Notes under the pieces: model-generated
Database searches by the model: none
Told to the model about the DNA's origin: nothing
Seen by the model: only the letters and a program-made list of their open reading frames with translations
Translations under genes and position numbers: made by a program
IMG/VR virus record: IMGVR_UViG_3300035212_003113
Coordinates: 1 to 64,000 of that record
Strand: one strand, 5' to 3'
Length of the DNA: 64,000 nt
Shown here: in pieces, positions 1 to 64,000 of the stretch
Layout: each line of letters starts with the position of its first letter
Position numbering within the stretch: position 1 is the stretch's first letter

Positions 1-29
1 CATTAGACTGCCTTTGCACGGAGGACAAA

Positions 30-494
30 ATGAAACTAGACGTCTGGTCTCTCCTCGATGCTGGTGGCGTCTTTCAATACGGAAGGTACGAGATCAGGAA
101 CAGTAATGGCTTGCTTCACCGGGATGACGGCCCTGCTGCCATCTTTCCTGATGGCACTCAGCTTTGGTACCGGAATGGCTTGCTTCACCGGGATGATGGC
201 CCTGCTGCCATAGAGTCTAATGGTATACGATACTGGTACCGGAATGGCGAGCGTCACCGGGATGACGCCCCTGCTATCATCTGTCCTGATGGTAGTTGTC
301 ATTGGTACCGTGATGGCCAGCGTCACCGGGATGACGGGCCTGCTGCTATCTATCCGGATGGTACTCGGCTTTGGTATCGGCATGGCATGCGTCACCGGGA
401 AGACGGCCCAGCTATCATCTATCCTGATGGTAAGGGGTCTTGGCACCTGAATGGCGCCTATCAACACAAGGTAGGATGGATAAGTGAAACTTGA
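30..494 (+). CDS. HRxDGPA-repeat protein (5 repeats)
   Basis: 23-aa HR(D/E)DGPAxxYPDGxxxWYRNG repeats; N-term MKLDVW-SLLDAGG (lacks the ~5-aa EAISS-type segment of its paralogs). Confidence 0.85.
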   Translation: MKLDVWSLLDAGGVFQYGRYEIRNSNGLLHRDDGPAAIFPDGTQLWYRNGLLHRDDGPAAIESNGIRYWYRNGERHRDDAPAIICPDGSCHWYRDGQRHRDDGPAAIYPDGTRLWYRHGMRHREDGPAIIYPDGKGSWHLNGAYQHKVGWISET

Positions 495-951
495 TGCCTG
501 GGAAGCCATCTCATCCCTCATTGCAGCCGGCGGTGTCTTTCAATACGGAAGGTATCAGATTGTAGATAGTAATGGCGAGCTTCACCGGGAAGACGGACCT
601 GCTGTTGTATATCCACACGGTACTCAGTATTGGTATCGTAGCGACCAGCTACACAGGGATGATGGTCCTGCTATTATCTATCCGGATGGTAGTCAGGAAT
701 GGTACAGGAATGGCAAGCTCCACCGGGACAATGGGCCTGCTGTTGTATATCCAGATGGCACTCAGCATTGGTACCGGAACGACGAGCCTCACCGGGATGA
801 CGGGCCTGCTACCATCTATTCAAATGGCACTCAGAAATGGTACCGGGATGGCAAGCCTCACCGAGAAGACGGGCCTGCTATCATTTATTCAGACGGTACT
901 AAATCCTGGTATTTGAATGGCAAACTCCAGAAATGGCAAAATCCAGAGTAA
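484..951 (+). CDS. HRxDGPA-repeat protein (5 repeats)
   Basis: GTG start, MKLDAWEAISSLIAAGG N-term, 23-aa repeats. Confidence 0.85.
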   Translation: MKLDAWEAISSLIAAGGVFQYGRYQIVDSNGELHREDGPAVVYPHGTQYWYRSDQLHRDDGPAIIYPDGSQEWYRNGKLHRDNGPAVVYPDGTQHWYRNDEPHRDDGPATIYSNGTQKWYRDGKPHREDGPAIIYSDGTKSWYLNGKLQKWQNPE

Positions 952-958
952 AAAATAA

Positions 959-1282
959 ATGAAACTAGATGTCTGGGAAGCAATATCTTCCCTCCTCGAT
1001 GCCGGCGGTAAGTTTCAAGACGATAGGTATGAGGTCCGGGCTAGTAATGGCCATCTCCATCGGGGCGACGGGCCTGCTATCATATATGCAGACGGCACTC
1101 AGGAATGGTACCGGAATGGCGCGCTTCATCGGGGCGACGGCCCTGCGGTCATACTACCTAATGGCACTCAAAGCTGGTACCGGAATGGCCTGCGTCACCG
1201 GGCCGACGGTCCTGCTATCATCTATCCAGATGGTGATCAGGAATGGTACCGGGATGGCAATCGTCACTGGGTAGATAAATGA
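959..1282 (+). CDS. HRxDGPA-repeat protein (3 repeats)
   Basis: shared N-term plus repeats. Confidence 0.85.
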   Translation: MKLDVWEAISSLLDAGGKFQDDRYEVRASNGHLHRGDGPAIIYADGTQEWYRNGALHRGDGPAVILPNGTQSWYRNGLRHRADGPAIIYPDGDQEWYRDGNRHWVDK

Positions 1283-1575
1283 AACTAGAAGTCTGGGAAG
1301 ACATATTCTCCCTCATTGAAGCAGGCGGTACCTTTCAAAACGGAAGGTACGAGCTTACAAATAATAATGGAAAGATTCACCGGGATGGCGGCCCAGCTCT
1401 GATATATCTGGACGGTAGGCGCTATTGGTACCAGAATGGCCTGCGTCACCGGGCCTACGGTCCTGCTCTTACATATCCCGATGGCAGACAGTATTGGTAC
1501 TGGAACGGCGCGCTTGTTGATGAGCGGATCGGGGAGGGTTATCGTCAATCCGGTTCCACCGGGAAGATAAAATGA
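1279..1575 (+). CDS. HRxDGPA-repeat protein (2 repeats)
   Basis: shared N-term plus repeats; ATGA overlap. Confidence 0.85.
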   Translation: MKLEVWEDIFSLIEAGGTFQNGRYELTNNNGKIHRDGGPALIYLDGRRYWYQNGLRHRAYGPALTYPDGRQYWYWNGALVDERIGEGYRQSGSTGKIK

Positions 1576-1967
1576 AACTAGATCTCTGGGAAGCCTTGTC
1601 ATCTATCATCGAAGCAGGTGGTGTCTTTCGAAACGGAATATATGAGATCAGGAATAGTAATGGCATGATTCACCGGGATGACGGACCTGCCATTATATCT
1701 CAAGACGGTAGGCACTATTGGTACCGGGATGGCGTGCTTCATCGGGAAGACGGGCCTGCTATCGCATGTCCAGACGGTACTCAGGAGTGGTACCGGAACG
1801 GTACTATTCATCGGGATGGCGGGCCTGCTCTTATATATCAGGATGGTACTCAGGTTTGGTATCAGAATGATGAGATTCACCGTGATGATGGCCCTGCTAT
1901 TATCCATCCAGATGGCACTGAGATTTGGTGCCAGGATGGCCAGCGTAAACATAAGGCAGGAGACTAG
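1572..1967 (+). CDS. HRxDGPA-repeat protein (4 repeats)
   Basis: shared N-term plus repeats; ATGA overlap. Confidence 0.85.
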   Translation: MKLDLWEALSSIIEAGGVFRNGIYEIRNSNGMIHRDDGPAIISQDGRHYWYRDGVLHREDGPAIACPDGTQEWYRNGTIHRDGGPALIYQDGTQVWYQNDEIHRDDGPAIIHPDGTEIWCQDGQRKHKAGD

Positions 1968-2495
1968 ATGAAACTAGACGTCTGGAAAGCAATATCCTCC
2001 CTCCTCGATGCTGGCGGTAAGTTTGAGCACGGAAGATACCAGATCAGGAACAGTAAGGGCCATCTTCACCGGGAAGACGGGCCTGCTGAGGTATTCCCTG
2101 ACGGCTTCCAATACTGGTACCGGAATGGCGTGCTCCACCGTGATGACGGGCCTGCTGAGGTATTCCCTGACGGTAGGCAATGCTGGTACCGGAATGGCCA
2201 GCTACACCGGGAAGACGGGCCTGCCATTGTAGATCCGGATGGCAGTCATCATTGGTACCGGAATGACAAGATTCATCGGGATGATGGACCAGCTATCATT
2301 CATCCAGATGGTGAACAGCATTGGTACCAGAACGACGAGCCTCACCGGGAAGATGGGCCTGCTGTTATATTTTCAGACGGCAAACAATTTTGGTACCGGA
2401 ATGGCAAGCCTCACCGGGATGATGGACCAGCTATCATCTATCCAGACGGTACTCAGAAATGGTATCTGAATGGCAAACTTCAGAGTAAAAAATAA
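1968..2495 (+). CDS. HRxDGPA-repeat protein (6 repeats)
   Basis: shared N-term plus repeats. Confidence 0.85.
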   Translation: MKLDVWKAISSLLDAGGKFEHGRYQIRNSKGHLHREDGPAEVFPDGFQYWYRNGVLHRDDGPAEVFPDGRQCWYRNGQLHREDGPAIVDPDGSHHWYRNDKIHRDDGPAIIHPDGEQHWYQNDEPHREDGPAVIFSDGKQFWYRNGKPHRDDGPAIIYPDGTQKWYLNGKLQSKK

Positions 2496-2843
2496 ATGAA
2501 ACTAGATCTCTGGGAGGCTATCTCATCTCTCCTCCAAGCCGGAGGTGCCTTTCAACACATGAGGTACGAGATCAGGAATAATCATGGCGGGCTTCACCGG
2601 GATGATGGACCTGCTGTCATATATCCAAATGGCAAGCAGGAGTGGTACCGTAATGGCCAGCTTCACCGGGATGATGGACCTGCCGTCATATATCCAAGTA
2701 GTCAATACTGGTATCGCAATGGCCTGATTCATAGGGATGATGGTCCAGCAATTACATATTCAGATGGTGCTCAGTTCTGGTACCTGAATGGCAAGCGCTT
2801 TGGGGAAGATGAAAATGAAGATCCCGAGGAATACTTCCTGTAA
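2496..2843 (+). CDS. HRxDGPA-repeat protein (3 repeats)
   Basis: shared N-term plus repeats; acidic tail. Confidence 0.85.
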   Translation: MKLDLWEAISSLLQAGGAFQHMRYEIRNNHGGLHRDDGPAVIYPNGKQEWYRNGQLHRDDGPAVIYPSSQYWYRNGLIHRDDGPAITYSDGAQFWYLNGKRFGEDENEDPEEYFL

Positions 2844-2944
2844 GGCAAACTACTCCAGTAATCCACACATGAGGCATGCTGGCACACCATGTCCACAAAA
2901 AAGAAAATACTCACAGGACTGAGAGCTGACACGACGACCCGGCC

Positions 2945-2970
2945 CTAAAGCCGGAGTCCCCCGATCCTGA
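2945..2970 (+). promoter_or_regulatory. CTAAA-N13-GATCCTGA motif copy 1
   Basis: CTAAA gccggagtccccc GATCCTGA aggt CGA; promoter role inferred. Confidence 0.65.
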
Positions 2971-3018
2971 AGGTCGAACCCGCCGCAATCGACCGCATCA
3001 CTAACCAGCAACAATAGG

Positions 3019-3231
3019 ATGGTTATGTACGACGACAACTTTGATCACGACAACTATTGCTTTGCAGATCCAGGTGGTAACTCCGCATTGCGTGCAGCTA
3101 CACGCCGCAATCCACGCAACATCCCTTGCCCGACTTGCAAGGAACCAAACCGCTTGACTCCTGCTGATAAAGCTCGCGGCTATCAGTGCGACTCATGCGC
3201 AGATAGGGATGAACGCGGCGGGGACTACTGA
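3019..3231 (+). CDS. small CxxC-CxxC zinc-ribbon-like protein
   Basis: CPTC...CDSC; paralog of 38141..38323. Confidence 0.7.
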   Translation: MVMYDDNFDHDNYCFADPGGNSALRAATRRNPRNIPCPTCKEPNRLTPADKARGYQCDSCADRDERGGDY

Positions 3232-3274
3232 GTAAGAAATATCTATTCTTGTACAGCACTAACAAGGACGGCAT

Positions 3275-3571
3275 ATGAAACACGTTATTTCTGGCAGCGG
3301 CGCTCATCGTATCGAGTGGGGTTCTGCCATTGGTGAGATGACCGGGTATCGTGGCATTGCACAACTCGAGATTGATGGCAAAGTATTCTGCGCTACCACT
3401 GAATACTGGGCGGGAACCCTGCCACCCTTCTTTGAGATCCGGCCTGTTGCCTATACGGAAGACTATCGAAAAGATGGCATCACTGAGGCTGACCAAAGAA
3501 GTCTAAAGGCTTCGATGGATTTCATTAGCCGCTCTTTCTCTGGTGTATCTAACCACAGCCCGAAAGAATAA
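3275..3571 (+). CDS. hypothetical protein
   Basis: ORF with AAGGA SD. Confidence 0.7.
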   Translation: MKHVISGSGAHRIEWGSAIGEMTGYRGIAQLEIDGKVFCATTEYWAGTLPPFFEIRPVAYTEDYRKDGITEADQRSLKASMDFISRSFSGVSNHSPKE

Positions 3572-3572
3572 A

Positions 3573-3887
3573 ATGATTTCTCTACCATTTCATTCCATCA
3601 GCGAGCGACGCCCTAGCGACGGGCAAGAAGTGGCCTGGATTAGACGTGGAGCGGCATTTGGTTTTGATTCTTTCGAGATTCGCTATGATACCGCAGATTA
3701 TTGCTGGTTTGAACTAGGCGAAGATGGCGAGCACAACGGCACCCAGATCGGCTACAGCGGCGAAGAATCTCTTGAAGGTTGCCGCCTAGAAGTAATGTTC
3801 GGGAATGAAACCGCAGACCCGGAAACTCTCTGGTGTTCCATGGAAGAAATCTGGAAGATTCTTGACACAGAAAATCCGCAGCCGTGA
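3573..3887 (+). CDS. hypothetical protein
   Basis: ORF tiling between neighbours; start at second Met of track ORF. Confidence 0.7.
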   Translation: MISLPFHSISERRPSDGQEVAWIRRGAAFGFDSFEIRYDTADYCWFELGEDGEHNGTQIGYSGEESLEGCRLEVMFGNETADPETLWCSMEEIWKILDTENPQP

Positions 3888-4147
3888 AGCTGGATGACTG
3901 GGAGATGCGGGTCGCATTTGCTAAGGAAGACTGGCCGGAGGTTATTTCTATTATGGAATCTACCTTCGGTATCTCCCTGGTTGGCAGACCTACAAGAATC
4001 AATAGAGGCTTTTCTCAGTACCCAGAGATCTGGATCTGCATGCCACGCGGCGGCGCTGAATACGGTTGGTCAGGCCGATCCGGCTTTACCCAGGGACCGC
4101 TAGGCATTCCGATAGGCGAAGATATACAAATCTTTACCACAAAATAA
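3884..4147 (+). CDS. family A paralog
   Basis: MKLDDWEMRVAFAKEDW...TFG...YGW...GF. Confidence 0.8.
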   Translation: MKLDDWEMRVAFAKEDWPEVISIMESTFGISLVGRPTRINRGFSQYPEIWICMPRGGAEYGWSGRSGFTQGPLGIPIGEDIQIFTTK

Positions 4148-4160
4148 ATCAGGAGCAATC

Positions 4161-4634
4161 ATGCTGAGCAGCCGTACCCTCACGATCATGCGTGGCCTGC
4201 CCGGTAGCGGCAAGAGCCACCTCGCACACGCCCTTGCAAACATTCCCGGAGTTTCTCCCGCTCCGGTCTTCTCCACCGATGATTTCTTCATGGTGGATGG
4301 GGAGTACCGCTTTGACGGCAAGCTCCTCGGCAAACACCATGCGGCTAATCTGGCCCGTGCGGTTGCTGCTATGGATGCAGGAACTTCCCATATTATTATT
4401 GACAATACTAACACGCAGGCTTGGGAAGCCCGCGAGTATGTTCGTAACGCGGAGCGATGTGGATATCGCGTACAGTTTATTGAGCCTGCAACCGCATGGG
4501 CGCGAGATCCTGAAGAGTGTGCCCGCCGCAACTCTCATGGCGTACCGTTGCATGCTATTCGTAGTATGTTGGCCCGCTGGGAGACAGATCTGACTGTCGA
4601 GGCCTGCCTGGCAGCCAAGGCCCCCTGGGAATAA
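4161..4634 (+). CDS. P-loop kinase (AAA_33 / polynucleotide-kinase-like)
   Basis: MRGLPGSGKS Walker A, IIIDNTN, RNSHGVP motifs. Confidence 0.8.
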   Translation: MLSSRTLTIMRGLPGSGKSHLAHALANIPGVSPAPVFSTDDFFMVDGEYRFDGKLLGKHHAANLARAVAAMDAGTSHIIIDNTNTQAWEAREYVRNAERCGYRVQFIEPATAWARDPEECARRNSHGVPLHAIRSMLARWETDLTVEACLAAKAPWE

Positions 4635-4649
4635 TCAAGATAGAAAATC

Positions 4650-5036
4650 ATGAAACTTGATACCTGGGAAACTATTTCTTCAATCATTGAAGCCGGTGGT
4701 GTTTACAAAAACGGGTATTACTGCGTTCGCAACAGCAGGGGCCGGCTTCACCGGGATGACGGACCCGCTGCCATATATCCAGATGGTACTCAGTGTTGGT
4801 ACCAGGATGGCGGGCTTCACCGGGGTGATGGGCCAGCTATTATCTATCCAGATGGTACTCAATACTGGTGCCGGAATGGCAAGCGTCACCGGGATAACGG
4901 ACCAGCTATTATCTATCCAGATGGTACTCAGGAATGGTACAGGGCTGGACAGAGAGTGCCAGCCCCGCCCGCCCTAAAGCCGGACCCGCCCGATCCTGAG
5001 CGGTGCCCCGAACGCCACCAACAAGGAGCAATATGA
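4650..5036 (+). CDS. HRxDGPA-repeat protein (3 repeats)
   Basis: shared N-term plus repeats; C-term reads through motif copy 2. Confidence 0.85.
   Translation: MKLDTWETISSIIEAGGVYKNGYYCVRNSRGRLHRDDGPAAIYPDGTQCWYQDGGLHRGDGPAIIYPDGTQYWCRNGKRHRDNGPAIIYPDGTQEWYRAGQRVPAPPALKPDPPDPERCPERHQQGAI
4974..4999 (+). promoter_or_regulatory. motif copy 2
   Basis: CTAAA gccggacccgccc GATCCTGA. Confidence 0.6.
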
Positions 5037-5221
5037 ACAGCGCCAAGCGAATGTCTGATCTTTTTCTGAACGTCGTACTGATGCATGGCTTCCGCGAGAC
5101 GGATGAGCGCTTTTTCACAGCCTTCAATAACGGGGGCGACTTTGACCCGTTCGCGTTTGATGCCACCTATGACGTACTCATCGAGGACGTGCAGCGCTAT
5201 ATCCTCCCGCAGGAAGCATGA
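5033..5221 (+). CDS. hypothetical protein
   Basis: AAGGAG SD, ATGA overlaps. Confidence 0.65.
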   Translation: MNSAKRMSDLFLNVVLMHGFRETDERFFTAFNNGGDFDPFAFDATYDVLIEDVQRYILPQEA

Positions 5222-5454
5222 TGCTCACCATTATTGCTGCCCTTCTTGCCGGCGCTGTAGTAGGCCGCGTCACGGCAGCCCTGGCCGGAGAAACGATGAT
5301 CTCGAGCTACTGGATCTTCGTCATCGCCTGTCTCTGGCTGTTGGATCGCACGGTTGGTGTGACCATCACAGAGACGTGGCGAAGTGTTCTGGCTGAAAAG
5401 AGGCGCATCCGTGAAGAAGAAAGAGCACGGCACGCACTCGAGGGAGACGTATGA
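5218..5454 (+). CDS. small membrane protein
   Basis: two hydrophobic segments. Confidence 0.6.
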   Translation: MMLTIIAALLAGAVVGRVTAALAGETMISSYWIFVIACLWLLDRTVGVTITETWRSVLAEKRRIREEERARHALEGDV

Positions 5455-5568
5455 CCACACTCGTCCAGCTCACAAAGAATGCGACTCTGTAGTATTCATC
5501 CGAAATTCATAGACAAAGCTGGCCTCGGCACGCTGCCCGCCTATTCCTAATCTACCAAGGAGTCCCCC

Positions 5569-5931
5569 ATGACCGCTGATATCCTGCCTATCCGTGGAAA
5601 AACGCTTACCGATATTACCGGTATCAAGGATGATGACGTCCGCTTTCATTGCGATGATGGTACCGTTTATCGGATGCGCCACCATCAGTCATGCTGCGAG
5701 AGCGTTGGCATCGAGCAGGTCGATGGCGAAATCTCGGATCTTATTGGACCGCCACTCTCTATTGCAGAGGTGGTGTTCAAGGAGCGAGACTCGGAATACG
5801 GCAGCGAAGGCTGGACCTTTTACCGCTTTGCTACGGTCAAAGGCTATGTCACAATCCGCTGGAGCGGCAGCTCTAATGGCTATTACTCCATCCGCGTAGA
5901 CTTTGATCAGGATGATGGTGATGACTACTAG
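5569..5931 (+). CDS. phage-type hypothetical protein
   Basis: CCESV...WTFY...SNGYYS pattern recalled from phage hypotheticals; AAGGAG SD. Confidence 0.75.
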   Translation: MTADILPIRGKTLTDITGIKDDDVRFHCDDGTVYRMRHHQSCCESVGIEQVDGEISDLIGPPLSIAEVVFKERDSEYGSEGWTFYRFATVKGYVTIRWSGSSNGYYSIRVDFDQDDGDDY

Positions 5932-6175
5932 AGGTCAAAAGTTTGTGTCTTTTGTACTGCGCGGGCACGCCCTGCCCGATCAGTATGTGCATGAATCTCG
6001 TACCAGGCTTGTTCTACTTGATGCAGGCGATAGCCATTGGCGAGCTTTCTATAAGGAACGCCGCCTTTGGAACAAGCCGCTATCTGATTGGGACTATGAT
6101 TATCTACGTCCGCTGGGCGTAGCCTTCTCGGACACAGGCGCTGCTATACGCTGGGCTTCTGGCGGGAAGGCATAA
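5921..6175 (+). CDS. hypothetical protein
   Basis: 11-nt overlap with upstream stop. Confidence 0.6.
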   Translation: MTTRGQKFVSFVLRGHALPDQYVHESRTRLVLLDAGDSHWRAFYKERRLWNKPLSDWDYDYLRPLGVAFSDTGAAIRWASGGKA

Positions 6176-6188
6176 GGGGGAATCGCTT

Positions 6189-6383
6189 ATGAGCCATAAT
6201 GAAAAGATGCAGCTTTGGATTCAGGATGCCGGCTGGCGAGGCTGCTGCATTGTCATCGCCCTAGATGAAGCCGCTGCCCGCGCTATGATGGCAGCAGAAA
6301 CCTGGAACTATTCTGCTGATGAGCCGCTGCGCGCTTATGATCTGGATGCCGGTTTCAAGCATGTGAATATCGGCGACCAGTGA
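6189..6383 (+). CDS. hypothetical protein
   Basis: ORF with GGGGG SD. Confidence 0.6.
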   Translation: MSHNEKMQLWIQDAGWRGCCIVIALDEAAARAMMAAETWNYSADEPLRAYDLDAGFKHVNIGDQ

Positions 6384-6476
6384 AGAAGTTTCTTTTCTTT
6401 ATAAACAGTAATAACCTTTGCTGTAAGGTCTACTTGTTAGACAGCCGATATCGGCAGAAAGAACAGGTAGAAGTAA

Positions 6477-6908
6477 ATGAATAAGTTGGAAAAGATTGTT
6501 GAAGGCGGCGTCGTAAAGGTTCGAGTTGTCGGCTCTCCCGGCAAGGCAAGTCATCCACTAATGTCTAGCAATGGACAATTCTTCATAAATGTAGGGGCCG
6601 CAGCCAAGGCCTTTGTCCTTAGCTCAGCAACTATAAACAACGCAATCAAGAGTGGCCGTCCTGTAAAAGGACAAACAATTAGGCTTGCCACTGAGCAAGA
6701 AGTCGACCGGTTTATTGCAGTTAAAATCTCTGCACCAGCTCATTTGCCACCTAGCCCTGCACCAAATAAGCTAGACTTTGCCCCCGGTAAACTCTATGAG
6801 GGTAAGATCGCTGCCGATGGTAGCGTAACACTGACACGCCGCCTTGCAGGTCTTGCAGAAGTGCCAAGGGATATTCTAAATGATATTGAATGGAATACCT
6901 CTGCCTAA
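6477..6908 (+). CDS. hypothetical protein
   Basis: 143-aa ORF. Confidence 0.65.
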   Translation: MNKLEKIVEGGVVKVRVVGSPGKASHPLMSSNGQFFINVGAAAKAFVLSSATINNAIKSGRPVKGQTIRLATEQEVDRFIAVKISAPAHLPPSPAPNKLDFAPGKLYEGKIAADGSVTLTRRLAGLAEVPRDILNDIEWNTSA

Positions 6909-6911
6909 AAA

Positions 6912-7118
6912 ATGAAACTATTTGCTGAATACCTACTGGTAGATAGGGATCGCAAGTTTGTGCTGAGATTTGGCAGCGACACGTCCTCTCATCACATGCT
7001 ACATATGCGGGATGTTTATAGCGTTATCTATAGGCATCTTGCCCCGCTGCACATAGCTGCGGTAGATGTATTAGGTGAGCTGCATGTTCTAGATCTGGAC
7101 CGGCATGAAGCTGATTAG
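6912..7118 (+). CDS. family B paralog
   Basis: MKLFAEY...DVLGEL. Confidence 0.7.
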   Translation: MKLFAEYLLVDRDRKFVLRFGSDTSSHHMLHMRDVYSVIYRHLAPLHIAAVDVLGELHVLDLDRHEAD

Positions 7119-7302
7119 CTTTTATCAGATACGCACCGACAGCGGCTTGCGCTACTCGCAAGTACACGGCTCACATACCCGCGAAGAGGCAATTTTAGAA
7201 TACCATAGACTGCAATGGTTTCAGGATCGTCCGCTGCGACTGTATGAAATAAGCGTGCTAGGCGATGAGCGCGACATAACTCCAGAGGGCTTTAGATCAT
7301 GA
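7105..7302 (+). CDS. family B paralog
   Basis: MKLISFY...SVLGDER; 14-nt overlap. Confidence 0.7.
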   Translation: MKLISFYQIRTDSGLRYSQVHGSHTREEAILEYHRLQWFQDRPLRLYEISVLGDERDITPEGFRS

Positions 7303-7547
7303 GTGTTTGCAATCACCTTCCGGGCACGTTCTGTCACGACTGCTATAGCATTGCCGCTACGCCCCATGCCGATGGCACCCTTTCTACTGGTGCGCTGCCG
7401 CAGTCTACCAGTCCTGCCGAAGCAGATATCCTAAAACAACTACAGGAGCTGCGCGACGAAGTGGAAGAAATCCAGGAAGATTTACGCTACCTGCTATCGC
7501 ATGTGGCACCGGCAGGCAGCCGCCGTCGCTATAAAAAGCGGACATAG
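7299..7547 (+). CDS. hypothetical protein (Cys-rich N-term, coiled coil)
   Basis: ATGA overlap. Confidence 0.6.
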   Translation: MSVCNHLPGTFCHDCYSIAATPHADGTLSTGALPQSTSPAEADILKQLQELRDEVEEIQEDLRYLLSHVAPAGSRRRYKKRT

Positions 7548-7548
7548 T

Positions 7549-7758
7549 ATGAAGCTAATCAGTCACTATCTAGTATACGATAACCGCAATCTCCTGCGAG
7601 GAAGCATTCCACCGGAAAGGTTTACCACGCAAACCCGCGCGCAAATAACCGCATACTTCTTATCCGGTCTAGCCTACTTTGTTCGCAGACGCATGTTGCC
7701 TCTGCGCTTTATTGAGGTTAACGTACTAGGCGACCAGCGCGAGGTAAGTTTAGACTGA
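7549..7758 (+). CDS. family B paralog
   Basis: MKLISHY...NVLGDQR. Confidence 0.7.
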   Translation: MKLISHYLVYDNRNLLRGSIPPERFTTQTRAQITAYFLSGLAYFVRRRMLPLRFIEVNVLGDQREVSLD

Positions 7759-7967
7759 TGGAATCCCCACACGCCAGCAACATAGACTTCATGATAAAAG
7801 CTCTGGAGTCTAATCCAGATAAGAAGTTTATTGTTCTAGAAGGCAGCGGTCCCGGAGATACTCTGCTGATTGTCTGGCGGAGCGCCAACGAACGAGCGCC
7901 CGGACAATACTACGAGATCCGCGTTGCAGAGATCAAAGAAACTGCTTTCATTCAGGTGAGCAAATGA
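7758..7967 (+). CDS. hypothetical protein
   Basis: TGATG overlap. Confidence 0.6.
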   Translation: MESPHASNIDFMIKALESNPDKKFIVLEGSGPGDTLLIVWRSANERAPGQYYEIRVAEIKETAFIQVSK

Positions 7968-8272
7968 AACTGGACGCTTTCGCTTTGCGAAACGCTGTTG
8001 CAAACAAGGACATAAAAACAATCCTTGATTTGTTCGCAGTGCATTTTGAAGACATAGCCCGCCGGAAGGATGAGCAATGGCAAATAAAGATTTGTCCGTG
8101 GGAACCGCTAGGAATGCTGCGACTAAGAACATCTAGCGGATCTTCCTGCTGGAACGGCCTTGATTACTTCAATGACAGTAAGCTTTACTCTCGTAATGGG
8201 ATAAACCTCATTATGTTTGCCCCGGATTTCTGTAGTGAAACTTGTTCTATTGTTACTGGCACAACTAGATGA
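7964..8272 (+). CDS. family A paralog
   Basis: MKLDAFALRNAV...HF...CW. Confidence 0.7.
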   Translation: MKLDAFALRNAVANKDIKTILDLFAVHFEDIARRKDEQWQIKICPWEPLGMLRLRTSSGSSCWNGLDYFNDSKLYSRNGINLIMFAPDFCSETCSIVTGTTR

Positions 8273-8483
8273 CGCCGGCGATAAGACAGGCATGATTGCC
8301 GCCATAGCCCACTACTTTGGTATCCCTCTACCAAACAATGTCCGCGACATGCGCGACAAGGGAGATGCGTGGAGCCTGCTTGTGATTAGCTATGGCAACA
8401 ATTGCTATTATTTTTACGCTAATGGATCGTCTTCAGTTATTGATTTCAAAGCACCGCTAGATAATATAGGTACCATCTTCTAG
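8235..8483 (+). CDS. family A paralog (divergent)
   Basis: GTG MKLV...AHYFGI. Confidence 0.6.
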   Translation: MKLVLLLLAQLDDAGDKTGMIAAIAHYFGIPLPNNVRDMRDKGDAWSLLVISYGNNCYYFYANGSSSVIDFKAPLDNIGTIF

Positions 8484-8485
8484 CC

Positions 8486-8752
8486 ATGAAGCTACTTGAC
8501 CTCCAACTGGACGAAGCATTTGCTGTCCGTGATTATGACGGCATGGTGACGCTAGTTGCGCAGCACCTAAGCATACGGCTCCCAAGAGAGAGGGCGGCTA
8601 TAGATACATCTAGTCCCGGCAACTGGCGCTGGGGCCGAGTGGTTATTTATCAAGATGGCTCCCGCTATATCTATTGCCGTGGTGGTGGCAGTAGAACAAG
8701 TCCTACTGTTTCCATCTTTGATTGCGGAATCATATCAGAGTTGCCAAGATGA
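8486..8752 (+). CDS. family A paralog
   Basis: MKLLDLQLDEAF..RDY...HL. Confidence 0.7.
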   Translation: MKLLDLQLDEAFAVRDYDGMVTLVAQHLSIRLPRERAAIDTSSPGNWRWGRVVIYQDGSRYIYCRGGGSRTSPTVSIFDCGIISELPR

Positions 8753-9039
8753 AGCTAGAGTCGTATGCTATGCGCGAGGCGCTGGAGGCCGGAGATACGG
8801 CCACCGCTGTGCGCGTGCTTGCGACCTACTATGGCTTTCCTGATCCGGTAGAAATACCGATTACCGTAATCGGCAAAAACATGCCGCCTTTTGAAAGAGA
8901 AAGACGCCTGCTATTCTGGTGCGGCGACGACTTCTATGAGTGGAGTTCTGAGTCCGGCTTTGACCGGGGCGTGCATCCTTATTCCCTAGGCAGCGACGTA
9001 GCACCGAGCCGCATAGAAAGCATCATTCTTTGGAAATAG
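8749..9039 (+). CDS. family A paralog
   Basis: MKLESYAMREAL...YYG...YEW...GF. Confidence 0.8.
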   Translation: MKLESYAMREALEAGDTATAVRVLATYYGFPDPVEIPITVIGKNMPPFERERRLLFWCGDDFYEWSSESGFDRGVHPYSLGSDVAPSRIESIILWK

Positions 9040-9099
9040 CATATGCTGGCTACCAGACGCCGCCCGCCCCTTTTGCTATGAATACTCGAGTGACTTGTC

Positions 9100-9660
9100 A
9101 TGAGTAACAGCTTTAAGTTATTTAAAAAAGCCGATAGTGAGACGGCTACCGGCCTGGCTACCTCTGTAGTCAGCAAAGCCCTTCCACATTTTGCTCCGGT
9201 CAATAAAGTAAAAAAGCTAAAGGATTTACTGCGGGTTATATCTAAATTCAAAAAAGGCACAAGCCTCACCATGAATATTCAAGATGAGGATGTGGGAGGA
9301 GCCATTCAGGATGCGATAAGCCTGATTCCAAATCCTGTTGCTCGTTCCTTGTCCACCGGCCTTGCCGTAGGCAGGATGCTGGGTGATGCAGGCGTTGACA
9401 GTGCTATTTCAACGATCATGGATATATCATTCGATAGCGGAGAGCAGCTTGCGCTTGAAGCAATCGGCGACTCTGTTATGCGGGCAGTCGAATCAAAAGA
9501 CAGGGATCATGCCCGTGCTTTACTTGGATCAGCCACCCGAGCAATCCAAGGACTAAAAGACCGGGTAGATGCCCGCACTAGTGGCCCTAAGTTCGAAATG
9601 CTTGTTGCGATTGCAGATCTACAGTCAAAGATACAGCAGGTCTTGTCCAAGCTAAACTAG
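9100..9660 (+). CDS. hypothetical protein, possibly late/virion
   Basis: helical ORF preceded by CTATGAAT. Confidence 0.7.
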   Translation: MSNSFKLFKKADSETATGLATSVVSKALPHFAPVNKVKKLKDLLRVISKFKKGTSLTMNIQDEDVGGAIQDAISLIPNPVARSLSTGLAVGRMLGDAGVDSAISTIMDISFDSGEQLALEAIGDSVMRAVESKDRDHARALLGSATRAIQGLKDRVDARTSGPKFEMLVAIADLQSKIQQVLSKLN

Positions 9661-9727
9661 TCAAACAGCCGATTGGCAAACGCTTTTTATTTATTACTTC
9701 TCTAGTGATCTCAGGGATGGATGGCTC

Positions 9728-10009
9728 ATGAAGCTACAGTCTATCTTAGTAGCTGAACGGCTTGCTTCCAACGATATGCGAGGCGCATGCAATGCCCTGC
9801 TAGCGAACTTCAACCTCAGTGATCTGCCCACAGGTGCAGAAGTAAGAGTAAATCCCAGCGAAGTTCATGGGGATCATATAATTATTTACACTGCTGGGCA
9901 CTGGTACGAGTGGGGCGAGCGCATGGGATTCAGGACTGGACTGTCTTCTAGTTTCAGCCTACCAGCTACCCGTGCTGTAATCTGGTTGCGGAAGAGGAAG
10001 CCGACATGA
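9728..10009 (+). CDS. family A paralog
   Basis: MKLQS...NFNL...YEW...GF. Confidence 0.75.
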   Translation: MKLQSILVAERLASNDMRGACNALLANFNLSDLPTGAEVRVNPSEVHGDHIIIYTAGHWYEWGERMGFRTGLSSSFSLPATRAVIWLRKRKPT

Positions 10010-10109
10010 TGCTGCTTGCTGGATTACTTGGTGTTGTTATTGTTGCTGCGGGCTTTCGAGAGGCTGCCCGCAAGCGGTTCCAAGGCACAGCGATAAAGGT
10101 ATTGCCACC

Positions 10110-10367
10110 ATGAAGCTAGACCGGTCTGCAATCATTCACGCCCTAGAGTCCGGCAACAATACAGGGGCCGTGCAAGTCTTGTTTCACTACTTCCGGCTTG
10201 GAGAAGTACCGGGGGATTTGCAAATAATAAGGCGCGTATCTCCTACTATGGAGATGATTTACTATAATGCGGAGTGGTATGGCTGGACAGCCGCACACGG
10301 CTTTCGCAAAAGCCGACTGCCACAAGTGCAAGATCCCCCGCTAGTACAGATATGGTTTCCGCTATGA
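10110..10367 (+). CDS. family A paralog
   Basis: MKLDRS...HYF...YGW...GF. Confidence 0.8.
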   Translation: MKLDRSAIIHALESGNNTGAVQVLFHYFRLGEVPGDLQIIRRVSPTMEMIYYNAEWYGWTAAHGFRKSRLPQVQDPPLVQIWFPL

Positions 10368-10651
10368 AGCTGGAATCCTATGTACTACAAAACGCTATCT
10401 ATGAAGGGCGGCACGAAGAAGCAGTCCGAGGTCTGCTGCAACATTTTGGCATAAACTTACCGGATGCACAGCTGAACATACAGGCAGCAACCGATTCATG
10501 TTATGGCATTTACGTATGGGTAAGCACTAAGTACTTTGAATGGTACGAGGGTAGCTTTTTCTCTGCAAGCTCTTATGTGAGAGGAACGCCATTGCGCGCA
10601 GAAGTAGTAATCGCAACGGTATGGATACGAAGCAAAAATGAAAATCTCTGA
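10364..10651 (+). CDS. family A paralog
   Basis: MKLESYVLQNAIYEG; close to 11566. Confidence 0.8.
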   Translation: MKLESYVLQNAIYEGRHEEAVRGLLQHFGINLPDAQLNIQAATDSCYGIYVWVSTKYFEWYEGSFFSASSYVRGTPLRAEVVIATVWIRSKNENL

Positions 10652-10832
10652 GTGGGCAGTACAGGATGCAGTAGACAGCGGAGACTTCTCCCGCATACTA
10701 CCCATTCTGATTGAGCATTATGGCGTAGGCAGGATTCCCGACTGGGCTGATCCGCAACACGAGCATCCACTTAGTTGCCGCATATGTCAGATGATCCGCC
10801 CTTGGTTGTTTGCAAAAATGGACAGCAAGTGA
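10638..10832 (+). CDS. family A paralog (short, lacks YxW-GF half)
   Basis: MKISEWAVQDAV...EHYG. Confidence 0.6.
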   Translation: MKISEWAVQDAVDSGDFSRILPILIEHYGVGRIPDWADPQHEHPLSCRICQMIRPWLFAKMDSK

Positions 10833-11083
10833 AACTAGATACCTGGGAAGCCGTATCTTCTCTCCTCGATGCCGGTGGTAAGTTTTTTATCGATAAGTAT
10901 TGCCTTGTAAATGACAAAGGTCACTATCATCGGGAAGACGGCCCAGCTGTCATATATCCTAATGGCGATCAGTTTTGGTTGCGCAACGATAAGCTTCACC
11001 GGGAAGACGGCCCGGCTGTCGTCTATTCAGATGGTAAAAAACATTGGTACCTGGATGGTCGACTCCAGCGGGCAGACAAATGA
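10829..11083 (+). CDS. HRxDGPA-repeat protein (2 repeats)
   Basis: GTG MKLDTWEAVSSLLDAGG. Confidence 0.85.
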   Translation: MKLDTWEAVSSLLDAGGKFFIDKYCLVNDKGHYHREDGPAVIYPNGDQFWLRNDKLHREDGPAVVYSDGKKHWYLDGRLQRADK

Positions 11084-11484
11084 AACTTGATATCTGGGGT
11101 GCAATAGATTCTATCCTTGAAGCTGGTGGAAAGTTTTATCAAGGAAAGTATGTCTTTCTAAATGATAATGGTGAGCTTCACCGGGAAGATGGGCCTGCTG
11201 TTATAGAGCCGGATGGTACTCAGGAGTGGTGCCGAAATAACAAGCTTCATCGTGATGATGGACCTGCTATTATATGCCCTGATGGTAGTCAATATTGGTA
11301 CCAGAATGGTGAGCTTCACCGGGATAAAGGTCCCGCTGTATTGTATCCAGATGGTAGTCAGCTTTGGTACCGGAATGGCGAGATTCATCGGGATGGCGGG
11401 CCTGCTGCCGTTTATCCGGATGGCACTCAGCTTTGGTACCGTAATGGCAAGAAGCGCCGTACCGGGCCGGGCAGCAAAGGATAA
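11080..11484 (+). CDS. HRxDGPA-repeat protein (4 repeats)
   Basis: MKLDIWGAIDSILEAGG. Confidence 0.85.
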   Translation: MKLDIWGAIDSILEAGGKFYQGKYVFLNDNGELHREDGPAVIEPDGTQEWCRNNKLHRDDGPAIICPDGSQYWYQNGELHRDKGPAVLYPDGSQLWYRNGEIHRDGGPAAVYPDGTQLWYRNGKKRRTGPGSKG

Positions 11485-11565
11485 TGCCCTACTTTCTTGA
11501 TGAGCTGATCCTCTCTAAGTAGTACGAGCAAGCAGTCCGCATAGCAGCCCGAGGATTAGGAATAT

Positions 11566-11859
11566 ATGAAGCTGGAATCCTATGTACTGCAAAGCGCCAT
11601 CTACGAAGGCCAGTACGAAGAAGCGGTGCGCCTGCTGCTGCAACATTTCGGCATAAACTTACCAGGTGTGCAGCTCATCATACAGACCGAACATGATATA
11701 GGCTACGGCATTAGGGCTTGGGTTGGCTCAGATCCCTATGAATGGTATGAAGGTAATTTTTATTTTCCTGCGCCTGACTGGAACACTGACCGGGATTACA
11801 GCAGAGTAAAGATCGTAAGCGCTACGGTTTGGAGCAAGTACAAGCTCAAGAACTCATGA
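11566..11859 (+). CDS. family A paralog
   Basis: MKLESYVLQSAIYEG; close to 10364. Confidence 0.8.
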   Translation: MKLESYVLQSAIYEGQYEEAVRLLLQHFGINLPGVQLIIQTEHDIGYGIRAWVGSDPYEWYEGNFYFPAPDWNTDRDYSRVKIVSATVWSKYKLKNS

Positions 11860-11889
11860 TATACAACTTACTGACAGGTCGGGCCGGCC

Positions 11890-11915
11890 CTAAAGCCGGT
11901 GCCGCCCGATCCTGT
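11890..11915 (+). promoter_or_regulatory. motif copy 3
   Basis: CTAAA gccggtgccgccc GATCCTGT aggt CGA. Confidence 0.65.
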
Positions 11916-12023
11916 AGGTCGAGCCGGTCGCCGCCTCCGGTAAATGCAAGTGGCGGAGAGACAGGAACCAAAACCCCTAATGGTTAGGGGCTAGGCGAAT
12001 GTCCATCAGAAAAGGAAGAGCAC

Positions 12024-12440
12024 ATGCTCGTCAAGACGAATACGGTCGCTGTTGCCAATAACGCCAATGCCGATGTTGCGGATCTCCTGCGACGTTTGCA
12101 GGCTGCTGAGGCTGCGGTAGCCGCTGAAAAGGCCCGTGCTGATGCCGCTGAGGCTGCCAAGGCAGCGTCTCGTGGCTACTCGGCAAAGGTTTCGGAGAAG
12201 GGTGCGATCTCCATCTTTGGAGTGAATACCAAGTTCCCGGTTACTCTTTACGCCCCGCACTTCGTGGGGATTGTTCTCGATCTCATCGCTACCGATAAGG
12301 GCGTGGCTTTCCTCCGGGAAAATGCCGACCGCCTCTCGGTAAAGGTGGGCGGTGATTCCCAGGCCGGTACTGATGCTGCCCGTGGGGAAGTCAACCGCCT
12401 CGCTGATCGCTTGGCCGATGTTGTTGCTCGGCTGAAGTGA
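12024..12440 (+). CDS. hypothetical protein, Ala-rich coiled N-term
   Basis: AGGAAG SD, followed by terminator-like hairpin. Confidence 0.8.
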   Translation: MLVKTNTVAVANNANADVADLLRRLQAAEAAVAAEKARADAAEAAKAASRGYSAKVSEKGAISIFGVNTKFPVTLYAPHFVGIVLDLIATDKGVAFLRENADRLSVKVGGDSQAGTDAARGEVNRLADRLADVVARLK

Positions 12441-12451
12441 TCAGGGGGTTT

Positions 12452-12481
12452 GCCCCTTCCCTATAAAAAGGGGCGCTTTTT
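12452..12481 (+). terminator. intrinsic terminator candidate
   Basis: GCCCCTT...AAGGGGC hairpin then T run. Confidence 0.5.
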
Positions 12482-12551
12482 ATCGGCATAGCTTAGTAGC
12501 AAAGCCCCGCATTGTCTGCGGGAGATGCAGGTGCGAGCCCTGCTGCCGGTT
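12482..12551 (+). tRNA. tRNA-like element with aberrant anticodon arm (Asp/Thr-like, possibly pseudo)
   Basis: acceptor ATCGGCA/TGCCGGT, D stem GCTT/AAGC, T arm GCAGG-TGCGAGC-CCTGC; anticodon loop non-canonical. Confidence 0.5.
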
Positions 12552-12572
12552 TCTATTTCACAGGAATAGCAA

Positions 12573-12788
12573 ATGAACAACCGCACAATCTATGAGCGCC
12601 TACATAGCCATGCCGTTGCCAACTATAGCAATGGAGGCTGGGATTACTTTGTAGAGTGCTGCGGGTTCGATGACTTCTGCCGTATTGCTGACAGGCATAA
12701 CTGGCAGACCTATGAAGCTGCTCTCCAACACTACCAGCACATTTACTGCACTCTCGACTCTGTTCGTCAAGACATCAAAGCGGCATAA
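12573..12788 (+). CDS. hypothetical protein
   Basis: ORF with SD. Confidence 0.65.
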   Translation: MNNRTIYERLHSHAVANYSNGGWDYFVECCGFDDFCRIADRHNWQTYEAALQHYQHIYCTLDSVRQDIKAA

Positions 12789-12797
12789 GGAGCGAGC

Positions 12798-13001
12798 ATG
12801 AAAGTTTGGGTTGTCGAGGAAGGCGCGGACTATGAAGGAGCCAGTGTCCGTGCGATCTGCTCTTCAAGGGAGTCCGCCCGTCGTATCGCTGGCGAGATGT
12901 TTGCCGCTTTGGATCCGCACGGCAAGATCCAGGTAGACGCAGATCATTGGAGAAATTGGTTGCGACGACTTAGCGTAACCGAGCACGAAGTGGTAGATTG
13001 A
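12798..13001 (+). CDS. hypothetical protein
   Basis: MKVWVV...YEG; resembles 19162. Confidence 0.65.
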   Translation: MKVWVVEEGADYEGASVRAICSSRESARRIAGEMFAALDPHGKIQVDADHWRNWLRRLSVTEHEVVD

Positions 13002-13008
13002 GGTAGCA

Positions 13009-13377
13009 ATGAAGCTAAGCACCGCCGCTATTATTCCTACGATTATTCGCTACGCTGCCGTATACGTTCACTCCCGCTTTGACCCGGCTGACACCGCTGC
13101 GTTTGCTGCGGCATCTAATCCCCGGCTCTGGAAGCGCACCTCTAAATCCCGCCTAAAGAAAATGATGGCTGACAACGGGCTGTCGCTTGCCGGCCTCGCT
13201 GCGGACGACCTGACGTGGGCCAGCGAGTGGGATGACATATTAGATCCGCAACTACTTACCGAGGATTGCTATTGCCGGCATTTCATTAATGATGTACTGA
13301 ACGACGGGCTAGATCCACTAGTGATCACAGATCCTACCGATAGCAAAATTCTCCGCATCTTTTGGCACGCGGATTGA
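13009..13377 (+). CDS. hypothetical protein (MKL start)
   Basis: GAGG SD. Confidence 0.7.
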   Translation: MKLSTAAIIPTIIRYAAVYVHSRFDPADTAAFAAASNPRLWKRTSKSRLKKMMADNGLSLAGLAADDLTWASEWDDILDPQLLTEDCYCRHFINDVLNDGLDPLVITDPTDSKILRIFWHAD

Positions 13378-13386
13378 AAGGCATTT

Positions 13387-13770
13387 GTGTCGCTCACTAT
13401 TGAACAGGCTGATGCTGCTATTCGTGAAGCCTTCTACAACATGGAAGAGTACGTCGAATATATCTTTAATGACTTTTGGTTTAGTGAGGCAAATCGTGTT
13501 CGCAAGGAATACGGTTATTCTCTTTTGAACAATAAGCAGGATTATATCTTCTCTCGCGAGGGCAATGGACTTTACGTACACCATAATTTTGTTTTTGATT
13601 TTGGTGGAAAGGATAATCTCGCCCTCTCCTTTGCCCTAGGTCGCCCCTACTTCCTCGCCGCCTTCGCCTTCGCGCTGCAACATAGCGGTATTGAAAAGCT
13701 CAAGGAAGACACTTGTGCGGGCAAGGTTGTAGAGATTGACGGTCGTAAGTATAAGCTGATTGCTGTCTGA
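13387..13770 (+). CDS. hypothetical protein
   Basis: 127-aa ORF. Confidence 0.7.
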   Translation: MSLTIEQADAAIREAFYNMEEYVEYIFNDFWFSEANRVRKEYGYSLLNNKQDYIFSREGNGLYVHHNFVFDFGGKDNLALSFALGRPYFLAAFAFALQHSGIEKLKEDTCAGKVVEIDGRKYKLIAV

Positions 13771-13806
13771 ACATCCAGCAAAACCCACGACCCCGCCGGA
13801 GTGCCC

Positions 13807-14076
13807 GTGAAGCTGGCTGACTACGAGATTCGAGAAGCGCTATCCCGTAAAGATTGGTCCGCTGCTGTTGCCGCCCTCGCACGCCATTACGGGGTAGACA
13901 TGCCGCCTGAGTATAGGATGGACGTAATGCGCGGCGGGTCCTACGTGAAGACTTTCCAAGTAAAGATCTTTTCGCCCCATTGGATATATGCTTGGTGCGA
14001 GGAAAAAGGACTCCACTGCTGGGAGCGCCAGCACTCTCCCGTAGAACGGACATCAGCAGACATCTGGATTCGCTAG
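13807..14076 (+). CDS. family A paralog
   Basis: GTG MKLADYEIREALSRKDW...HYG...YAW. Confidence 0.8.
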   Translation: MKLADYEIREALSRKDWSAAVAALARHYGVDMPPEYRMDVMRGGSYVKTFQVKIFSPHWIYAWCEEKGLHCWERQHSPVERTSADIWIR

Positions 14077-14091
14077 CAGAGCGCCCCGGCC

Positions 14092-14117
14092 CTAAAGCCG
14101 GCGGCTCCCGATCCTGA
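14092..14117 (+). promoter_or_regulatory. motif copy 4
   Basis: CTAAA gccggcggctccc GATCCTGA ccgt CGA. Confidence 0.65.
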
Positions 14118-14155
14118 CCGTCGAACCGCCCCGCACCGCTAACCCCGGAGTGCTT

Positions 14156-14572
14156 GTGAAACTTTCCAATATTCCGCATGTGCGCGCTGACGCTATTGAC
14201 GCTGCTCTCACCAACTTCTTTGCCGCTAATGATCTGAAGCCGCTCGCCCTTGGCAAGCGCCGCCTCAAGAACCTTGTGCATTGGCTGGAATGGGAGAACA
14301 AGCGGATTGCTAGCATGAACGAGCAACGCCGTCAGCAAGGCTGGGTAAACTTCATTGAGCGCACCTCCGCAGAGAATCAAGCTATTTTTCTCAGGTGGAG
14401 CACCCAGGATGATGGCATGTGGATCGAGACTAGCAAGTGGACCAATCTTGTCGCACTTGACTCCCTGCGCCTTAGCCCTCTTGTGCGCGCTACTGTCTCG
14501 CAAGCCAGCTCTTTCAAAGTGCGAGTCTACAATACCACCGGGCGCTGCACCTATTTTCTCTGGAAGCTTTGA
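14156..14572 (+). CDS. hypothetical protein (MKL start)
   Basis: GGAG SD, GTG start. Confidence 0.7.
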   Translation: MKLSNIPHVRADAIDAALTNFFAANDLKPLALGKRRLKNLVHWLEWENKRIASMNEQRRQQGWVNFIERTSAENQAIFLRWSTQDDGMWIETSKWTNLVALDSLRLSPLVRATVSQASSFKVRVYNTTGRCTYFLWKL

Positions 14573-14624
14573 GGTCTGCCGCTTTTAATCGGGCGCCTCT
14601 AAGAGCCACTTTTGAAAGGAACCT

Positions 14625-15332
14625 ATGAAGAAGACGCAAATTGCTCGTGAGCTTGTTGCCATTGCAAATGAACTTGATGCCGCCGGCAACACCGCAGCGG
14701 CCGATAAGGTTGATGCCGTTCTAGAGCAAACGGCGGCAGAGCCAGACGCTAAACAGCTTGTTGCCTCAGCTATCGAAGGCGCAGAAAAATCCGGTTATCT
14801 TGCGAATATTCTTGATCAGCGCAATCCATCTTCACCAAACCGACTCGGATCTTTCTTTGTAGAAGATCAAAGCGCCAGTAGCCTAAAGTCTGCCAACTGG
14901 AAGCCCTACTCGCACAAAGACATCATCCCTCCTGCAAAGGGCTACGTCGCAGATATTCCTGGCACAGTAGGAATGATAGGTCTCAACACGCTCCCGCCTG
15001 ACATGATTATTACTGCCTCAGATCCAAAGGGAACCCATGGCACTAAAGGTGGCGGCTACTCAGTGGAGGTTCCTCTGGACCCCTCTAAGTTGCCGCAGGC
15101 GTCACAGACCACCGCGATAATTGGGCCTGGTCAGAATAAAGAAGATCCTCTTGCTCTCTGGACGATTTTTCCCGGCACGCCTTTTGAGGGCGTTATTGTA
15201 GGCACTCACGAGCTGTCGCCCATCCAGGCAAAGAATCCCGAGAAGTTTGACACTAGCACCGGCTCGTTTCAGCTTACTGTACAGGAAGCACTCGATCAGG
15301 GATTCAAGTATGGCAAGGTTGCCCTAAAGTGA
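14625..15332 (+). CDS. leader-family protein (LDxxG...AD), putative virion cargo
   Basis: MKKTQIARELVAIANELDAAGNTAAADKVDAVL. Confidence 0.75.
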   Translation: MKKTQIARELVAIANELDAAGNTAAADKVDAVLEQTAAEPDAKQLVASAIEGAEKSGYLANILDQRNPSSPNRLGSFFVEDQSASSLKSANWKPYSHKDIIPPAKGYVADIPGTVGMIGLNTLPPDMIITASDPKGTHGTKGGGYSVEVPLDPSKLPQASQTTAIIGPGQNKEDPLALWTIFPGTPFEGVIVGTHELSPIQAKNPEKFDTSTGSFQLTVQEALDQGFKYGKVALK

Positions 15333-15495
15333 AACCATCAGCGGTTGAGTGTGGAATCCGCGCCTACGAAAAACACCACGGTTTATACCGGCACGAAAGA
15401 GTAGGCAGTTTGCCCGTCTGTAAAAAACGGGCAGCTTTTCTATCTGTTGTAAAGAAGGTTGTAGATCGGTAACGAGAAGTTGTAGAAATAGATAT

Positions 15496-15572
15496 GGGCA
15501 ATGGGACTGCTGAGGGTGGTCGCCTGATTTGCACTCAGGATATTCAGCTCGGTGCAAATCCGAGATTGTCCA
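15496..15572 (+). tRNA. tRNA-Ala(UGC)
   Basis: cloverleaf, CCTGA-TTTGCAC-TCAGG, G3:U70 and A73 alanine determinants; no encoded CCA. Confidence 0.85.
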
Positions 15573-15587
15573 CAAATATTGATTAGT

Positions 15588-15618
15588 AAAAAAGCCAGAG
15601 AAATCTGGCTTTTATTTT
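15588..15618. terminator. bidirectional terminator candidate
   Basis: AAAAGCCAGA-GAAA-TCTGGCTTTT with A/T tracts. Confidence 0.65.
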
Positions 15619-16136
15619 TACTTGCGTTTGCCGCCGTATCTTCCGGTACCCGTCAAGTAGTGATGTTCCTCGTGGCAATTAGGACAAAGTATTTGCAAGT
15701 TACTCACAGCGTTGTTTGATCTGTCGTGATCAATGTGATGAACATGCAAGACTTCTTTGTGCTCGCAGTATCCGCAGACCGCGCATTTATTGTCCTGCAC
15801 TCTGAATGCCACCTCTCTGTACGAAGAGGTCTGTCCGGTATAGTGCTCCGGCCATATCTCGCTGTGCCCGTTCTCCTGGCGCTTGAAAAGCCCTTGATGT
15901 TCTATTGAGCAAAAATAGAGGCCGGACTTGCTCGTCTTATGGGCTTTACGCAGTAGCGGAGTTTGGCACCAGGCACAGGCGCAAGATAGCAGCTTCTTTG
16001 GTTTGTTCTTGTTGCTATATACTGTGCCACAGGATTGGCAGCAGAACTTTGCCCGGCCACGCTTGACGTCTGCTTTTCTGGCAGAGAATACGCCGCCGCA
16101 GTTCAAACATACCTGGTCTACATTAGAGTTGTTCAT
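15618..16136 (-). CDS. HNH endonuclease with Cys-rich N-term
   Basis: HVHHIDHDRSNN...NLQILCPNCH; CxxC repeats. Confidence 0.85.
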   Translation of the reverse strand: MNNSNVDQVCLNCGGVFSARKADVKRGRAKFCCQSCGTVYSNKNKPKKLLSCACAWCQTPLLRKAHKTSKSGLYFCSIEHQGLFKRQENGHSEIWPEHYTGQTSSYREVAFRVQDNKCAVCGYCEHKEVLHVHHIDHDRSNNAVSNLQILCPNCHEEHHYLTGTGRYGGKRK

Positions 16137-16686
16137 TTTGTCTTTCGGCAACAAGATGGTGAATGGAGTGGCAGCGCGGACATAGCATCTCTAGGTTAGA
16201 GATATGGTTATTGTCCCTATTGCTGTCTTTATGATGAACCTGTAGTATGGCAGGGTATTTGTCATATCCGCATTTGCTGCATTTAGGTTCTAGAGATTCC
16301 TTTGCGGTTTTGCGATAACTGGTTCTGGTATCAGGGTCGACCCGCTCTACATAAGTTCCATCAACTTTGTGCTTGCCATAGTGATCCGGCCATATGGCTT
16401 TGATGCCGTGCTCTAGCTGTTGCCCTTTGTCTCTGTGATCCTTGCAGCAGAATCTCAAGCCGCTCTTTGCCTCAGAGAATTTCTTTCTGAAGAATTCCAC
16501 TCCGCAATATGCGCATGTAGCATTAGGAGGTTGCTCGCCTGTGGACTTTGGTTTTCGATCTAACGCTAGACAGTCGCGGGAACAATACTTGCCACCGCCG
16601 CGTGCAACGTCCTTGGCTTTTGCCTTGAAGTGCGCCTTGCAATAAACGCACTCTCTATCTAGCAGCGGTGCTTTGTAACGTGGCAT
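16123..16686 (-). CDS. HNH endonuclease with Cys-rich N-term
   Basis: QVHHKDSNRDNN...NLEMLCPRCH; start at MPRYK. Confidence 0.85.
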   Translation of the reverse strand: MPRYKAPLLDRECVYCKAHFKAKAKDVARGGGKYCSRDCLALDRKPKSTGEQPPNATCAYCGVEFFRKKFSEAKSGLRFCCKDHRDKGQQLEHGIKAIWPDHYGKHKVDGTYVERVDPDTRTSYRKTAKESLEPKCSKCGYDKYPAILQVHHKDSNRDNNHISNLEMLCPRCHSIHHLVAERQNEQL

Positions 16687-16718
16687 AAAAAACCTTTTAC
16701 AAAACTTACACCCACCCA

Positions 16719-16816
16719 TGCCCGTTCTCGCGCTACTTGCCGTAGCTGGGAGAGCCGCCTTGAAAGAGTCCGGCAAGGGATTCTCCTCGGTCCCGGTTCG
16801 ATTCCGGGGCGGGCAG
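16719..16816 (+). ncRNA. atypical tRNA-like RNA
   Basis: TGCCCGT/GCGGGCA acceptor, CCCGG-TTCGATT-CCGGG T arm; interior not a standard cloverleaf. Confidence 0.45.
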
Positions 16817-16843
16817 ACAGTGCCTCAACCAAGGAACTGAGCG

Positions 16844-17122
16844 ATGAATTCGCATCACGTTAAAATGATAGCTGCATTTGAGAGCCAAGATGCAGATGCA
16901 GTGTGTGATATCATTCACGAACATTTCGGACTGAGCCACACCGAGACTCAGACATCCATCAACCGTAGTCGTTTACTCAAGAGGAGTGAAGTTGGGCTCT
17001 TTAAAGATGGCCAATTGTACTCATGGAACTACGACGGGTTTAGTCATCTGGAGCTAGAACCAAATCCAGAAGACGACACCGACATGGCGCGATGCGTCTT
17101 GCTTATCAAGGAGATAGCGTAA
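16844..17122 (+). CDS. family A paralog without MKL start
   Basis: MNSHHVKMIAAF...EHFGL...YSW...GF. Confidence 0.75.
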   Translation: MNSHHVKMIAAFESQDADAVCDIIHEHFGLSHTETQTSINRSRLLKRSEVGLFKDGQLYSWNYDGFSHLELEPNPEDDTDMARCVLLIKEIA

Positions 17123-17186
17123 AATATCCCTGTTCTTCTTGCGGAGTTAAAAGACCAAAAGCATGGCATACGACCGCTGATGGCAC

Positions 17187-17672
17187 TTGCATACGGGCGT
17201 GAGCTTTGCAGTATACGGAGGAATACATATGTACCGCAGCATTGCTGTCATGCCTCTCCAGCCATGGATGATGTATTACGTGGACGAAGAGGACGGTAGG
17301 GAGGAGAATCGCTATCCTCCGTACCAACCTATCATGCACCGCGACGGCTGGTTCTGGGATCGTATTGCCAAGCGCGAATGGTACGAGTACAGCGGCCAAG
17401 CTTTCCTGATCAGCAATAACGGCGGGCAATTTCGCTACGAGTTAGGGCTGGCAAACACCCGCGTTCTTTCTGCTCGTGAGGTGCGCGCTTACCAGGAGAT
17501 CTTGCGTACCCGGCCGCCCAAGGCAATTCGCGTAAGAATTCAAGAGGCGCTTGCGAGCGATGCTGAGGTAAAGTTTTTGGCAGGTATTCGCAGGGACGCG
17601 CTACGCATCAGCCGCAGATTCCGGTTGCGGCTACAACAGGCGCGAGCCGCATCACAGTCAAATAACTCGTGA
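17187..17672 (+). CDS. hypothetical protein (start uncertain)
   Basis: 161-aa ORF. Confidence 0.55.
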   Translation: MHTGVSFAVYGGIHMYRSIAVMPLQPWMMYYVDEEDGREENRYPPYQPIMHRDGWFWDRIAKREWYEYSGQAFLISNNGGQFRYELGLANTRVLSAREVRAYQEILRTRPPKAIRVRIQEALASDAEVKFLAGIRRDALRISRRFRLRLQQARAASQSNNS

Positions 17673-17679
17673 GGTGAAC

Positions 17680-17865
17680 ATGGATAGCGATGACATTGTG
17701 CCGTTTTTGATCGGGAGCCTTCTCACTACACTAGCTGCTCTCGCAATTATCGTGGGCGCCATAGAAGCAACTAAGGCCGATACACTGGAGAGAGCCTGTG
17801 GGGCTTGCGAACCCAAAGGAAAAATTTGCGGGGAGTATGTCTGCACGCAACACGGCTGGGAGTAA
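17680..17865 (+). CDS. small membrane protein with Cys-rich tail
   Basis: GAGGTG SD, hydrophobic helix. Confidence 0.6.
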   Translation: MDSDDIVPFLIGSLLTTLAALAIIVGAIEATKADTLERACGACEPKGKICGEYVCTQHGWE

Positions 17866-17887
17866 TCGGTAGCAGGACCGCCCGGCC

Positions 17888-17913
17888 CTAAAGGCGGCCC
17901 GGCCCGATCCTGA
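17888..17913 (+). promoter_or_regulatory. motif copy 5
   Basis: CTAAA ggcggcccggccc GATCCTGA. Confidence 0.65.
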
Positions 17914-17929
17914 AGCGGCGAAGGACGAC

Positions 17930-18229
17930 GTGAAACTCGAAACAGGGGAAATGATACTGCTGTTTGGCGAAGGCCGATACGAGGTAATCATCGGGAGGAT
18001 TGCCGAGCACTTCGACTTAGCCATCCCCGCTGATCCAGTAATAAGCGTTATGGATAGCCATCGTAGCGACTACGCCTTGCAAGACGATGACAAAGAAGGA
18101 GTGTTGGCCGCCCAGATATGGGGGACGTTCTTAGTGTTCGAGTGGTCCACCCTGTACGGCTTTCGATCAGTAAGCCGAGCTGCATACTTCTGCGATCCGA
18201 AGCTAGGCCTGTACAGAGTATATAAGTAG
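17930..18229 (+). CDS. family A paralog
   Basis: MKLETGEM...EHFDL...FEW...GF. Confidence 0.75.
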   Translation: MKLETGEMILLFGEGRYEVIIGRIAEHFDLAIPADPVISVMDSHRSDYALQDDDKEGVLAAQIWGTFLVFEWSTLYGFRSVSRAAYFCDPKLGLYRVYK

Positions 18230-18387
18230 GGATTTCATAGCAAGCAGTAGTCCGGCACTGTAATAAACATATGCGAGCACGGATACAGGTCTTATGTCGT
18301 CAAGGATATGGGCAAGCACAATCCAAAATTCGTCGGAGAAGAGTTTGAAAAGTTTGTAGAATGGTGTAAGGATTTATCAGAAGTTTT

Positions 18388-18465
18388 CCGCTGTTAGCTA
18401 AATTGGTGACGGCAGCCCGCTCATAACGGGAAGATATGTAGGTTCGAGTCCTACACAGCGGACCA
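18388..18465 (+). tRNA. tRNA(CAU), probably Ile2
   Basis: cloverleaf, CTCATAA loop, encoded CCA, C4:G69 and C29:G41, directly upstream of tilS. Confidence 0.85.
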
Positions 18466-18468
18466 TTG

Positions 18469-18499
18469 CGCCCTCCCCGGCCAATAACCGGGGAGGGCT
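18469..18499 (+). other. GC-rich hairpin between tRNA and tilS
   Basis: GCCCTCCCCGG-CCAATAA-CCGGGGAGGGC. Confidence 0.55.
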
Positions 18500-18506
18500 A
18501 TTTACA

Positions 18507-19139
18507 ATGATTAAATTCAAGCTTAAAATTCCTTTAGATGTTACCGTCGCTTGCAGCGGAGGCGTTGACAGCATGGCGGTACTTCATTTTCTTTCACAAA
18601 GAAAAACCAGACCTAGGGTTGCCTACATGCACCACGGCACGGAGCACGGAGAGGAAGCTTACCAGTTTGTCAAGCAGTATTGCGCCGACAACAATCTAGA
18701 GCTGTCTGTTGGCAACTTGCTTAGGGACAGGCAGCGCGACGAGTCACCAGAAGAATTCTGGAGAATTCAACGCTATGCCTTTCTTCACGGTATCCCCGGA
18801 ACAGTTGTCATGGCGCATCATCTCGATGATAATATGGAATCATGGCTGCTCAGCGCACTGCATGGCAAGCCCTCCGTAATGCCGATCCGAAACAGGAACG
18901 TCATCCGGCCATTTATGATGACCAAGAAATCTGAATTAATGGATTGGTGCTGCCGCCATAGCGTGCCATATGTCCACGACAAGAGTAATGAAGATACTAA
19001 GTACGCCAGGAATAGAATTCGTAATAACATTATTCCAGAGGCACTTGCGGTAAACCCAGGATTGCACAAGGTAGTTGGCAAGCTCGTGGCGGCGCAATAT
19101 GCCAAAGAGGCCGAGAGCGGCAGTGTGCTGCCCGCGTAA
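18507..19139 (+). CDS. tilS: tRNA(Ile)-lysidine synthase, minimal catalytic form
   Basis: SGGVDS PP-loop, AHHLDD, DxSN...YxRNRIR. Confidence 0.85.
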   Translation: MIKFKLKIPLDVTVACSGGVDSMAVLHFLSQRKTRPRVAYMHHGTEHGEEAYQFVKQYCADNNLELSVGNLLRDRQRDESPEEFWRIQRYAFLHGIPGTVVMAHHLDDNMESWLLSALHGKPSVMPIRNRNVIRPFMMTKKSELMDWCCRHSVPYVHDKSNEDTKYARNRIRNNIIPEALAVNPGLHKVVGKLVAAQYAKEAESGSVLPA

Positions 19140-19161
19140 CAAGACACAAGGACCCACCCGT

Positions 19162-19422
19162 ATGAAAGTCTACGCAGTAATGCACGGCTGCCTCTACGAG
19201 GGCGGCGATTTACATTCCGTTCACGCTAGCCGAGAGTCGGCGCTCGTTGCCGTGACCTCCCTGTTGAAAGAGGAGGCGGACCAGCTAGCGGCTTACCGGG
19301 CGGAGGATTCGTGGTGGAACGACCCCTGCCTTGAATTCAGCAAAGTGAAAGAGGGCTTCTGGAAAAATAACGGCGGCTATATTTCTATTGTAGAGCATGA
19401 GCTGCTCGGCGCAAGGTCTTAG
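19162..19422 (+). CDS. hypothetical protein
   Basis: MKVYAV...YEG; resembles 12798. Confidence 0.65.
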   Translation: MKVYAVMHGCLYEGGDLHSVHASRESALVAVTSLLKEEADQLAAYRAEDSWWNDPCLEFSKVKEGFWKNNGGYISIVEHELLGARS

Positions 19423-19502
19423 CCGGCTGTAATAAATGTTCCGTTGTCTATCAAAGTGTCCGGTCTTTTGGGGCACTTGTTTAGATATTTAGGAGCATTA
19501 CA

Positions 19503-20234
19503 ATGAGCTATAAGAAGTTTGCGCAGGATCTATACGCGGTTGCCAGCCAGTTGGATGCGCTTGGAAAGCGTGGACTTGCAGACCGGGTTGACGGCATTGC
19601 AAATAAAATAATTTCCTCGGCAGCCCCAAGGGCAGTTAGTGATGAGCTGCGTCAACATCTAGTTGATAGTTTTCTGAAGTTATTTCCTAATGGCAGTGAC
19701 AAGCAGTTTTCTAAGTATCTGGAAGACATAGGCATGAAAAATTCGGGCCTTGGAGATACTCGGCCGGGCAGAATGGGTATTTCTATTCCCGAAGAAATAA
19801 AGATGTCAGAAATGCTGCAAGAGAAAAGACTTCGAGCAAAGATGAGCCCTTCGCCATCTATAGCAGGCGCTGTCTCTAAGGTGAAGCCATCTCCAGCCGG
19901 CATCGGCCATATGCCAAAGGGAAAAGCGGCTGCGATTATTGCAGCAGTAGGCGTAGCGGCTGCGGCCATAGCTGGTTACTTTATGCAGAGCTCCAATGAT
20001 AGCGAGCGTCTTGACACAGAGATGCAGGCACTCAAGGCAATGGTAGAAAGAGCGGCCGACAAGGATGATGCCGCTGTTAATCGCATCGCGGATTACGGGC
20101 TTTTGAAAGTAAAAGATATTCGCGGCAAGATAGGCAAAGAGCCTGGTTACGAAGCTGCGCCAGAGCAAATGCAGGCGCTAAGATCACTAGAAAAAGCACT
20201 TGTGGAGATCAAAGACGATATCGCCATGGACTGA
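19503..20234 (+). CDS. leader-family protein with one hydrophobic segment
   Basis: MSYKKFAQDLYAVASQLDALGKRGLADRVDGI. Confidence 0.75.
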   Translation: MSYKKFAQDLYAVASQLDALGKRGLADRVDGIANKIISSAAPRAVSDELRQHLVDSFLKLFPNGSDKQFSKYLEDIGMKNSGLGDTRPGRMGISIPEEIKMSEMLQEKRLRAKMSPSPSIAGAVSKVKPSPAGIGHMPKGKAAAIIAAVGVAAAAIAGYFMQSSNDSERLDTEMQALKAMVERAADKDDAAVNRIADYGLLKVKDIRGKIGKEPGYEAAPEQMQALRSLEKALVEIKDDIAMD

Positions 20235-20253
20235 TTGCAGTGGCCATAATGAT

Positions 20254-20285
20254 AAAAAGAGAGGCGCGTTGCGCCTCTTTTATTT
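20254..20285. terminator. bidirectional terminator between convergent genes
   Basis: AAAAGAGAGGCGC-GTT-GCGCCTCTTTT. Confidence 0.7.
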
Positions 20286-21308
20286 CTTCCGTCTTAGTGT
20301 TCGTCCCATCTTTGCCGATCTCTGATCGAACAGGTCTTGCATTTCTTGGGGCAGGGCTCCTCGCACCGCGCCAATTGCATTCATCATATTGGCAACGCCA
20401 TCTAGCTCTTTTCGGTTCAGCTCCCCTGCGTATTCTTTTTCATACATATCGAGGCCCAGCTGAGCTTTGCTGAGGTTCCTGATTACATCATCAGCGTTTT
20501 GTGAATTCATGGCCGCCTCAAGCCATCCCCAAATCTGATCGGTAAGTGTCTCGTCATGCGTACCAATTGCCTTCTGGACCCAGCCGGCGCCGAAAGACCC
20601 GAGAGAGGGAAAGGCTTTGACTAGTAAGGTTCCGACTGCAACCCCTAGCGCCCCTGCTAGAGCAACGCCAGCGGCTCCTGCTGCGCCAGCACCGGCCAGA
20701 GTGCCTTTGGCTGCGGCAAGTCCAGCACCTGCCATCTCGGTGGCCTTGGCGCCTGCTGCCCAGCCGCCTATAGCCCCTGCTACGCCGCCAGTCTCTCCTC
20801 CCAATTCATAGCCGATCTGCTCGCCAACCATACTGCCCGCCAGCCCTCCGGCGGCGCCCGGTAATCGGCCAACAAGCCCTCTTGCCGTAGCTGCTCCCGG
20901 ACCTGACATCAGCCGCTTGGCTGCTTCTCCAGCAAGCATTTCCCCGCCAACTGCTCCCGCATTTCCTGCTAGGTTGGCATTCCATTCTTTCTCTGAGTGC
21001 GACGAGCCAGATTGATCGCCGACTATCCCTCCTGCTACTGCGCCTGCTATGCCACCAACTATGCCTGCGGCAGTTGGTATGCGCGTGCGTGCTTTGCTAG
21101 GATTTATAATTTTAGTACGGGTCTTGGCTCCACTGGCTCCCTTTGACCCAGCGCTCCATGTCCTTGTCTTTATCTTGGTCTCTTTTGCTACTGAGACGAG
21201 CACTTCTTCTAGGATTGCGTCGCAAGCGTCTGCCGCTTTTTCTAGACCTGCGGCATCTAAGTCTGCCGCTACGATGCGAATATCTTCCATTATTTTCTTA
21301 ATTGACAT
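20280..21308 (-). CDS. leader-family protein with glycine-zipper region
   Basis: MSIKKIMEDIRIVAADLDAAGLEKAADACDAI; GxxxG arrays. Confidence 0.75.
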   Translation of the reverse strand: MSIKKIMEDIRIVAADLDAAGLEKAADACDAILEEVLVSVAKETKIKTRTWSAGSKGASGAKTRTKIINPSKARTRIPTAAGIVGGIAGAVAGGIVGDQSGSSHSEKEWNANLAGNAGAVGGEMLAGEAAKRLMSGPGAATARGLVGRLPGAAGGLAGSMVGEQIGYELGGETGGVAGAIGGWAAGAKATEMAGAGLAAAKGTLAGAGAAGAAGVALAGALGVAVGTLLVKAFPSLGSFGAGWVQKAIGTHDETLTDQIWGWLEAAMNSQNADDVIRNLSKAQLGLDMYEKEYAGELNRKELDGVANMMNAIGAVRGALPQEMQDLFDQRSAKMGRTLRRKK

Positions 21309-21353
21309 GGTCGCTCCCTTGATAGACTCGTGATTATTATTAGCGAGAAAGAC

Positions 21354-21566
21354 ATGAAACTGTGGACCGGCAACTACCAGATACAGGATCGGTACGGGCG
21401 CGTACTATATAGATTTGAAGATTCCACGCTTCAGACAATGCAGGAATATATGGACGCTTTTACAGCAGGCTACTCGCATGTGCTGCCTCTCCGTCTCCTG
21501 GCTGAAGATGCTCTAGGCGAGTTAGTAGAGATTAGTCGGCGAGAGGACTGTGATGAAACTGCGTGA
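21354..21566 (+). CDS. family B paralog
   Basis: MKLWTGNY...DALGEL. Confidence 0.65.
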   Translation: MKLWTGNYQIQDRYGRVLYRFEDSTLQTMQEYMDAFTAGYSHVLPLRLLAEDALGELVEISRREDCDETA

Positions 21567-21873
21567 CGGGGCCATCCGGCTAGTCCTTGAAGACTGGGTT
21601 TCTGGGTCAGAAGGGCGTGTGTATGCCCTTCGCTCTGATCACATGACCTATTGGTACGGCAGGGCTATTTACATAGTCATGCAGAATCATGAGCGAGTTG
21701 GCGTTAGCTTTGCTGCTCGTAATACCGGAATAGGTTTGCCTGCATTTTGGCCCGATCCGTACGCGCTAAGCGTTGACAATCTGCGGCAATTAGATGCGGA
21801 TATTGCGGCTTGCCGGCATGAAGAAATAGTTTCAATTCTTATTGCCTTCAAGAAAGAGGTGTGCGCCCAATGA
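21553..21873 (+). CDS. hypothetical protein (MKL start)
   Basis: 14-nt overlap. Confidence 0.65.
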   Translation: MKLRDGAIRLVLEDWVSGSEGRVYALRSDHMTYWYGRAIYIVMQNHERVGVSFAARNTGIGLPAFWPDPYALSVDNLRQLDADIAACRHEEIVSILIAFKKEVCAQ

Positions 21874-22085
21874 AACTCTCATGCTCTTCTTGCGGGCCGA
21901 TTGAGGCTTGTAACTGCACTGTGTCATATGCTGAGTATCTGCGACTGGTTCATCTGCTGACTAGGCTGAAAGACTGGGTTGACTATCCTACTCCGCCAGA
22001 GCTAATAGACGAGCTGCATCGCGCTATCAGCGAAGCGGATGTGCCGTGGACGCCTGCTGTACAGGAAGGCGGCAATGAAACTTAG
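21870..22085 (+). CDS. hypothetical protein (MKL start)
   Basis: ATGA overlap. Confidence 0.6.
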   Translation: MKLSCSSCGPIEACNCTVSYAEYLRLVHLLTRLKDWVDYPTPPELIDELHRAISEADVPWTPAVQEGGNET

Positions 22086-22386
22086 TAGAGTAGAGATCGA
22101 GATTGCAGTCGGAGAGGGGGATTGGGCCGGTGTGCTCGGTGCGTTTTCACGGCACTTTGGCGTGCCAGCAATCGGGGATATGACTACACGTCCTTCAATA
22201 TACAAGCGCAGTCAGGCGTCGCTGTACCTGCCCACTCCTCGCAATCTCGCTGCGATTATTTATATAAGGTGTGGAGGGCGGGAGTACAGATCGGATTTCA
22301 TGGGCATCTACGATCTCGATGCCTTGCCCGGTACGCCTGACTCATTTGTAATTGTGCAGCTGGTCGATAAGCATGAAACTGAGTAG
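22075..22386 (+). CDS. family A paralog
   Basis: MKLSRVEIEIAVGEGDW...RHFG. Confidence 0.75.
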   Translation: MKLSRVEIEIAVGEGDWAGVLGAFSRHFGVPAIGDMTTRPSIYKRSQASLYLPTPRNLAAIIYIRCGGREYRSDFMGIYDLDALPGTPDSFVIVQLVDKHETE

Positions 22387-22498
22387 TAGCTGTGACTACG
22401 AGGTTCTTACTGCGCGCCTGAGCCACTTCTATGTCCATCCGTACACGATATTGCACTGGCACGCCAACCCCGACACGTCCCAGTCCTAGGAAATCATC

Positions 22499-23074
22499 AT
22501 GACCCAGGTGAGCTTTTCGTGCCGCATTTGCGGGGCTTTTGTATCAAGGCCTGATCGCAGTAGATCCGGCGGCTGTTGTTCGCCGAAGTGCTCTGCGCAT
22601 ATTCGTCATGCCGCTGCCGTAAGCCGCAATAGATTTGCCGCAATGTGCACAAGCCCAGATCCCGTAGACAGCAAGATAAATCTGGCTCCAGATTGCAGTG
22701 CCATTGATGCGCTACCAGTCCTGACCCAGGAAGATCTCTGGATCTTCCTGCTGCATATCGCAGCCACCTGCTGTACCGCTAGGCAGGCGGAGTGCATCCG
22801 GTTGCATTTTGGTTCTGGCTTGACCCAGAGGGAGATCGCCAATGAGATCGGTCTGAATCAGTCTACGGTTGCTCATTCGCTATATGGCATCAAGCTAACT
22901 TCCAATCGGGAGCAAGATGCAAAAAATCAAGGAAAGTATTATGGCGGCGCCATAAGGAGCATCAGGAAGCAGCTGCTTGATAAGTCAAAGCAAGAACAGC
23001 TACAGGCTTTGCTGACCCGCGCCGGTACGCTAGTAGAGCGCCCCGGCCCTAAAGCCGGGCCGCCCCGATCCTGA
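22499..23074 (+). CDS. Cys-rich N-term plus sigma-70 region 4-like HTH protein
   Basis: TARQAECIRLHFGSGLTQREIANEIGLNQSTV. Confidence 0.7.
   Translation: MTQVSFSCRICGAFVSRPDRSRSGGCCSPKCSAHIRHAAAVSRNRFAAMCTSPDPVDSKINLAPDCSAIDALPVLTQEDLWIFLLHIAATCCTARQAECIRLHFGSGLTQREIANEIGLNQSTVAHSLYGIKLTSNREQDAKNQGKYYGGAIRSIRKQLLDKSKQEQLQALLTRAGTLVERPGPKAGPPRS
23049..23074 (+). promoter_or_regulatory. motif copy 6
   Basis: CTAAA gccgggccgcccc GATCCTGA agga CGA. Confidence 0.65.
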
Positions 23075-23105
23075 AGGACGACCCCGAACCACGGCAAAGG
23101 ATGTT

Positions 23106-23522
23106 ATGAAGATCAAGGATGCTTCGGTTTTCGCTAATCGTGAATCTATTCTTCAGGCCCTCAAGGAGCACTCATTTCCCCACGTTCGAGTATATTACTG
23201 CGGTAGTGGCGACAGCGGTGGTATTGAAGAAATCGAAGTAGAAGGCATGAAGGGGGACGGCCCGGAAGTTAAATTCATTCACAGTAAGACTGCCTGGGAC
23301 CGCGCCCGAGAGAGCTGGAATGAATCTATTGTAGAAGAGTCGATGCCGCTTGCAAAAGCAATCGAGCAGCATTGCTACGACCTGATCGAGCGCGAGCATG
23401 GTGGCTGGGAAAATAATGACGGCGGCAGCGGCGAGTTCATCTTTGATACCGAAAACGGCAAGATCAACTGGACGCATAACGAGTATTATACCGAGCAAAA
23501 AACCAGTGAGCACGAGGTCTGA
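23106..23522 (+). CDS. conserved hypothetical (DUF6878-like, from recall)
   Basis: GSGDSGGIE...GWENNDGGSGEF; usual partner of the next gene. Confidence 0.7.
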   Translation: MKIKDASVFANRESILQALKEHSFPHVRVYYCGSGDSGGIEEIEVEGMKGDGPEVKFIHSKTAWDRARESWNESIVEESMPLAKAIEQHCYDLIEREHGGWENNDGGSGEFIFDTENGKINWTHNEYYTEQKTSEHEV

Positions 23523-23871
23523 TGTGCATACCATTCATCATGCTGAAAACTCTGCACGCATCTTTGGCGGCGCTGCTGAGGATTATCAAGCCATTCATGA
23601 CTGGCTCGATGAGACGAAGATCGCGTATTGCGACTTCCGGCATCGCGCCCTGCGCCACCATTCTTTTGGAGTGTTTGAGGCCGAGCGAGTATTTGGCAAG
23701 TCTATCGTGAATAGCGAAGGGCGCAAGGTACCCGTGCGTTATATTGCAGAACAACACATCAAAGAAGATTGCGGCGGCCGTGTTCCTACTATTGAGGATT
23801 GGCTTAAGCATATGCAGCCGCAGGCTTGGATGACGCGCGGCTATAAGATTGATGCCCCTGCTAAGGAGTGA
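23522..23871 (+). CDS. conserved hypothetical (DUF6915-like, from recall)
   Basis: HHAENSAR.FGG...IHDWLD...RHRALRHH...EQHIKEDCG. Confidence 0.75.
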
Positions 23872-24512
23872 TAATGAGACGCCAGCAAACAGTTTGGGTG
23901 TGCCGTAAAACAGGAAGGGTCTTCTTGGATCGCGCAGAGTTTCAAGAGCATCTGCTTGCCCGCCGCGAGACCCAGCAGTACGAGCGCCGTCGTTCCCGTA
24001 TCATTGCTGCGGGCGATGAGTTTGCAGCTAACTGCGAGACCATCGCGGAGCTAGAGGCCTGGCTAAATAATAGCTCTTTCTTCCTGGACTTTGCCCTCCT
24101 GAATGATCCTGGCGCCAACTCAACGCTGACTGACTTTAGCTTTAGCGATATCTATGCTGGCAATTGCAGCAACTCGCACTCTGCGCCCCGTGGCCGCAGC
24201 ACAAACTGGTGGGGGCGTGGAGAAGCGGGCGAAGAGGGAGTGCCGCGCAGCTATCCCGGTATCTCTTGCAATATCCACTTCAAGGGCGATATTAAGTCAG
24301 AGGAGCATTGGGGCTGCCGGGCCACCGACTTCTTGAAAGCTATTGGCATTTGCACCGGCACAGGCGGAGGCGGGTCTCCCACTTACCGCTACGGCTGTAC
24401 CATCTGGGCGCAGCACTTTCCCAAGCTGTTTCGCAATCTGGCTGCCGCGGCAGTCGCTCGGAGCATTGGCATTGAAGCTACTGGCATTAGCGTGAGCACG
24501 TATGAAGCTTGA
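23868..24512 (+). CDS. hypothetical protein
   Basis: 214-aa ORF, GTGA overlap. Confidence 0.7.
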   Translation: MIMRRQQTVWVCRKTGRVFLDRAEFQEHLLARRETQQYERRRSRIIAAGDEFAANCETIAELEAWLNNSSFFLDFALLNDPGANSTLTDFSFSDIYAGNCSNSHSAPRGRSTNWWGRGEAGEEGVPRSYPGISCNIHFKGDIKSEEHWGCRATDFLKAIGICTGTGGGGSPTYRYGCTIWAQHFPKLFRNLAAAAVARSIGIEATGISVSTYEA

Positions 24513-24786
24513 CTTGAAAACAACCATTACCCACGGCAATCCTCAGCAGTTACAGGCCGTCATCCAGAAAGAATTTGGGGCCGATCTGCCTATCAAATTG
24601 CTGGAGGATTTCACCTGTAAGCCAGAAGCAGCAGTAGTGTTCCGCTGTAGCAACGGGCAGGTGACTGGCATTGTTCGCAGTCCAGGAGTGATTACTCGCG
24701 GGATCAGAGATGTGGCCAATAATATTAAAGCAATCTTTTACTGGCGAGAAGGCGGCAGCCTACAAGCAAAGATGCTGCAAGATTAA
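24502..24786 (+). CDS. family A-like paralog (divergent)
   Basis: MKLDL...KEFG; 11-nt overlap. Confidence 0.6.
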   Translation: MKLDLKTTITHGNPQQLQAVIQKEFGADLPIKLLEDFTCKPEAAVVFRCSNGQVTGIVRSPGVITRGIRDVANNIKAIFYWREGGSLQAKMLQD

Positions 24787-25058
24787 CGGGGTTTGTTGAC
24801 GTTGACTAGGCGTCGCAACTCTGATATCATTGCATACAGCTCAGCCGGGATAGTTATCTGCTTGGATATTATTATTTGCATGCCCGTATCAAAATGCTTC
24901 AGAGCCTCGCTGACTGCGGCCACCCAGTCGGGATGGCGCTGATCTGGGTTGCCGGCTGACTTAGTCAGGGATTCGATAATCGAATCAATCCGGTCGGCTG
25001 CTGCGTATTCGCCAGCTGCGTCTAGCTCGTTGGCCAGTGAAGAAAGTTTTTTAATCAT
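24783..25058 (-). CDS. leader-family protein (short)
   Basis: MIKKLSSLANELDAAGEYAAADRIDSII. Confidence 0.75.
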   Translation of the reverse strand: MIKKLSSLANELDAAGEYAAADRIDSIIESLTKSAGNPDQRHPDWVAAVSEALKHFDTGMQIIISKQITIPAELYAMISELRRLVNVNKPR

Positions 25059-25124
25059 GCGTGGTCACCTGTTTTATTTTGGATTGATTTAATAGGTGGA
25101 CGATTCCACAGATGATGGCGCCTT

Positions 25125-25212
25125 GGGAAAATGGCCGAGTGGCTTAAGGCACCGGATTACTAACCCGGCGTACCGCAAGGTACCGTGAGTTCGACTCTCA
25201 CTTTTCCCGCCA
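25125..25212 (+). tRNA. tRNA-Ser with ACU anticodon
   Basis: GGGAAAA/TTTTCCC acceptor, TT-ACT-AA loop, long variable arm, G73, encoded CCA. Confidence 0.8.
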
Positions 25213-25285
25213 TTGTATTGCTATCCAACGCGCTTTTTACTGGTACGGCATCTAGCAATTCTCCTGGATTAGCGGAGGAGATGCC

Positions 25286-26689
25286 ATGAAGATTGCAAAA
25301 GACTTGTTAAAGATTGCGCATGAGCTGGACGAGAGCGGACTGTATGATCTGGCGGATAGCATAGATTCGCTGGCTGTTAAGCTGGCTTTTGATTTAAACG
25401 AGCAAAAAAAACAGCAGTTAGCTGATCTTGCTAAAAGAGATATGTCCCAGATAAAGCCGCCTCTGCCAAAAAATTTAGATATTGGTCCAGAGATCAAGGA
25501 CTTTCCGGCAGAGCAAGGCAGGCCCAGAACTCCTAGCGACTGGTCTGAATCGGCGCAGAAGGCGGAGAGAGAGATCCATAAAGAGAGGATGAAGCTCGAC
25601 AAGAAGCTGAGGGCAGAGTTTGATAAAGAGCTTCGTAAATCTCCTGGCTGGGAAAAGGCCAATGCAGCTCAACGCAAAGAAATTATCGAGGCCGCCAAAG
25701 CTCGCGTAAGAGGCGCAATGGCGAATCTCCAAGAGGGCGCCCGGTCCGTAGGAGAAGCAGCAGGCAAGGCAAAAGCCTACAGAGCTGACCCAAGCAACTC
25801 TTGGAAGACAGGTCTTAAGGGTGCTAAGCCCGGAATGGTATCTGGTCTTCTTGGCGGCGCAGTAGGCACTCACGCTGGCGCAACTATAGGCGAGGCTATA
25901 GGCGGAGATACAGGAAAGCTGGTAGGCGGGATTGTAGGCGGCGTAGCAGGCGCAACAGTCGCTGGAACGCCTGTGGGCAAAGCCCTCCTCGCAGGTTGGG
26001 TAATAGGTACCGCTATAAATGAAGCTGGGCTGGGAGACGCGATCCAGCAAGCTTTGTCAGCCAAAGAAGATGCTTCAGCTGAAGCTGGCCAGCTCAAAGA
26101 CATGATTGAGATATTTGACAAGACTGCCAAGATCATCGACCACCCTGCTACGCCTATGGAGACCAAGGTCAAAAAATACCTCAATATAGAGAATCTGATA
26201 AACAACATCATAAAGCATCCGGCTGCATTGCCCGTGCTAGGTCAAGACGGAGTAGAGAAGTTCAGAGGATTGAAGGCAAAAATGGACGCAGATGTAGCTG
26301 CCGCTGCCTCGTCTGCGCCGGCAGTAATGGAGATAACGACTGAAGAACTGGCTGCTGCCAAGGCACCTCGAAAAGTAGCACCTTCTCCTGCCATTCGTCA
26401 GCTTCAAGTCAACCTAAACAAGCTTAACGAAGCAGGCAAGACGCCTCTGCCCGCCAAGCTAGTAGAAGACGGTCTGGTTGGCAAGTATACTCGTGGAGCA
26501 ATAAGCGCCTTCGATCCCGCTAGCGGCGGTCGCGTAACCCGCGATCTACTCAAACGCGTATCAGATGCAGCTGCTAATGCTGGCAGTGTCGAAAGTGATG
26601 TCGCTCCCGATGCAGCACCACCGATGTCCGTAGCAGCACCATTCATACCAAACACTCCTATGATGCAAGGCAGGCAAGCAATGCCATGA
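25286..26689 (+). CDS. leader-family protein: glycine zipper plus putative peptidoglycan-binding domain
   Basis: MKIAKDLLKIAHELDESGLYDLADSIDSL; IRQLQxxLN...EDGLVGKYTRGAI. Confidence 0.75.
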   Translation: MKIAKDLLKIAHELDESGLYDLADSIDSLAVKLAFDLNEQKKQQLADLAKRDMSQIKPPLPKNLDIGPEIKDFPAEQGRPRTPSDWSESAQKAEREIHKERMKLDKKLRAEFDKELRKSPGWEKANAAQRKEIIEAAKARVRGAMANLQEGARSVGEAAGKAKAYRADPSNSWKTGLKGAKPGMVSGLLGGAVGTHAGATIGEAIGGDTGKLVGGIVGGVAGATVAGTPVGKALLAGWVIGTAINEAGLGDAIQQALSAKEDASAEAGQLKDMIEIFDKTAKIIDHPATPMETKVKKYLNIENLINNIIKHPAALPVLGQDGVEKFRGLKAKMDADVAAAASSAPAVMEITTEELAAAKAPRKVAPSPAIRQLQVNLNKLNEAGKTPLPAKLVEDGLVGKYTRGAISAFDPASGGRVTRDLLKRVSDAAANAGSVESDVAPDAAPPMSVAAPFIPNTPMMQGRQAMP

Positions 26690-26708
26690 TGCGTGGACAT
26701 TTTCATTG

Positions 26709-26739
26709 AAAAAAGACCGGAGGCAACTCCGGTTTTTTT
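26709..26739 (+). terminator. intrinsic terminator
   Basis: ACCGGAG-GCAA-CTCCGGT then T run. Confidence 0.7.
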
Positions 26740-26766
26740 ATGTAAACTTTCTTCAAAGGAAATCTT

Positions 26767-27084
26767 GTGAGCGCCGAAGAGACTTGCCCATCTTGTGGGC
26801 GGACAGACCACGCGGCATACATGTGCTGGCGCGTCGGACGCCTGATTAATCTCTCCGCTGCCGAGGCTAATCAGGAGTACGCTATGCCAGTGGACAAGGA
26901 AGCGGCCCCTGCTTCGATTATCCAAGACAGCAGCTTGATACAGCGCATGAAAGAGCTGCAATCAGATAATGATCGTCTGCGCCGTGCCCTGCTGAATATC
27001 TCAGAATTTTGTGTAGCGTGTCCTGATACTGCGCATTTTGCCGCCCGTATTCTGGATGGCAGTGCGCGCCCAGAAAAGGAATAA
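26767..27084 (+). CDS. hypothetical protein
   Basis: AAGGA SD, GTG start. Confidence 0.6.
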   Translation: MSAEETCPSCGRTDHAAYMCWRVGRLINLSAAEANQEYAMPVDKEAAPASIIQDSSLIQRMKELQSDNDRLRRALLNISEFCVACPDTAHFAARILDGSARPEKE

Positions 27085-27086
27085 GC

Positions 27087-27599
27087 ATGACGCCGCTACT
27101 ACTGCTTGACTTTGACGGCGTATTGAATGCTCTGCTTGACAGGTGCGACTCCCCTAATCCCGATTGGCCGGACTGGGAAAAGTCTACAGCAGACGGCTTT
27201 ACTCTTTGGACAAGCAGGATCATGGCAGCGGCTGTCTCGTCAATCGCAGAGACACACTGGCTGACTACCTGGAACGAGGACGACAAAGCAAATACGCTGC
27301 TGTCACCACTGCTAGGCGTCGGCCCTTTTCCCGTGGCTGCGGCACCGCTTAACTATCCCGAGCGCGATGAGCTATGGAAGCCACGCGCTGTAGCTGCGGC
27401 CCTAAAGACTGGCCGGCCGGTTGTGTGGCTTGATGATGACTGTGAATTGCTGTGGGAGGAATGGCTGAAGGCCGCGCCCGAGTGGAAGCACGAGGGTACA
27501 AGCAATCTGCTCAAGCTTGCGCCCGACCATACGGTTGGCTTGACTGCCCAGCATCTGCGAGCCGTAAAGGATTGGCTGAGCGTTCATGAAGCTACATGA
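27087..27599 (+). CDS. HAD-superfamily phosphatase (RNA-repair-associated type)
   Basis: LLLDFDGVLN, WLTTW, VWLDD motifs. Confidence 0.8.
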   Translation: MTPLLLLDFDGVLNALLDRCDSPNPDWPDWEKSTADGFTLWTSRIMAAAVSSIAETHWLTTWNEDDKANTLLSPLLGVGPFPVAAAPLNYPERDELWKPRAVAAALKTGRPVVWLDDDCELLWEEWLKAAPEWKHEGTSNLLKLAPDHTVGLTAQHLRAVKDWLSVHEAT

Positions 27600-27855
27600 C
27601 TGGGTCATATGCGAAGCGCTGCGAGCGGGCGACTGGCTTGCGGCAGTCAACGAGGTTGCCGACCTGTTCGAGTTACCTAGATTTACTGCTAACCTTGATG
27701 CCATCAAAGGCATGAGGGTGAATATAGTTGGCGACAGCCTTCAGCAGATTCGCATAGGATTAAATGGCGAGCTATACATGTGGCAGCCAGGCATTACCAA
27801 GATGCGTAGTACCGCCATTGTCGGTCCATGGATAGTTATTTGGGCGCGCGGGTAA
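27586..27855 (+). CDS. family A paralog
   Basis: MKLHDWVICEALRAGDW; close to 27862. Confidence 0.8.
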   Translation: MKLHDWVICEALRAGDWLAAVNEVADLFELPRFTANLDAIKGMRVNIVGDSLQQIRIGLNGELYMWQPGITKMRSTAIVGPWIVIWARG

Positions 27856-27861
27856 ACCAGC

Positions 27862-28152
27862 ATGAAGTTGCACGACTGGGTTATACAGGAAGCTATAAGG
27901 AGCGGCGATATACTTGCCGCTGTGAACACGGCTGCTTTTGTACTAGGGTTGCCGCAGTATGCGCCGGATGATCCAGCTATACTCTCAATGGTTATCACTG
28001 GCAAGTTTTACTCTACTGTCCCTGAGCAAATTAGAATAGCTCACGGGGGCCTGGCATACACTTGGATTGCGGGTGAATCTCGTGCTCGTCCGTGGACCGA
28101 TACAGGTGGCACTCGCATAAGAATATGGACTGATCATTATGAAGTTAAATGA
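27862..28152 (+). CDS. family A paralog
   Basis: MKLHDWVIQEAIRSGD. Confidence 0.8.
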   Translation: MKLHDWVIQEAIRSGDILAAVNTAAFVLGLPQYAPDDPAILSMVITGKFYSTVPEQIRIAHGGLAYTWIAGESRARPWTDTGGTRIRIWTDHYEVK

Positions 28153-28498
28153 GTGGGACATTCGTGAACGCATCAGGGTCAATGTAAGCGAAGGCGAGAT
28201 CGCCATCTCTTCTATATGGGTATCGGTAGCAACAGACTCTCTGATTATTGTAGATATAGACTGCAAGAGCAAGTACCCGGTTATTGGCCCCGTGTCTTCG
28301 AATGAAATATTTCTTATCGCAAACGAAGAGACCTTGTTCGCCCGCAACAGCGACAACCCAACAATCATAGGCCTTGAGTTGCCCGATGGCTTTAGAATAG
28401 GTCCAGTAGAAAGCGGCAGGTATTCAGTGGAACTGTTTTGCCACAGAAGCGATGCGCGCGAGCAAGGACCTTCTGTTCTTATCTGGGAGCCCGCTTGA
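28139..28498 (+). CDS. hypothetical protein (family C-like start)
   Basis: MKLNEWDIRE; 14-nt overlap. Confidence 0.65.
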   Translation: MKLNEWDIRERIRVNVSEGEIAISSIWVSVATDSLIIVDIDCKSKYPVIGPVSSNEIFLIANEETLFARNSDNPTIIGLELPDGFRIGPVESGRYSVELFCHRSDAREQGPSVLIWEPA

Positions 28499-28815
28499 AG
28501 CTTGTGAGATGGGAGCTCAAAGAGTTGCTGAATGATTATGCTCGTGCTGCGGGCACTCGCAATTCCATGTACAAAATGTCTGGAATAGATTACTGGGCAG
28601 GGACCGCGCTTATAGCCGCCATGCATGCTGATGAGCCCATAGGGGTACAATTCTTTATCGGTGGCTATGCAATTGCTACGCCACACTACTGGCCAGATAT
28701 GGGCAAGCTCAGCCTACAGTTTTTGCTGGACACAGATAAAAAGATTGCATGCACCTATGACCGCTATTACCGCCAAGCGATCAGCGAACTACACAATAGC
28801 ACACGGCAACTATGA
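28495..28815 (+). CDS. hypothetical protein (MKL start, TTG)
   Basis: MKLVRWELKE; TTGA overlap. Confidence 0.6.
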   Translation: MKLVRWELKELLNDYARAAGTRNSMYKMSGIDYWAGTALIAAMHADEPIGVQFFIGGYAIATPHYWPDMGKLSLQFLLDTDKKIACTYDRYYRQAISELHNSTRQL

Positions 28816-29099
28816 AGCTAGATTATTACGAGATAACAGCCGCTCTTGCCGCCGGCAACTACGGCCAAGCTGTAGATATTCTTCTTGCGCATTTTGGCGA
28901 GAACTATAATCACTTGGCTTTTCAGATTGCCACTTGGTCGCGCGGGCCGACTTTTCCGCATTACTCTGTGCGCATATCTTATTATGATGGGAAGGAGCTA
29001 TCATGGAATGCCAAGACAGGCTTTGCCAAGGGAGCTTCATATGAACACATGCGCTCGATCAACAACGGCCTATTGGGCAGAGTAGTTATCTTAGCATGA
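28812..29099 (+). CDS. family A paralog
   Basis: MKLDYYEI...AHFG...SW...GF. Confidence 0.8.
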   Translation: MKLDYYEITAALAAGNYGQAVDILLAHFGENYNHLAFQIATWSRGPTFPHYSVRISYYDGKELSWNAKTGFAKGASYEHMRSINNGLLGRVVILA

Positions 29100-29386
29100 A
29101 GCTGGACTCTTATCTGATGCTGTGCGCTATGAAGGCCTGCGACTATATTGCTGCTGGCGATATAATGGCGGAGTACTTTAGTGTGCCAGAGATTGCGCGG
29201 ATAACCTCCACACTAAGTCCTGCTATTGGCAGGCTAGGTGCGAACGACACGCTTGAACACATGGCGTGTGTTACGTATCAAAATGTATCATACTATTGGT
29301 ACAACACAATAGGCTTCATTGGACCAAAACAAACAGTAGCCCGCCCTCAGTATTACCAAGCCTTTGACATCTGGGTGAAAGCATGA
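29096..29386 (+). CDS. family A paralog
   Basis: MKLDSYLM...YYW...GF. Confidence 0.8.
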   Translation: MKLDSYLMLCAMKACDYIAAGDIMAEYFSVPEIARITSTLSPAIGRLGANDTLEHMACVTYQNVSYYWYNTIGFIGPKQTVARPQYYQAFDIWVKA

Positions 29387-29634
29387 AGCTGGCCGCTGCG
29401 GAAATGTTTCTCGCTTTTGAAACCGAAGACTGGGCGAGGGCAATCAAGGTCATGTCAGAATATTTTGGCAAACCATTCGGCACTATCGCTAATGTTGGCC
29501 TGACAAAAGCTACCGTCGCACCTCTGGAAGTTAATATTATTCTTGATGGCAATCGCTATGTCTGGGAAGAATACGATGGGTTTTGGAGCAGGCCATCAGT
29601 ACCCGGCAGCTATGTCAGGATATTCGCTAGATGA
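29383..29634 (+). CDS. family A paralog
   Basis: MKLAAAEM...EDW...YFG...YVW...GF. Confidence 0.8.
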   Translation: MKLAAAEMFLAFETEDWARAIKVMSEYFGKPFGTIANVGLTKATVAPLEVNIILDGNRYVWEEYDGFWSRPSVPGSYVRIFAR

Positions 29635-29942
29635 AGCTGGACCATTACTGTATCAGTGAAGCATTCGAGCGCGAGGATTGGCCAGCGGCCATTGCAGCCC
29701 TCACTGCGCACTTTAATATCCCTATGCCAGCGGACTATCGGTTGTATCTGCTGCGTCACAATGGCTTCCAGCCGGAGATAGAGATCAATCACGGTAATCG
29801 CATCTACTCCTGGCGCAAGTCACTAGGCTTTGAAAGCTGGCCCAAATGGCGTAAGCTTTATCCCGAGAACAGCATCGTTGTAGATATTTATGCGCCGCCC
29901 GCAGAGGCCGCCGGGCCTAAAGCCGGGTCGCCCCGATCCTGA
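29631..29942 (+). CDS. family A paralog
   Basis: MKLDHY...EDW...HF...YSW...GF. Confidence 0.8.
   Translation: MKLDHYCISEAFEREDWPAAIAALTAHFNIPMPADYRLYLLRHNGFQPEIEINHGNRIYSWRKSLGFESWPKWRKLYPENSIVVDIYAPPAEAAGPKAGSPRS
29917..29942 (+). promoter_or_regulatory. motif copy 7
   Basis: CTAAA gccgggtcgcccc GATCCTGA accc CGA. Confidence 0.65.
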
Positions 29943-29963
29943 ACCCCGAACGCCGGAGGCACC

Positions 29964-30257
29964 ATGAAGCTACACAACTTCGGTATGCGTATTGCTTTTA
30001 GCGAGCGCAATTACCCGCTTGCAGTAAGACTGCTTGCCGGACACTTCGGGCTGGACGCAGAAGAAATCCGCCCAGAAGATATTAAGGTATTTTTTTCGCG
30101 CAGCGTATCAGAGGTTGCCATACATAAAGATGGCGCAACATATAGATGGTGGATAGGATCGGCAGGAAGCGTGAGAACTTATTTCGCTAGCACGGTTGCA
30201 TCTAGTCCAGGCACTCGTTCGCCTATTGCGGCGGTCATTACCGTGCCAGCGGAATAG
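29964..30257 (+). CDS. family A paralog
   Basis: MKLHNFGM...GHFGL...YRW. Confidence 0.8.
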   Translation: MKLHNFGMRIAFSERNYPLAVRLLAGHFGLDAEEIRPEDIKVFFSRSVSEVAIHKDGATYRWWIGSAGSVRTYFASTVASSPGTRSPIAAVITVPAE

Positions 30258-30258
30258 C

Positions 30259-30561
30259 ATGAAACTAGAGTCATACGCTTTTGTCGAAGCCATGGGTGCT
30301 GCCGATAGGCATTACGCACTGCGCCTCGTACTCGATCACTTTGGCCTAGGTCATCGCATAGGCGAAGCACTCCAGGCAAAACAGTTTCATACGGACGGGC
30401 ATCCGCAGCCGCAGCTAGTGGTTTACTTTGTAAACTCAGCTTTCATTACCTGTAGGGGCGGGCTTTTCCGTGATTCAAATTATGCGCCGCGGGGTCATCC
30501 CGACTGGGCAGACTTCAGTAAGTGCCCTATAAAATCTGTTAGGTTCTTGTTCAAGTACTAG
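30259..30561 (+). CDS. family A paralog
   Basis: MKLESYAF...DHFGL. Confidence 0.75.
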   Translation: MKLESYAFVEAMGAADRHYALRLVLDHFGLGHRIGEALQAKQFHTDGHPQPQLVVYFVNSAFITCRGGLFRDSNYAPRGHPDWADFSKCPIKSVRFLFKY

Positions 30562-30614
30562 GCGCGAAGCTACATAGCTACGGACGACCACCTTTTTAAA
30601 GTCTGGATAAGAGG

Positions 30615-30873
30615 ATGAAATTCGACCACTATCAAATGCTGGAAGCTTTCCAGCAGGCTGACACAGCAAAGGCCTGCGCAAATCTTACAAGACCATTTCT
30701 GTCTAAGCATTCAAGATCTGTTCATCGAGATTCATCCTACCAGTTTTCATGGGTACAAGATTCATATCTGGGATGGGCCAGGATATTATACCTGGTCGCC
30801 GACAACCGGCTTCTGTAAGTCTTTTTCCAAGTTTGATCGCAGAACATCTTGCGCCATTACTCTAAGGATATGA
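30615..30873 (+). pseudogene. frameshifted family A paralog
   Basis: removing one A at 30680-30682 gives CAILQDHFCL...YYTWSPTTGF. Confidence 0.7.
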
Positions 30874-30874
30874 G

Positions 30875-30952
30875 ATGAAGCTCCATCATTACAAGATGCT
30901 ACAAGTCTTTCGGGCCAGAGACGCCGCGGCTTGCTATGCAATCTTTTTGTGA
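30875..30952 (+). pseudogene. truncated family A remnant (25 aa)
   Basis: MKLHHYKMLQVFRARDAAACYAIFL*. Confidence 0.6.
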
Positions 30953-31032
30953 AAGGAAATTTTCCTCCGCACTTTCCACATGTCTTCATTTGCCCTCCGA
31001 TGTAACTTACATTACGAGTAAGACGTTTATAC

Positions 31033-31107
31033 GGCTCGTCTGACGGAATTCAGTGGCGGCTCTTCTAAAGCTGCATCAGGTAGGTTCGACTCCTACACGG
31101 GCTGCCA
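31033..31107 (+). tRNA. tRNA-Arg(UCU)
   Basis: CGGCT-CTTCTAA-AGCTG arm, GTAGG-TTCGACT-CCTAC, encoded CCA; weak D arm. Confidence 0.8.
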
Positions 31108-31322
31108 ACGAGGTTCGGTGTTCTTCCTATAAGAAATCAAAACACCACTTTTCGAACAAGCGCTTGCGGGCGCTTAACCGATAGCGCCAGTAACAATTCT
31201 AGAAAAAGTTACTGATCGCGAAAAGGGCTAGACCCTTCGGAAGCGGGAGCACTACCCGCGGTTTTATCGGGCGATGGCCGTAGCCTACCAGGAGTGCCGG
31301 CCGCTTTTTAATTGGAGCAACA

Positions 31323-31607
31323 TTGAAGCTCGACGAATACGAGATAGAGGCAGCGCTGCGTGCTGGTGACTGGCGACGCGCCGCCGATTGCTTAATCCGT
31401 CACTTTGATATAGTGGATGTTCTCCCGCCGCTAAATACATTTTCGTTTAAAGCAATTGATTGGACCTCTTGGTCCTTGTCAATTTATTATGGCACCACTG
31501 CTTGGCACTGGGATGATTTTGCTGGGTTTTATGCAGAGGACTTGGCAGAACCTAGCGCACCTAAAGCGACTATAACCTATTGCGAAGAATATCCCTGTGA
31601 AGATTGA
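31323..31607 (+). CDS. family A paralog
   Basis: MKLDEYEI...GDW...RHFDI; close to 31597. Confidence 0.8.
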   Translation: MKLDEYEIEAALRAGDWRRAADCLIRHFDIVDVLPPLNTFSFKAIDWTSWSLSIYYGTTAWHWDDFAGFYAEDLAEPSAPKATITYCEEYPCED

Positions 31608-31878
31608 AAACTACGAAATGCTGGAAGCGATACGCGCTCGTGACTGGCGGGCCGCGGTTTATTGCTTGATGCGTCACTTTGACATAATAGACCGGCTCCC
31701 GCCGCTAGATACTTTTAATGTACAGAGGTATGGCTCATTGCACGCGCCCCGGAGCATGACACTTTATTATAGGCGTACTGTTTGGCGCTGGGATGAGCTT
31801 TCTAGTTTTTATACATACTACGTGGATGAGGCTAGGTACAGTCCTCATGTCGCTCTAGAGTACTGCGATGAAGATTAG
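31597..31878 (+). CDS. family A paralog
   Basis: MKIENYEM...RDW...RHFDI. Confidence 0.8.
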   Translation: MKIENYEMLEAIRARDWRAAVYCLMRHFDIIDRLPPLDTFNVQRYGSLHAPRSMTLYYRRTVWRWDELSSFYTYYVDEARYSPHVALEYCDED

Positions 31879-32173
31879 AGAGTGGGAAATCAGGGAGCAC
31901 TTGCAAGAAGTTATTGGCGAATACGATGATGCTTTTGATAGATTGGACCCTGGCGGCATACTATATGCCTGGGTCGTTAAGCCTGGATTTAGAATATACC
32001 AGTTCGGTGAAAAGATAAGCATCGGCGGGTCAGTCATTAATACTGACTACTTCTCTCCTAATCTTGCCAAGATTACACAAAGCTCATTAGAGCTGGCGTA
32101 CCGTATGCTTGAGGATTCAGATGATGACGAAGGAACAACCAACCCTTATGTTGTTAAGAGGTTATTTTCTTAG
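31868..32173 (+). CDS. family C paralog
   Basis: WVVKPGFRIYQ...YF.P.LAKIT; matches 47327. Confidence 0.75.
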   Translation: MKIREWEIREHLQEVIGEYDDAFDRLDPGGILYAWVVKPGFRIYQFGEKISIGGSVINTDYFSPNLAKITQSSLELAYRMLEDSDDDEGTTNPYVVKRLFS

Positions 32174-32185
32174 CGCGGGCCGGGC

Positions 32186-32211
32186 CTAAAACCGGACGCG
32201 CCCGATCCTGT
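32186..32211 (+). promoter_or_regulatory. motif copy 8
   Basis: CTAAA accggacgcgccc GATCCTGT gcgg CGA. Confidence 0.65.
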
Positions 32212-32255
32212 GCGGCGACGGTCCCCGCCGCTATTTTAAATAGGACGCCTTCGCA

Positions 32256-32594
32256 ATGAAGCTAGATTCTTATGAGATAAAGAGCGCCATGATGGATGCT
32301 CGTTGGGACGAAGCAGCGATGGTCCTAGACCGGCACTTCGGACTCTCTGGGCTGGTGGCTGCGCTTGTTGCGAGGAACTCGCGCTTTCGTCTGTCCGCCG
32401 ATGGCGACGTCGCGGACTATGTAGTGATAGCCTATGTCAAGGGATGCGCAGAGAAAGCGGTCGGCTCCAAATCTTATTATTATGGCTGGAACAATGAAGA
32501 TGAATTTAAATGCTGGGGATGCACTACGAAGGAGTCCAAAATCATCTTCTATGCACCGCGAGATCTTTATATCAAGATAGGCATGATAGTATGA
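32256..32594 (+). CDS. family A paralog
   Basis: MKLDSYEI...RHFGL...YGW. Confidence 0.8.
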   Translation: MKLDSYEIKSAMMDARWDEAAMVLDRHFGLSGLVAALVARNSRFRLSADGDVADYVVIAYVKGCAEKAVGSKSYYYGWNNEDEFKCWGCTTKESKIIFYAPRDLYIKIGMIV

Positions 32595-32878
32595 AGCTAG
32601 ACAGCTACCTGATGCTCGAAGCCGTGCGAGAACGGAATGCATCCGCAATCATAAACATTTTTTCGCAGCGTTTCCCGGAGATTGATGCGCGTCGCGATAT
32701 GGACTGGCGCTGGGTGCGCGCTCCTTGGCAGATCGTAGAGGTCCGCCTCAAGACTCCTAGTGGCAGCTTTTGCTGGGATGATTTCCAGTTCATAGTAGAT
32801 CGCGGCGTTTTTTCTTTTGACGGCTCGCACAAAATATTAGTTCGAGATGATGTTTACGTAAAGGAACCTGCGCTATGA
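32591..32878 (+). CDS. family A paralog
   Basis: MKLDSYLMLEAV...FCW. Confidence 0.75.
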   Translation: MKLDSYLMLEAVRERNASAIINIFSQRFPEIDARRDMDWRWVRAPWQIVEVRLKTPSGSFCWDDFQFIVDRGVFSFDGSHKILVRDDVYVKEPAL

Positions 32879-33273
32879 AGCTTTATCGTGCACAGCGTAT
32901 TATTGCTGCGGCTGAACGCGACGCTATTCTTGGTATCTCTTCTTCCTATGAGCTGGGCGGCATTGAGAGCTTTACCGGACTGGACGTTGGCAGGCTGAAC
33001 ATCCTACTGGCAGCCGGTCATGCTGATCCATTCGAGCGCCATAATGATGGTCCTAGTATTGATGAATTTGCAAAATTTCTTACGGCGCACCCCCGTTTCA
33101 CAGCGCATGGGTACGCAGTCGGTCCAGATCGTTATGACTACCGGTTGTCAATTGAAGGCGTAGAGCTGAAGGCGCAGCCTACGGACGAGGAGCGCTCTGC
33201 TTTTGATGCGTTGTTTTATCAGGCAGATGAGCGTATGTGCAGCAACAAAGGGCTGTATTGCTGGTACGACTGA
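32875..33273 (+). CDS. phage-type hypothetical protein (MKL start)
   Basis: ATGA overlap; ends YCWYD. Confidence 0.7.
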   Translation: MKLYRAQRIIAAAERDAILGISSSYELGGIESFTGLDVGRLNILLAAGHADPFERHNDGPSIDEFAKFLTAHPRFTAHGYAVGPDRYDYRLSIEGVELKAQPTDEERSAFDALFYQADERMCSNKGLYCWYD

Positions 33274-33435
33274 TGGTCGCGCCGCTTTCGTGCGAGCCAT
33301 CCTCGGGCAACAGCGGGCGGTGGCAGTGGCTTGCATGATGTCGTCTAAACCAAACCCACCTTACCTCACTGCCGTTCTTGCCAACCCTACCTTGTTCCCA
33401 TCGCCCGACGACGTCGTGGCCGCACTGGAGAATGT

Positions 33436-33642
33436 ATGAGCAAACCGCTGACAGATTTTCAACGCCGCGTCGTCTTGGACAAGTACGAGCCGGACAGCGA
33501 CGTCGTCGGTATGGCGCTTGTTGCCGCCCTTGACCGCCTTGACTTCTTGGAGCGTAAGTTTATTGCAGCAGACAAGGTGGTCGATGCCGTGCGTACCATC
33601 GCGCCCTTGGTCGCCGCCGCCTATGACGAAGTGAAGCCATGA
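33436..33642 (+). CDS. hypothetical protein
   Basis: GGAG SD. Confidence 0.55.
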   Translation: MSKPLTDFQRRVVLDKYEPDSDVVGMALVAALDRLDFLERKFIAADKVVDAVRTIAPLVAAAYDEVKP

Positions 33643-33983
33643 GCAATCAAAAAATCCAATCGGCCCTCGACGCGGCAGGGACCGCCGCAGACTACTCGGC
33701 CAGAGCGACGTACCAGAGAGGCTACGAAGCCGGATGCGCCGTTAACTCTAGCACTGATATGACGGCAGACCTCAGTCGTACTATCGACTCCCTCACGCTC
33801 CAGCTTGAATCTGCACACAGAGAGGCTGAGCGCCTACGTACTGCCTGCGAGAAAATTCTGTCCTGGAGCACGATAGACACGGCTATCCTGCTATCTAACC
33901 CGCCTCAGAACGCAGCCTTGGTTAACGCACAAAGCGTGCTGCGCTCCGCACTTGTACGTGACAATTCTAATGATTCGCGATAA
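33639..33983 (+). CDS. hypothetical coiled-coil protein
   Basis: ATGA overlap. Confidence 0.6.
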   Translation: MSNQKIQSALDAAGTAADYSARATYQRGYEAGCAVNSSTDMTADLSRTIDSLTLQLESAHREAERLRTACEKILSWSTIDTAILLSNPPQNAALVNAQSVLRSALVRDNSNDSR

Positions 33984-34008
33984 GAATCGTACGCAGTCCC
34001 CGCCGGGC

Positions 34009-34034
34009 CTAAAGCCGGCCCCCGCCGATCCTGA
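34009..34034 (+). promoter_or_regulatory. motif copy 9
   Basis: CTAAA gccggcccccgcc GATCCTGA aggc CGA. Confidence 0.65.
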
Positions 34035-34064
34035 AGGCCGAACCCCGAACCCGGAGTGAGTACG

Positions 34065-34313
34065 ATGGATATCAAGTTTGTTTCTAGCCTGTCGCAGAGG
34101 ATTGGCCAGTCTGACAAAAATGCGTGGCAGATCGCAGGCAACTACCTGGATGCTGCGCCAAGCCGTGAGGCCGCTCTTTGCGCAGCCATTAGCGATCTTG
34201 TAAACGGCGTACTGCCCGATGTGCTCGTTGCTGATGGCACTGCACTTCCTGCGAAGGAAATTCTTTTCTTTATCTCTAGCCGCCCGACGAGTCGCAATGA
34301 ACCCAACGTTTAA
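34065..34313 (+). CDS. hypothetical protein
   Basis: GGAG SD after motif. Confidence 0.65.
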   Translation: MDIKFVSSLSQRIGQSDKNAWQIAGNYLDAAPSREAALCAAISDLVNGVLPDVLVADGTALPAKEILFFISSRPTSRNEPNV

Positions 34314-34500
34314 GAATCCAGATGGCATGGTAATTGATCGCGAGGCGGTAATCAATCTGGTGCAGATGCACAGCCTGATTAAACTAATCGCAACTTATGA
34401 AGATCCGCTTACGCCAGAGGGAGATGCAGGTCTTGCACAGTCCAGCATGAATGCTCTTGTAAAAGAGATTGAAGAAAACGTTCCCCGTGGGGAAGCATAA
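34297..34500 (+). CDS. hypothetical protein
   Basis: 67-aa ORF. Confidence 0.55.
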   Translation: MNPTFKNPDGMVIDREAVINLVQMHSLIKLIATYEDPLTPEGDAGLAQSSMNALVKEIEENVPRGEA

Positions 34501-34516
34501 AGGAAAGGAGTCAGGT

Positions 34517-35012
34517 ATGCGCTATACCGCTTTTGTAGGGCCTCGCTGAGTCGCTTGCTACTCAGTTTCGTGATGATTCTCTGCAACACCAGGTTGTTGC
34601 TTTTGCAATTCGAGGCGGCACCGTTTTGGGGTTCGGTGTAAATCAGCGGCGTTATTCTCGCGGCAGCTCGGTCTTCCGCCAGTCAATGCACGCTGAGATG
34701 GACCTGATTCGCAAGCTCGGTGATCGTACTGCCGGCGCCAAGATTTATATTTATCGTTTCAACAATGCAGACGGACCGCAATCCCGGTGCAATAAGAATG
34801 GTCGTCCGTGCATGCTGTGTCAGCACGCGCTTAAGGAGACGGGTGTGTCGCGTGTTGTTTACGTGAATGACGACGGGATTGTCAGCACGCTCAAGCCTCG
34901 TGACATGGTTGCTTTGATTGGGCATCCGACCGAGATCACGCGCCACTTCCTGAATAGGTATTCCGGCAACCACCACGGCAGGTTTGTTGCGCAGGATTTC
35001 CTTGCGGGATAG
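34517..35012 (+). CDS. zinc-dependent (cytidine/dCMP-type) deaminase with apparent frameshift near start
   Basis: HAE...PCMLC motifs; SD plus ATG at 34517 joins main frame only if one G of GTAGGGC (34538) is skipped. Confidence 0.75.
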
Positions 35013-35029
35013 CAGGTGTAATATGCAGC

Positions 35030-35548
35030 ATGCATATGCTGCTAGCTATGTTACTTGCAATCATGCCGCCTGCTAAGAGGGATGCGGCGATCCGCGAAGT
35101 ACACGGACAAGTAGAATTGCCGCACAGATTGTTTCTTGGCGACAGTCATGCTGTGGCGTTTGAGCGACTTTCCAAAGAGCATGGCTGCATATATATTTCT
35201 GTGCGACCACGAGCATTTTGGATTATAGAATGCAACGCAGGAAAGATAAGAGCTCTTGGACAATATGGAGTAGGGCTACTGCAATATGAAGAATACGATA
35301 GCGATCCTGCTGCGTTTATTGGGACGGTTTGCGGCGGGGATGAACACTGCTCTAGAAGCCGTAGATTTATTCTACTGGTGCCGGGCTGGCACCGTTGTAC
35401 AAAGACAACGGTCAAGCACCCGCGAAACGCAGTAGCCGAATACGATGCAACCACTCGCAGATTAATGTATCAAGAATGGATGCAATGGGATCTTGGAACA
35501 GATTTTTTAGATGCTTATCAACGTGATGAGTTTTGGAGCGGGAAGTGA
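35030..35548 (+). CDS. hypothetical protein
   Basis: 172-aa ORF, hydrophobic N-term. Confidence 0.6.
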   Translation: MHMLLAMLLAIMPPAKRDAAIREVHGQVELPHRLFLGDSHAVAFERLSKEHGCIYISVRPRAFWIIECNAGKIRALGQYGVGLLQYEEYDSDPAAFIGTVCGGDEHCSRSRRFILLVPGWHRCTKTTVKHPRNAVAEYDATTRRLMYQEWMQWDLGTDFLDAYQRDEFWSGK

Positions 35549-35618
35549 TCATCCTGCGCAGTCTGCGTGCCTCCTGTAAAAAGGCGCGGTAGTTTTCGGA
35601 CCTGCATAAAACCGATGA

Positions 35619-35704
35619 GCCCTGATGGTGGAATGGTTTACACAGCAGATTTAAAATCTGTCGCTCGCAAGAGTTTGTCGGTTCGAGTCCGACTCGGGGC
35701 ACCA
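35619..35704 (+). tRNA. tRNA-Leu(UAA)
   Basis: GCAGA-TTTAAAA-TCTGT, long variable arm, encoded CCA. Confidence 0.9.
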
Positions 35705-35812
35705 ACAGCAGGCTGAATGCTATTATGTAGATTGATCGCCTACATAAAAAAGCCAGCGCGGCTCTAGGCAGTAGAGATGCGGGCTCCCCTCGCAACAACA
35801 TGGGGAGGTTGC

Positions 35813-35886
35813 TGGGGAATCGTCCAATGGCAGGACAACGGATTCTGATTCCGTTTATCTAGGTTCGAGTCCTAGTTCCCCAACCA
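35813..35886 (+). tRNA. tRNA-Gln(CUG)
   Basis: U1:A72, ACGGA-TTCTGAT-TCCGT, encoded CCA. Confidence 0.9.
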
Positions 35887-36016
35887 TGATGGCGTCTGGA
35901 CGGTCCACAGGGATGCAGGCTCGAGAGTCCGGCATAATCCTGATAGCGGATGCAAGTCGGTCACACGGGTTCGCTGCTCCCGGTAAAAGCAGCTTTCTTT
36001 TTTACACGGAGTTAGT

Positions 36017-36253
36017 ATGCCAGTTGAAGCTAGCAAGTCGGCAATCGTTTTCTCTGGTGAAGATGGCGTTCGCCTTTTCCGCATGGCCACGATTGTCAGG
36101 GGCATGAAGCTGGAAATGGTGGGCATGCGCCTCACTGCCAAGGCTCCTTCTTGCTTCACTATCGCCCGCCGCGAGTTCGGATTGAAGGGAAACAAGGCAA
36201 AGATCCTTGCAGATATGACTGCGCTTTATGAGGCTGCAAAGACAGGGGCCTGA
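36017..36253 (+). CDS. hypothetical protein
   Basis: GGAG SD. Confidence 0.7.
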   Translation: MPVEASKSAIVFSGEDGVRLFRMATIVRGMKLEMVGMRLTAKAPSCFTIARREFGLKGNKAKILADMTALYEAAKTGA

Positions 36254-36277
36254 TAATTCTGTCAGGTCGCGCCGGGC

Positions 36278-36303
36278 CTAAAGCCCGGTGCCCCCGATCC
36301 TGA
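36278..36303 (+). promoter_or_regulatory. motif copy 10
   Basis: CTAAA gcccggtgccccc GATCCTGA agcc CGA. Confidence 0.65.
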
Positions 36304-36331
36304 AGCCCGAACCGCAACCCCGGAGTAAAAC

Positions 36332-36658
36332 ATGGACCGCATTGATGCCAAGCACCCTCTTGCTGCTGTCGCTCGCCGTGCTTTCCCCGGCTATAAAGGG
36401 CGTAAGTTTCGTGTAGTCGTTTCTGATCGCCCGCGCCGTCTCGCCTCTTACTGGGATGGCGGGAGCCGAGACACTTTTGTTGTTGTGCAGGACGGTCGAA
36501 CAATCTCCCCTCCTACCTGGGGACCGTTTGGTCGTGAGGGCGCGCCTGACTTTGCTCCGGTGTCTGGAGCAATTCTGATCGAGCATTCTGTATTCATGGG
36601 CAAAGATGCTGGCTGTACCATTTACTTGCATCCTGAAGATTCGAAGTTGTTCTCATAG
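36332..36658 (+). CDS. hypothetical protein
   Basis: GGAG SD after motif. Confidence 0.75.
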   Translation: MDRIDAKHPLAAVARRAFPGYKGRKFRVVVSDRPRRLASYWDGGSRDTFVVVQDGRTISPPTWGPFGREGAPDFAPVSGAILIEHSVFMGKDAGCTIYLHPEDSKLFS

Positions 36659-36769
36659 AACATAATATATTTGTGGGCCTCGGGTGGCTAGTTGTCACGA
36701 ACGATCTTATAAATCGCCTAAGCAGGAGGCAGTATCCTGGGGGGGCCTACCACTTCTGTGAGGATTTAA

Positions 36770-37030
36770 ATGGCGAGCAAACATTTCGTAATCTTTGATC
36801 GTCAACTGACGCGCAACAAGTCGTTTGAATTGCAGCTGTCATACTTTTCTCTTTCCAGTAGTCTGTTTGAGGCACGCCTGAAGTGGACTGTGCGCACACA
36901 TCACGCTGGGCCAGAGTTTCGCCTAGAGATACTTGGCTTTTATTTTGGCTTCGGCATCTATGATCATCGTCATTGGGATCATGATGCGAATGACTGGGCA
37001 AAGCCTGTTGCCGAAAAGGATGCAGCTTGA
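36770..37030 (+). CDS. hypothetical protein
   Basis: GAGG SD. Confidence 0.65.
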   Translation: MASKHFVIFDRQLTRNKSFELQLSYFSLSSSLFEARLKWTVRTHHAGPEFRLEILGFYFGFGIYDHRHWDHDANDWAKPVAEKDAA

Positions 37031-37245
37031 AAACATTAAATATCTCCAGCCGCAACTTAATTGCCCGCTTTCGTGATGCCTTTGATAATCTAGCTGAATG
37101 CGACGAGGACCTCATGGTCTTTCGCGCAACCTTCACAGAAGAAGAGTGGCGCCGATTTGTTAACCATGCTGCCGGGTTCATTACCTCATCTCTTTGGCTT
37201 TCAGAGGAAAGGCTGAATGCCGACGGCATAAAAGATGAAAATTAA
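37027..37245 (+). CDS. hypothetical protein
   Basis: TTGA overlap. Confidence 0.55.
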   Translation: MKTLNISSRNLIARFRDAFDNLAECDEDLMVFRATFTEEEWRRFVNHAAGFITSSLWLSEERLNADGIKDEN

Positions 37246-37639
37246 AGACTGGTTTGCACGCGAAGATATCTTCAAGGTAAATGCCGCAATCTCACATACC
37301 GAGGACCGCTGGCCGAATCTAGACCGGGTAATGGCGGCTCTAGAAAGCTTTCCTAGAACATCTGTATCCAAATCGGGCGCGTCTATTTTCATGGGATGGC
37401 GAAGCCTTTCGCATGAGTGGATATATCATCATGGCGTTTGCATTACGGATAGTCGCAATGGTAAAGGCCGTTATGGCTTTCATGATTGCAGCATAGAGGA
37501 TATCCCTCGACTACGGCTTGTGCCAGTCTACAATGTAGGTGACATTCCAGAGTCGGCTGCATTTCTTGATGTGCTAGAGTCAGCCGGAATAAAGCGAGTA
37601 GATATTGGTTGCGTAATGGTAAACCCTAAGATAAAATAA
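37235..37639 (+). CDS. hypothetical protein (MKI start)
   Basis: 11-nt overlap. Confidence 0.65.
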   Translation: MKIKDWFAREDIFKVNAAISHTEDRWPNLDRVMAALESFPRTSVSKSGASIFMGWRSLSHEWIYHHGVCITDSRNGKGRYGFHDCSIEDIPRLRLVPVYNVGDIPESAAFLDVLESAGIKRVDIGCVMVNPKIK

Positions 37640-37721
37640 AAACAGGAGTGCGGATGTGGTGGATTGCAGTTGCACTAGTTGGGATTGAGATAGTTATAGC
37701 CATGTTGTTTCCGAGGCAGCA

Positions 37722-38033
37722 ATGAAGCCCTTGCCGTGTCATTATTGTGGCAACCGCGATGTACAATACATTGAAGTTCAGCCGGACTATGAATTTAGCT
37801 TCGGGCCCGGTGGCTTTTCAGAGTTCCATATTACCTGTACACAGTGTGGTCTACGGGGCGGGTCTGCTTCGCTGCGAGACGTTCCAAGACCACGCGTAAC
37901 CAGCAAGTACAGGGTTAATACTTGGATGGGTACGTTTCCTGTAGAAGACTATGAACCGCAGGATACTGACGCAGAAATCCGGCGGATTGCTATTGAGAAA
38001 TGGAATGCGATGCCTGCCCGCTATGGCAGGTGA
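37722..38033 (+). CDS. Lar-like (restriction alleviation) zinc protein
   Basis: PCHYCG...ITCTQCG...AIEKWN pattern of the Lar family. Confidence 0.6.
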   Translation: MKPLPCHYCGNRDVQYIEVQPDYEFSFGPGGFSEFHITCTQCGLRGGSASLRDVPRPRVTSKYRVNTWMGTFPVEDYEPQDTDAEIRRIAIEKWNAMPARYGR

Positions 38034-38041
38034 AGCCGCCC

Positions 38042-38067
38042 CTAAAGCCCGCCCCCGCCGATCCTGC
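38042..38067 (+). promoter_or_regulatory. motif copy 11
   Basis: CTAAA gcccgcccccgcc GATCCTGC tgac CGA. Confidence 0.6.
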
Positions 38068-38140
38068 TGACCGAGCCCCGCAGCATCGCGGCGCTGTCCG
38101 TAAACAAGTAAACGCAAAAGCTAGCAAAGGATACTTCTTC

Positions 38141-38323
38141 TTGGCCAAGGTTAATTTTCTCGAGCTTGATGACGACGGTTTCTTTCCCCAGGATCGCCCC
38201 CGCTTCCGGGTGAAGGCGCCCAAGCGCAATATGCCGTGTACCTGCTGTGGTACGCCAAACCGCCTGACTGATGCCGAGTACACTACGGGCATCTCTTGTG
38301 AAGAGTGCGAGGAAGATGGATGA
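38141..38323 (+). CDS. small zinc-ribbon-like protein (start uncertain)
   Basis: RNMPCTCCGTPNRLT...CEEC; paralog of 3019. Confidence 0.6.
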   Translation: MAKVNFLELDDDGFFPQDRPRFRVKAPKRNMPCTCCGTPNRLTDAEYTTGISCEECEEDG

Positions 38324-38526
38324 GACCTCTCTCTGATCGCCTGAGCTACTGTGAGCCCGGTGAAGACGGCAGCGGCATTACCGTTACGGTAACTGTTGCA
38401 GAAGCAATTGAGCGACAGCGTGCGGCCTTGGCTGCCTCCAAGGTGGCTCGTCCTGGCTTTCAGTATGAGAGTGATGAGCAAGCTCTGGAAGATTTTATTA
38501 CCATTCATTGGGCATGGTGGGAGTGA
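38320..38526 (+). CDS. hypothetical protein
   Basis: ATGA overlap. Confidence 0.65.
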   Translation: MRPLSDRLSYCEPGEDGSGITVTVTVAEAIERQRAALAASKVARPGFQYESDEQALEDFITIHWAWWE

Positions 38527-38528
38527 TT

Positions 38529-38696
38529 ATGCGAATACTGGTAGGTGCTGCGTTGTTGCTTAGCGGCTGCGTTGATGAGCAGCAGGCAGCTGCCTGCTCT
38601 GCCGCTTGCGCTCCCTATCTCGTTTTGTCTAGCGACTATCAAGGCAAGTGCCTGTGTGATATGCGCTGCAAGCAGGTTGAGTCCGGAAGCAAATGA
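38529..38696 (+). CDS. small Cys-rich lipoprotein-like protein
   Basis: MRILVGAALLLSGC lipobox-like. Confidence 0.55.
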   Translation: MRILVGAALLLSGCVDEQQAAACSAACAPYLVLSSDYQGKCLCDMRCKQVESGSK

Positions 38697-38908
38697 AGTT
38701 ATATCGATATTATATAACTGGCATTTCATCTCCTGGTGGCAAGAAAGGCCTAAGCACAATTCCCTTTGACGAACTTTGCAGCTGCATTCGTATGCTGGCT
38801 AGCAAGCACGATCCCGAGCAGCTCCTGCGAGACGCCGGCAATCTGCTGCCTGGCCAGTATATGTATGCGCAGAACGTCGGCTGGATAATCTGCCTTTCTA
38901 TTTGCTAG
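38693..38908 (+). CDS. hypothetical protein (MKL start)
   Basis: ATGA overlap. Confidence 0.6.
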   Translation: MKLYRYYITGISSPGGKKGLSTIPFDELCSCIRMLASKHDPEQLLRDAGNLLPGQYMYAQNVGWIICLSIC

Positions 38909-38914
38909 GGATAT

Positions 38915-39202
38915 ATGAAGCTCGATCACGCGGAAATGAGCATTGCAATTGCTGCTTCTGACTGGGAGGCGGTTAAGCGATTGATGCTCAAGTACTCTGG
39001 CATGAAGCATTTGTCTCACACTAAAACATTTCCAGATATTATATGGGATGACAATGATAATCGTGCAATCGTCTGCGCGTCTGATTGGCAGAGGGTTGTG
39101 CGCTGGAGTAGTGATCACGGCTTTATTAGCACAGGCTATGCGTGGACTTATACTGCGTTTCAAATCCGCATCGGCAAGAAGTGGTGGGATACAAACGCAT
39201 GA
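38915..39202 (+). CDS. family A paralog
   Basis: MKLDHAEM...SDW...RW...GF. Confidence 0.8.
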   Translation: MKLDHAEMSIAIAASDWEAVKRLMLKYSGMKHLSHTKTFPDIIWDDNDNRAIVCASDWQRVVRWSSDHGFISTGYAWTYTAFQIRIGKKWWDTNA

Positions 39203-39498
39203 AGCTAGATGAGGCCGAGATCCGACTTGCACTGGATGCGAGAGATATTCGCGCTGCCGCAGGCGTTATCCTGCGACACTTCTCTATAGATGCCGACTTG
39301 CGTCGCTATGTCATCTCGAGCAAGGAAGGTGTCGGAATAAGCATGATGCCTAGCGAGCCAGTGCTGGCGATCTATTTTTTAGAAGGCGGCTTTGCGCTGT
39401 GGTCCGCCGATGATGGCTTTGTGCGGGATGAAACCAAATACACCTACATGTTCAAAGGCCATATAAGGCTAGAGGAGAGCTATGGCGACAATGTCTAG
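39199..39498 (+). CDS. family A paralog
   Basis: MKLDEAEI...RHF...LW...GF. Confidence 0.8.
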   Translation: MKLDEAEIRLALDARDIRAAAGVILRHFSIDADLRRYVISSKEGVGISMMPSEPVLAIYFLEGGFALWSADDGFVRDETKYTYMFKGHIRLEESYGDNV

Positions 39499-39763
39499 CG
39501 CTGAGACGCGCCCGCGCTTCTCTCACGACTGCGACCGGTGTTGCTTCACGGGCCATTACACTGCAGAAGGCAGGGAAGTAGATGGCTGGTTTTGCGCAGG
39601 CGCTGTTCTAGGTGGATCTATTATTTTGCGGTACGGGGATGACCCGCCTGACTATAGCAGTATCCCTCTTGTCGTAGCAATGAATTGTATTGATGATCAC
39701 CTAGATTCATACCGCCGCGTTCTAGCTGATTATAATAAGATGAGGCAGACGCCCCGGCCCTAA
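39491..39763 (+). CDS. hypothetical protein
   Basis: PRFSHDCDRC; stop is the TAA of motif copy 12. Confidence 0.65.
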   Translation: MSSAETRPRFSHDCDRCCFTGHYTAEGREVDGWFCAGAVLGGSIILRYGDDPPDYSSIPLVVAMNCIDDHLDSYRRVLADYNKMRQTPRP

Positions 39764-39785
39764 AGCCGGGGACCGCCGATCCTGA
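39760..39785 (+). promoter_or_regulatory. motif copy 12
   Basis: CTAAA gccggggaccgcc GATCCTGA aggc CGA. Confidence 0.65.
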
Positions 39786-39812
39786 AGGCCGAACCCCCGA
39801 CCCGGAGACGCA

Positions 39813-39980
39813 ATGAAGCGCAGTATTACTCTAGTTATTGATTTCGAGCTTGATGTAGATGACGAGCACGAGTCACAGGCCATCAAGGATGCTATGGTTG
39901 ATTTCTACACTGATCAGGCATCGCTCACTGCTTATGATTCGCCAGTAACAGACTTCAATGTAACGGCAACTATTAACTAA
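39813..39980 (+). CDS. small acidic hypothetical protein (55 aa, not in ORF track)
   Basis: GGAG SD after motif; MKRSITLVIDFELD. Confidence 0.55.
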   Translation: MKRSITLVIDFELDVDDEHESQAIKDAMVDFYTDQASLTAYDSPVTDFNVTATIN

Positions 39981-40138
39981 AAGGATTGCCATGCTCACAG
40001 CAATGCTTGCCATTCTTCTGCACGCATTTAGCCCCGTCCTTGCGAATGCTCTGCGTGTAAGGGAACCGCATATCGTTTGCTATCAGATTGGCGATAATCA
40101 GTACAGCTGTGATGCTTACTGGGAATAAAGGAAATAGC

Positions 40139-40402
40139 ATGGCAAAATATACAGCAAGTCGTATTCGAGATATTTCTGGACTCGGTACAAAAATCCTTTG
40201 GGAGCTGTGCCCGCCCCTTGATGGCAGCGCTTATGTCATCACATCGGCAGTAGTTGTGCCGTTCACTGGTCCAGAGACATACGTATTCCCTGCTACGCCT
40301 ACTGGAGAGATTGTAAGCTGGGAAGAGCTGAAGGGCTCGTACCGAGGCGGACTCTCAGCGGAAGAAGCTATTATAGGTGCTGGCTACAAGCCAGTAGAAT
40401 AA
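40139..40402 (+). CDS. hypothetical protein
   Basis: AAGGA SD. Confidence 0.7.
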   Translation: MAKYTASRIRDISGLGTKILWELCPPLDGSAYVITSAVVVPFTGPETYVFPATPTGEIVSWEELKGSYRGGLSAEEAIIGAGYKPVE

Positions 40403-40413
40403 CGGAGAACGCA

Positions 40414-40602
40414 ATGGAAGGCACTGCCGACAAGCAACTGGAAGCAGCAAATAAAAAGATTGAGCTGTTGGAAAGCCAAGTGGATAGACTGAAGGAAGTA
40501 ATTCTTCAGATCGCATGGGAGCTGGATATGCGAACAAAGCATACCTATATCACGAAGAAGGAAGAGGAATTTCTTCAGAAGCGCAATCGTCCTAGCAAGT
40601 GA
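40414..40602 (+). CDS. small coiled-coil protein
   Basis: GGAG SD. Confidence 0.55.
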   Translation: MEGTADKQLEAANKKIELLESQVDRLKEVILQIAWELDMRTKHTYITKKEEEFLQKRNRPSK

Positions 40603-40635
40603 TTCATCAGTCTAAGCGGACACGGCGCGTCGGCC

Positions 40636-40661
40636 CTAAACCCCGCACCGCCCGATCCCGA
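40636..40661 (+). promoter_or_regulatory. motif copy 13 (variant)
   Basis: CTAAA ccccgcaccgccc GATCCCGA. Confidence 0.6.
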
Positions 40662-40707
40662 ACGGCGGCGACCCCGCCACGCAGAATACCTAACCAGGAG
40701 CATAGTA

Positions 40708-41139
40708 ATGGTTCAGAGCATTGGTGGTCTTTCTCCTATTGAACTCGTTGCCCTCTCGCGTCTCAAGGCTGACGACGCACGGGATGCCGTGTCGCCAGGC
40801 AATCATGTTGTCGACTTCACTGTCCGAGTTCAGGGTGCCGTGAAGATCGGCGAAGATACCGAGAAGGCACCTACCGCCCGCCTTCCTCATCTTGCGGTCA
40901 TGGCACTCTTTATCCAGCGTATGGGCTTCCAGCGTGAGGCAGCGACGTCCGTGCTGCTTAGTTGTATGCATGATGCAATCGCCATGGACAAGAATGCTCG
41001 CGATACGCTGCTGGAAAATTTTCCAGAGATTGCTACTTGCGAGGAGAGCCTGCGCACTATGATGGCCAGCCTTCCTCCTATCCGTGAGCGTGGCCATGTC
41101 ACGGTCAAGCTGGCCGTGCAGCAGGTTGATCCTGCATGA
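40708..41139 (+). CDS. hypothetical protein
   Basis: AGGAG SD after motif. Confidence 0.8.
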   Translation: MVQSIGGLSPIELVALSRLKADDARDAVSPGNHVVDFTVRVQGAVKIGEDTEKAPTARLPHLAVMALFIQRMGFQREAATSVLLSCMHDAIAMDKNARDTLLENFPEIATCEESLRTMMASLPPIRERGHVTVKLAVQQVDPA

Positions 41140-41438
41140 GATATATGGATACGAAGTTCTGCGAGGCGTGCGATCAGGACTATGATTGGGCTGCGCCCGA
41201 ATGTCCTGGTTGCGCTTCTCGCAGGGCTTGGGAAGAGCAAGCGGTCAAACTGCGAGCGCTGCGAAAGGCCGCGCTCAGCGCTCTATCTGAGCTTGCCATC
41301 TTGCCAAGCTACCTTGATGCGCCAGATACCGACTGGCCTAATCTTGGATTAAAGGTGCTTGCCAAAGGTCATCGCAAAGCTCATGCCGAACTTGCAGAGG
41401 CGCTAGCTGCGTTCGATGCCCCGGCTGATAAGGAGTAG
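41136..41438 (+). CDS. hypothetical protein
   Basis: ATGA overlap. Confidence 0.6.
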   Translation: MRYMDTKFCEACDQDYDWAAPECPGCASRRAWEEQAVKLRALRKAALSALSELAILPSYLDAPDTDWPNLGLKVLAKGHRKAHAELAEALAAFDAPADKE

Positions 41439-41439
41439 C

Positions 41440-41772
41440 ATGGGAAAATTTACTCCGGGCCCATGGCAAGTGCACACCGACAAGGCAGAAGACGGCACGC
41501 CTTATATCCAAGTCTATCAGCGCCATCCCGATGGTTTTCATATAACCATCTGTACAATGGGCTGTAGCGACGGTGAAGCCTGGGGCGGTTATGTCGGCGA
41601 GGAAGAAGACGCTCGCCTTATTGCTGCCGCCCCTGCTCTGCTGCGAGCATGCAAGTCTACCCTGAGCGATCTAGAGGATCGCATTTTGGATGTGGATTCT
41701 CCCGGCACGCGACAAACCATGCAGGCAGAAATAAATTATCTTCGGCGAGTAATTGCTGAGGCAGAGGGCTAG
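41440..41772 (+). CDS. phage-type hypothetical protein
   Basis: FTPGPW...ARLIAAAPALL pattern common in phages. Confidence 0.75.
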   Translation: MGKFTPGPWQVHTDKAEDGTPYIQVYQRHPDGFHITICTMGCSDGEAWGGYVGEEEDARLIAAAPALLRACKSTLSDLEDRILDVDSPGTRQTMQAEINYLRRVIAEAEG

Positions 41773-41775
41773 CGC

Positions 41776-42057
41776 TTGAAGCTTGAATCCTACTTGATGC
41801 GCGAGGCTTTCCGGCAGAGCAATTGGGATTCTGCGACGCGCATGTTATGCCGAGCTGTTGGGCTTTCTGAGGAGGCGGTCTTAGGTATAATTAAGAAGCC
41901 GTTCGTAGATGATGCCCGAGGGCCAGACGAGAGCATATCCATAATCATTGGTGGAACCTATGCCTACTGGGATTCTTCCGAAGGCTTTGGACTTATATCT
42001 TTTCAGAAAAACGTACAGGGCCCCTCGATAAGGATATATAGGCGTGAAGCTGATTAA
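41776..42057 (+). CDS. family A paralog
   Basis: MKLESYLMREAF..SNW...YW...GF. Confidence 0.8.
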   Translation: MKLESYLMREAFRQSNWDSATRMLCRAVGLSEEAVLGIIKKPFVDDARGPDESISIIIGGTYAYWDSSEGFGLISFQKNVQGPSIRIYRREAD

Positions 42058-42337
42058 CGCAGAAATGATTATTGCAATCGGCGCAGAAGACTGGCATCGC
42101 GCATACGGCATCATGTGCCGGCATTTCCGCACAGAAGAGCAAATCGACCCGCGCATATATGTTAATGAGTCTTTTGCAAATGATCCGCATGTTGTACTAT
42201 TTCAGAACAACATGTCGTACAAGTGGTATCGCGGCATTGGTTTTCTTGAAGATGCGTATCATGCCCCAGAGAGAAGCGCCTCGATGTACATCAGAGTGCC
42301 GCGTAAAAAGCTGTGCACAGCGGGAGGTTGCAATTGA
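42044..42337 (+). CDS. family A paralog
   Basis: MKLINAEM...EDW...RHF...YKW...GF. Confidence 0.8.
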   Translation: MKLINAEMIIAIGAEDWHRAYGIMCRHFRTEEQIDPRIYVNESFANDPHVVLFQNNMSYKWYRGIGFLEDAYHAPERSASMYIRVPRKKLCTAGGCN

Positions 42338-42549
42338 AGAGTCGGGAAGAAATCATTTTTAGTATGTGCATGACCACAGATCATTCTTTTGGCCTAGTGG
42401 CCGATGATCCAGGTCAGTTCGGCACCCTGTCGCCGGCTGAGCGCCGTGCCATTTGGGATAATATGTCGCAGCTATATGATCATCATGTCGCGCCTCTCGT
42501 TGCAGAGATCGATACGCTGCGAGCAAGCATTGGTCGCAATGATGCCTGA
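42334..42549 (+). CDS. hypothetical protein (start uncertain)
   Basis: TTGA overlap. Confidence 0.55.
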   Translation: MKSREEIIFSMCMTTDHSFGLVADDPGQFGTLSPAERRAIWDNMSQLYDHHVAPLVAEIDTLRASIGRNDA

Positions 42550-42597
42550 ATAGTCTGAATTCATCAGGCACCGGCCAGCTGCTAGGCGGCGCCGGGC

Positions 42598-42623
42598 CTA
42601 AAGCCGGGCCGGGCCGATCCTGA
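42598..42623 (+). promoter_or_regulatory. motif copy 14
   Basis: CTAAA gccgggccgggcc GATCCTGA gcgg CGA. Confidence 0.65.
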
Positions 42624-42644
42624 GCGGCGACCGGCGGCCACCAC

Positions 42645-42737
42645 GGAGAACGCAGCGAGGCTGCTATACTGGGTCGTACCCAGCGTTCTCCTCTACGGCT
42701 TGCACCGGGTCGGAAGTGCAAGTCTCTTAACCCGACC
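42645..42737 (+). ncRNA. structured 5' leader candidate (three-way junction plus pseudoknot)
   Basis: GGAGAAC/GTTCTCC, GCAGC/GCTGC, CTGGGT/ACCCAG, CTTGCAC/GTGCAAG, GGTCGG/CCGACC. Confidence 0.45.
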
Positions 42738-42775
42738 GTCTATGACGCAGAGTAACACTAACCAAGGATAGTCAG

Positions 42776-43939
42776 ATGGATATCTCGCAGCTTGTTGATT
42801 TCGACGCACTTCTCCCGAACACCCAGGCCCGCCTGCTTACTGGCGACGCTGGTCTCGGCAAGTCGAGTATTGTGCGAATGATCGCTCAGAAGCGCGGCAT
42901 GCGGGTTGTCGACCTCCGTCTCTCGGAGCTTGAGCCCGCCGATCTTGTCGGTATGCCTTTCGTCGATAAGCTGGCGGACGGCACTGCTGTTACCCGCTAC
43001 GCTGCCCCGACGTGGTGGTACGATCTCGAGAACGCTGTTCTCTTCCTCGACGAGATCGACCGTGCTCGCGAGGACATGCAGCCTCTCGCCATGCAGCTGA
43101 CTCTCGACCGTCGTGCCGGTGGTCGCAACCTTCCCGACAGCACCATCGTGTTCGCTGCCGGTAACGGTCTGAAGTACCAGACTGCCACGCTTGACCAGGC
43201 GCTCTGCAATCGTTTTGCGATTGTCGACTTTACTCCGACCGCTTCGGAGTGGGTCAGCTGGGCCAGCGATCCTGCCAACGGCGTTCACTCTGCCGTTGTT
43301 CAGTTCATCACGCAACACAAGAATCTTCTGGATATTCCAGAGGGTAAGCGCGGCGTGCCGAACGAGCCTGTTACGAGCCGTCGTAGCTGGACGTTCCTCG
43401 GTCGTACCCTCATGAATCGCGAGGATACCCGCGAGTCGCTGCCAGAGGTTGCTGGTCGTGATAACCGTCTGATGGTTTACTCCGCGCCATTCATCGGCGA
43501 GGTTGCAGCCAACACGTTCTCTAGCTGGGTTCGTGATAACTTCAAGCCGCTGGATATCATGGATATCTTCAACGGCAAGCTGAAGAGCCCCAAGGGCTTC
43601 CAGCTGACGCAGGTTATCCAGGCTCTGCGCGATGTCATGGAGGTGATGAACCGCGATGACATCAAGGACGAGCAGCGTATCAATGCTGCCCTGTTCTACA
43701 GCCGCATGGGTCACGAGCCATTCTCGGCCTTCTTCGAGGCGCTTGATGATCGCCACGGTGATATCATCAACAAGAGCGCCGACCTGAAGGCTGCCGTCCG
43801 TGCCCTGCTTGATGCGAAGGCTAAGATCTACGCCAAGCCAGAGGCTGCTGCCGCTGATGCGACCGCTGCTACGGCCGACGCGACTACGGCTGACGCTAGC
43901 GATGCGGCCAAGAAGGGTCGCAAGAAGAAGAGCGTCTGA
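42776..43939 (+). CDS. MoxR-like AAA+ ATPase
   Basis: GDAGLGKS Walker A, VLFLDE Walker B, AAGN, adjacent vWA gene. Confidence 0.85.
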   Translation: MDISQLVDFDALLPNTQARLLTGDAGLGKSSIVRMIAQKRGMRVVDLRLSELEPADLVGMPFVDKLADGTAVTRYAAPTWWYDLENAVLFLDEIDRAREDMQPLAMQLTLDRRAGGRNLPDSTIVFAAGNGLKYQTATLDQALCNRFAIVDFTPTASEWVSWASDPANGVHSAVVQFITQHKNLLDIPEGKRGVPNEPVTSRRSWTFLGRTLMNREDTRESLPEVAGRDNRLMVYSAPFIGEVAANTFSSWVRDNFKPLDIMDIFNGKLKSPKGFQLTQVIQALRDVMEVMNRDDIKDEQRINAALFYSRMGHEPFSAFFEALDDRHGDIINKSADLKAAVRALLDAKAKIYAKPEAAAADATAATADATTADASDAAKKGRKKKSV

Positions 43940-43962
43940 TCTAATTGGTACCAGGCATATAC

Positions 43963-43990
43963 TGAATACCGGTCAGGTCGCCGGTATTCA
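43963..43990 (+). other. intercistronic hairpin
   Basis: TGAATACCGG/CCGGTATTCA 10-bp stem. Confidence 0.55.
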
Positions 43991-44020
43991 GATTTACTAA
44001 ACCCTTAACCAAGGAAGATT

Positions 44021-45187
44021 ATGACCTCGCTACTTAATCTCAAGTCACTCTCTACCGGCGAAATTGTAGAGATGACTGACCAAGAGCCGTTCATCGCTTA
44101 CTTCTTTCACCAGTCTTCAATTATCGAAGACGAAGAAATGAAGTTTGCTGCCGGCGTCTTTGTCAAGCACGGCAAGCCAACGCTGCTCATGAACCCGAAG
44201 ATGATGAACTCATTCTCGGTCCGTGAAAAGATTGGCGTTATCGTGCACGAGTATCTGCACGTGGCACTGAGCCACTGCACTACTCGTCTTACCATGGAGC
44301 CTGATCGCCGCAGGACGGAGAACATTGCCAAGGACATGGCAATCAATCAGCTCATCACAGATCCCCAGCATGGCAACTGGGATCTGCCCGAGGGTTGTAT
44401 CTCCCATACCGATCCGCGCTTCAACTTCCCTGCCGGTCTTTCTGCGGAAGAGTATTATGCTCTGATGAAGCAGAAGTTCACCGAGCAGGAGGTCGCCGAT
44501 CAGTTCGGCGATGGCATGGACGATCACTCCGGTTGGTCGGAGGAAGATGACACCACAGGCACGCGAGTTGTGAAGGAAATGGCTCGCCGCTACCTGATGG
44601 GTCGTAACGCTGACCGTGGCCGCACGCTTAAGGCCGGTAGCATGGCCGATTCAATGATTGAAGAAATTCTTTCGGTTGAATCGCATGATATCGACTGGCG
44701 AGCCAAGGCCCGCATGTGGATGGCTCGTATCGCAGACCCTAAGCGCCGCCTCACTTGGAAGCGCTTCAGCAAGCGGTACGGGTTCCCGTTCCAGGGCGAG
44801 AAGACAACTGTCAAGAATAAGATTCTTGCTATTGTCGATACCTCTGGCTCGATGAGCGATTCATATCTCGCTCACATCGGCGGTCAGCTTAACCTGATGA
44901 CGCGCATCATGCAAATTGATGTCGTCTTCTGCGATGCAGATGTTCACGGGAAGATTAAGAAGTTTCGCCCCTCGGCGCAGCTTGCCTTCCCTGGTCGTGG
45001 CGGCACGGACATGCAGCCCGGCTTTGATCTTGCTATCGCAGATGGTTATCGTGGCGTGGTATGCTTTACTGACGGCTACCTGTACCGCGAACCGACCTGT
45101 CCGATTACTACGCTCTGGGTTGTCGTAAACAACGATGGCTTCAAGGCGCCCTTTGGTGATGTTGTCAATGTGAAGTGGAAGGATTGA
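44021..45187 (+). CDS. metallopeptidase-like (HExxH) plus vWA-domain protein (DUF2201-type)
   Basis: HEYLH; DTSGSMS MIDAS, GGTD, FTDG. Confidence 0.85.
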   Translation: MTSLLNLKSLSTGEIVEMTDQEPFIAYFFHQSSIIEDEEMKFAAGVFVKHGKPTLLMNPKMMNSFSVREKIGVIVHEYLHVALSHCTTRLTMEPDRRRTENIAKDMAINQLITDPQHGNWDLPEGCISHTDPRFNFPAGLSAEEYYALMKQKFTEQEVADQFGDGMDDHSGWSEEDDTTGTRVVKEMARRYLMGRNADRGRTLKAGSMADSMIEEILSVESHDIDWRAKARMWMARIADPKRRLTWKRFSKRYGFPFQGEKTTVKNKILAIVDTSGSMSDSYLAHIGGQLNLMTRIMQIDVVFCDADVHGKIKKFRPSAQLAFPGRGGTDMQPGFDLAIADGYRGVVCFTDGYLYREPTCPITTLWVVVNNDGFKAPFGDVVNVKWKD

Positions 45188-45189
45188 AT

Positions 45190-45432
45190 ATGACTCTCTA
45201 TGGTATCATTCGTGAAATGCTCGCTCGTGGTGAACTGACAACAGCGCCAACCTACCATGCCCAAATGGGCAGCGGAGAGGCGCTTGTTTATAACGGCCAG
45301 CCCGTTCGGGTATTTACTGAAGTCAATACGCTGCGCGGCCTCGTGCCGCCTGAGAAGGTGATTGACTTTGATCGGCTTACTGATGTGCTCTGTGATCACG
45401 ACTTTAATGTGATTACGCACGCAGTCAGCTGA
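45190..45432 (+). CDS. hypothetical protein
   Basis: follows vWA gene, precedes terminator. Confidence 0.6.
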   Translation: MTLYGIIREMLARGELTTAPTYHAQMGSGEALVYNGQPVRVFTEVNTLRGLVPPEKVIDFDRLTDVLCDHDFNVITHAVS

Positions 45433-45439
45433 TCCTCGC

Positions 45440-45475
45440 GGGGAGGGCGGGTTGCTCCGCCCTCCCCTTTTTTAT
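45440..45475 (+). terminator. intrinsic terminator
   Basis: GGGAGGGCGG...CCGCCCTCCC then T run. Confidence 0.75.
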
Positions 45476-45488
45476 ATTAGGAGCCCGG

Positions 45489-45842
45489 ATGAAGCTATTA
45501 GATCAGGTTTTTAAAGTATATCCGCCAGCTGACTGGGCTGAACATTTGCCGCTACCGATGCCGCCATTATGGAGGGAAGCGACCGAAGACATTGCTACTG
45601 ACGAGATAGAAGTAGTCAACTGGAATTGCGGCTACCTGATGGTTGCCAAGTATTCGGCAGAAGATGCCGAGGAGCCATTTGTAAGCTACCGGGAGGCTAG
45701 CCCGCCTACGTCAGTAAGGATAACCTTTAAAGAGAATGTGCCCTGCGCTACTAAAAAGATTTTCAGCGAGAGCTTCTCTGGACGCACCATGCCTCACTCT
45801 TGTGGCTGCTGCATCACTCTATTTTACCCAGGAACAAAATGA
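45489..45842 (+). CDS. hypothetical protein (MKL start)
   Basis: AGGAG SD. Confidence 0.65.
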   Translation: MKLLDQVFKVYPPADWAEHLPLPMPPLWREATEDIATDEIEVVNWNCGYLMVAKYSAEDAEEPFVSYREASPPTSVRITFKENVPCATKKIFSESFSGRTMPHSCGCCITLFYPGTK

Positions 45843-46954
45843 AGATTTTTGAGAAGTCCAATAACGATCTCGGTTCTATTTATATCGTCTACGAGTCGCC
45901 TGTCAAGAACGAAGACCCACATCTGAAAGGTATGTCGCACCTGCTTGAGCACATGATCTGCTGCTCGCTGGACGATGTAGAGGAGCGGCTTGATCAGCAC
46001 TGCTTGACGTATAATGCTTATACCGGTGGTGATGAAGTAGTATTCTATCTGTCCGGCCTGAGCAGCGAGCTGGCCAAGTTCCGTGAGCTTTTCTTCGAGC
46101 GCATCCTGAGCTACCGTCCTACGCTGGAGCACTTCAACAAGGAAAAGAATATCGTCTTGCAGGAGTATGACGATGCCTATAGCGAGAGTGGCTTCTCCAG
46201 CTTTGCTAATTATTCAAGCGTTCGCTTTGGTTATGTAGGTCCGATTGGCGTTCGCTCTGCAATCGAGAGCGTAACGTTCGAGCAGATTTGTGATCTGCAT
46301 GCACGGGCTTTCTCGCGGCCATCAAAGGTTATCGTTGTAGACCAGAATGACGTAGATGTACAGACCGATTTTGCGGACACTAGCGCCTCGTCGTATACCG
46401 GTTATAAGCACGTTAATCACGAAGCACCAGTTGTGCCTAGCAGCATTAATGTTCTGAGCGCTTCGCCGCTACTGCCGTTGGACGGGGTATATCACCTGCA
46501 TATCGTTCAGTCTGTTCTGGGATACGGCCTTAAGAGCCCGCTTTATCAGGAGCTGCGCGAGAAGGCTTCGCTCTGTTATTGGGTATCTGCGGGTGGCTAT
46601 AAGATGAACGACGATCATATTATGGTCGTATCTACGTCTACGAAAGATACAAATGTGGCTCGCATCAAGGAATTGACACTGGACGTTCTCTCGAATCCCG
46701 AGCGCCATCTTACCCGTGATCGATTTGACATGATGATGCAGAATCGCCGCATCGCTAATAAGATTGCCGAGCAGAACCTTGCTGCTCATGCATACCGCAA
46801 GCATCTGAATTCGGCAAACGAGCGGGTGTCATTCCTGAAGAACATTGACAGGATTACTTATGAGTCTACGCTTGATTACTTCAACCGGAACCTGAATCCG
46901 CGCAACGTCGCATGGGAGCAGGTAGATGACCGAGATGTCCGTCAGATGAGCTGA
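45839..46954 (+). CDS. M16 family (insulinase-like) zinc peptidase
   Basis: HLLEH inverted motif, YNAYT, EKNIVLQE, LYQELREK..LCY. Confidence 0.85.
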   Translation: MKIFEKSNNDLGSIYIVYESPVKNEDPHLKGMSHLLEHMICCSLDDVEERLDQHCLTYNAYTGGDEVVFYLSGLSSELAKFRELFFERILSYRPTLEHFNKEKNIVLQEYDDAYSESGFSSFANYSSVRFGYVGPIGVRSAIESVTFEQICDLHARAFSRPSKVIVVDQNDVDVQTDFADTSASSYTGYKHVNHEAPVVPSSINVLSASPLLPLDGVYHLHIVQSVLGYGLKSPLYQELREKASLCYWVSAGGYKMNDDHIMVVSTSTKDTNVARIKELTLDVLSNPERHLTRDRFDMMMQNRRIANKIAEQNLAAHAYRKHLNSANERVSFLKNIDRITYESTLDYFNRNLNPRNVAWEQVDDRDVRQMS

Positions 46955-46960
46955 TGAGCG

Positions 46961-46999
46961 ACCAGTAGAGAAGAGGCTATCTACTTCTTCTCTACTGGT
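46961..46999. terminator. 14-bp hairpin after peptidase gene
   Basis: ACCAGTAGAGAAGA/TCTTCTCTACTGGT; no clear T tract. Confidence 0.5.
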
Positions 47000-47025
47000 T
47001 ATCTGGATTGCTTAGTGGAACGGCA

Positions 47026-47337
47026 ATGAAATTAGATCACTTCGAAGCACGCAGTCATGCGCTAGAGCAGTTCGGGCGTCCTGCGTTTGAATGTACTGCG
47101 TGGACTGCGTGGCGGCCATCCCGCAATGATTGTGGCATAGAGCTAATCCTGCGGCCTGATGGCCTGTTCTGCTTCGGCATAAATGGTAATCGCGGCTTTG
47201 CTTTTCGTGCCGATTATAGCAAGCTAACGGCTGCAAATCTCCGGAGTATTGCCTGGAGCACCGGCTTTAGTTGGACGGTGGCGGATGAGCTGGCCAGTAA
47301 GTTTGGCTGCGTAGTGGACCCGACCCGTGAAGCTTAG
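47026..47337 (+). CDS. family C-like protein
   Basis: MKLDHFE...DYSKLT. Confidence 0.6.
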   Translation: MKLDHFEARSHALEQFGRPAFECTAWTAWRPSRNDCGIELILRPDGLFCFGINGNRGFAFRADYSKLTAANLRSIAWSTGFSWTVADELASKFGCVVDPTREA

Positions 47338-47638
47338 AGACTGGGAGACGACGCAGCTCCTCACCGCCTTACTAGGAGCAGAGGAAGACGCCTATCTCGG
47401 AATAGCCAGCAGCAGCTTGAATGTGCGCAAGTGGATTGTGCGTCCTGGTTTCACGATCTATCAGAAAGGCGACGAGATCTGCATAGGGGTAGATGGCCTG
47501 CTAGGCAGTTACTTTGTACCCAGTCTGGATAAGATTACGGCAGAATCTATCGCAAAGGTTGGCCGAATGATAATAGATGCCTCTCTTGATGATGACGGCT
47601 GGGGTGATCCGCTTATCGCAGAGCGAGCTTTTACCTAG
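47327..47638 (+). CDS. family C paralog
   Basis: WIVRPGFTIYQ...YF.P.LDKIT; matches 31868. Confidence 0.75.
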   Translation: MKLRDWETTQLLTALLGAEEDAYLGIASSSLNVRKWIVRPGFTIYQKGDEICIGVDGLLGSYFVPSLDKITAESIAKVGRMIIDASLDDDGWGDPLIAERAFT

Positions 47639-47646
47639 TAGGGCAG

Positions 47647-47958
47647 ATGAAACTAGAATCATATGAAATGCGACAAGCATTCCTTGCCAACGACATAGCT
47701 GCTGTCATAAGTACCGCGGAAAAGGTTTTTCAAATTACTGCTCCGGCAAGCGCAAAGGCAAATGCAGCTATCTACACTGGTACTATCTTTAATTACGCGA
47801 TTGATATCTTCCTAGACAATGGCATACGAAGAATGCGTTATGTTTGGTATGAGTACGAGGGCTTCTTCTCTGTCAGGGTACCAGGACTTCTTGCATCCGC
47901 CGCCTACCGCAATACTCCTCTTATAAGAATCTGGCGAAAAACTGATGAAGCTGCTTGA
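47647..47958 (+). CDS. family A paralog
   Basis: MKLESYEMRQAF...YVW...GF. Confidence 0.8.
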   Translation: MKLESYEMRQAFLANDIAAVISTAEKVFQITAPASAKANAAIYTGTIFNYAIDIFLDNGIRRMRYVWYEYEGFFSVRVPGLLASAAYRNTPLIRIWRKTDEAA

Positions 47959-48235
47959 CTTCCAAATCCGGTCGGCACTTGCTGAGCACTCATGGGATGA
48001 GGCTGCTCGCTTACTAGCCGGCGCATTCGCAGAAAAATTCCCACAATTTAATTGTGAGAGCGCAATAGATGGTGCAAGCTTCTGCACTACGCCTAACGCT
48101 GGCAAGCTGCTCGAGGTACAGATCCGGTACCGACATGATGTTATCTTTTGGCAGAATGGCAAGACGGGATTCTACCACTATCCTGTTAACTATGTCACGC
48201 CCATGGTACTGATATTCGCGCCTGGCTGCCTATAG
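47945..48235 (+). CDS. family A paralog
   Basis: MKLLDFQI...SW...FW...GF. Confidence 0.8.
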   Translation: MKLLDFQIRSALAEHSWDEAARLLAGAFAEKFPQFNCESAIDGASFCTTPNAGKLLEVQIRYRHDVIFWQNGKTGFYHYPVNYVTPMVLIFAPGCL

Positions 48236-48236
48236 G

Positions 48237-48491
48237 CTAGCGCTTCTTCTCGCTTATCTTAAGCAGGATGTATGTTCCTATGATGCTGCCAACTACACTG
48301 AACGGCAGCATGCGATTATCGCCTACATATGCCAGGGTAATCCCTGAGTTAACCAGGCCCAATAGGCCGCTTGATAGCGCAGCCTTTATAGCATCGCCTT
48401 CGCCTATACGCCGAATGGTGTATGCCCATACTGCATTGGCGGCACAACTTAGAACAAGAATTCCGACGGCTTTGAGGCACAGCATTGACAT
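48237..48491 (-). CDS. small multi-pass membrane protein
   Basis: three hydrophobic segments; start at MSMLC. Confidence 0.6.
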   Translation of the reverse strand: MSMLCLKAVGILVLSCAANAVWAYTIRRIGEGDAIKAALSSGLLGLVNSGITLAYVGDNRMLPFSVVGSIIGTYILLKISEKKR

Positions 48492-48529
48492 TGTAAATTC
48501 CAGCGATAGAGAATGGGATCGGTGTCTGC

Positions 48530-48817
48530 ATGAAGCTAGACGACTATCGGATGCGACAACTATTGAATGCTGGAGAGTGGCAAGATGCACTTAGGCTGCT
48601 GGCAGAAGTTCATTCGCTTCCTGAGCTAGACTATCCGCTAAAAATCAATTTTATAGAGGCGGATGAACCCGATGATTTTGGCATCAGCCTTTATCATGCC
48701 GGCTACTATTATGACTGGGTTGCTGATAGCGGTGGCTTCTGGGGTCCGTGGCCAGCCAACATTCCGGTAGGCTCGCATGGCATATGCCGATTGCCCGCAG
48801 GCTGGAAGAAGGAATAA
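48530..48817 (+). CDS. family A paralog
   Basis: MKLDDYRM...EW...YDW...GF. Confidence 0.8.
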   Translation: MKLDDYRMRQLLNAGEWQDALRLLAEVHSLPELDYPLKINFIEADEPDDFGISLYHAGYYYDWVADSGGFWGPWPANIPVGSHGICRLPAGWKKE

Positions 48818-48819
48818 CC

Positions 48820-49227
48820 ATGAGCACGCTATTCAATCCTGAATGGGCAAAACGCAACGGCGAATGGGTGCTTGCATCCGCGCAACATATCGGCAAAGTG
48901 GCAGTACAGATTGCGCGAGACTACAGCTGGGCAGTATTCGGCATTGCGGATGGCGGGCAGGTAGCAGGCGGGACTGTGTCAGATTACATAGAAGCTTTTG
49001 CTGCGGCAGAAGCAGTCATGGGCTATAAGTACCTGCTTGATCCAGAATACGAAATGGATGCCGGCTGTCGCTGCGGTTCTTGTACCAGTCCTACTGGCAG
49101 GTGGATTGTATCTAATCGTGCAGATACGGTAGAAGAATATTTTAACAGCGAGGGCGAGGCAGTCGCCTGGATATTGGAGCAACATGGGTCCGCACTACCT
49201 GATGCAAGCCGGCGGGGTGATGAGTGA
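48820..49227 (+). CDS. hypothetical protein
   Basis: AAGGA SD. Confidence 0.6.
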   Translation: MSTLFNPEWAKRNGEWVLASAQHIGKVAVQIARDYSWAVFGIADGGQVAGGTVSDYIEAFAAAEAVMGYKYLLDPEYEMDAGCRCGSCTSPTGRWIVSNRADTVEEYFNSEGEAVAWILEQHGSALPDASRRGDE

Positions 49228-49906
49228 AGAAAAAATACTTATTGCCGCATCTGACAACAGGTACAGCCATGTTCCGTACGCAGACCTGCATCGCGTTGCC
49301 GTCAGGAGCGAAACAGTACCTGTCGGATCAGTAGAGTTTGTCCGGCGCTACGCAGAGATAAATGATGTTGTTCTGCCGCAGCTACCTACCTATCCTGCCG
49401 CACTAAACCATTATCTAGGTCGGCTAGTATGGCGCTGTCGGTATGCTGACGTACCAGCGGATGCCTTTTGCAAACCACTGCGAACAAAACTTTTTACCGG
49501 CGGCATCCGCTCTACCATTACGGAGACTGTGCCTGACGAAGAGATCGTCTTGGCAGCAGAATCCGTAGCATTTGATGCAGAGTTTCGATACTACATATTA
49601 GACGGCAGGATTATTGGCCACTCCAGGTATGACGCCGGAGATGAGCCGGCTGAGCCTGATCCGGCAGTGGTGCAGGCAATGGTTCGTGATTATGCCGATG
49701 CCCCTTGCGGGTATGCGCTTGATGTAGGTATTTGCGGCGGCAAGACGCTGCTCGTAGAGGTAAACGACGGCTGGTCTATTGGCTACTACCGCTGGGGCGA
49801 CATGAAGCCGCGAGCCTACATGGATCTGATCTCTGCTCGCTGGCAGGAAATACTTGCCGAGCAGACGGGGGCGGTCGGGCCTAAAACCGCCGGGTCGCGA
49901 TCATGA
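49220..49906 (+). CDS. ATP-grasp domain protein (DUF4343-type)
   Basis: FCKP..KLFTG, EFRYYI, YALDVG, LVEVND. Confidence 0.75.
   Translation: MSEEKILIAASDNRYSHVPYADLHRVAVRSETVPVGSVEFVRRYAEINDVVLPQLPTYPAALNHYLGRLVWRCRYADVPADAFCKPLRTKLFTGGIRSTITETVPDEEIVLAAESVAFDAEFRYYILDGRIIGHSRYDAGDEPAEPDPAVVQAMVRDYADAPCGYALDVGICGGKTLLVEVNDGWSIGYYRWGDMKPRAYMDLISARWQEILAEQTGAVGPKTAGSRS
49881..49906 (+). promoter_or_regulatory. motif copy 15 (variant)
   Basis: CTAAA accgccgggtcgc GATCATGA. Confidence 0.55.
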
Positions 49907-49922
49907 TGCGCCGAGGTTGCCA

Positions 49923-50228
49923 TTGAAGCTGCTGAGCTATGCTATCAAGTCTGCCATAGACGAGGCGCGCTGGGAAGATTCCTTGCAATTGCTGCTCAAC
50001 AGCTTTGGCCTAGAGCTGCCGTCTGCCACAAGGATAAGAGTACTAGGCGTCATATTCAATGACCCGGATATTCGCATGTGCGCGCATGATAGCATGTATG
50101 GCTGGAATCCGCACTCTGGAGCAATGCTCCTTTATAAAACAAGGCTGAAAATTTCACCTTATGCAGACATAACAGTCAAAAGCAGCGTGCCAATAATCTA
50201 TGGAACTCCACAACTTTGGAATCGCTGA
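49923..50228 (+). CDS. family A paralog
   Basis: TTG MKLLSYAI...RW...FGL...YGW. Confidence 0.75.
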   Translation: MKLLSYAIKSAIDEARWEDSLQLLLNSFGLELPSATRIRVLGVIFNDPDIRMCAHDSMYGWNPHSGAMLLYKTRLKISPYADITVKSSVPIIYGTPQLWNR

Positions 50229-50360
50229 AGCCCTAGGCGAAAGTCGCTGGACAGACTGCATGCCGGGCTTAAAGAAGCCTGTTGGTTTGAAACTGGCGAA
50301 ACCACATTATTATCCAGATCTCACGAGCTATACTCTGCTTATGTGTTCCTTAAGTAAAAT

Positions 50361-50621
50361 ATGAAGCTCGATAATTATCAAATGCTTGAGGCATTTCACG
50401 AAGAGAACTGGCGGAGCGCCATAGCTATGCTGAGGCAGCACTTCTGTCTGGAATCGCCCCCGCATCTTTGCTACGAGGTGCTAGAGCACGAACACCATGC
50501 TGAGTGCGTAGAGATCAGACAGGATAACGTGATCTATTATTGGCATGAATGCGATGGGTTTACGAATTCACGCAAGCTACCGACAACGAATGCAACGCTT
50601 ATATATTGCAGGCCGCCGTAG
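50361..50621 (+). CDS. family A paralog
   Basis: MKLDNYQM...NW...HF...YYW...GF. Confidence 0.8.
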   Translation: MKLDNYQMLEAFHEENWRSAIAMLRQHFCLESPPHLCYEVLEHEHHAECVEIRQDNVIYYWHECDGFTNSRKLPTTNATLIYCRPP

Positions 50622-50675
50622 AGTAAGTAACAGCAACAGTTTGGTGCGCGTACTATTGCGAACCAGCGAGGTAAT

Positions 50676-51050
50676 GTGATGACAGCAGAGGACATTAAAA
50701 GCGCAGATTTGTGCCCTGTTACAGTTACGGAAGAAGCTCTGCTGCAATTCCGGGCAGCCTATTCTGCGGACCCAGGTCCCGATGTCTTTGGCATTAGGAT
50801 CGGCGTAAAGGGCGGTGGTTGCTCTGGATTCATGCACAATCTTGAGTTCATCAAACGGGCGGATGTCGACCCGGAAGAAGATTCCATTTATCTTGTGGGC
50901 GGGCTACACTTTGTAATCGACTGCTTCAGCGAGCCGTATTTAAAAGGCACTACGGTTGACTATCTGCGCACACTACAAGAAAGCGGCTTCAAGTTCCGTT
51001 CTGACGAGATCCGGCGCACATGTGGTTGCGGCGCTTCTTTTTCCAAGTGA
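50676..51050 (+). CDS. iscA: HesB/IscA-family Fe-S cluster assembly protein
   Basis: GVKGGGCSG and CGCGASF motifs. Confidence 0.9.
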   Translation: MMTAEDIKSADLCPVTVTEEALLQFRAAYSADPGPDVFGIRIGVKGGGCSGFMHNLEFIKRADVDPEEDSIYLVGGLHFVIDCFSEPYLKGTTVDYLRTLQESGFKFRSDEIRRTCGCGASFSK

Positions 51051-51346
51051 AGCTGGCATCGTATCTCATGCGAGAAGCCTTTGATGCCCAAGACTGGGAC
51101 AGTGTAATTTCTATTTTAATAGATCATTTCGGCTTACAAAGCGCAACACAACTAATCCAATCTTCGGCGCCTAAACTAGGTACTGGTTACTGGGACACTG
51201 CATTTATCTACATGGGCAAATCGAAATACTGCTGGAATTCCTATTGTGGCTTTTATCGCGGTATTGTATTTAATAGCTCAGGCCTTGACGCATTCGTGTG
51301 TATTGCCAAGGGGATAGGCGACGTCCCTCACACGGTTAGCAAATGA
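51047..51346 (+). CDS. family A paralog
   Basis: GTG MKLASYLM...DW...HFGL...YCW...GF. Confidence 0.8.
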   Translation: MKLASYLMREAFDAQDWDSVISILIDHFGLQSATQLIQSSAPKLGTGYWDTAFIYMGKSKYCWNSYCGFYRGIVFNSSGLDAFVCIAKGIGDVPHTVSK

Positions 51347-51627
51347 AGCTAGCATCTTATGCGATAGCCGATGCTATTGAGAGAAGAGACTGGCTAGGCG
51401 CAGCGAGATGCCTCGCAGATCATTTTGGCATAACTGGCTCTCTCCCGCCTCTTGAGCAGATAAAGCTAAAGGTGGATTGCGATACGGGCAACGTATGCTG
51501 CATGAGTATATCAGTTGGGCATCGCATCTATTATTGGGAAGAGGGCGGATGCTTTGAGGGCGGCCTCCTGCGCTACCCACGAGAAGTTCCTAGCATTTTT
51601 ATAGAGTGCCGCAATGAAAATACTTGA
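51343..51627 (+). CDS. family A paralog
   Basis: MKLASYAI...DW...HFGI...YYW. Confidence 0.8.
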   Translation: MKLASYAIADAIERRDWLGAARCLADHFGITGSLPPLEQIKLKVDCDTGNVCCMSISVGHRIYYWEEGGCFEGGLLRYPREVPSIFIECRNENT

Positions 51628-51880
51628 CTATGCTGTAGCAGATGCACTCTCCCGCAGGTCATGGCAGGAAGCTCTGCGAATACTGTTTCTTAATTTTAAT
51701 CTCGATCCTAACGGTGCCTCTTCTATTTTCATAGAAGAGTATGTCGCCAGGCGCCCTAGTGTGGCCTACCACGACGGCAATCGCATTTACTCGTGGACAG
51801 AGGGCTTTGGCTGGAAATGTTCTGATGGATGGACCAGTGGTCGACCGCGAGCATGGATCAAGATACCGAAAACCAAATGA
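51614..51880 (+). CDS. family A paralog
   Basis: MKILDYAV...SW...YSW...GF. Confidence 0.8.
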   Translation: MKILDYAVADALSRRSWQEALRILFLNFNLDPNGASSIFIEEYVARRPSVAYHDGNRIYSWTEGFGWKCSDGWTSGRPRAWIKIPKTK

Positions 51881-52176
51881 AACTCAACCATTACCGGATG
51901 ATTTGCGCGTTCGAGAGCAAAGACTGGAAAAGTGCTGTCGCGATCCTAGTGGATCAGTTCAAGCTTACAGGCATTAGCCAGGTACAGCTAGAGCATTATC
52001 CTGTTGTTCGTTTTCCAGGTTACCGAGAAATATTTCTTACTTTGCCTGGTCATCAGGGCTATTCTTGGATGCCAGAGGATTCTTTCATCAGTGAGATCTG
52101 TGGACCGGTTACCTGCCCCACGGTCAGCCTATGGTACCCGTCATCAGTAAGGCATAGTGAGGTTCTAGATCTTTGA
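51877..52176 (+). CDS. family A paralog
   Basis: MKLNHYRM...DW...YSW. Confidence 0.8.
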   Translation: MKLNHYRMICAFESKDWKSAVAILVDQFKLTGISQVQLEHYPVVRFPGYREIFLTLPGHQGYSWMPEDSFISEICGPVTCPTVSLWYPSSVRHSEVLDL

Positions 52177-52196
52177 AGTGAGGGATTTGATTAGTC

Positions 52197-52838
52197 ATGG
52201 GAAAAAAGAAGTACACCGATATCTATATCGCTGAAGACAGTAATGGTCTTATTCGCATATCTTGCGAGCGCGACAATTCGCTAGCCAATGCCCGCTGGCG
52301 CAGTACTAAGGCCGTGACTATTTATGGACGCGGCAACAGTTGGGCTGGCAGCTGTCGCATGACCAAGTCCGCTCGCAAGGAGTACTACAGAGCAGGCTTG
52401 ACCCGTTCGATTGATACAGGCAGGTCCGTCTACATGGACGGCGCTATATGTGCATTTGCACAAGGACTTGTGCGACTAGAAGAACTAGGAAGTGGAAAAG
52501 CCGATTTGCCGCGCAGTGCCGATCTTTGTCTAGGAACATGGAATGATGACAATGGCAATGTGAATCTAGTAGTTAGGTACCGCGGCATCCTTGCAAAAGC
52601 GCTAACTGGTCCGCCAGACTATCCTTCCAATACTTATACTCTGATGCTCGCTGTGTACTGCGGTGGCAAGCTGAACAAGATGGTGCAACTAAAGCATCGC
52701 GCTCATAACAAGCAGGTCGCAGAGATCGCTGGCATTATAGATGAGGTGGCAGATGGCAGAAGAAAACGTAACAGTCGAAGACGTGGCGCTTCAGGAAGCC
52801 GTGCGAGTTCTGCGGCTAATCGCCGAACAGGGCGGTGA
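52197..52838 (+). CDS. hypothetical basic protein
   Basis: 213-aa ORF. Confidence 0.6.
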   Translation: MGKKKYTDIYIAEDSNGLIRISCERDNSLANARWRSTKAVTIYGRGNSWAGSCRMTKSARKEYYRAGLTRSIDTGRSVYMDGAICAFAQGLVRLEELGSGKADLPRSADLCLGTWNDDNGNVNLVVRYRGILAKALTGPPDYPSNTYTLMLAVYCGGKLNKMVQLKHRAHNKQVAEIAGIIDEVADGRRKRNSRRRGASGSRASSAANRRTGR

Positions 52839-53009
52839 CATAGTTGAGCCGTGGTCGACAGAGATGGCTCGGCTAGCCCTGTCGACAATTTTGCCCATTG
52901 GCAAATAGCGATTCGTTGGTACACTTGCCTTCTATGTAAAGCTTCCAGACTGCTTCTAATATTAGTTGTATAAAAAGACTGATATCAGAAAGATGCACCT
53001 GGAGGCGCC

Positions 53010-56000
53010 ATGACTATGATTTTTGATCCGGTAATGCTAGATCCCATGCCAGGAGACCGGTCTGGCGGACCTGCCTATGCCAGCGGCAGCATTGGCAATA
53101 TGCTGTATACTGCGGCTATGGCTGGTAGCGATGGCAACCTAATTGGCGTTACGCATAACCTAGCGCCCGCCACCTCTGCTGTAGCGGCCTCGCTAAGCAT
53201 TGACGGCATGACCTACCGCGCCCGCAACGCTGGAGTGGGCGGCAACTCTATAACGGTTCAACACAGCTCTGCGGCCATTGCAGCAATTGCAGCAGGCGCC
53301 ACCATAGGCGGCATCGCTTATACCGCAATAAGCTCTGGCGCTGCTGGTAATAATATATCAGTAACCGCATCGCTAGGCTCTGCTGCTGTTGCCGGCACCG
53401 CCACCCTAAATAGAAGCATTCCTTCTCTGGGAGTAGATTGGCCATTCACCATCACTGATAAGCCGGCTTACTATGGCGTACCAACAACTGTTCGCCTCAT
53501 GGGCAGCAGCATAGAGACGCCCTCTGCCGCTCTGCCTGCAACTGGCGTGAACGATCCGTATTTCGCAAATACTCCGATACTGGTTCGGGCCGGGTCAACG
53601 TCCACCGTAATTAACAACAATACCTTTCGCGATTCCAGCACCAATGCGCTGACAGTTTCTAGAACAGGAAACGTACAGCAGGGTACCTTCTCTCCGCATA
53701 CAAAGCCCGATGGATACTGGAGCACTTTCTTTAGCTCGAGTAGCGACTATATGTCGGTCACAGATAATGTGGCCTTCACGTTTACTGGCGACTTTACAAT
53801 TGAAGCCTGGATCAGTCCTACTGTTGCTGCATCTCAGTCGATAGTATCCCACTGGCAATCAGGCCTGGCCACCGGTTGCTCTTTTGCTCTTCATCTAACG
53901 GCAACGAATGCTCTTCGCTTTTCGTACGGGATTGGGCCGACTAACCTTGCCATTGAGAGCGCGGCCTCCGCAATAACCCTCAATCAGTGGAGCCATGTTG
54001 CGGTCTCACGCAGCGGAACATCTCTCATGATGTTCGTAAATGGTCAGCTAGTTAACAGCACCACGGCATCAGGGTCTCTTAACAATTGCCCTAACCCACT
54101 GTATATTGGAACCACAACAACCGATTTTTTTAGAGGATATATTTCGAACCTGCGCCTTGTCAAAGGCACTGCTGTCTACACTGGCGCCTTTAGTGTACCG
54201 ACGTCTCCTTTGACTGCTGTCTCAGGCACCTCGCTACTGACCTGCCAGAGCAACAACGTATTTGATCGATCAAGCAATGGATTTACGATTACGGCATCTT
54301 ATGCCAAGGTATTGCCAATCGGTCCTTTCGCTAGCCCAGAGTACACTGTCGCCACTAATGGCGCCAGCGCGTACTTTGATGGAGTTGGTGATCTGGCTGC
54401 CATATCAGATAACAATGCATTTACCCTATCTGGCAACTTCACAATTGAGGCATGGATCTACGCCGATCTATCAACGGGTGCGGCAGCAGAGCAGACTATT
54501 GCTGCTCATTGGCTAAGTGCTTCTGCGATTGCATCTTCGTTCATCCTTGCCACTACCTCTACAACGGGCGTTAAGTTCACGTACGCAGTCGGATCAACTA
54601 CTGCAACGCTAACTGGTGCTGCTGGCTCGCTGCGCTCAAGCGCATGGAACCATGTGGCAGTAACTCGCTCAAGCGGCAGCATACGCCTTTTTGCCAATGG
54701 CAGACAGGTTGCTTCCGGTTTTAGCGCATCGGCACTTAACAATAGCACAAGCAACCTGACCCTTGGCTACAGGACCTCGACAGAGACCTTTTATCTAAAA
54801 GGCTACGTGAGCGATTTCCGTGTGATAAATGGCTCTGCTGCTTATACTGCTGCCTTCGCTGTGCCGACAGCTCCTCTTACTGTTGCTCCCTCGACTGCTC
54901 TGCTGCTTAGCTTTGCAAACGCAGAGATACAGAATCTGGGCGGTTTATCAAATATTGAAACAGCTGGTAGCACAATTTCGTGGTCTATTGGTAATAAGTA
55001 CAACTCAAAGAGCGTCTACTTTGACGGCGTTGGAGATTACCTATCGATTGGCCCCGTAAACAATCCGCACCTTGCGATTGGCACGGCAGACTTTACAATT
55101 GAGGCGTGGATTTATAGAACTGCTGGTGGCAGCGGATTCCCGGCCCTATATGCTAACTATGGCGGATCCCGTAGCGGTGCCCACCTACTTAGAATAATAG
55201 GACCCACAAATAAAGCCGCATTCTATGTCTACCCGTCGACTGATGTCGTAACCTCTACCTCAGACATTGCCCTAAATACATGGACGCATATTGCTGTCTC
55301 AAGGTCTGGCTCTAACACGTACCTATATGTCAATGGTGTACTTGAGGCTTCTTCGACTACAGCTTATACTCTGACGTCAGACCCATTGCACCCAGCAACC
55401 TCTGGTGGCTACTGGCAATCAGCTGCCATAGAGCCTAATGGTTACTTCACAGGGCGTATTGAAGACTTGCGAGTGACGGTCGGTGTCGCGCGATACGAGG
55501 GTGCTACCTCTGTTACGCGTGAGCTTAGCGGCAGCACAGAAATTGTTCGCTTCCCAAATAATACAAGCGTCAACCAGATTCTAGCAGTAGTTGGAGATGG
55601 CGGCACCAATGTATCATCGCGGGTAAGCATTAGTGCTACGCCAAGCACAGCGACTCTATCGTTCACTGATCCTGCATCAAACCCAGGAGCAACGACATCT
55701 GGCGGATCTTCTGCGGCTCCTCTGTCAGTGGCAGTCACCGGCAGCGACATAAGCATAACTCTGTCGGCATCAGGTTCGACGTCAGCCGAGGTTTGCACTC
55801 TGCTGACAAATACTGCTAGCACTGCTGCTCTTGTCTCTGCTACTCCCTCTGTCGAGTCAGCAAGCGCTGCTGCTAAGACATTCCTGTCTGGTGGCGTCAA
55901 CGCAAGTGCAGGAGTCCTCGCAGCCTCGGCAAGTGGCGACGCAGTATCCATATCCGTACCGGTCGGCACAACAAATGTTGAACTCAAATCCTTCCTAGAG

Positions 56001-56300
56001 GGCGTAGAGAGCATTGCTGGTGCCAGCGGCATCATAGACCTTGTCGATCCAGCTGGTAGCGCTCCAGTATCAAGCGGACCTCTTGGTCTAGCTGGAGGCG
56101 CAGACCAGGTGCCAGGAGTTCTAGGAATTGCTGTAGTAGGAAATGCAGTATCTGTATCGGTTCCTGCCGGCACAGTTTCGGCAGACCTGGTAACGGCACT
56201 TAATGCGAACGCGCCATTTGCTGCGCTGGCGGTTGCTTCGGCATCGGATGCAGATCCGGTCGAAACAACTGGTACGGTTACGCTATCTGGCGGCCAGTGA
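53010..56300 (+). CDS. large Ala/Ser/Thr-rich protein with three LamG (ConA-like) domains, putative virion appendage
   Basis: three xFTIEAW...WxHxAVxRSxG modules; GGAGG SD. Confidence 0.8.
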   Translation: MTMIFDPVMLDPMPGDRSGGPAYASGSIGNMLYTAAMAGSDGNLIGVTHNLAPATSAVAASLSIDGMTYRARNAGVGGNSITVQHSSAAIAAIAAGATIGGIAYTAISSGAAGNNISVTASLGSAAVAGTATLNRSIPSLGVDWPFTITDKPAYYGVPTTVRLMGSSIETPSAALPATGVNDPYFANTPILVRAGSTSTVINNNTFRDSSTNALTVSRTGNVQQGTFSPHTKPDGYWSTFFSSSSDYMSVTDNVAFTFTGDFTIEAWISPTVAASQSIVSHWQSGLATGCSFALHLTATNALRFSYGIGPTNLAIESAASAITLNQWSHVAVSRSGTSLMMFVNGQLVNSTTASGSLNNCPNPLYIGTTTTDFFRGYISNLRLVKGTAVYTGAFSVPTSPLTAVSGTSLLTCQSNNVFDRSSNGFTITASYAKVLPIGPFASPEYTVATNGASAYFDGVGDLAAISDNNAFTLSGNFTIEAWIYADLSTGAAAEQTIAAHWLSASAIASSFILATTSTTGVKFTYAVGSTTATLTGAAGSLRSSAWNHVAVTRSSGSIRLFANGRQVASGFSASALNNSTSNLTLGYRTSTETFYLKGYVSDFRVINGSAAYTAAFAVPTAPLTVAPSTALLLSFANAEIQNLGGLSNIETAGSTISWSIGNKYNSKSVYFDGVGDYLSIGPVNNPHLAIGTADFTIEAWIYRTAGGSGFPALYANYGGSRSGAHLLRIIGPTNKAAFYVYPSTDVVTSTSDIALNTWTHIAVSRSGSNTYLYVNGVLEASSTTAYTLTSDPLHPATSGGYWQSAAIEPNGYFTGRIEDLRVTVGVARYEGATSVTRELSGSTEIVRFPNNTSVNQILAVVGDGGTNVSSRVSISATPSTATLSFTDPASNPGATTSGGSSAAPLSVAVTGSDISITLSASGSTSAEVCTLLTNTASTAALVSATPSVESASAAAKTFLSGGVNASAGVLAASASGDAVSISVPVGTTNVELKSFLEGVESIAGASGIIDLVDPAGSAPVSSGPLGLAGGADQVPGVLGIAVVGNAVSVSVPAGTVSADLVTALNANAPFAALAVASASDADPVETTGTVTLSGGQ

Positions 56301-56315
56301 AGCCAAGCTGATTAC

Positions 56316-56350
56316 TAAAAGGCGGCGGCTAGTCCGCCGCCTTTTTATTT
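56316..56350 (+). terminator. intrinsic terminator
   Basis: AAAAGGCGGCGG-CTAGT-CCGCCGCCTTTTT. Confidence 0.75.
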
Positions 56351-56372
56351 GCACTTGGCAGCGGGGGCGGCC

Positions 56373-56398
56373 CTAAAGCCGGACCCGCCCGATCCCGT
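56373..56398 (+). promoter_or_regulatory. motif copy 16 (variant)
   Basis: CTAAA gccggacccgccc GATCCCGT gtgg CGA. Confidence 0.6.
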
Positions 56399-56432
56399 GT
56401 GGCGACCGCCGCGCCCTATGCCGGAGCCTATT

Positions 56433-56696
56433 GTGAAACTACTTGATTATGAGATAGGCGAAGCTGCGACCGCAGGCTCTACTTTGGACATGGTGCGCAT
56501 AGCTGCGCGATACATGGGCCTTAATGCTAATGCCGCCAGTCTAGAAGTTAAAAGAAGCAGATACTTAATAGACCTGCGGGATTGGACAAGGATAGAGATT
56601 CCCTGCGGAGATACCATCCATATACTTTATACAGATGGATTCATTCGCAGAATAAAAAACGATGGCTGTGTCTCTGCTCTTATATCTGGGTGGTAA
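56433..56696 (+). CDS. family A paralog (divergent)
   Basis: GTG MKLLDYEIGEAA...YMGL. Confidence 0.7.
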   Translation: MKLLDYEIGEAATAGSTLDMVRIAARYMGLNANAASLEVKRSRYLIDLRDWTRIEIPCGDTIHILYTDGFIRRIKNDGCVSALISGW

Positions 56697-57070
56697 AAAC
56701 TATATGAACAATCATCCTGGTTGGACACGGGACGGACGATGTGTAGTCTGCGACACCCGAGAAGCGCGGATACCATGCACTTTCTTGAGCGACGAAAAGC
56801 AACAGCCTCAAGAGATGGAGCATGCAGATGACTGCCCGTGGTGGAGCGACTGGCACGCCTGCTCTTGCGGTGCGCTCGACTCAGGAGGATGAGCATGCCT
56901 TCGTAACCAGCGCAGCACCATTTTCTGATTGGTGTCGCCTAGTAGATTACGAGGGCATCATACAAGAAGGACCTGTCTGGGAATATTGGTGGGACGTTCC
57001 CGGCTGGTACTGCGGACTGTCATTTGAGTGGTAAGACTAACTAGCCGCCGAAGTGCTGCTAGGGAAATAA

Positions 57071-57340
57071 ATGAAATTCTGGCAGTATGAAATACTAGAT
57101 CGCTATCCAACATTTGATGGATGGATAGCCGAGTTTACTGAGGCAGCTACGCGAGGAGCCAGGTATCGGGCTCGCTATAGCAAGCCGGGGTTAGGTGCAA
57201 TATATCTTTTCTTTTCAGAAGATATGTCGCTCATCGACTGCTCTGGAACCCTGGACTTTTATTTTCAGATTGGGCCACAAGAATTAAAATGGGATCTTGA
57301 TTTCATACTAGGATCTTCACAGGTGAAGCGTTGGCACTAG
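57071..57340 (+). CDS. hypothetical protein (MKF start)
   Basis: 89-aa ORF. Confidence 0.6.
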   Translation: MKFWQYEILDRYPTFDGWIAEFTEAATRGARYRARYSKPGLGAIYLFFSEDMSLIDCSGTLDFYFQIGPQELKWDLDFILGSSQVKRWH

Positions 57341-57546
57341 ATATCAGGACAAGAAAGCGCAAAGGCTATACACCCAGTCCCGGTGATGTATTCCTTGACG
57401 ATAACGACGACCGCTATCTGCTTGCATTAGATGCTGCCGGCGGGCGCTTGGCAATATCTCTAGACACCTGGTTAGCGCTGCCCGCCAGCGAGATCAAACC
57501 TAAAGTATCTCTTGACGCAATTCTTATTCTGACGGAAGAGGATTGA
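57331..57546 (+). CDS. hypothetical protein
   Basis: AGGTG SD. Confidence 0.55.
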   Translation: MALDIRTRKRKGYTPSPGDVFLDDNDDRYLLALDAAGGRLAISLDTWLALPASEIKPKVSLDAILILTEED

Positions 57547-57770
57547 TGCAAACCTTTGGACAGTCTTCTGCTCCTGCTGCTAGGACCAGCATACATTCAT
57601 TCGACAAAGAGATTGTCATAGCCATATGGGATGACTATACTTATTATCACATAGATGATCGCGGCAAAACAACCATAGGCACAATGACGGCGCGCATGAT
57701 CCATGTCCTGCAATCTCTATTGGGCAATACTTCTCCGCTACACAACGCAGTTCTTTCGAGGGACAAATGA
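57543..57770 (+). CDS. hypothetical protein
   Basis: tiles with neighbours. Confidence 0.5.
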   Translation: MMQTFGQSSAPAARTSIHSFDKEIVIAIWDDYTYYHIDDRGKTTIGTMTARMIHVLQSLLGNTSPLHNAVLSRDK

Positions 57771-57921
57771 GCACTCTTGCTGGTCTATTCTTCGTTGCAT
57801 TTATCCTGATCGGAGTGATCAGTATAGTATCCATTCCTTTCTTCATGATATACACACTAGATGATGACCTGTCAGATGACGACCCCTTTGCAGACGAACT
57901 TGAGCAAGATCGGAGCAGCGA

Positions 57922-58245
57922 TTGAGTGAATTCATTAATGAGAACGACGGATTTTATGATGGCGAAGATGAGAAGGCCATCCTGGCTTCAATCGCAAGCA
58001 GCGAGCCTCATGTAGGATGCACCGTGCGCTTTGCCCCCGACTCTTTCTTTGCCAAGCGCGGGGGCCAGCTGCTGGCAACGGTAACAGGCGTTATAGAGCC
58101 GAGTGACGGTGATCGCGGACAGATAAATGTAAAGTGTTTGCCTGGAACGGATTGCTATCTGTCGCCTGGTGAAAGCGAAGTGTTCCCGTTGCTAGGCTGG
58201 GAAAAGACACTCGAGATTGTACAGCCTGCAAAGGAGAGCGAATGA
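57922..58245 (+). CDS. hypothetical protein
   Basis: GGAG SD. Confidence 0.65.
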   Translation: MSEFINENDGFYDGEDEKAILASIASSEPHVGCTVRFAPDSFFAKRGGQLLATVTGVIEPSDGDRGQINVKCLPGTDCYLSPGESEVFPLLGWEKTLEIVQPAKESE

Positions 58246-58511
58246 TTTATCTTGCACTTGTACCCAGCGTACCTGACTTTGGATGGGTTCTTGATTTCGG
58301 CGATAGCAGGGTACGACCTGCGCCAACTTGGTATTCTGCGGAGCACAGCCAGCTTGTTGTCAGCAGCACAGATATGTCGCGCCTACCACGAGAACATATC
58401 GCCATGATCGAGCACTATGAGGCCGCAATGATTGCCCATATTGCCGAGTGCGAAAGTGCCCGGCATATGCGCCCGTTTGTATGTTCTGAATCTCCGGAAG
58501 CGTGCTCATGA
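58242..58511 (+). CDS. hypothetical protein
   Basis: ATGA overlap. Confidence 0.6.
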   Translation: MIYLALVPSVPDFGWVLDFGDSRVRPAPTWYSAEHSQLVVSSTDMSRLPREHIAMIEHYEAAMIAHIAECESARHMRPFVCSESPEACS

Positions 58512-58684
58512 ATTTGTTACGAGCGGTTTCTCTTGTTGAAGGAGACGCAGAGGCTGAGAGCGAGGAAGAGGTTGTTTCTGCCTGGCAATATCTGCATGAT
58601 AGCGGAGCCGCATACAGCCTGCAAGGCTGGTATGGACGTACTGCAATCTACCTATTGCAGCGTGGCGTTATCAGGGGTCAGTGA
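58508..58684 (+). CDS. small hypothetical protein
   Basis: AWQYLHDSG...LQGWYGRTA pattern. Confidence 0.65.
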   Translation: MNLLRAVSLVEGDAEAESEEEVVSAWQYLHDSGAAYSLQGWYGRTAIYLLQRGVIRGQ

Positions 58685-59468
58685 GTTCGTATTCTGCAAA
58701 ATCTATGAGCACCGGTTGCCCGCCTCTAGACATCAGGTTCTCTTCGTGAAGATCGTTCCATGACACGCCATTCTCTAGGAGATCGCACAGCGCTTGCCTG
58801 ATATCTTCGCCGACCTCATCGCAGAGGTGTACATGTCGACTGCTTGCAGGTATGCTTTTTGCGCCTGCTATTCTAGTGACTGCCAGGTTGGCCAAATGCC
58901 TTGCGGTATCGACATGGGTACCGGCCGTAGTACGCACCACCTCTTCTGCTATACGCTGTACGCACTCGCCGTCATATGTCTCTGGTATACCGCGGGCTGC
59001 TAGCCGTTGGGCTACACAGCGTACTACGCTGTCTGCTAGCAGATTGCTGCTCGCCATCTGATAAAGACTGGATGCAATCATATGAAGAAAAGGCTCATTG
59101 TTTAGGCATGCCCGCTGCTCTTTCTTGCTTCTGTTGCATAGCGGAGCAAACAACCGCTCTGAAGCCGCTGGGCTGAGTGGCTCTAATGCTTCCATTAGCA
59201 CATAGCCACCGTGACCCACGAGCCAATCTGCTTCGTATATGTCTGGCAGGATGGCGGCCGCGAATGGACTTATTGTGCTTTTTATACTTTGTATTTTTCT
59301 AGTAGCCCGCAACTCTTGATCTGCAACAGACCTGCCTATTATTTTTAGCGCTGCCGGCGAGTCGTGCCATGAAGCGGCATATACCTTTCCATGCGCGCCT
59401 TCTCCTAGCACAGCACCGGCACCAGTTCTGCTTATGATCTCTTGATCGTTATACCGAGGGCTGTCCAT
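58671..59468 (-). CDS. protein-kinase-like (ePK/APH fold) protein
   Basis: LGEGAHGKVY, ALKII, DLHEENLM, LIDF. Confidence 0.7.
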   Translation of the reverse strand: MDSPRYNDQEIISRTGAGAVLGEGAHGKVYAASWHDSPAALKIIGRSVADQELRATRKIQSIKSTISPFAAAILPDIYEADWLVGHGGYVLMEALEPLSPAASERLFAPLCNRSKKEQRACLNNEPFLHMIASSLYQMASSNLLADSVVRCVAQRLAARGIPETYDGECVQRIAEEVVRTTAGTHVDTARHLANLAVTRIAGAKSIPASSRHVHLCDEVGEDIRQALCDLLENGVSWNDLHEENLMSRGGQPVLIDFAEYELTDP

Positions 59469-59492
59469 GGAGTCTTGTACAACCGGGCGGGC

Positions 59493-59518
59493 CTAAAGCC
59501 CGCGTCGCTCGATCCTGA
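59493..59518 (+). promoter_or_regulatory. motif copy 17
   Basis: CTAAA gcccgcgtcgctc GATCCTGA agcc CGA. Confidence 0.65.
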
Positions 59519-59549
59519 AGCCCGAAAACGAACTGTAGGAGAACCTTTT

Positions 59550-59927
59550 ATGGGACTTGATCAAAATGCTTATTACTGCAAGCCGCAAAGCATCGGGACA
59601 GCAGTCGTAGACTTCGGGCAGCCCGAGGATGCAAAAGATTTCTTTTACTGGCGCAAGCACCCAAACCTTCAGGGTTGGATGCGTCGGCTTTATGAAGCCA
59701 AGGGCGGCAAAGAGGAATTCAATTGCGTTCCTGTCCTGCTGACTGAGGCCGATCTTTCTGAGCTTGAACTGGATATCTTACGCGGCGCTCTGCCGCATAC
59801 CAATGGTTTCTTTTTTGGTTCATCCCGCAACGACGAAGACGAACAAGAGCGGGATCTTCAATTCATTCGACAGGCGCGTGAGCTGATCGTAAATGGCAGC
59901 GCTGTTTTTTATTCTTCTTGGTGGTGA
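59550..59927 (+). CDS. conserved phage hypothetical protein
   Basis: MGLDQ...YWRKHPNLQGWM...FFFG...YSSWW. Confidence 0.8.
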   Translation: MGLDQNAYYCKPQSIGTAVVDFGQPEDAKDFFYWRKHPNLQGWMRRLYEAKGGKEEFNCVPVLLTEADLSELELDILRGALPHTNGFFFGSSRNDEDEQERDLQFIRQARELIVNGSAVFYSSWW

Positions 59928-60082
59928 TATGATTCGTAGCATTTTTATTATCTGTATTCTTTCTGTTGCCTGTGGTCAAGTGCAGGAGCCAGCTCCTCGG
60001 CAGAGCCCAATCCCCGAAGTAAAGGTGATCGAGTCAGAGGTGGTTATCACCTACCTTTCGTCAAAATGAAACCGGAGGCCGT

Positions 60083-60739
60083 GTGAAGATATTTCATATT
60101 TCTGATACGCACGGCTCAGGCTTCTGGGATACGCCGCTAGGAGCAGACATCGATGTTGTTGTTCATAGCGGCGATGCCTTTCCTAACTCTACTCGTGGTC
60201 ATGTTGCAACCGAGCAGGTATATCAGTCCGGCTGGCTTAAACAGTTTGTAGAACCAATACGGACATGGTTGAATGGTCGCCCATTCATTTATGTACCGGG
60301 TAATCATGACTATATCGAGTTTGCAGACTTCCTACCTGCGCACCGAATTGATACAGACCCTATTCATGTGGCAGGCAAGTCCTGGCGAGGATTTCGCCAG
60401 ATACCATGGATTCGCGGGGAGTGGGCGGGTGAAATACATGCGCCAGACATGCAGGATATAATCGAAAGCATCTTCGACTGCGATAGTTCACTCTCTGCCC
60501 CAGAGGGCGACGTACTGGTGTGTCACTCTCCACCCGCCGGTGTATTTGATGCCAGCCCTAATGGCCTTTTCCATTACGGTATCAGCGCACTGAGCAATGC
60601 CCTTCAATATAGGAACCACGCTTTCAAGGCTGTGCTTTTCGGTCACGTACACCAGGAAAAGTACTGCCAGATGCGAAGGATGGGTATTATATTTAGCAAT
60701 GCCGCAGACAATCCTGGCGGCACCGTGGAGCTGCCTTGA
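60083..60739 (+). CDS. calcineurin-like metallophosphoesterase
   Basis: SDTH, SGD, GNHD, HSPP, GHVH. Confidence 0.85.
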   Translation: MKIFHISDTHGSGFWDTPLGADIDVVVHSGDAFPNSTRGHVATEQVYQSGWLKQFVEPIRTWLNGRPFIYVPGNHDYIEFADFLPAHRIDTDPIHVAGKSWRGFRQIPWIRGEWAGEIHAPDMQDIIESIFDCDSSLSAPEGDVLVCHSPPAGVFDASPNGLFHYGISALSNALQYRNHAFKAVLFGHVHQEKYCQMRRMGIIFSNAADNPGGTVELP

Positions 60740-61293
60740 AGCTTTCTGCTGCCGCTGCCCTAGTTGGAATTCCTGATGACTTCAGGCCAGCTAAGATAGG
60801 AGATCCATATAATTATCGTACCAAGATATTTGTACGCAATCGAGAATACATAAGAATCTTCTTACTGCAAGACGGCTCACTTTATTCAAAAGAATATGGC
60901 TACATGGCCAAGACTGATGGCGGGCGACTGACCCCAGACAGCTCTGTATCCAGAGGGCCGGCTATCCTAGTGTACTATCAGGATGGCTCCCCTTCTTCGC
61001 AGGCGTGGGCACGCGAGGGCGAGATTCATCGTGACAGCAGCAATGGTCCAGCACTGGTAAAGTATCACAAAGATGGAGATATGTATTCTGCTGAGTATCG
61101 GAATGGCGGGCGACTGCATCGTCCAAGGAAGCGAGGACCGGCTCTTTATTATGAGCGCGGCAGCGGTGATATTTACTTTGGCTTTTGGGAGGATGGCATC
61201 TGCATTGCAGAGTTCGAAGGGCCAATCCTAAAAGATTATGATCAGCCATTAGAGTTTTTTGAATCTAGTTATAAGAAAGTGCGGAGAAGTTAA
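60736..61293 (+). CDS. family D: MKL start plus divergent HRxxGPA repeats
   Basis: HRDSSNGPA, HRPRKRGPA. Confidence 0.7.
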   Translation: MKLSAAAALVGIPDDFRPAKIGDPYNYRTKIFVRNREYIRIFLLQDGSLYSKEYGYMAKTDGGRLTPDSSVSRGPAILVYYQDGSPSSQAWAREGEIHRDSSNGPALVKYHKDGDMYSAEYRNGGRLHRPRKRGPALYYERGSGDIYFGFWEDGICIAEFEGPILKDYDQPLEFFESSYKKVRRS

Positions 61294-61526
61294 TGAAGAA
61301 CGATATCCTTGGAATTGCACTACTTGCTGCTACGGCAGTTAACATTGCTATGTTTTTTGCCATCGCTGTTCCAGCGCTCGGTCTAGACGATGACGAAGAG
61401 AAGCCTGATCCGCCTGTGCCAGAGTTCAATTACACTGAGTCCCAGGTCCATTTTCTGCGGCGTGTGACAGATCCGGTAGAGACCGGCGGTTTGCAATGCT
61501 CCCGTTCTTATGCCTGTGAACCTTGA
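61293..61526 (+). CDS. small membrane-anchored protein
   Basis: N-terminal hydrophobic helix. Confidence 0.55.
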   Translation: MKNDILGIALLAATAVNIAMFFAIAVPALGLDDDEEKPDPPVPEFNYTESQVHFLRRVTDPVETGGLQCSRSYACEP

Positions 61527-61888
61527 TCGGGTTTTTCCGCAACTGCGCGCACCCAGACCTTTTCCGGCATCTCTGCGATGTTAGGCTCGTAGTATTCTTC
61601 TTCCTGATCAAACCGGATCTCATATCCGGTTGCAGTACCCATTTCTGCGCGTAGCTTGGCCTTGGCCTGCTCTTTGGCAACCGTAACTCCGCGATCTACA
61701 TCGCTGCCTTGGATATCTGCATAGCCTACTGCTGCCACCTCGCCCGCTTTTAATCCTGCGTTTGGGCTGGCAATCCAGTCTGGCTTGTCCTGAGCCAGGC
61801 GCATAATAACGCCATCCAAGGCACTGGCGGCTTCAGTATGGCCGCGCTCGTCCAGAAAGTTTGCGATTTTTATCAGGTCTTTTAGCAT
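61508..61888 (-). CDS. leader-family protein
   Basis: MLKDLIKIANFLDERGHTEAASALDGVI. Confidence 0.75.
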   Translation of the reverse strand: MLKDLIKIANFLDERGHTEAASALDGVIMRLAQDKPDWIASPNAGLKAGEVAAVGYADIQGSDVDRGVTVAKEQAKAKLRAEMGTATGYEIRFDQEEEYYEPNIAEMPEKVWVRAVAEKPDQGSQA

Positions 61889-61927
61889 AGCATCCTCGCT
61901 CCATATCCAATAAATTCATAGTAAGAC

Positions 61928-62227
61928 ATGAAGCTGAACCTGGCCAGAATCATACTTGATGCGCCCGAAGGCTGGGCGGTGCGTAACATCGGCAGGCAGC
62001 TAATCCTACTAAGTCCTCATGGTAAACATCCGAACTGCGAAATAGTTTTTACACTGCGAAAAGATGGATCTTTAATCTATAAAGACTACTACGAAAACGG
62101 CATCTTCCACCGCGAAGACGGCCCAGCAGTAACTGTATATAGCGAGTGCGGTAATACTGCAGAAGAGCTTTTCTACTGTCAGGGAAAGCTGTTAAACAGA
62201 AAGTGCTACAAGGATGAAGCTGAATAA
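61928..62227 (+). CDS. family D paralog
   Basis: MKLNLA...PEGW...HREDGPA. Confidence 0.75.
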   Translation: MKLNLARIILDAPEGWAVRNIGRQLILLSPHGKHPNCEIVFTLRKDGSLIYKDYYENGIFHREDGPAVTVYSECGNTAEELFYCQGKLLNRKCYKDEAE

Positions 62228-62528
62228 AGCGGCGGTGATTGCCGGACTACCTGACGGCTGGGAGCTGCAATACGATGGCGATATCATTTTGTATCAGATG
62301 GGAGACGCAGCAGTACAGCATGAATTCAGCGGCAACAACTTAATCAGTATTTCACATTTCCTAGAAGGAGAGCTGCACCGCGACCCTGTCAACGGGCCAG
62401 CTTATATTTGGTGGGTCGGCGATCAGGTTTATGAGAAATACTTTTTTGCTGGACTGCCTGCTGCCAGTCCCGCTGGCCACTACGGCGTGGTAAAAAAAGA
62501 TGACGGCAGCGTGCTACTTACTTACTAG
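62214..62528 (+). CDS. family D paralog
   Basis: MKLNKA...PDGW...HRDPVNGPA. Confidence 0.75.
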   Translation: MKLNKAAVIAGLPDGWELQYDGDIILYQMGDAAVQHEFSGNNLISISHFLEGELHRDPVNGPAYIWWVGDQVYEKYFFAGLPAASPAGHYGVVKKDDGSVLLTY

Positions 62529-62540
62529 AGCTGGCCGGAC

Positions 62541-62566
62541 CTAAAGACCGGTCGGGCCGATCCTGA
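62541..62566 (+). promoter_or_regulatory. motif copy 18
   Basis: CTAAA gaccggtcgggcc GATCCTGA. Confidence 0.6.
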
Positions 62567-62576
62567 CGGAGCGAAG

Positions 62577-62960
62577 ATGCAAAAACTAGACGAGGTACTA
62601 GACGCCTTGCGGGCAGAACGTGCCGATAACGACCGGCTTATCCGGGCGCTAGACAAGTCAGAGGCATATGCTGCCGACTGTGCACAGCAGTGTGGAGACC
62701 TGGCAGAAGGCGTAGCGAAGGCACTAGGTATGGGCTATGTCCTTGTTGTGCCAGATGATGTCCGTATAATTGAGCGGGCAACCACTACTGTGACACAACT
62801 GCGTAACGCTACCGCCCTACTCGCAGAGGCGCTAGGTCAACTAGAGACTCACTCCGGCTTTAGTGCTTATAGCAGAATTCATTCTATGGCCGGAGAAAAG
62901 CTGGCCGCCCGTATACATTGCTTTCTCGGAGAACTAGATGCGAGCAGAATCAAGGACTGA
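62577..62960 (+). CDS. hypothetical coiled-coil protein
   Basis: first ORF after motif copy 18. Confidence 0.6.
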   Translation: MQKLDEVLDALRAERADNDRLIRALDKSEAYAADCAQQCGDLAEGVAKALGMGYVLVVPDDVRIIERATTTVTQLRNATALLAEALGQLETHSGFSAYSRIHSMAGEKLAARIHCFLGELDASRIKD

Positions 62961-63456
62961 GCGCTATCGACGCAAGCTGCCTACGGCAGACCTATTGCCC
63001 GTGGAGGTAACTAGCGTCAACTTCCGCTGCGAAGAGAATATCGCTTACCTCATCCGTGCAGCAGCTTGCTTTGGCGCATCAGCCGTAAATGTAATCGGCT
63101 CCTGTCCTCCTCCCGGATTACTGCGTGAACTTTCGGGCACTACTTCGGACTTAGTTACGATTCGTAATTTTTCCTCGCCTGGAGACTTCCTGCAATTCTG
63201 CCGCGACAACAATAGGAGAATTGTCTGCGCGGAGCTGGCAAATGATGCCACAAGCTTGCATGACTATGCCTTTGACCATAGCGCAATCACCTGTATTGTT
63301 ATTGGTCACGAGCAGCTGGGCGTTCCAGTTGACATCCTGCATCACGGCGACGTAGTGCAGATCCCAATGCCAGGCTTTGGCTACTCGCTTAATGCTGCTC
63401 AGTCCGGTAATATCATGCTTTACGAATATGCGAAACAGTTCGCGCGGAGTTGCTAA
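62938..63456 (+). CDS. SpoU/TrmH-family RNA 2'-O-methyltransferase
   Basis: ENIAYLIRAAACFG, VIGHEQLGV, IPM.G...SLNAAQS. Confidence 0.85.
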   Translation: MRAESRTERYRRKLPTADLLPVEVTSVNFRCEENIAYLIRAAACFGASAVNVIGSCPPPGLLRELSGTTSDLVTIRNFSSPGDFLQFCRDNNRRIVCAELANDATSLHDYAFDHSAITCIVIGHEQLGVPVDILHHGDVVQIPMPGFGYSLNAAQSGNIMLYEYAKQFARSC

Positions 63457-64000
63457 TGGTTGGCTTTCATGAATCTCTCGCTGCAACACAAGCATATCTC
63501 CGCGAAGGAGGTTCGCTAGAAAGGTTTGAGAGCGAGCATGGTATTGCCGGCAAGAGCGACGGACAGCACCTCATTCTGGATTATGACCAGATCACTGTCA
63601 AGTGGACCGAGCCTTATGCCTATGCCTGTCGTGGCCTTGTGCTCGATGCGGTTACGTTTGACGTGATTGCTGCGCCAATCAAAAAGTTTTTCAACGCGGG
63701 CGAGCACTATGCAGATACTATCGACTGGAGTTCTGCCACGGTCTTTGAAAAGATTGATGGCACAATGGTCAACCGTTGGTGGAGTCCGCATACCGAACGT
63801 TTTGAATATAGTACCCGGTTTCAGTTGCCGGCTGGCCTAGAAAGCTCTGCCGTTAATTCCGGCATGATGAAGTGGGGCGATATGATTCGCCGATGCATGG
63901 CATCGCTTGACACGGCGTTTTTAGAGTCTCAGCCAAAGGACGAGACTTGGACTTTCGAGGTATGCTCGCCGCATAATATGGTTGTTGTGCGACATGCTGC
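63456..64000 (+). CDS. T4 Rnl1-like RNA ligase (partial, runs off window; absent from ORF track)
   Basis: own translation: MVGFHES...CRGLVLD...KKFFNAGE...IDW...EKIDG. Confidence 0.85.
   Translation, partial: MVGFHESLAATQAYLREGGSLERFESEHGIAGKSDGQHLILDYDQITVKWTEPYAYACRGLVLDAVTFDVIAAPIKKFFNAGEHYADTIDWSSATVFEKIDGTMVNRWWSPHTERFEYSTRFQLPAGLESSAVNSGMMKWGDMIRRCMASLDTAFLESQPKDETWTFEVCSPHNMVVVRHA

Follow-up and report, generated by a model that had tools for sequence, protein, structure and literature searches.

A large, old family of diverged small proteins in the accessory genome of an uncultivated huge phage

What use might a phage have for more than forty diverged copies of one small gene? The question is posed by a 64-kb stretch of DNA, here the window, that is the first 64 kb of the ~372-kb genome of an uncultivated huge phage. 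An HMM search of the 412 ORFs of the window, iterated from a seed of seven copies noted earlier, converged on 41 ORFs (E 2e-27 to 2e-8) and gave an additional weak copy at 50200-50364 (E 0.002), while a six-frame search yielded an extra fragment at 30875-30946 in which a stop follows after ~24-25 codons. The total for this family, family A, is 43 copies, all on the plus strand and spanning 3884-56696, and their coding extent is 11,760 nt plus the fragment (~11.8 kb); the initial annotation had put these figures at ~43 and ~12 kb. About 39 of the 43 are intact and four are degraded. Two further copies lie beyond the window, at window-equivalent positions of ~69.9 and 71.5 kb, and none is present within the 10 kb preceding it. 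The earlier consensus was obtained again with MAFFT, and homology extends well past the first few residues, to ~residues 1-87 of the ~90-residue protein. With the N-part (residues 1-33) alone, 20-21 of 21 held-out members were recovered in cross-validation with 0 decoys at E<1e-3, and the C-part motif [YFW]xW occurs in 31 of 42 members versus 5 of 52 size-matched decoys. The copies are a genuine multigene family of this huge phage, old and specific to its lineage.

The three runs of copies described initially are present, with four in 7964-9039, 14 in 27586-32878 and ten in 47647-52176 (lengths and HMM E values are bracketed in what follows). Ahead of the first is a GTG-initiated copy, 3884-4147 (87 aa; 1.1e-20), whose ortholog in contig L001 is 91% identical with ω of 0.38. 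The first run comprises 7964-8272 (102 aa; 6.8e-14), which forms a divergent subgroup with the copy at 32591, then 8235-8483 (82 aa, GTG start; 5.8e-11), which overlaps the copy upstream by 38 nt, 8486-8752 (88 aa; 6.1e-17) and 8749-9039 (96 aa; 3.7e-24), joined to its upstream copy by an ATGA overlap. After it come 9728-10009 (93 aa; 1.1e-22; ortholog in L004 75.5% identical, ω 0.35), 10110-10367 (85 aa; 1.1e-18; orthologs 61-62% identical, ω 0.12-0.19) and 10364-10651 (95 aa; 2.6e-25; orthologs 76-79% identical, ω 0.38-0.53), which is the closest paralog (58%) of 11566-11859 (97 aa; 6e-20). A truncated copy at 10638-10832 (64 aa; 2.4e-8) has the N-part and no sheet motif, matches the profile only at 12-43 and 87-101, and is kept in L004 at 89%. 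Next are 13807-14076 (89 aa, GTG start; 1.6e-25), 16844-17122 (92 aa; 9.5e-21), the sole intact copy to begin with MNS and not MK[LIF], 17930-18229 (99 aa, GTG start; 4.2e-15) and 22075-22386 (103 aa; 2.7e-17).

The largest run opens with 27586-27855 (89 aa; 2e-19), 46% identical to the following 27862-28152 (96 aa; 1.8e-17), and goes on with 28812-29099 (95 aa; 7.8e-19), 29096-29386 (96 aa, ATGA overlap; 2.6e-20), 29383-29634 (83 aa, ATGA overlap; 8.4e-20), 29631-29942 (103 aa; 2.2e-27), the member modelled below, 29964-30257 (97 aa; 3.8e-17) and 30259-30561 (100 aa; 3.4e-22). A three-frame reading shows 30615-30873 (1.7e-10 for the first frame) to be a frameshifted pseudogene, with its N-part in the 30615 frame and its sheet motif in the +1 frame, where the stop ends at 30873; the fragment 30875-30946 has the first 24 residues and then a stop (six-frame E 7.2e-6, profile 1-24). 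The run continues with 31323-31607 (94 aa, TTG start; 4.3e-25), 43% identical to 31597-31878 (93 aa, GTG start, 11-nt overlap; 1.5e-23), and closes with 32256-32594 (112 aa; 1.4e-18) and 32591-32878 (95 aa, ATGA overlap; 1.3e-14). Further on are 38915-39202 (95 aa; 2.5e-15), 39199-39498 (99 aa, ATGA overlap; 7.4e-18), 41776-42057 (93 aa, TTG start; 2e-20) and 42044-42337 (97 aa, GTG start, 14-nt overlap; 7e-25). The third run consists of 47647-47958 (103 aa; 4e-20), 47945-48235 (96 aa, 14-nt overlap; 9.7e-18), 48530-48817 (95 aa; 2.5e-21), 49923-50228 (101 aa, TTG start; 1e-19), the degenerate 50200-50364 (54 aa, MEL start, N-part only; 0.0022, profile 12-44), 50361-50621 (86 aa, ATGA overlap; 2.4e-25), 51047-51346 (99 aa, GTG start; 8.2e-22), 51343-51627 (94 aa, ATGA overlap; 2.4e-24), 51614-51880 (88 aa, 14-nt overlap; 8.9e-21) and 51877-52176 (99 aa, ATGA overlap; 1.5e-23). 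The last copy, 56433-56696 (87 aa, GTG start; 4.8e-12), is the most divergent intact one and lacks the YxW motif.

In these co-oriented, operon-like arrays 23 of 42 copies overlap the upstream stop codon, and many of the genes are translationally coupled. A scan of the largest array for sigma-70-type promoters found 7 versus 8.2 expected from shuffles. The arrays lie in the accessory portion of the genome, with tRNAs and further expanded families of small proteins around them. An expanded MORN-variant family is also present in the window; this repeat occurs in YwqK-type antitoxins. Genes for a MoxR-type AAA+ protein (42776-43939), a DUF2201/vWA protein (44021-45187) and an M16 peptidase (45800-46954) lie within the range of the family as well, and the initial annotation had proposed that family members could be adaptors for such proteins. 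One or two copies stand directly upstream of the AAA+ gene, 42044-42337 being the last before it, and copies are upstream of that gene also in related contigs L008 and L009. A role as substrate adaptors or regulators of the AAA+/vWA/M16 module is nevertheless very unlikely, as 41 of the 43 copies do not adjoin it and only two do. In L008 the module genes are 92% (AAA+), 98% (DUF2201) and 84% (M16) identical to those here but the flanking copies at most 47%, where co-evolving partners would be expected to show the reverse pattern, and the positional ortholog of 41776-42057 in L009 is likewise merely 47% identical. In L011 the copies sit among RNA-repair genes, and the family has no motif known for AAA+ or protease binding. 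Almost nothing supports the proposed link.

The paralogs are far apart, with a median identity of 29% and 58% for the closest pair. The pairs first thought to be recent, 10364/11566, 27586/27862 and 31323/31597, are just 58%, 46% and 43% identical and so are old. A physical neighbor is the best paralog in 8 cases versus 2 expected (P 0.0015), while the best match of most members is in another phage genome. Arrays of 5-16 copies are present in the related contigs L008, L009, L011 and L004, and the wider family comprises 291 clusters (50% identity) at E<=1e-3, a count that includes a few artefactual Ig/PKD repeat proteins; all are metagenomic. Judged from these comparisons, most paralog lineages are older than the divergence of the related phages. 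Against related phage contigs, the best hits of family genes have a median identity of 36.8% and those of other genes 59.9% (Mann-Whitney p 1.2e-6). Divergence is uneven along the protein: paralog identity is 29% in the N-part versus 15% in the C-part, and ω in orthologs is 0.15 for the N-terminal hairpin versus 0.51 for the sheet, though as ω is below 1 even in the variable C-part, relaxed constraint explains the difference in rate as well as diversifying selection would.

Could the copies have no individual function, the arrays being a neutral or selfish outcome of early regions that are prone to duplication? Four copies are decaying and the region tolerates several other expansions, which speaks for this, but purifying selection is evident in every alignable ortholog pair (ω 0.12-0.53), core residues are near-invariant over ~290 clusters, most paralog lineages are kept across different phage genomes and reading frames are intact at 15-30% identity, which together leave that idea only a slim chance. 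The evolutionary pattern of conserved core, variable surface, fast divergence and birth-and-death fits the inhibitor or adaptor repertoire suggested by the initial annotation. Most copies are old and are kept across phages, which would also fit stable, distinct functions of any kind and not necessarily an arms race.

The conserved residues are L3, Y6, A11, D16-W17, A20, L24, H27-F28-G29, Y59, W61, G66-F67 and alternate strand residues. Among the 142 sequences of the wider family M1 and K2, like W61, are at 99%, A11 and A20 at 85%, F28 at 81%, and Y59, G66 and F67 at 76-86% (Y59 83%, F67 86%); conserved strand positions alternate (50/52, 59/61, 84/86) and loop columns are below 0.7 bits. The alternation suggests that the conserved residues are the buried core, with variation predicted to be tolerated in the loops and on the outward face of the sheet. 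An AlphaFold2 model of 29631-29942 (pLDDT 91.2, pTM 0.80) has helices at 2-13 and 17-28 and then five strands, in line with the helical N-terminus and following beta part that had been foreseen; in the model of 56433-56696 the helices are at pLDDT 86-89 and the sheet part has low confidence (~50-57). The predicted scaffold is thus a hairpin of two N-terminal helices that packs on an antiparallel sheet of five strands. No member has a TM-like segment, and each gene is predicted to encode a small soluble cytoplasmic protein of ~90 residues.

The N-terminus had been called constant. The N-part is indeed the better conserved, but its MKL start is a feature of the region and the invariant Trp sits in the C-terminal sheet. 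Within the window 79 plus-strand ORFs that are 50 aa or longer, from several unrelated families, begin MK[LIF], 39 of them outside the family, and MKL opens 14 of 75 non-family called genes; in the family K2 and L3 are conserved as amino acids while their codons vary synonymously. Such a pattern would be expected if MKL and the first helix were a capsid-targeting leader for packaged and ejected proteins, T-even internal proteins being diverse small defence inhibitors with only the N-terminal targeting sequence in common (PMC3012670). At residues 8-11 many members read [MIL]-x-E-A. This resembles the T4 prohead protease site, but with E10 in just 44% of members it would be a poor one. Helix 1, at pLDDT 92-97, is integral to the predicted fold and not detachable, the other MKL families align with this one over 15-26 residues only, at non-significant probability, and eighty different cargo proteins would be without precedent. 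An A-rich second codon can favor translation initiation, which may be all that the shared start reflects, and a capsid leader is improbable.

The family was described as unrecognised, and so it is: nothing in Pfam, PHROGs, NCBIfam or PADLOC, among PDB sequences or in GenBank phages matched it significantly, Foldseek with the confident model found nothing in PDB or BFVD, and no homology was found with known families of anti-defence, immunity or inhibitor proteins. The wide-family profile gave E 0.039, which is not significant, over profile positions 5-85 with SSV1 F-112 (2vqc), which is a viral winged-helix protein. There is a superficial likeness in the order of elements, with helices first and a beta-hairpin after them, but that family members are small winged-helix-like regulators or nucleoid-associated proteins that bind nucleic acid is highly improbable: the third (recognition) helix is absent from the model, Foldseek gave no winged-helix neighbors, forty-odd regulators of one type per phage are implausible and, with pI of 4.3-9.5 (median 6.2), the proteins are not uniformly basic.

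A different hint came from 29631-29942, which over its residues 18-76 matches Pfam SMI1_KNR4 (E 9.3e-5, below the Pfam cut-off) and SUKH_6 (E 0.0096), and whose language-model neighbors are nearly all short (86-93 aa) SUKH clusters (score 0.92). The family could on this basis be a minimised, very divergent SUKH (SMI1/KNR4) branch, comparable to the poly-immunity arrays of bacteria, that would neutralise toxins with nuclease or deaminase activity, in this case effectors of abortive-infection or polymorphic-toxin systems of the host; the expanded MORN-variant family in the same window would suit it, as would the ability of SUKH immunity proteins to bind structurally diverse partners and their recruitment by DNA viruses (PMC3113570). 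At E<=0.01, however, just one of the 42 members in the window matches SUKH, as do two of the 142 in the wider family, which are near-identical orthologs of each other; all of these fall short of the Pfam cut-off. Neither the family profile (none at E<=10) nor phmmer found any solved SUKH structure, the Foldseek search that came back empty speaks against it too, two other paralogs have no SUKH neighbors in the Atlas and no toxin domain is present among the window genes scanned. The SUKH core has four helices and six strands (PMC3113570), the modelled protein two and five. The signal comes from a single member and no other test upheld it, and a divergent SUKH (SMI1_KNR4) branch is unlikely.

The reading that we favor, tentatively and at a little under an even chance, is a diversified repertoire of small binders or inhibitors for host takeover or counter-defence. 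Tandem duplication long ago built the family, and purifying selection keeps it while some copies are lost through decay. Each paralog may use its variable face to bind a partner of its own, and together they would bind or inhibit host proteins stoichiometrically in takeover, with host defence or toxin effectors the most plausible targets.

Known systems offer partial parallels. SUKH proteins (SMI1/KNR4, Syd, US22) are also small cytoplasmic alpha+beta proteins in which an N-terminal helix ends in a hydrophobic-G-x-x-P type motif before the strands, and their diverged paralogs likewise stand in tandem (poly-immunity arrays). They bind diverse partners and have been recruited by large DNA viruses, as in the US22 multigene family (PMC3113570). 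Family A is shorter, with 2 helices and 5 strands versus 4 and 6, matches no solved SUKH protein by structure or by profile, and has no linked toxin genes. The T-even internal proteins (IPI, IPII, IPIII and the variable IP locus) are small, differ strongly between related phages and have a conserved N-terminus; they are a precedent for small diverse defence inhibitors with only a short N-terminus conserved, and mature IPI*, which has 76 residues in a compact fold of helix and sheet, inhibits a restriction enzyme of the host (PMC3012670). There is no sequence or fold similarity, T4 has a handful versus 43 copies here, and its leader is a cleaved 10-residue signal whereas the N-terminal 30 residues of family A are part of the predicted fold and the putative cleavage Glu is just 44% conserved. 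ASFV MGF110/360/505, herpesvirus US22 and the poxvirus host-range families have tens of diverged paralogs in co-oriented accessory arrays, with copy number and content that vary by strain and known roles in countering host defence. The likeness is in such arrays in an accessory genome; those are families of eukaryotic viruses with unrelated proteins. In phages, segmental amplification of anti-defence loci can be promoted by a homing endonuclease and is in that case linked to immune evasion (PMC13096335). There too genes multiply in tandem in accessory regions, but those copies are recent, near-identical and act by dosage (PMC13096335), whereas the closest pair in family A is 58% identical and most of its lineages are older than the divergence of the related phages.

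Family A, the set of roughly 90-residue orphan proteins, is a real feature of this genome. An iterative HMM seeded with seven of the copies listed in the initial annotation, and run for three rounds to convergence against the 412 ORFs of at least 50 aa in the window, recovered 41 ORFs, all on the plus strand, at E values between 2e-27 and 2e-8; neither the minus strand nor the decoys gave a match. The HMM also recovered a weak copy, the 54-aa plus-strand ORF at 50200-50364 (E 0.002), which has kept only its N-part (residues 1-33 of the family). Trimming to the start codon aligned with the first residue of the profile left 42 genes of 54-112 aa (median 95), 11,760 nt in total, and a six-frame search added a 43rd copy, a plus-strand fragment at 30875-30946 with a stop after 25 codons. 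The plus-strand copy at 10638-10832 consists of the N-part without the remainder of the family sequence, and that at 30615-30873, also on the plus strand, is frameshifted: a three-frame reading of 30615-30880 has the N-part in one frame and the sheet motif in the +1 frame, with the stop ending at 30873. The count of about 43, the consensus, the three runs and the 12-kb footprint of the initial annotation are all reproduced by this census (43 copies; 11,760 nt plus the fragment), and the family takes up about 18% of the 64 kb. As there is no copy in the 10 kb before the window and there are two more in the 9.5 kb after it, the genome total is at least 45 for the window and those flanks. This copy number is exceptional for a phage and, to our knowledge, no comparably large expansion of a single small-protein family has been described in any phage.

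Homology of the members is not confined to the N-terminus, a point on which the initial annotation had staked its own claim of paralogy, and that claim stands. Profiles of the N-part built from half of the members found, at E<1e-3, 20-21 of the 21 members held out and none of the decoys; profiles of the C-part, the sheet remainder, recovered only 1-5 of 21, so the C-part is weak at the level of sequence searching. Its [YFW]xW motif is present in 31 of 42 members versus 5 of 52 size-matched decoys, and across 142 sequences of the wider family W61 is 99% conserved, equal to M1 and K2, with Y59 at 83%, G66 at 76%, F67 at 86% and I86 and W87 at about 50%. The recovery by the N-part, the motif in the C-part and the conservation of W61, Y59, G66 and F67 together extend homology over about residues 1-87.

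AlphaFold2, given the member at 29631-29942 with a 42-sequence alignment, returned a model (pLDDT 91.2, pTM 0.80) with helices at residues 2-13 and 17-28 and strands at 37-42, 49-54, 57-62, 66-71 and 82-88. In the wider family the conserved strand positions alternate (50/52, 59/61, 84/86), and the loop and alternate positions carry less than 0.7 bits. From this alternation, rather than from the coordinates of the model, we infer that a buried core probably lies beneath a face that varies freely. For the most divergent intact member, 56433-56696, both helices were modelled at pLDDT 86-89 and the sheet at only about 50-57; set beside the 91.2 of 29631-29942, this makes a common predicted fold well supported among typical members, and no more than probable in the case of the outliers. 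A reading of the family as membrane or secreted proteins is rejected, since a TM-like segment is found in no member; the pI ranges from 4.3 to 9.5. Foldseek comparison of the model with PDB and BFVD gave nothing significant (best E 0.24-0.28, TM at most 0.35), the best match in PDB, at E 0.28, being unrelated, and the predicted fold is without a detectable neighbour in either collection. The C-terminal tail of 29631-29942 is encoded by one copy (29910-29941) of a 32-nt G+C-rich repeat, whose other copy (32179-32210; 81% identical) is intergenic and just before a terminator-like hairpin at 32212-32231.

The initial annotation had called the protein unrecognised, and comparison with known sequences bears this out. 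There is no significant match in Pfam or among PDB sequences (profiles and phmmer), none for any of the 142 wider-family sequences in PHROGs or in NCBIfam, none for the 42 window members in PADLOC, and none by tblastn of two members against 50,697 GenBank phage records, so that family A is new to the databases searched. The entry 2vqc, F-112 of SSV1, a viral winged-helix protein, gave a borderline, non-significant match to the wide-family profile (E 0.039). Winged-helix proteins of this type have a three-helix bundle with a recognition helix, then a beta-hairpin wing; the model has two helices ahead of its sheet, with the third absent, and no winged-helix match was returned by Foldseek. A T4-type internal protein carries a short conserved N-terminal capsid-targeting sequence that ends in a conserved (L/I)-x-E protease site. 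In family A conservation is 93-99% at M1, K2 and L3, and M, I or L predominates at position 8; E10 is present in only 44%, and helix 1 is part of the modelled fold. Hypervariable gene content between related phages, a trait of the T4 internal proteins, is shared by family A (median identity 37% versus 60% for other genes).

The signal for membership of the SMI1/KNR4 (SUKH) superfamily is confined to one member. The best match to SUKH-clan Pfam models reached 23.5 bits versus a cut-off of 25.4, with matches in one of 42 window members and two of 142 wider members and silence from all the others. In the protein-language-model space of Atlas there were SUKH neighbours for the member at 29631 only and none for those at 10364 and 42044; the Atlas 'by structure' rows, where the Atlas models have pLDDT 0.39-0.51, were left out of this comparison. 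No solved SUKH protein (such as YobK, 2prv, or Syd, 3ffv) appeared at E<=10 with family or wide-family profiles or with phmmer against PDB. Some 20 neighbouring proteins were scanned and none has a toxin domain, most small neighbours being unannotated. The published SUKH core (PMC3113570) comprises four helices and six strands; the family A model, roughly 90 residues long, contains two core helices and five strands. Given a single-member signal below the Pfam cut-off, negative results for the other members and this conflict of cores, family A is not filed under SUKH.

The window covers the first 64 kb of a 371,675-bp IMG/VR contig, UViG_3300035212_003113, and an independent ENA assembly of the same genome (ERZ28008905, k141_939560) is 371,689 bp and starts at a different position; two independent assemblies with different origins suggest a complete genome that is circular or terminally redundant (circularly permuted). 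Nearly all genes are on the plus strand. The window contains five tRNAs and the genes for a MoxR-type AAA+ protein, a DUF2201/vWA protein, an M16 peptidase, an R2K ATP-grasp and a PP-loop ATPase, as well as for a Laminin-G protein of 1,096 aa that matches phage structural proteins. Megablast found no close cultured phage, the AAA+ gene has less than 30% identity to any GenBank phage, and the DUF2201 protein, scanned against cellular genomes, has no close relative there. A tRNA with anticodon CAT (18388-18465) is directly upstream of the PP-loop ATPase gene (18507-19139; TilS type, PF01171, E 5e-33), a pairing which suggests that the phage may encode tRNA-Ile2 together with its own lysidine synthetase. 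The R2K-clade ATP-grasp (49184-49906; PF18299, E 4e-25) is in the middle of the third family A run. Just past the window an RNA-repair-like set, at 10519-14362 of L014 (window-equivalent about 63.5-67.3 kb), comprises a SpoU methylase, two RNA ligases (one of them of the T4 Rnl1 type), DUF7178 and a protein with a cREC_REC domain. The set is conserved in L011, on a related contig of 90 kb where a ClpS homologue is encoded as well.

Beyond this genome, 1.84 billion cluster representatives were searched exhaustively with the profile, which matched 291 proteins at E<=1e-3 and 67 of them at E<=1e-10; full-length matches of 84-111 aa make up nearly the whole set, and the sources of the wider family are all metagenomic. 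Among the 148 short sequences retrieved, 127 start with MKL and 105 have less than 50% identity to any window member. Fourteen long matches (1,000-2,500 aa) are Ig/PKD tandem-repeat surface proteins rather than homologues, artefacts of many weak 'YxW...G' hairpin matches summing up. Arrays occur in contigs of related phages, always on the gene-dense strand, with 16 copies in 19 kb of L009, 11 in 16 kb of L008, 7-8 in L004 and in L005, and 5 in L011.

Pairs that the initial annotation took to be recent are not so: the closest, 10364/11566, is 58% identical and the others 46% and 43%, and the median is 29%. Recent amplification of the 'genomic accordion' kind is rejected on the 58% of the closest pair and because most best matches are in other genomes. 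The best match is in another phage's fragment for 25 of the 42 window copies, 9 of 11 in L008, 13 of 16 in L009 and all 7 in L004, and so the repertoire is mostly older than the divergence of these phages. Tandem duplication has contributed to its growth, as in 8 cases, versus 2 expected (P 0.0015), a copy has its best paralog physically next to it, and four decaying copies show that loss is ongoing. In alignable orthologs ω is 0.12-0.53, and the copies are therefore functional genes; pooled within orthologs it is 0.15 for residues 2-33 versus 0.51 for the rest, change being mostly in the sheet. Family genes diverge faster than their neighbours: the median best-hit identity to the window is 36.8% for 43 family genes versus 59.9% for 115 others (p 1.2e-6), and the positional ortholog of 41776 in L009 is 47% identical, its immediate neighbours being at 65-79%. 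Within this hypervariable region the stretch at 42776-46954 (MoxR-type AAA+, DUF2201 with metallopeptidase-like and vWA parts, and M16 peptidase) stands out as a conserved island, its genes in L008 being 92% (AAA+), 98% (DUF2201) and 84% (M16) identical; no family gene there exceeds 46%. The suggestion that family A supplies adaptors for this module thus has little support, with module genes 84-98% conserved and family genes at 46% or less.

A start codon overlapping the upstream stop codon is found in 23 of 42 copies, through ATGA in 13, over exactly 14 nt in 6 and over 11 nt in 2, which implies translational coupling in operon-like runs. At the 14-nt overlaps (starts 10638, 27586, 39199, 42044, 47945 and 51614) the conserved ATG-AAR-CTN start, read in the upstream frame, gives the preceding protein a C-terminal tail such as ..NENL, ..DEAA or ..READ ahead of its stop. 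In the largest array, sigma-70-like promoters are no more frequent than in shuffles. An MKL start acting as a DNA- or RNA-level signal is rejected, since K2 and L3 are conserved as protein with synonymous codons (AAG 29, AAA 11; four CTN codons) and the arrays contain no DNA repeats besides the coding starts themselves. MKL is no family-specific signature either: MK[LIF] opens 79 plus-strand ORFs of 50 aa or more, 39 of them outside family A, and MKL itself opens 14 of 75 called non-family genes. That the other MKL families are hidden members is likewise rejected, because hhalign aligned only 15-26 N-terminal residues at 22-68% probability; 47026-47337 (57 columns, 66%) is left as a possible distant relative, and 24502-24786 (32 columns, 54%), which carries an '..EFGADLP..' motif, may be a very distant one too, although neither was counted as a member. 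The region-wide preference for MKL could reflect translation efficiency or initiation, or a shared N-terminal signal, and its spread over small-protein families that are unrelated to one another raises a question of its own on how this phage lineage translates or targets its proteins.

Three such paralog groups with MKL or MKI starts are interleaved with the family A arrays, one at 28139-28498, 31868-32173 and 47327-47638, a second at 21553-21873 and 28495-28815, and a third at 6912-7118, 7105-7302, 7549-7758 and 21354-21566, and their hhalign alignments to family A are limited to the first 10-26 residues. There is also a MORN-variant/DUF6745-like family of at least 10 copies (30-494, 484-951, 959-1282, 1279-1575, 1572-1967, 1968-2495, 2496-2843, 4650-5036, 10829-11083 and 11080-11484, with variants at 61928-62227 and 62214-62528). 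These have MKL starts, an N-terminus 'MKLDxWEAISSL..AGG' followed by 'HREDGPA' repeats, and Pfam matches to DUF6745 (E down to 7.5e-11) and MORN_2, and copies are also present in L001, L004 and L005.

We rate family A as belonging among viral accessory multigene families; its function we infer only. It is quite possibly a repertoire for host takeover or counter-defence, in which every stoichiometric binder or inhibitor has a separate target. This reading draws on the predicted scaffold, conserved but with a face that varies, on long retention combined with rapid divergence, on the many soluble and putatively co-expressed paralogs, and on the location among tRNAs and other expanded small-protein families. 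A more specific proposal, which we regard as rather unlikely, is that a previously undescribed fold serves a huge-phage lineage as a germline-encoded binder library, with at least 45 paralogs per genome built on one rigid helix-hairpin/beta-sheet scaffold and differing in the exposed face, each neutralising a defence or toxin effector of the host that the others do not, with some maybe delivered alongside the DNA. To give about 18% of 64 kb to one orphan family is a large investment, and one maintained by selection. If the members bind or inhibit host proteins, each paralog would be a ready probe with which to find targets of defence or takeover in an uncultivated host, and binders could naturally be engineered on so compact a scaffold, with its conserved core and free surface. 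Pfam, PHROGs and NCBIfam all miss the family, and a definition of it would bring annotation to several hundred protein clusters from metagenomes.

Large eukaryotic DNA viruses carry multigene families for host evasion, and a binder library of this sort, if real, would be their phage counterpart; huge phages, like giant eukaryotic viruses, would then enlarge their genomes partly through multigene host-interaction repertoires. The closest functional analogies of family A are with those multigene families, with the internal proteins of T-even phages, which are diverse small defence inhibitors with a common N-terminus (PMC3012670), and with the SUKH poly-immunity arrays that exist in bacteria (PMC3113570).

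What the first reader, a model, noticed from the sequence alone, without database searches (positions are those of the whole stretch)
14625..61888. Six unrelated proteins share a ~35-aa N-terminal leader: candidate capsid-targeting tag
14625(+), 19503(+), 20280(-), 24783(-), 25286(+) and 61508(-) begin with K..(L/I)..(I/L/V)A..LD..G....A(D/S).(I/V/L/C)D.(I/V/L). The leader is followed by a short motif ending in Ala (QTA, SSA, SVA, KSA, KLA, RLA), after which the sequences are unrelated (91-467 aa). They are stand-alone genes on either strand, and several end at terminator hairpins. By analogy to the T4 capsid-targeting sequence and prohead-protease processing of internal proteins, this could be a portable packaging signal cleaved after Ala.
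Basis: partly seen in the sequence, partly recalled or inferred. Interest (0 to 1): 0.72.

Follow-up and report, generated by a model that had tools for sequence, protein, structure and literature searches.

The report
Portable helical-hairpin tag of huge phages
Fifteen otherwise unrelated proteins of an uncultivated 372-kb phage carry the same ~35-residue two-helix module; it is an unannotated mini-domain found in over 1,400 protein clusters of large phages and also ends the scaffold-position head gene, so it is most likely a portable docking tag (possibly for loading proteins into the capsid) rather than a simple cleaved leader.

Summary
The six window proteins share a ~35-aa module (invariant A, D, G, A, D). 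Shuffled and reversed genomes give no comparable hit. The 371,675-bp genome (IMG/VR contig with terminal repeats; head protein 45% identical to Bacillus phage G) holds 15 copies: nine N-terminal, three C-terminal, three internal. A profile search of 1.84 billion protein representatives finds 1,472 clusters, all metagenomic, often with 2-3 copies per protein. Some ORFs are only the module. No Pfam, PHROG or PDB entry covers it.

The module is predicted as a helix-turn-helix hairpin joined to its passenger by a variable acidic linker.

The new link to the capsid is circumstantial. The small acidic protein encoded directly after the head-maturation protease ends in this module. In 44 of 55 related loci the ORF at that position ends in one or two (once four) divergent copies.

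I favour a scaffold-type docking tag that co-assembles cargo into the procapsid (confidence ~0.4). A capsid-unrelated docking or oligomerisation hairpin is the main rival. "Cleaved after Ala" is unsupported. Binding could not be tested here.

The parts
14625..15332 (+). 235-aa protein. N-terminal module at aa 3-42 (14634-14747), a variable acidic linker, then a conserved passenger domain of unknown function.
   Evidence: Orthologs down to 47% identity all keep the module, and the linker varies in length. No Pfam or PHROG family and no homolog in cultured phages.
19503..20234 (+). 243-aa protein. N-terminal module (19509-19625) and one TM-like segment at aa 139-163.
   Evidence: Only weak sub-threshold 2TM-effector Pfam hits.
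20280..21308 (-). 342-aa Gly-rich protein (16% Gly). N-terminal module (21183-21302) and two hydrophobic, Gly-zipper-like segments.
   Evidence: No homolog in cultured phages.
24783..25058 (-). 91-aa protein whose first 37 aa are the module (24948-25058). Predicted as four helices, with the first two forming the module hairpin.
   Evidence: AlphaFold2 model has pLDDT 79.6 with helices H2-14 and H18-35. In orthologs the module is nearly invariant while the rest is about 40% identical.
25286..26689 (+). 467-aa protein. N-terminal module (25286-25402) and a Gly-zipper region resembling stretches of tape-measure and tail-lysin proteins.
   Evidence: No homolog in cultured phages.
61508..61888 (-). 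126-aa acidic protein. N-terminal module (61778-61888). Shares a short 'PDW(I/V)A' stretch with the 24783(-) protein just after the module.
20257..20281 (.). Bidirectional terminator-like hairpin (11-bp stem with T-runs on both strands) between the convergent module genes 19503(+) and 20280(-).

Best explanation
The shared element is an autonomous ~35-residue helix-turn-helix hairpin. Helix 1 ends at the conserved 'LD..G' turn, and helix 2 carries 'A(D/S)..D' and ends at the conserved 'hA'. It is tethered to its passenger by a flexible acidic linker and works as a portable docking module. The same module forms the C-terminal domain of the small acidic protein encoded directly after the head-maturation protease, which is the position and composition of a scaffolding or core protein. 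I therefore infer that the module is the element by which that protein docks in the assembling procapsid, either on the coat lattice or on the scaffold core. Unrelated proteins carrying a copy would then be co-assembled into the head by mimicking the scaffold, and later be available for ejection with the DNA. Shown: the family, its copy number, its positional flexibility, its predicted fold, its distribution, and the synteny with protease, portal and major head protein. Inferred: that the syntenic protein is a scaffold or core protein, what the module binds, that tagged proteins enter the capsid, and whether the tag is later removed.
For: (1) The module family is real. There are 15 copies in the genome with invariant A, D, G, A, D, and 1,472 representative clusters at E<=1e-3 among 1.84 billion proteins. 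(2) It behaves as an independent domain. It is found at N-terminal, internal and C-terminal positions, with 2-3 copies in 101 of the 150 best hits and some ORFs consisting only of the module. The homologous passenger at G0 210.6 kb and G001 132.9 kb has the module N-proximal in one phage and C-terminal in the other. The linker between module and passenger varies in length. The predicted hairpin is H2-14/H18-35. (3) Head context. TerL is at 216.2 kb, the portal at 218.2 kb and the major head protein at 238.6 kb. The 1,269-aa protein at 223882-227691 has an N-terminal head-maturation-protease domain: phrog_18299 at E=7e-15, with tblastn matches to phage G gp19 and Tunturi_5 gp331. The next gene (227972-228178, 68 aa, 10 acidic versus 3 basic residues) ends in a canonical module scoring 47.5 bits. 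(4) In 44 of 55 related IMG/VR loci the ORF between the protease gene and the conserved 235-aa anchor ends in module(s). These proteins have a conserved N-terminal helix, a strongly acidic linker, and two C-terminal repeats. The repeats align to the module end to end by hhalign (probability 73%, E=3e-5). The AlphaFold2 model has a disordered linker and a C-terminal domain at pLDDT 92-97. In cultured relatives the gene after the protease is likewise a highly acidic, scaffold-like protein. (5) Four of the 15 copies lie in the 35-kb head-morphogenesis block (binomial p=0.046), including a protein with an HExxH metallopeptidase motif three genes after the portal. Related loci also have extra copies in head-region genes. 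(6) Genomes whose scaffold-position protein carries modules all have dispersed copies (11 of 11). Four of the five whose protein lacks them have 0-1. (7) Passenger types fit internal or ejected virion proteins: TM and Gly-zipper segments, LysM and PG_binding domains, a lipase, a transglycosylase, a metallopeptidase, and DUF5661/DUF5872 domains. That phages package effectors in the head for injection is established (PMC5512222). A helix-turn-helix at the end of a scaffolding protein that binds the coat N-arm is the P22 paradigm (PMC12005531).
Against: There is no direct evidence of binding or of presence in virions. The only complex prediction that could be run (two window proteins) returned 'no answer', and the coat protein could not be submitted. 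The scaffold identity of the syntenic protein rests on position, composition and predicted architecture only; there is no PHROG, Pfam, PDB or Foldseek support. The co-occurrence amounts to about two independent contrasts on a tree, and one of them (G000 versus G013) is not supportive. Most tagged genes, including all six in the window, lie outside the structural block, on both strands, and share no detectable upstream motif with each other. The module is acidic in this genome (mean net charge -3.3), unlike the basic P22 hairpin. Cultured relatives with the same head genes (phage G, Tunturi_5) lack the module entirely, so it is not needed for this type of capsid.
Confidence: 0.42

Rival explanations
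1. The module is a generic protein-protein docking or oligomerisation hairpin with no special link to the capsid. It pairs with other copies (homo- or heterotypically) or with an unknown hub, building multi-protein assemblies or a sticker-and-spacer network in the infected cell. Its presence in a head-region gene would be just one of many uses.
For: A two-helix hairpin usually needs a partner to be stable. Proteins with 2-3 copies, and ORFs made only of one or two modules, are common. Most tagged genes lie outside structural blocks. Surface residues vary, while the invariant residues look structural: a capping Asp, the turn Gly, and small Ala at the helix-helix contact. The capsid link is only circumstantial.
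Against: In the confident model of the double-module domain the two hairpins share one long helix rather than packing into a four-helix bundle. The heterodimer prediction gave no signal, although that is not evidence against binding. This reading does not explain the conserved position at the end of the gene after the protease in 44 of 55 loci, nor the envelope-directed passenger domains.
Confidence: 0.28
2. One reading: a strictly N-terminal, T4-CTS-like leader that is removed by the prohead protease after the Ala that ends the motif.
For: There is a strong N-terminal preference among single-copy proteins: 42 N-terminal, 5 internal, 1 C-terminal. A head-maturation protease exists. Ala at that position is conserved.
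Against: C-terminal and internal copies and multi-copy proteins exist. The Ala lies within predicted helix 2, which spans H18-35 in the 91-aa protein. No conserved residue pattern follows it. C-terminal copies end 3-6 residues after the same Ala, where cleavage would serve no purpose. The known giant-phage and T4 prohead proteases cut after Glu (own knowledge; PMC5694885 and PMC10052503 surfaced in the literature search on SPN3US but were not read for this point).
Confidence: 0.08
3. The module directs proteins to another destination or partner: the cell envelope, a host factor, or a phage-encoded processing or chaperone system such as the MoxR AAA+ / VWA-metallopeptidase / M16-peptidase triad encoded in the window.
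For: M16 peptidases remove N-terminal presequences in other systems (own knowledge). The triad is present twice in this genome and once in G001. Several passengers are membrane- or peptidoglycan-directed.
Against: The triad does not track the module. Phage G has weak homologs but no module, and G002 has 20 modules but no triad in the 67% assembled. The module is acidic and amphipathic but not hydrophobic enough for a membrane anchor, and it has no signal-peptide features.
Confidence: 0.1
4. The module has no partner. It is a neutral, easily duplicated helical cap or solubility element that spreads by recombination among phage genes.
For: The module is very short, highly mobile and variable in copy number (0-20 per genome) even among close relatives.
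Against: There is strong purifying selection: five invariant positions across 15 paralogs, and near-invariance of the module in orthologs whose passenger is only about 40% identical. Orthologs down to 47% identity retain it.
Confidence: 0.07

Closest known systems
Phage T4 capsid-targeting sequence (CTS) of the internal proteins IPI-III and Alt
   Same: A portable tag found on several unrelated proteins of one phage. It is mostly N-terminal, and it is thought to route proteins into the scaffold core of the prohead so that they are injected with the DNA.
   Different: The T4 CTS is ~10 residues, unstructured, strictly N-terminal, and removed by gp21 at (L/I)-x-E (own knowledge). The module here is a folded 35-aa hairpin that also occurs C-terminally, internally and in tandem. 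It has no conserved cleavage motif. No T4-type protease or Gp23 family hit was found, but those searches had no working control.
[quoted passage not shown]
   Same: A small helix-turn-helix at the C-terminal end of a protein encoded in the scaffold position. In P22 this hairpin alone is sufficient to carry fused foreign proteins into procapsids (PMC9962691, PMC12005531). The mechanism proposed here is the natural equivalent.
   Different: There is no sequence similarity. The P22 hairpin is basic (Arg293, Lys296) and binds an acidic coat N-arm (PMC12005531), whereas this module is acidic in this genome (mean -3.3). P22 does not naturally spread its hairpin to other genes. Binding to coat is untested here.
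Encapsulin cargo-loading peptides
   Same: Short conserved tags at either terminus of unrelated cargo proteins that dock on the inside of an HK97-fold shell. Ferritin-like/Dps cargo also appears among module-bearing proteins.
   Different: Encapsulin tags are ~10-20 residue extended peptides with a Gly/Ser-rich consensus (own knowledge), not a helical hairpin. There is no sequence relation, and the shell here is a true phage capsid.
MuF / SPP1 gp7 head-targeting domain and 'polyvalent proteins' of phages (Iyer et al. 2017, PMC5512222)
   Same: A shared module that is believed to bring diverse effector domains into the phage head. Two tagged proteins here carry DUF5661 and (weakly) DUF5872 domains; that these are typical of such multi-domain phage proteins is my own recollection, not checked in the paper.
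   Different: MuF is a ~100-300-aa portal-associated domain fused into long multi-domain polypeptides. Here a 35-aa module tags many separate small genes, and no MuF domain was seen.
Propeptides of inner-body and ejection proteins of phiKZ-like and SPN3US giant phages
   Same: Many head-internal proteins of giant phages carry N-terminal regions, and a prohead protease is present.
   Different: Those propeptides have no common fold and are defined by cleavage after Glu in (S/A/G)-x-E (own knowledge; PMC5694885 and PMC10052503 surfaced in the search but were not read for this point). This phage belongs to the phage-G-like lineage by its head protein, and no such motif follows the module.

Membership tests
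T4-type capsid-targeting sequence | Short (~10 aa), strictly N-terminal peptide | tested here: not met
   The module is ~35 aa and is predicted as two helices. In the genome 3 of 15 copies are C-terminal and 3 are internal. Among 266 copies in the best 150 representatives, 111 are N-terminal, 121 internal and 34 C-terminal.
T4-type capsid-targeting sequence | Followed by a conserved prohead-protease site ((L/I)-x-E) and removed on maturation | tested here: not met
   Position-by-position counts after the module show a conserved 'hA' and then a variable E/D/P/G-rich linker, with no fixed Glu. Orthologs of 14625(+) have linkers of different length and sequence. Actual processing is not testable here.
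T4-type capsid-targeting sequence | Tagged proteins are present in proheads and virions | not testable with these tools
   The phage is uncultivated, and no module-bearing cultured phage was found.
Scaffolding-protein coat-binding helix-turn-helix (P22 type) | Helix-turn-helix of 30-40 aa at the C-terminus of the protein | tested here: met
   The 68-aa protein at 227972-228178 ends in the module. In 44 of 55 related loci the syntenic ORF ends in module(s). The C-terminal domain is modelled at pLDDT 92-97 as helical hairpins.
Scaffolding-protein coat-binding helix-turn-helix (P22 type) | The carrier is the scaffolding protein (gene between protease or portal and the major head protein; acidic, helical, partly disordered) | tested here: inconclusive
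   Position directly after the head-maturation protease, acidic composition and a disordered linker all fit. No homology to any annotated scaffolding protein was found.
Scaffolding-protein coat-binding helix-turn-helix (P22 type) | Basic face that binds an acidic coat N-arm | tested here: not met
   Modules of this genome have a mean net charge of -3.3, and the scaffold-type repeats about 0. The P22 contacts are Arg293 and Lys296 (PMC12005531).
Scaffolding-protein coat-binding helix-turn-helix (P22 type) | Physical binding to the coat protein | not tested
   The complex-prediction tool did not accept the head protein. The job that ran (two window proteins) gave 'no answer'.
Encapsulin cargo-loading peptide | Conserved short extended peptide with a Gly/Ser-rich consensus at a cargo terminus | tested here: not met
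   The module consensus is helical (h..hA..LD..G....AD..D..h..hA) and about 35 aa long.
Pfam DUF7273 / any curated family | Score above the family's gathering threshold | tested here: not met
   The best hit is 14.1 bits against a cut-off of 31, for one protein only. None of the 150 representatives hits a Pfam or PHROG family over the module. There is no PDB sequence relative.
WXG100 / LXG type VII secretion hairpins | Helical hairpin with a W-x-G or L-x-G turn, recognised by the family profiles | tested here: not met
   Only one of the 150 representatives gives a weak T7SS_signal hit (E=8e-4). The turn motif here is LD..G.

The most novel reading that the evidence does not exclude
A clade of uncultivated huge phages has a natural, modular cargo-loading system. 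A 35-residue helical hairpin derived from, or shared with, the scaffold-position head protein has been copied onto 5-20 unrelated genes per genome. A whole arsenal of effectors (membrane-active, cell-wall-binding, proteolytic and unknown) would thus be built into the procapsid and injected with the DNA. The tag would be a transferable, genetically encodable capsid address.
Probability: 0.35. Interest if true: 0.85.

Novelty: new variant of a known kind. Interest (0 to 1): 0.68.

Why it matters
How giant phages select the dozens of proteins they pack into the head is largely unknown outside T4. A recognisable address tag would allow the injected proteome of uncultivated huge phages to be predicted from sequence alone. 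That would point to candidate early-acting effectors and anti-defence proteins among genes that are otherwise unannotated. It would also give a compact natural tag for loading proteins into phage-derived capsids. Even if the capsid link fails, this is an unannotated, strongly conserved mini-domain present in more than 1,400 protein clusters, and it deserves a family definition.

Tried and rejected
- **Cultured relatives.** No DNA match of the region to cultured phages. tblastn of a two-module protein and of three window proteins against cultured phages gave nothing.
- **T4-type families.** Searches of the genome for the T4-type protease and Gp23 families were negative, but no control rang, so they are uninformative.
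- **Complex prediction.** I did not send them by another route.
- **Fold searches.** Searches of the scaffold-position model against PDB and BFVD gave only generic helical-repeat matches at E>0.1. Profile searches against PDB sequences also gave nothing. ESM Atlas look-alikes are unnamed viral clusters.
- **Shared promoter.** No enriched k-mer was found upstream of the 15 tagged genes.
- **MoxR/VWA/M16 triad as a 'leader peptidase' system.** It does not co-vary with the module.
- **Conserved 235-aa neighbour as a receptor candidate.** It is present in clade members with and without modules, so it is not informative.
- **Named sources.** All 20 clusters looked up are metagenomic hypotheticals. 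One is labelled as a Patescibacteria MAG, but its context looks phage-like.
- **Co-occurrence statistic.** Fisher p=0.013 is discounted because the tree shows only about two independent contrasts.

Full report
**What the window is.** The window is the first 64 kb of a single 371,675-bp contig (GC 51%). IMG/VR classes it as a virus with direct terminal repeats and 100% completeness. The contig encodes a large terminase (216.2 kb), a portal (218.2 kb) and a major head protein (238.6 kb). The head protein is 45% identical to gp27 of Bacillus phage G and 35% to that of Tunturiibacter phage Tunturi_5. This is therefore an uncultivated huge phage of the phage-G-like head lineage. There is no DNA match to cultured phages.

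**Check of the observation.** The six ORFs exist as described, with lengths 235, 243, 342, 91, 467 and 126 aa.
- A strict regular expression for the motif hits the six-frame translation of the window exactly six times, each at an ORF start.
- An HMM built from the six leaders also finds six further copies at E<1e-3 in the rest of the genome. The best hit is E=3.0 in the reversed genome and E=1.2 in a codon-shuffled genome.
- After iteration and alignment there are 15 copies with five invariant positions (A14, D18, G21, A26, D30 in the numbering of the first protein).
- With the module masked, the passengers compared are unrelated to one another (best E=0.035, a Gly-rich stretch).
- A strong bidirectional terminator hairpin lies between the convergent genes 19503(+) and 20280(-).

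**Anatomy.**
- Nine copies are N-terminal: the six in the window plus 64865, 77052 and 100746.
- Three are C-terminal: 207334-207444(-), 228056-228172(+) and 336071-336178(-).
- Three are internal or N-proximal: 210722-210835, 222130-222240 and 266753-266869.
- The 91-aa window protein is modelled (pLDDT 79.6) with helices at residues 2-14 and 18-35, and the break is at the conserved LD..G turn.
It is Ala in 63 of 101 N-terminal copies from other genomes. What follows is an E/D/P/G-rich stretch without a fixed residue.
- Orthologs of the 235-aa window protein down to 47% identity all keep the module, but the linker before the conserved passenger domain differs in length and sequence.
- In orthologs of the 91-aa protein the module is nearly invariant while the rest is about 40% identical.
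- In this genome the module is acidic, with a mean net charge of -3.3. That argues against a DNA-binding helix-turn-helix.

**Distribution.** A profile of the 15 copies, scored against 1.84 billion cluster representatives, finds 1,472 proteins at E<=1e-3.
- Among the best 150, 101 have two or three copies. Single-copy proteins have it N-terminal in 42 of 48 cases.
- Some predicted proteins consist only of one or two modules, at 35, 38 and 67 aa.
- No Pfam or PHROG family covers the module. The passengers carry scattered domains: LysM, lipase, ferritin/Dps, zinc ribbons, RCC1, AP2 and DUF5661. No PDB sequence is related.
- All 20 clusters looked up are metagenomic. The contexts seen are large phage-like contigs.
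- Four other IMG/VR contigs of 67-232 kb hold 8-20 copies each, often in tight gene clusters.
- Phage G and Tunturi_5 have none. The same search recovers 15 of 15 copies in the window's own genome and divergent copies elsewhere, so this negative result is meaningful.

**The link to the head.**
- The 1,269-aa protein at 223882-227691 begins with a head-maturation-protease domain: phrog_18299 at E=7e-15, with tblastn matches to phage G gp19 and to the annotated protease of Tunturi_5.
- The next gene (227972-228178) encodes a 68-aa acidic, helical protein whose last 39 residues are a canonical module. A conserved, beta-rich 235-aa protein follows it.
- Using that neighbour as an anchor I fetched 58 related loci. 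In 44 of the 55 usable ones the ORF between the protease gene and the anchor ends in module(s).
- In the wider clade that ORF is 150-350 aa long. It has a conserved N-terminal helix, a very acidic linker, and two C-terminal repeats of the same pattern (one version has four, plus a peptidoglycan-binding insert).
- The repeats align to the module end to end and in register by profile-profile comparison (probability 73%, E=3e-5).
- The AlphaFold2 model of one such protein has a disordered linker and a C-terminal helical domain at pLDDT 92-97. In that domain two hairpins share a long central helix.
- In phage G and Tunturi_5 the gene after the protease is also a strongly acidic protein, as scaffolding proteins usually are, but it has no module.
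- Four of the 15 copies lie within the 35-kb head block (p=0.046). One of them is in a protein with an HExxH motif three genes after the portal.
- One passenger family has the module N-proximal in this phage and C-terminal in the related contig G001.

**Co-occurrence, and its limits.** Among 16 clade genomes, all 11 whose scaffold-position protein carries modules also have dispersed copies (1-15). Of the five without, four have 0-1 and one has 5. A naive Fisher test gives p=0.013. On a tree of the anchor protein, however, the labels need only two changes, and one of the two contrasts is not supportive. I count this as weak support.

**Mechanism.** The best-supported reading is a portable docking hairpin.
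- A helix-turn-helix at the end of a scaffolding protein that binds the coat N-arm is established for P22 (PMC12005531), and that hairpin alone carries fused proteins into P22 procapsids (PMC9962691).
- Packaging of effectors into the head for injection is established for T4 and others (PMC5512222).
- If the protein after the protease is a scaffold or core component, then copies of its docking element on other proteins would co-assemble them into the procapsid.
- The passengers fit what internal or ejected proteins look like: TM and Gly-zipper segments in three window proteins, peptidoglycan-binding and lytic domains, and a metallopeptidase.

The steps from 'shared module' to 'binds the procapsid' and 'is packaged' are inferences. 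The complex prediction that would have addressed them could not be run with the head protein. The job that did run gave no answer.

**Rivals.**
- A capsid-independent docking or oligomerisation hairpin remains plausible. Points in its favour are the multi-copy and module-only proteins, the location of most tagged genes outside structural blocks, and the absence of a shared upstream motif.
- The specific 'leader cleaved after Ala' version is unlikely, for the reasons given under anatomy.
- A link to the MoxR/VWA/M16 triad in the window was considered and is not supported by phyletic patterns.

**Novelty and verdict.** The kind of system is known: a portable address tag for capsid loading, or a scaffold-type docking hairpin. 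This module, its fold-level form, its dispersal to up to 20 genes per genome and its restriction to uncultivated large phages appear undescribed. No curated family, no solved structure and no paper was found with the searches made. I rate it a new variant of a known kind.

Noticed in passing
window 18388-19139: A tRNA with anticodon CAT (18388-18465) lies immediately upstream of a PP-loop ATPase gene (18507-19139; PF01171, E=5e-33). This could be a phage-encoded tRNA-Ile2 plus lysidine synthetase (TilS-like) pair. The gene has a homolog in G001.
   Followed up: no
window 42776-46954 (second set at about 96.2-98.9 kb of the genome): A triad of a MoxR-type AAA+ ATPase, a VWA/DUF2201 metallopeptidase-like protein and an M16-family peptidase. 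It is duplicated in the genome and conserved in G001. It does not co-vary with the module.
   Followed up: partly
window 53010-56300: A 1,096-aa protein with three Laminin_G_3 (concanavalin-like lectin) domains (E=2e-58), lying far from the structural gene block.
   Followed up: no
window 22499-23074 and genome 205986-206378: Two small proteins with sigma-70 region-4-like domains, both matching the same G001 protein. The second lies at the start of the head-gene block, so these are candidate phage sigma or late-transcription factors.
   Followed up: no
window 12482-12551, 25125-25212, 35619-35886: Four further tRNA genes (Thr-TGT, Ser-ACT, Leu-TAA, Gln-CTG). The tRNA-Ser lies between the divergent module genes 24783(-) and 25286(+).
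   Followed up: no
genome 223882-227691 (outside the window): The head-maturation protease domain (about 280 aa) is fused to a C-terminal extension of about 1,000 aa in this phage and throughout the related clade. In phage G and Tunturi_5 the protease is a stand-alone protein of about 290 aa.
   Followed up: partly
G001 36857-36991; P0151 on a 318-kb contig: Some ORFs encode only the module (35-44 aa). One lies 50 nt upstream of a PG_binding + GDSL-lipase gene on the same strand. These may be genuine stand-alone modules, or tags split from their passenger by a stop, frameshift or recoding event.
   Followed up: no
L087:1277-2314: One variant of the scaffold-position protein has four modules and an inserted peptidoglycan-binding (endolysin-like) repeat. 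That is unexpected for a pure scaffold and hints that this protein may itself be ejected into the envelope.
   Followed up: no
genome 265859-267142 and 336062-336649 (outside the window): Two module proteins of note. The 265859 protein combines the module with a DUF5661 domain and a weak, sub-threshold DUF5872 match. The 336062 protein has an N-terminal 'IDFKPP...' domain (phrog_2859). From my own recollection these domains occur in multi-domain 'polyvalent' phage proteins.
   Followed up: partly
window 24783-25058(-) and 61508-61888(-): These two small module proteins share a short 'PDW(V/I)A' stretch right after the module. They may be distant paralogs rather than fully unrelated.
   Followed up: no

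Follow-up and report, generated by a model that had tools for sequence, protein, structure and literature searches.

Some phages encode a serine tRNA with the anticodon ACU, in which the wobble base is an adenosine (A34). We describe such a gene in a jumbo phage: the tRNA-Ser is intact, and its A34, which here serves a split codon box, is encoded in the genome. It is one more member of a family, not a unique oddity, and this family is an undescribed variant of phage tRNA biology with cultured representatives. The phage tRNA-Ser(ACU) is probably a functional reader specific for AGU, supplied by the phage and working with an unmodified A34.

In cells, A34 is rare outside tRNA-Arg(ACG), as the preliminary description of this DNA held. 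In GtRNAdb, tRNAs with A34 (ANN) that serve two-fold codon boxes are sporadic, account for 5 of the 132 high-scoring ANN genes other than ACG, and always occur alongside a GNN tRNA, never replacing it (bioRxiv 10.64898/2026.05.15.725136).

The window, by which we mean the whole 64,000-nucleotide stretch of DNA that was analyzed, covers the opening 64 kb of a virus record of 371,675 bp (IMGVR_UViG_3300035212_003113). The record represents a 372-kb phage of 51% G+C with direct terminal repeats and a CheckV completeness estimate of 100%. Megablast of the tRNA neighborhood against cultured phages gave no match, and the GMP-reductase-like and DnaE-like proteins match those of cultured phages at only about 30% to 40% identity. 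The genetic code is standard. A changed code in which AGR specifies serine was considered and ruled out, because in relatives AGA and AGG align with arginine, and AGT and AGC with serine. The whole genome has 5 tRNAs by ARAGORN, all of them within the window:

12482..12551, + strand: tRNA-Thr(UGU) (ARAGORN)
18388..18465, + strand: tRNA with anticodon CAU, for Met, or for Ile2 if lysidine-modified (ARAGORN, Rfam)
25125..25212, + strand: tRNA-Ser(ACU), 88 nt, class II, CCA encoded (ARAGORN, Rfam RF00005)
35619..35704, + strand: tRNA-Leu(UAA) (ARAGORN, Rfam)
35813..35886, + strand: tRNA-Gln(CUG) (ARAGORN, Rfam)

AUA makes up 31% of the Ile codons in this genome. A tRNA-Arg(UCU), which had been placed in the window and tentatively linked to the serine tRNA, is absent genome-wide, even with lowered ARAGORN thresholds or with Rfam matches at E ≤ 1 included, and the link falls with it. 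The low thresholds produce calls of Phe(aaa) at 16734-16816, Ala(tgc) at 15496-15573, and Arg(cct) at c56836-56922; these are poor, have no Rfam support, and were rejected.

The tRNA-Ser(ACU) gene was first noted as well formed and of class II, having G73 and CCA but also a mismatch of A31 with C39, and ARAGORN, Rfam, and the sequence itself all bear this out. ARAGORN calls it tRNA-Ser(act) at 25125-25212 (+), with the anticodon at gene position 35. Rfam RF00005 matches over the full model (1-71) at 52.5 bits, against a cut-off of 29. Its distinctive parts are:

25152..25168, + strand: anticodon arm, CCGGA-UUACUAA-CCCGG (sequence)
25159..25161, + strand: anticodon ACT (A34 C35 U36), cognate codon AGU (ARAGORN)
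25169..25184, + strand: variable arm, 16 nt, with a 5-bp stem and a 4-nt loop, the main mark of a class II tRNA-Ser (ARAGORN drawing)
25209..25212, + strand: discriminator G73 (25209) and encoded 3' CCA (25210-25212) (sequence)

The acceptor stem, as read from the sequence, has 7 bp, the D stem has 3 (G10:C25, C11:G24, and C12:G23), and the T arm is normal. A31 (25156) faces C39 (25164), the only mismatch in any stem; U33 lies at 25158 and A37 at 25162. Readings of the loop with CUA or a four-base anticodon were dropped on paper, since U33 would then not precede the anticodon. The identity elements used by seryl-tRNA synthetase (SerRS) include a 3-bp D stem with C11:G24 and the discriminator G73, and the window tRNA has them. 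Its nearest annotated relatives are all tRNA-Ser, and its body is of the type that reads UCN codons: the closest tRNAs of cultured phages are Ser(UGA/CGA), at 74% to 79% identity.

The same anticodon arm with A34 recurs widely in viral and metagenomic DNA. We found at least 45 tRNA-Ser(ACU) genes, with 25 distinct sequences, across IMG/VR, metagenomes, and one contig of a metagenome-assembled genome (MAG), a count in which some metagenome and IMG/VR contigs may duplicate each other; A34 is invariant in all 45. A scan of IMG/VR with the arm and its flanks, leaving the three anticodon bases free, matched 22 places. Class II Ser tRNAs account for 18 of these, all 18 with ACT, and neither GCT nor any other Ser anticodon occurs among them. 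A looser scan of IMG/VR added 3 Ser(ACU) genes with a normal A31-U39 pair, and a shorter search pattern added 1 more member. Across 185,579 prokaryotic species genomes, the sole match was a 3.6-kb MAG-binned contig, in its own right a tRNA array of phage-like character; E. coli genomes searched with the tRNA gave no match. With position 34 left free, a scan of metagenomes yielded at least 21 further Ser(ACU) genes, together with at least 4 to 5 Ser(GCU) genes and at least about 90 ordinary tRNA-Arg(UCU) genes, the latter on mostly GC-rich contigs. Among the metagenome matches listed, the arm with U34 and U39 is the usual bacterial tRNA-Arg(UCU) arm, and the arm with G34 and U39 is a tRNA-Ser(GCU) arm. 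The arm is therefore a common "NCU" anticodon arm, here with A34.

Judging from an alignment of the 25 distinct genes, the family cloverleaf is under selection, with A34 fixed. Standard pairs fill 96.7% of the pair cells in this alignment, and both sides have changed in 13 of 23 pairs; none of 500 shuffles reaches the observed values, and a shifted register gives 34% to 50% paired. The outer three pairs of the variable arm all have compensatory changes across the family. The A31.C39 opposition, seen in 19 of 25 genes, is the sole non-pair. G73 is present in 23 of 25. The nearest relative of the window gene, at 92% identity, has A73; it lies on L001, a 24.8-kb fragment of a related phage that has many proteins in common with the window phage at 60% to 97% identity.

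In the array at locus L206, Ser(ACU) adjoins a Ser(GCU) with a different, GCU-type body; it is thus an isoacceptor in its own right, not the product of a recent mutation. Ser tRNAs compared in a tree without the anticodon arm place the ACU genes in about 3 groups, although with some 70 nt the resolution is too low to tell one origin from several. The tRNAs encoded alongside Ser(ACU) are mostly readers of codons ending in A (Ile-UAU, Arg-UCU, Leu-UAA, Thr-UGU, Ala-UGC, and Gln-UUG). In the carrier arrays, G34 is kept for the remaining two-codon NNY boxes (Asn-GUU, Tyr-GUA, Cys-GCA, and Asp-GUC), so A34 in these arrays is specific to serine.

The family extends to cultured phages. Identical copies of a tRNA-Ser(act) are annotated in the Rhizobium phages RHph_TM30, RHph_TM40, and RHph_Y65 (Cuauhnahuacvirus); in RHph_TM30, the GenBank annotation places it at MN988521.1 128636-128725. 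This gene was the best match (82% identity) when three family representatives were compared with cultured phages by blastn; its identity is 82% with family member L128 and 76% with the window tRNA. The further cultured-phage matches that we checked have the anticodons UGA, CGA, GGA, or GCU. Like the window tRNA, the Rhizobium phage tRNA is a class II Ser tRNA with A34-C35-U36, U33, and A37-A38, encoded by a large phage in or near a tRNA array; RHph_TM30 has 23 tRNAs in total, including Ser(UGA) and Arg(UCU). Unlike the window tRNA, it has a fully paired arm (CCUGA-CUACUAA-UCAGG), with C32 and a U29-A41 pair. Since this arm differs and yet pairs, with A34 kept, the anticodon stem covaries, and A34 survives in a different arm. 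The literature that we searched nowhere discusses a phage tRNA-Ser(ACU), and the Rhizobium phage copies are known from GenBank annotation.

These relatives bear on whether A34 could be a sequencing or assembly error in what is really a tRNA-Ser(GCU). It is almost certainly no chance base call, because the same arm with A34 is found in 44 other tRNA-Ser genes from independent assemblies. The cultured phages have A34 as well, and the body of the window tRNA is of UCN type, not GCU type.

Codon use offers a rationale for an AGU reader in most carriers of the gene. Carriers are almost all AT-rich, at 33% to 47% G+C, and in ORFs of the carrier loci the ratio AGT/(AGT+AGC) is mostly 0.6 to 0.85. AGU leads all six Ser codons in two carrier groups (34% to 36%). 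RHph_TM30 has 151 AGT against 31 AGC codons in 28 annotated genes, a fraction of 0.83 of AGY, with 65% T in its other NNY boxes. Nevertheless, many AT-rich phages with equally AGU-rich genes encode Ser(GCU) instead of Ser(ACU), and codon use alone therefore fails to explain the choice of A over G.

The window phage departs from this pattern; it and L001 are the only carriers near 51% G+C. In its genome, AGU occurs at 9.2 per 1,000 codons (about 940 codons), which is 11% of Ser codons and 31% of AGY, whereas AGC occurs at 20.3 per 1,000 and the other NNY boxes have 54% to 59% T. AGU use is even along the genome, with a mild enrichment in two giant ORFs at 268-279 kb. As AGU is a minor codon there and only mildly enriched, the demand for its reading is modest. 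The gene was probably inherited from an AT-rich lineage, to judge from the ORFs and tRNAs in common with G001, a complete 188-kb carrier of 34% G+C: 25 of 181 long ORFs are common to the two phages, the tRNA-Ser genes are 86% identical, and the tRNA-Gln(CUG) of the window is 95% identical to the tRNA-Gln(UUG) of G001.

This history raises the idea that the gene in the window phage is a nearly neutral heirloom of an AT-rich ancestor that contributes little today. We consider this unlikely, although the under-use of AGU relative to the other NNY boxes agrees with it, as do the pairing of the gene with a G+C content of about 51% in the window phage and L001 only and the small set of just five tRNAs that the phage keeps. 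The gene is fully intact, with A31.C39 as its only stem mismatch. Between the window gene and that of L001, the acceptor stem has undergone a compensated change (G3:C70 versus A3:U70), which argues for continued selection since the two phages split.

Direct data on decoding by an ACU anticodon come from engineered tRNAs in E. coli. When an orthogonal M. jannaschii tRNA carried ACU within a copy of the tRNA-Arg2 loop, no inosine was formed (PMC11066159). The anticodon read AGU at 9.4% and AGG at 0.36%, with AGC and AGA below detection (PMC11066159). A caution comes from the same study: an unmodified A34 can read C in some contexts (AGG at CCC, 10.3%), and a deaminated ACG anticodon reads CGC at 6.1% (PMC11066159). 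In separate work, an engineered Ser-tRNA(ACU) was harmless or beneficial in E. coli; it was 1 of 2 engineered two-fold-box ANN tRNAs that improved growth, an effect that the authors ascribed to a low chance of misreading (bioRxiv 10.64898/2026.05.15.725136). Decoding was measured in an M. jannaschii tRNA body and an E. coli backbone, which differ from the window tRNA also in having C32 rather than U32 and in lacking A31.C39. We infer unmodified A34 and AGU-only reading for the phage tRNA by analogy with these E. coli experiments on other tRNA bodies, in which TadA left ACU unedited and hardly any codon but AGU was read.

An AGU-specific reader would act as follows. The phage tRNA is presumably expressed and serylated. 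SerRS does not read the anticodon and charges its tRNAs via the class II body, by which it would charge the phage tRNA too. A34 would stay unmodified and, on the ribosome, would form a Watson-Crick pair with AGU and recognize little else. A tRNA-Ser(GCU) reads AGC by Watson-Crick pairing and AGU by G.U wobble. The phage would thus add a dedicated AGU reader to the single tRNA-Ser(GCU) of its host, which is limited to G.U wobble at AGU. In evolutionary terms, the family may have arisen in AT-rich, AGU-preferring phages, which would mostly have kept it, and the 51%-GC jumbo phage would have received its gene from such a lineage and still have about 940 AGU codons to read.

Deamination of A34 to inosine, raised in the preliminary description, would give a different reader. 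A host TadA of relaxed specificity, or a phage deaminase of the CDA fold, would convert the anticodon to ICU, which reads AGU and AGC and, weakly, AGA. AGC outnumbers AGU in the window genome, so that a reader of both codons would be more useful, and E. coli TadA does partly edit non-Arg anticodons such as AUG and AAG (PMC11066159). However, ACU escapes editing in E. coli even in the TadA-type loop; editing of other anticodons is blocked by changes at positions 32, 37, or 38 (PMC11066159), and the phage loop carries U32 and U36 in place of the C32 and G36 of the TadA substrate. Moreover, I34 in a split box would place serine at AGA, which is common in most carriers. On this evidence, inosine at position 34 is improbable, and AGU-only reading with an unmodified A34 is the account that we prefer.

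The deaminase that had been noted at 34517 is a genuine CDA-fold enzyme, but it does not follow the reading frame of its ATG, which stops after 10 codons:

34517..35012, + strand: CDA-fold deaminase (HAE...PCxxC motif, Pfam PF00383)

A TGA (34547-34549) terminates the ATG frame, and the +1 frame encodes the enzyme body from 34539 onward. Several features made this enzyme a candidate editor of the tRNA. It shares the HAE...PCxxC zinc motif with TadA. It is the most conserved protein common to the window phage and the distant G001 (63% identity, against 25% to 58% for the others). It is present in G001, the complete carrier, and in L001, and absent from 5 large non-carrier phage records.

By its nearest relatives, nonetheless, the deaminase looks like a pyrimidine (dCMP-type) enzyme, not TadA. 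The full-frame protein scores 33.9 bits with Pfam PF00383 (dCMP_cyt_deam_1). The TadA-type family PF14437 gave matches in 12 of 14 control genomes but none with this protein; an NCBIfam search gave no TadA match, and the PHROGs name is dCMP deaminase. A profile of 17 sequences, compared with the PDB, ranks the dCMP deaminase of cyanophage S-TIM5 first (E 7.6e-6), above TadA (1.4e-3). The Foldseek top 50 for the predicted structure contain cytidine, dCMP, RibD, and blasticidin deaminases and no TadA or ADAT; the model used was built from 17 sequences, with a pLDDT of 72.8, an earlier 3-sequence model (pLDDT 62) being too poor. The window phage also encodes ThyA. ThyA is the natural partner of dCMP deaminase, and its presence fits a dCMP to dUMP to dTMP route for the deaminase.

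The distribution of the 2 genes adds little. Close homologues of the deaminase (57% to 67% identity) occur on 21 IMG/VR contigs, including G001 and L001, and all appear to come from one phage lineage. The tRNA arm was found in 0 of 19 deaminase-bearing contigs, all of which are fragments; in G001, tRNA-Ser(ACU) and the deaminase gene lie 110 kb apart. Given fragmentary contigs, this distance, and shared ancestry, co-occurrence is confounded and uninformative. It is confined to related phages: 9 other carrier fragments have no such deaminase, and RHph_TM30, a complete cultured carrier, has only a dCMP deaminase of 20% identity. The link between tRNA and deaminase floated earlier is therefore not supported, with nothing for it beyond shared ancestry. 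In its most elaborate form, the deaminase, made via a conserved +1 frameshift, would edit A34 of the phage's own tRNA-Ser(ACU) to inosine, AGU and AGC would both be read, and competition from a tRNA-Arg(UCU) would limit misreading of AGA. We judge this proposal very unlikely; if true, neither an I34 tRNA in a split codon box nor a phage-encoded wobble deaminase would have had a precedent.

The frame structure of the deaminase gene is conserved in its own right. Each of the 22 homologues has a Shine-Dalgarno sequence and an ATG that start a frame of 10 codons, terminated by (C/A)GC-TGA-R; the conserved body occupies the +1 frame, in which a TAG stands just upstream, and the Ala codon that overlaps the TGA is always GCT. 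Distant homologues (24% to 34% identity) are single ORFs. A word-based protein search with the deaminase returned only three near-identical truncated calls. From the sequences, the gene looks like a candidate for programmed +1 frameshifting at a stop codon, as in RF2 or antizyme.

An alternative, touched on in the preliminary description, is that the changed anticodon loop evades anticodon nucleases. A34, and C39 opposite A31, might serve mainly to escape an enzyme of the host or of a rival that attacks tRNAs (an anticodon nuclease or a modifying toxin, for example) and disables tRNA-Ser; the phage copy would then replace the lost tRNA and keep serine decoding going. Phage tRNAs are known to resist tRNA-targeting enzymes by changes in the anticodon loop, and mycobacteriophages reportedly avoid Ser tRNAs of the UCN type, which VapC toxins cut at a GA within the anticodon (PMC10264068). 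The window tRNA has a UCN-type body but an anticodon that lacks GA, and Ser(ACU) is the only Ser tRNA in several large arrays. In addition, C39 is frequent in phage tRNAs with this arm, namely Ser(ACU) (13 of 21 metagenome genes among the matches listed), 33 Thr(UGU) genes, and others, and occurs in 0 of the 93 same-sequence tRNA-Arg(UCU) arms listed, which are mostly GC-rich and bacterial in type. Against this, the literature searched holds no nuclease that targets tRNA-Ser(GCU) or recognizes its G34, and an AGU-only reader would leave the five remaining Ser codons without a substitute. Some family members (the U39 group and RHph_TM30) have a normal A31-U39 pair, and the fit to codon use already explains the distribution. 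Evasion as the main function thus seems unlikely, and a dedicated AGU reader is the explanation that we retain.

The family matters since tRNAs with an unmodified A34 are almost absent from cellular life; if its A34 is unmodified, it is a natural counterexample in the most restrictive class, that of two-codon boxes whose first two bases also begin arginine codons. ANN tRNAs are functional and often harmless in E. coli, which sharpens the puzzle of their rarity (bioRxiv 10.64898/2026.05.15.725136). Here, the gene appears to be under purifying selection in dozens of phage genomes, including those of cultured Rhizobium phages, which provides a tractable system for the modification state of A34, its reading specificity, and its advantage over G34. 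The family also bears on how phage tRNA sets get chosen and, as a putative naturally evolved AGU-specific decoder, may be of use in codon reassignment.

The phage tRNA can be compared with several known systems. It shares its amino acid and codon box with bacterial tRNA-Ser(GCU), some metagenome copies of which have the same arm with G34 and U39, but it differs in having A34 and a UCN-like body. It shares a genomically encoded A34, U33-A34-C35, and A37-A38 with tRNA-Arg(ACG), in which A34 becomes I34. The latter has C32 and G36 and serves a four-codon box, whereas the phage tRNA has U32 and U36 and serves a split box; the window loop (U32-U33-A34-C35-U36-A37-A38) thus departs from the TadA-type loop (C32-U33-A34-C35-G36-A37-A38).

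The engineered E. coli tRNAs have the same anticodon and furnish the only direct data on ACU: unmodified, AGU-specific, and tolerated or beneficial (PMC11066159; bioRxiv 10.64898/2026.05.15.725136). They are laboratory constructs with other bodies, whereas the phage family is natural and has been kept over long divergence. Natural A34 outside arginine is found in Leu(AAG) of Lactobacillales and in Thr(AGU) of Mycoplasma and others (bioRxiv 10.64898/2026.05.15.725136). As in the phages, A34 has been retained there over evolutionary time in AT-rich genomes that favor U-ending codons. In contrast, those tRNAs serve four-codon boxes, where misreading is harmless, and they have replaced the GNN tRNA, while the box of ACU has only two codons, and their first two bases are also those of the Arg codons AGA and AGG. 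Finally, codon-compensating phage tRNAs of the T4 type and nuclease-resistant phage tRNAs (PMC10264068) resemble tRNA-Ser(ACU) in being phage-borne and arrayed, in reading a codon that most carriers favor, and in having an unusual anticodon arm; they keep a standard wobble base, whereas in the phage tRNA-Ser(ACU) it is the wobble base itself that is unusual.

The anticodon arm of Ser(ACU), the phage tRNA-Ser with anticodon ACU, belongs to a pattern shared with other phage tRNAs. Arms of the form CCGGA-UUNNNAA-CCCGG, with the A31.C39 mismatch, recur among phage tRNAs from IMG/VR (for example at loci L006, L009, L011, and L012) and from metagenome loci, which were searched as well. They include 33 Thr(UGU) tRNAs, together with Thr(CGU), Leu(CAA), Tyr, Cys, and one CUA suppressor-like tRNA. 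Among the matches listed, none of 93 tRNA-Arg(UCU) arms of the same sequence, mostly from GC-rich contigs, carries C39, which may be a feature associated with phages.

Other tRNAs and antisense matches are as follows.

tRNA genes and antisense Rfam matches
L128 (locus with a Ser(ACU) family member) 2517-2601: 85-nt class II tRNA with an 8-nt anticodon loop; also at L125, L129, L131, L134, and L272
L001 (fragment of a related phage) 8709-8798, minus strand: tRNA-Ser(GGA), 23 nt from the Ser(ACU) of L001
Window 18388-18465, plus strand: tRNA called Met(CAU)
Window 25160-25209 and 18388-18463, minus strand: sub-threshold RF04351/RF04354 matches

The 85-nt tRNA, whose loop reads AAGUAGUU, adjoins Ser(ACU) in several arrays; ARAGORN leaves it unassigned, returning Tyr|Leu with 'gtag'. 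Since the Ser(GGA) of L001 has no counterpart in the window's phage, tRNA content varies among close relatives. The CAU-anticodon tRNA could be a tRNA-Ile2 that reads AUA once lysidine-modified; AUA makes up an unusually high 31% of Ile codons (18 per 1000 codons) in G000, the whole genome. The sub-threshold matches, to plastid UTR families and antisense to two window tRNA genes, are probably artefacts of these models that stem from the tRNA sequences.

AGU density in G000 peaks outside the window, in two giant ORFs where AGT and AGC counts are about equal and GC3 is lowered.

AGU-dense ORFs
G000:C1 268176-279007, plus strand: two adjacent ORFs of 1554 and 2056 codons

Across all 22 homologues, the coding sequence of the CDA-fold deaminase is divided over two reading frames.

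Split deaminase genes
Window 34517-35012, plus strand
L001 1309-1810, minus strand
G001:C1 (complete 188-kb Ser(ACU) carrier) 14765-15270, minus strand
L154-L174: further homologues

The first frame, preceded by a Shine-Dalgarno site, comprises an ATG plus 9 more codons and ends in (C/A)GC-TGA-R. The conserved body of the enzyme is then encoded in the +1 frame, and a TAG shuts that frame upstream. An Ala codon, GCT without exception, overlaps the TGA of the first frame. Gene callers yield solely products of 108-128 aa that are truncated at the N terminus. Long ORFs across G000 end mostly in TGA (210/356, with TAA at 75 and TAG at 71), a predominance that may bear on a frameshift relying on slow UGA termination. 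The two-frame arrangement makes the gene a candidate for programmed +1 frameshifting of the RF2/antizyme type.
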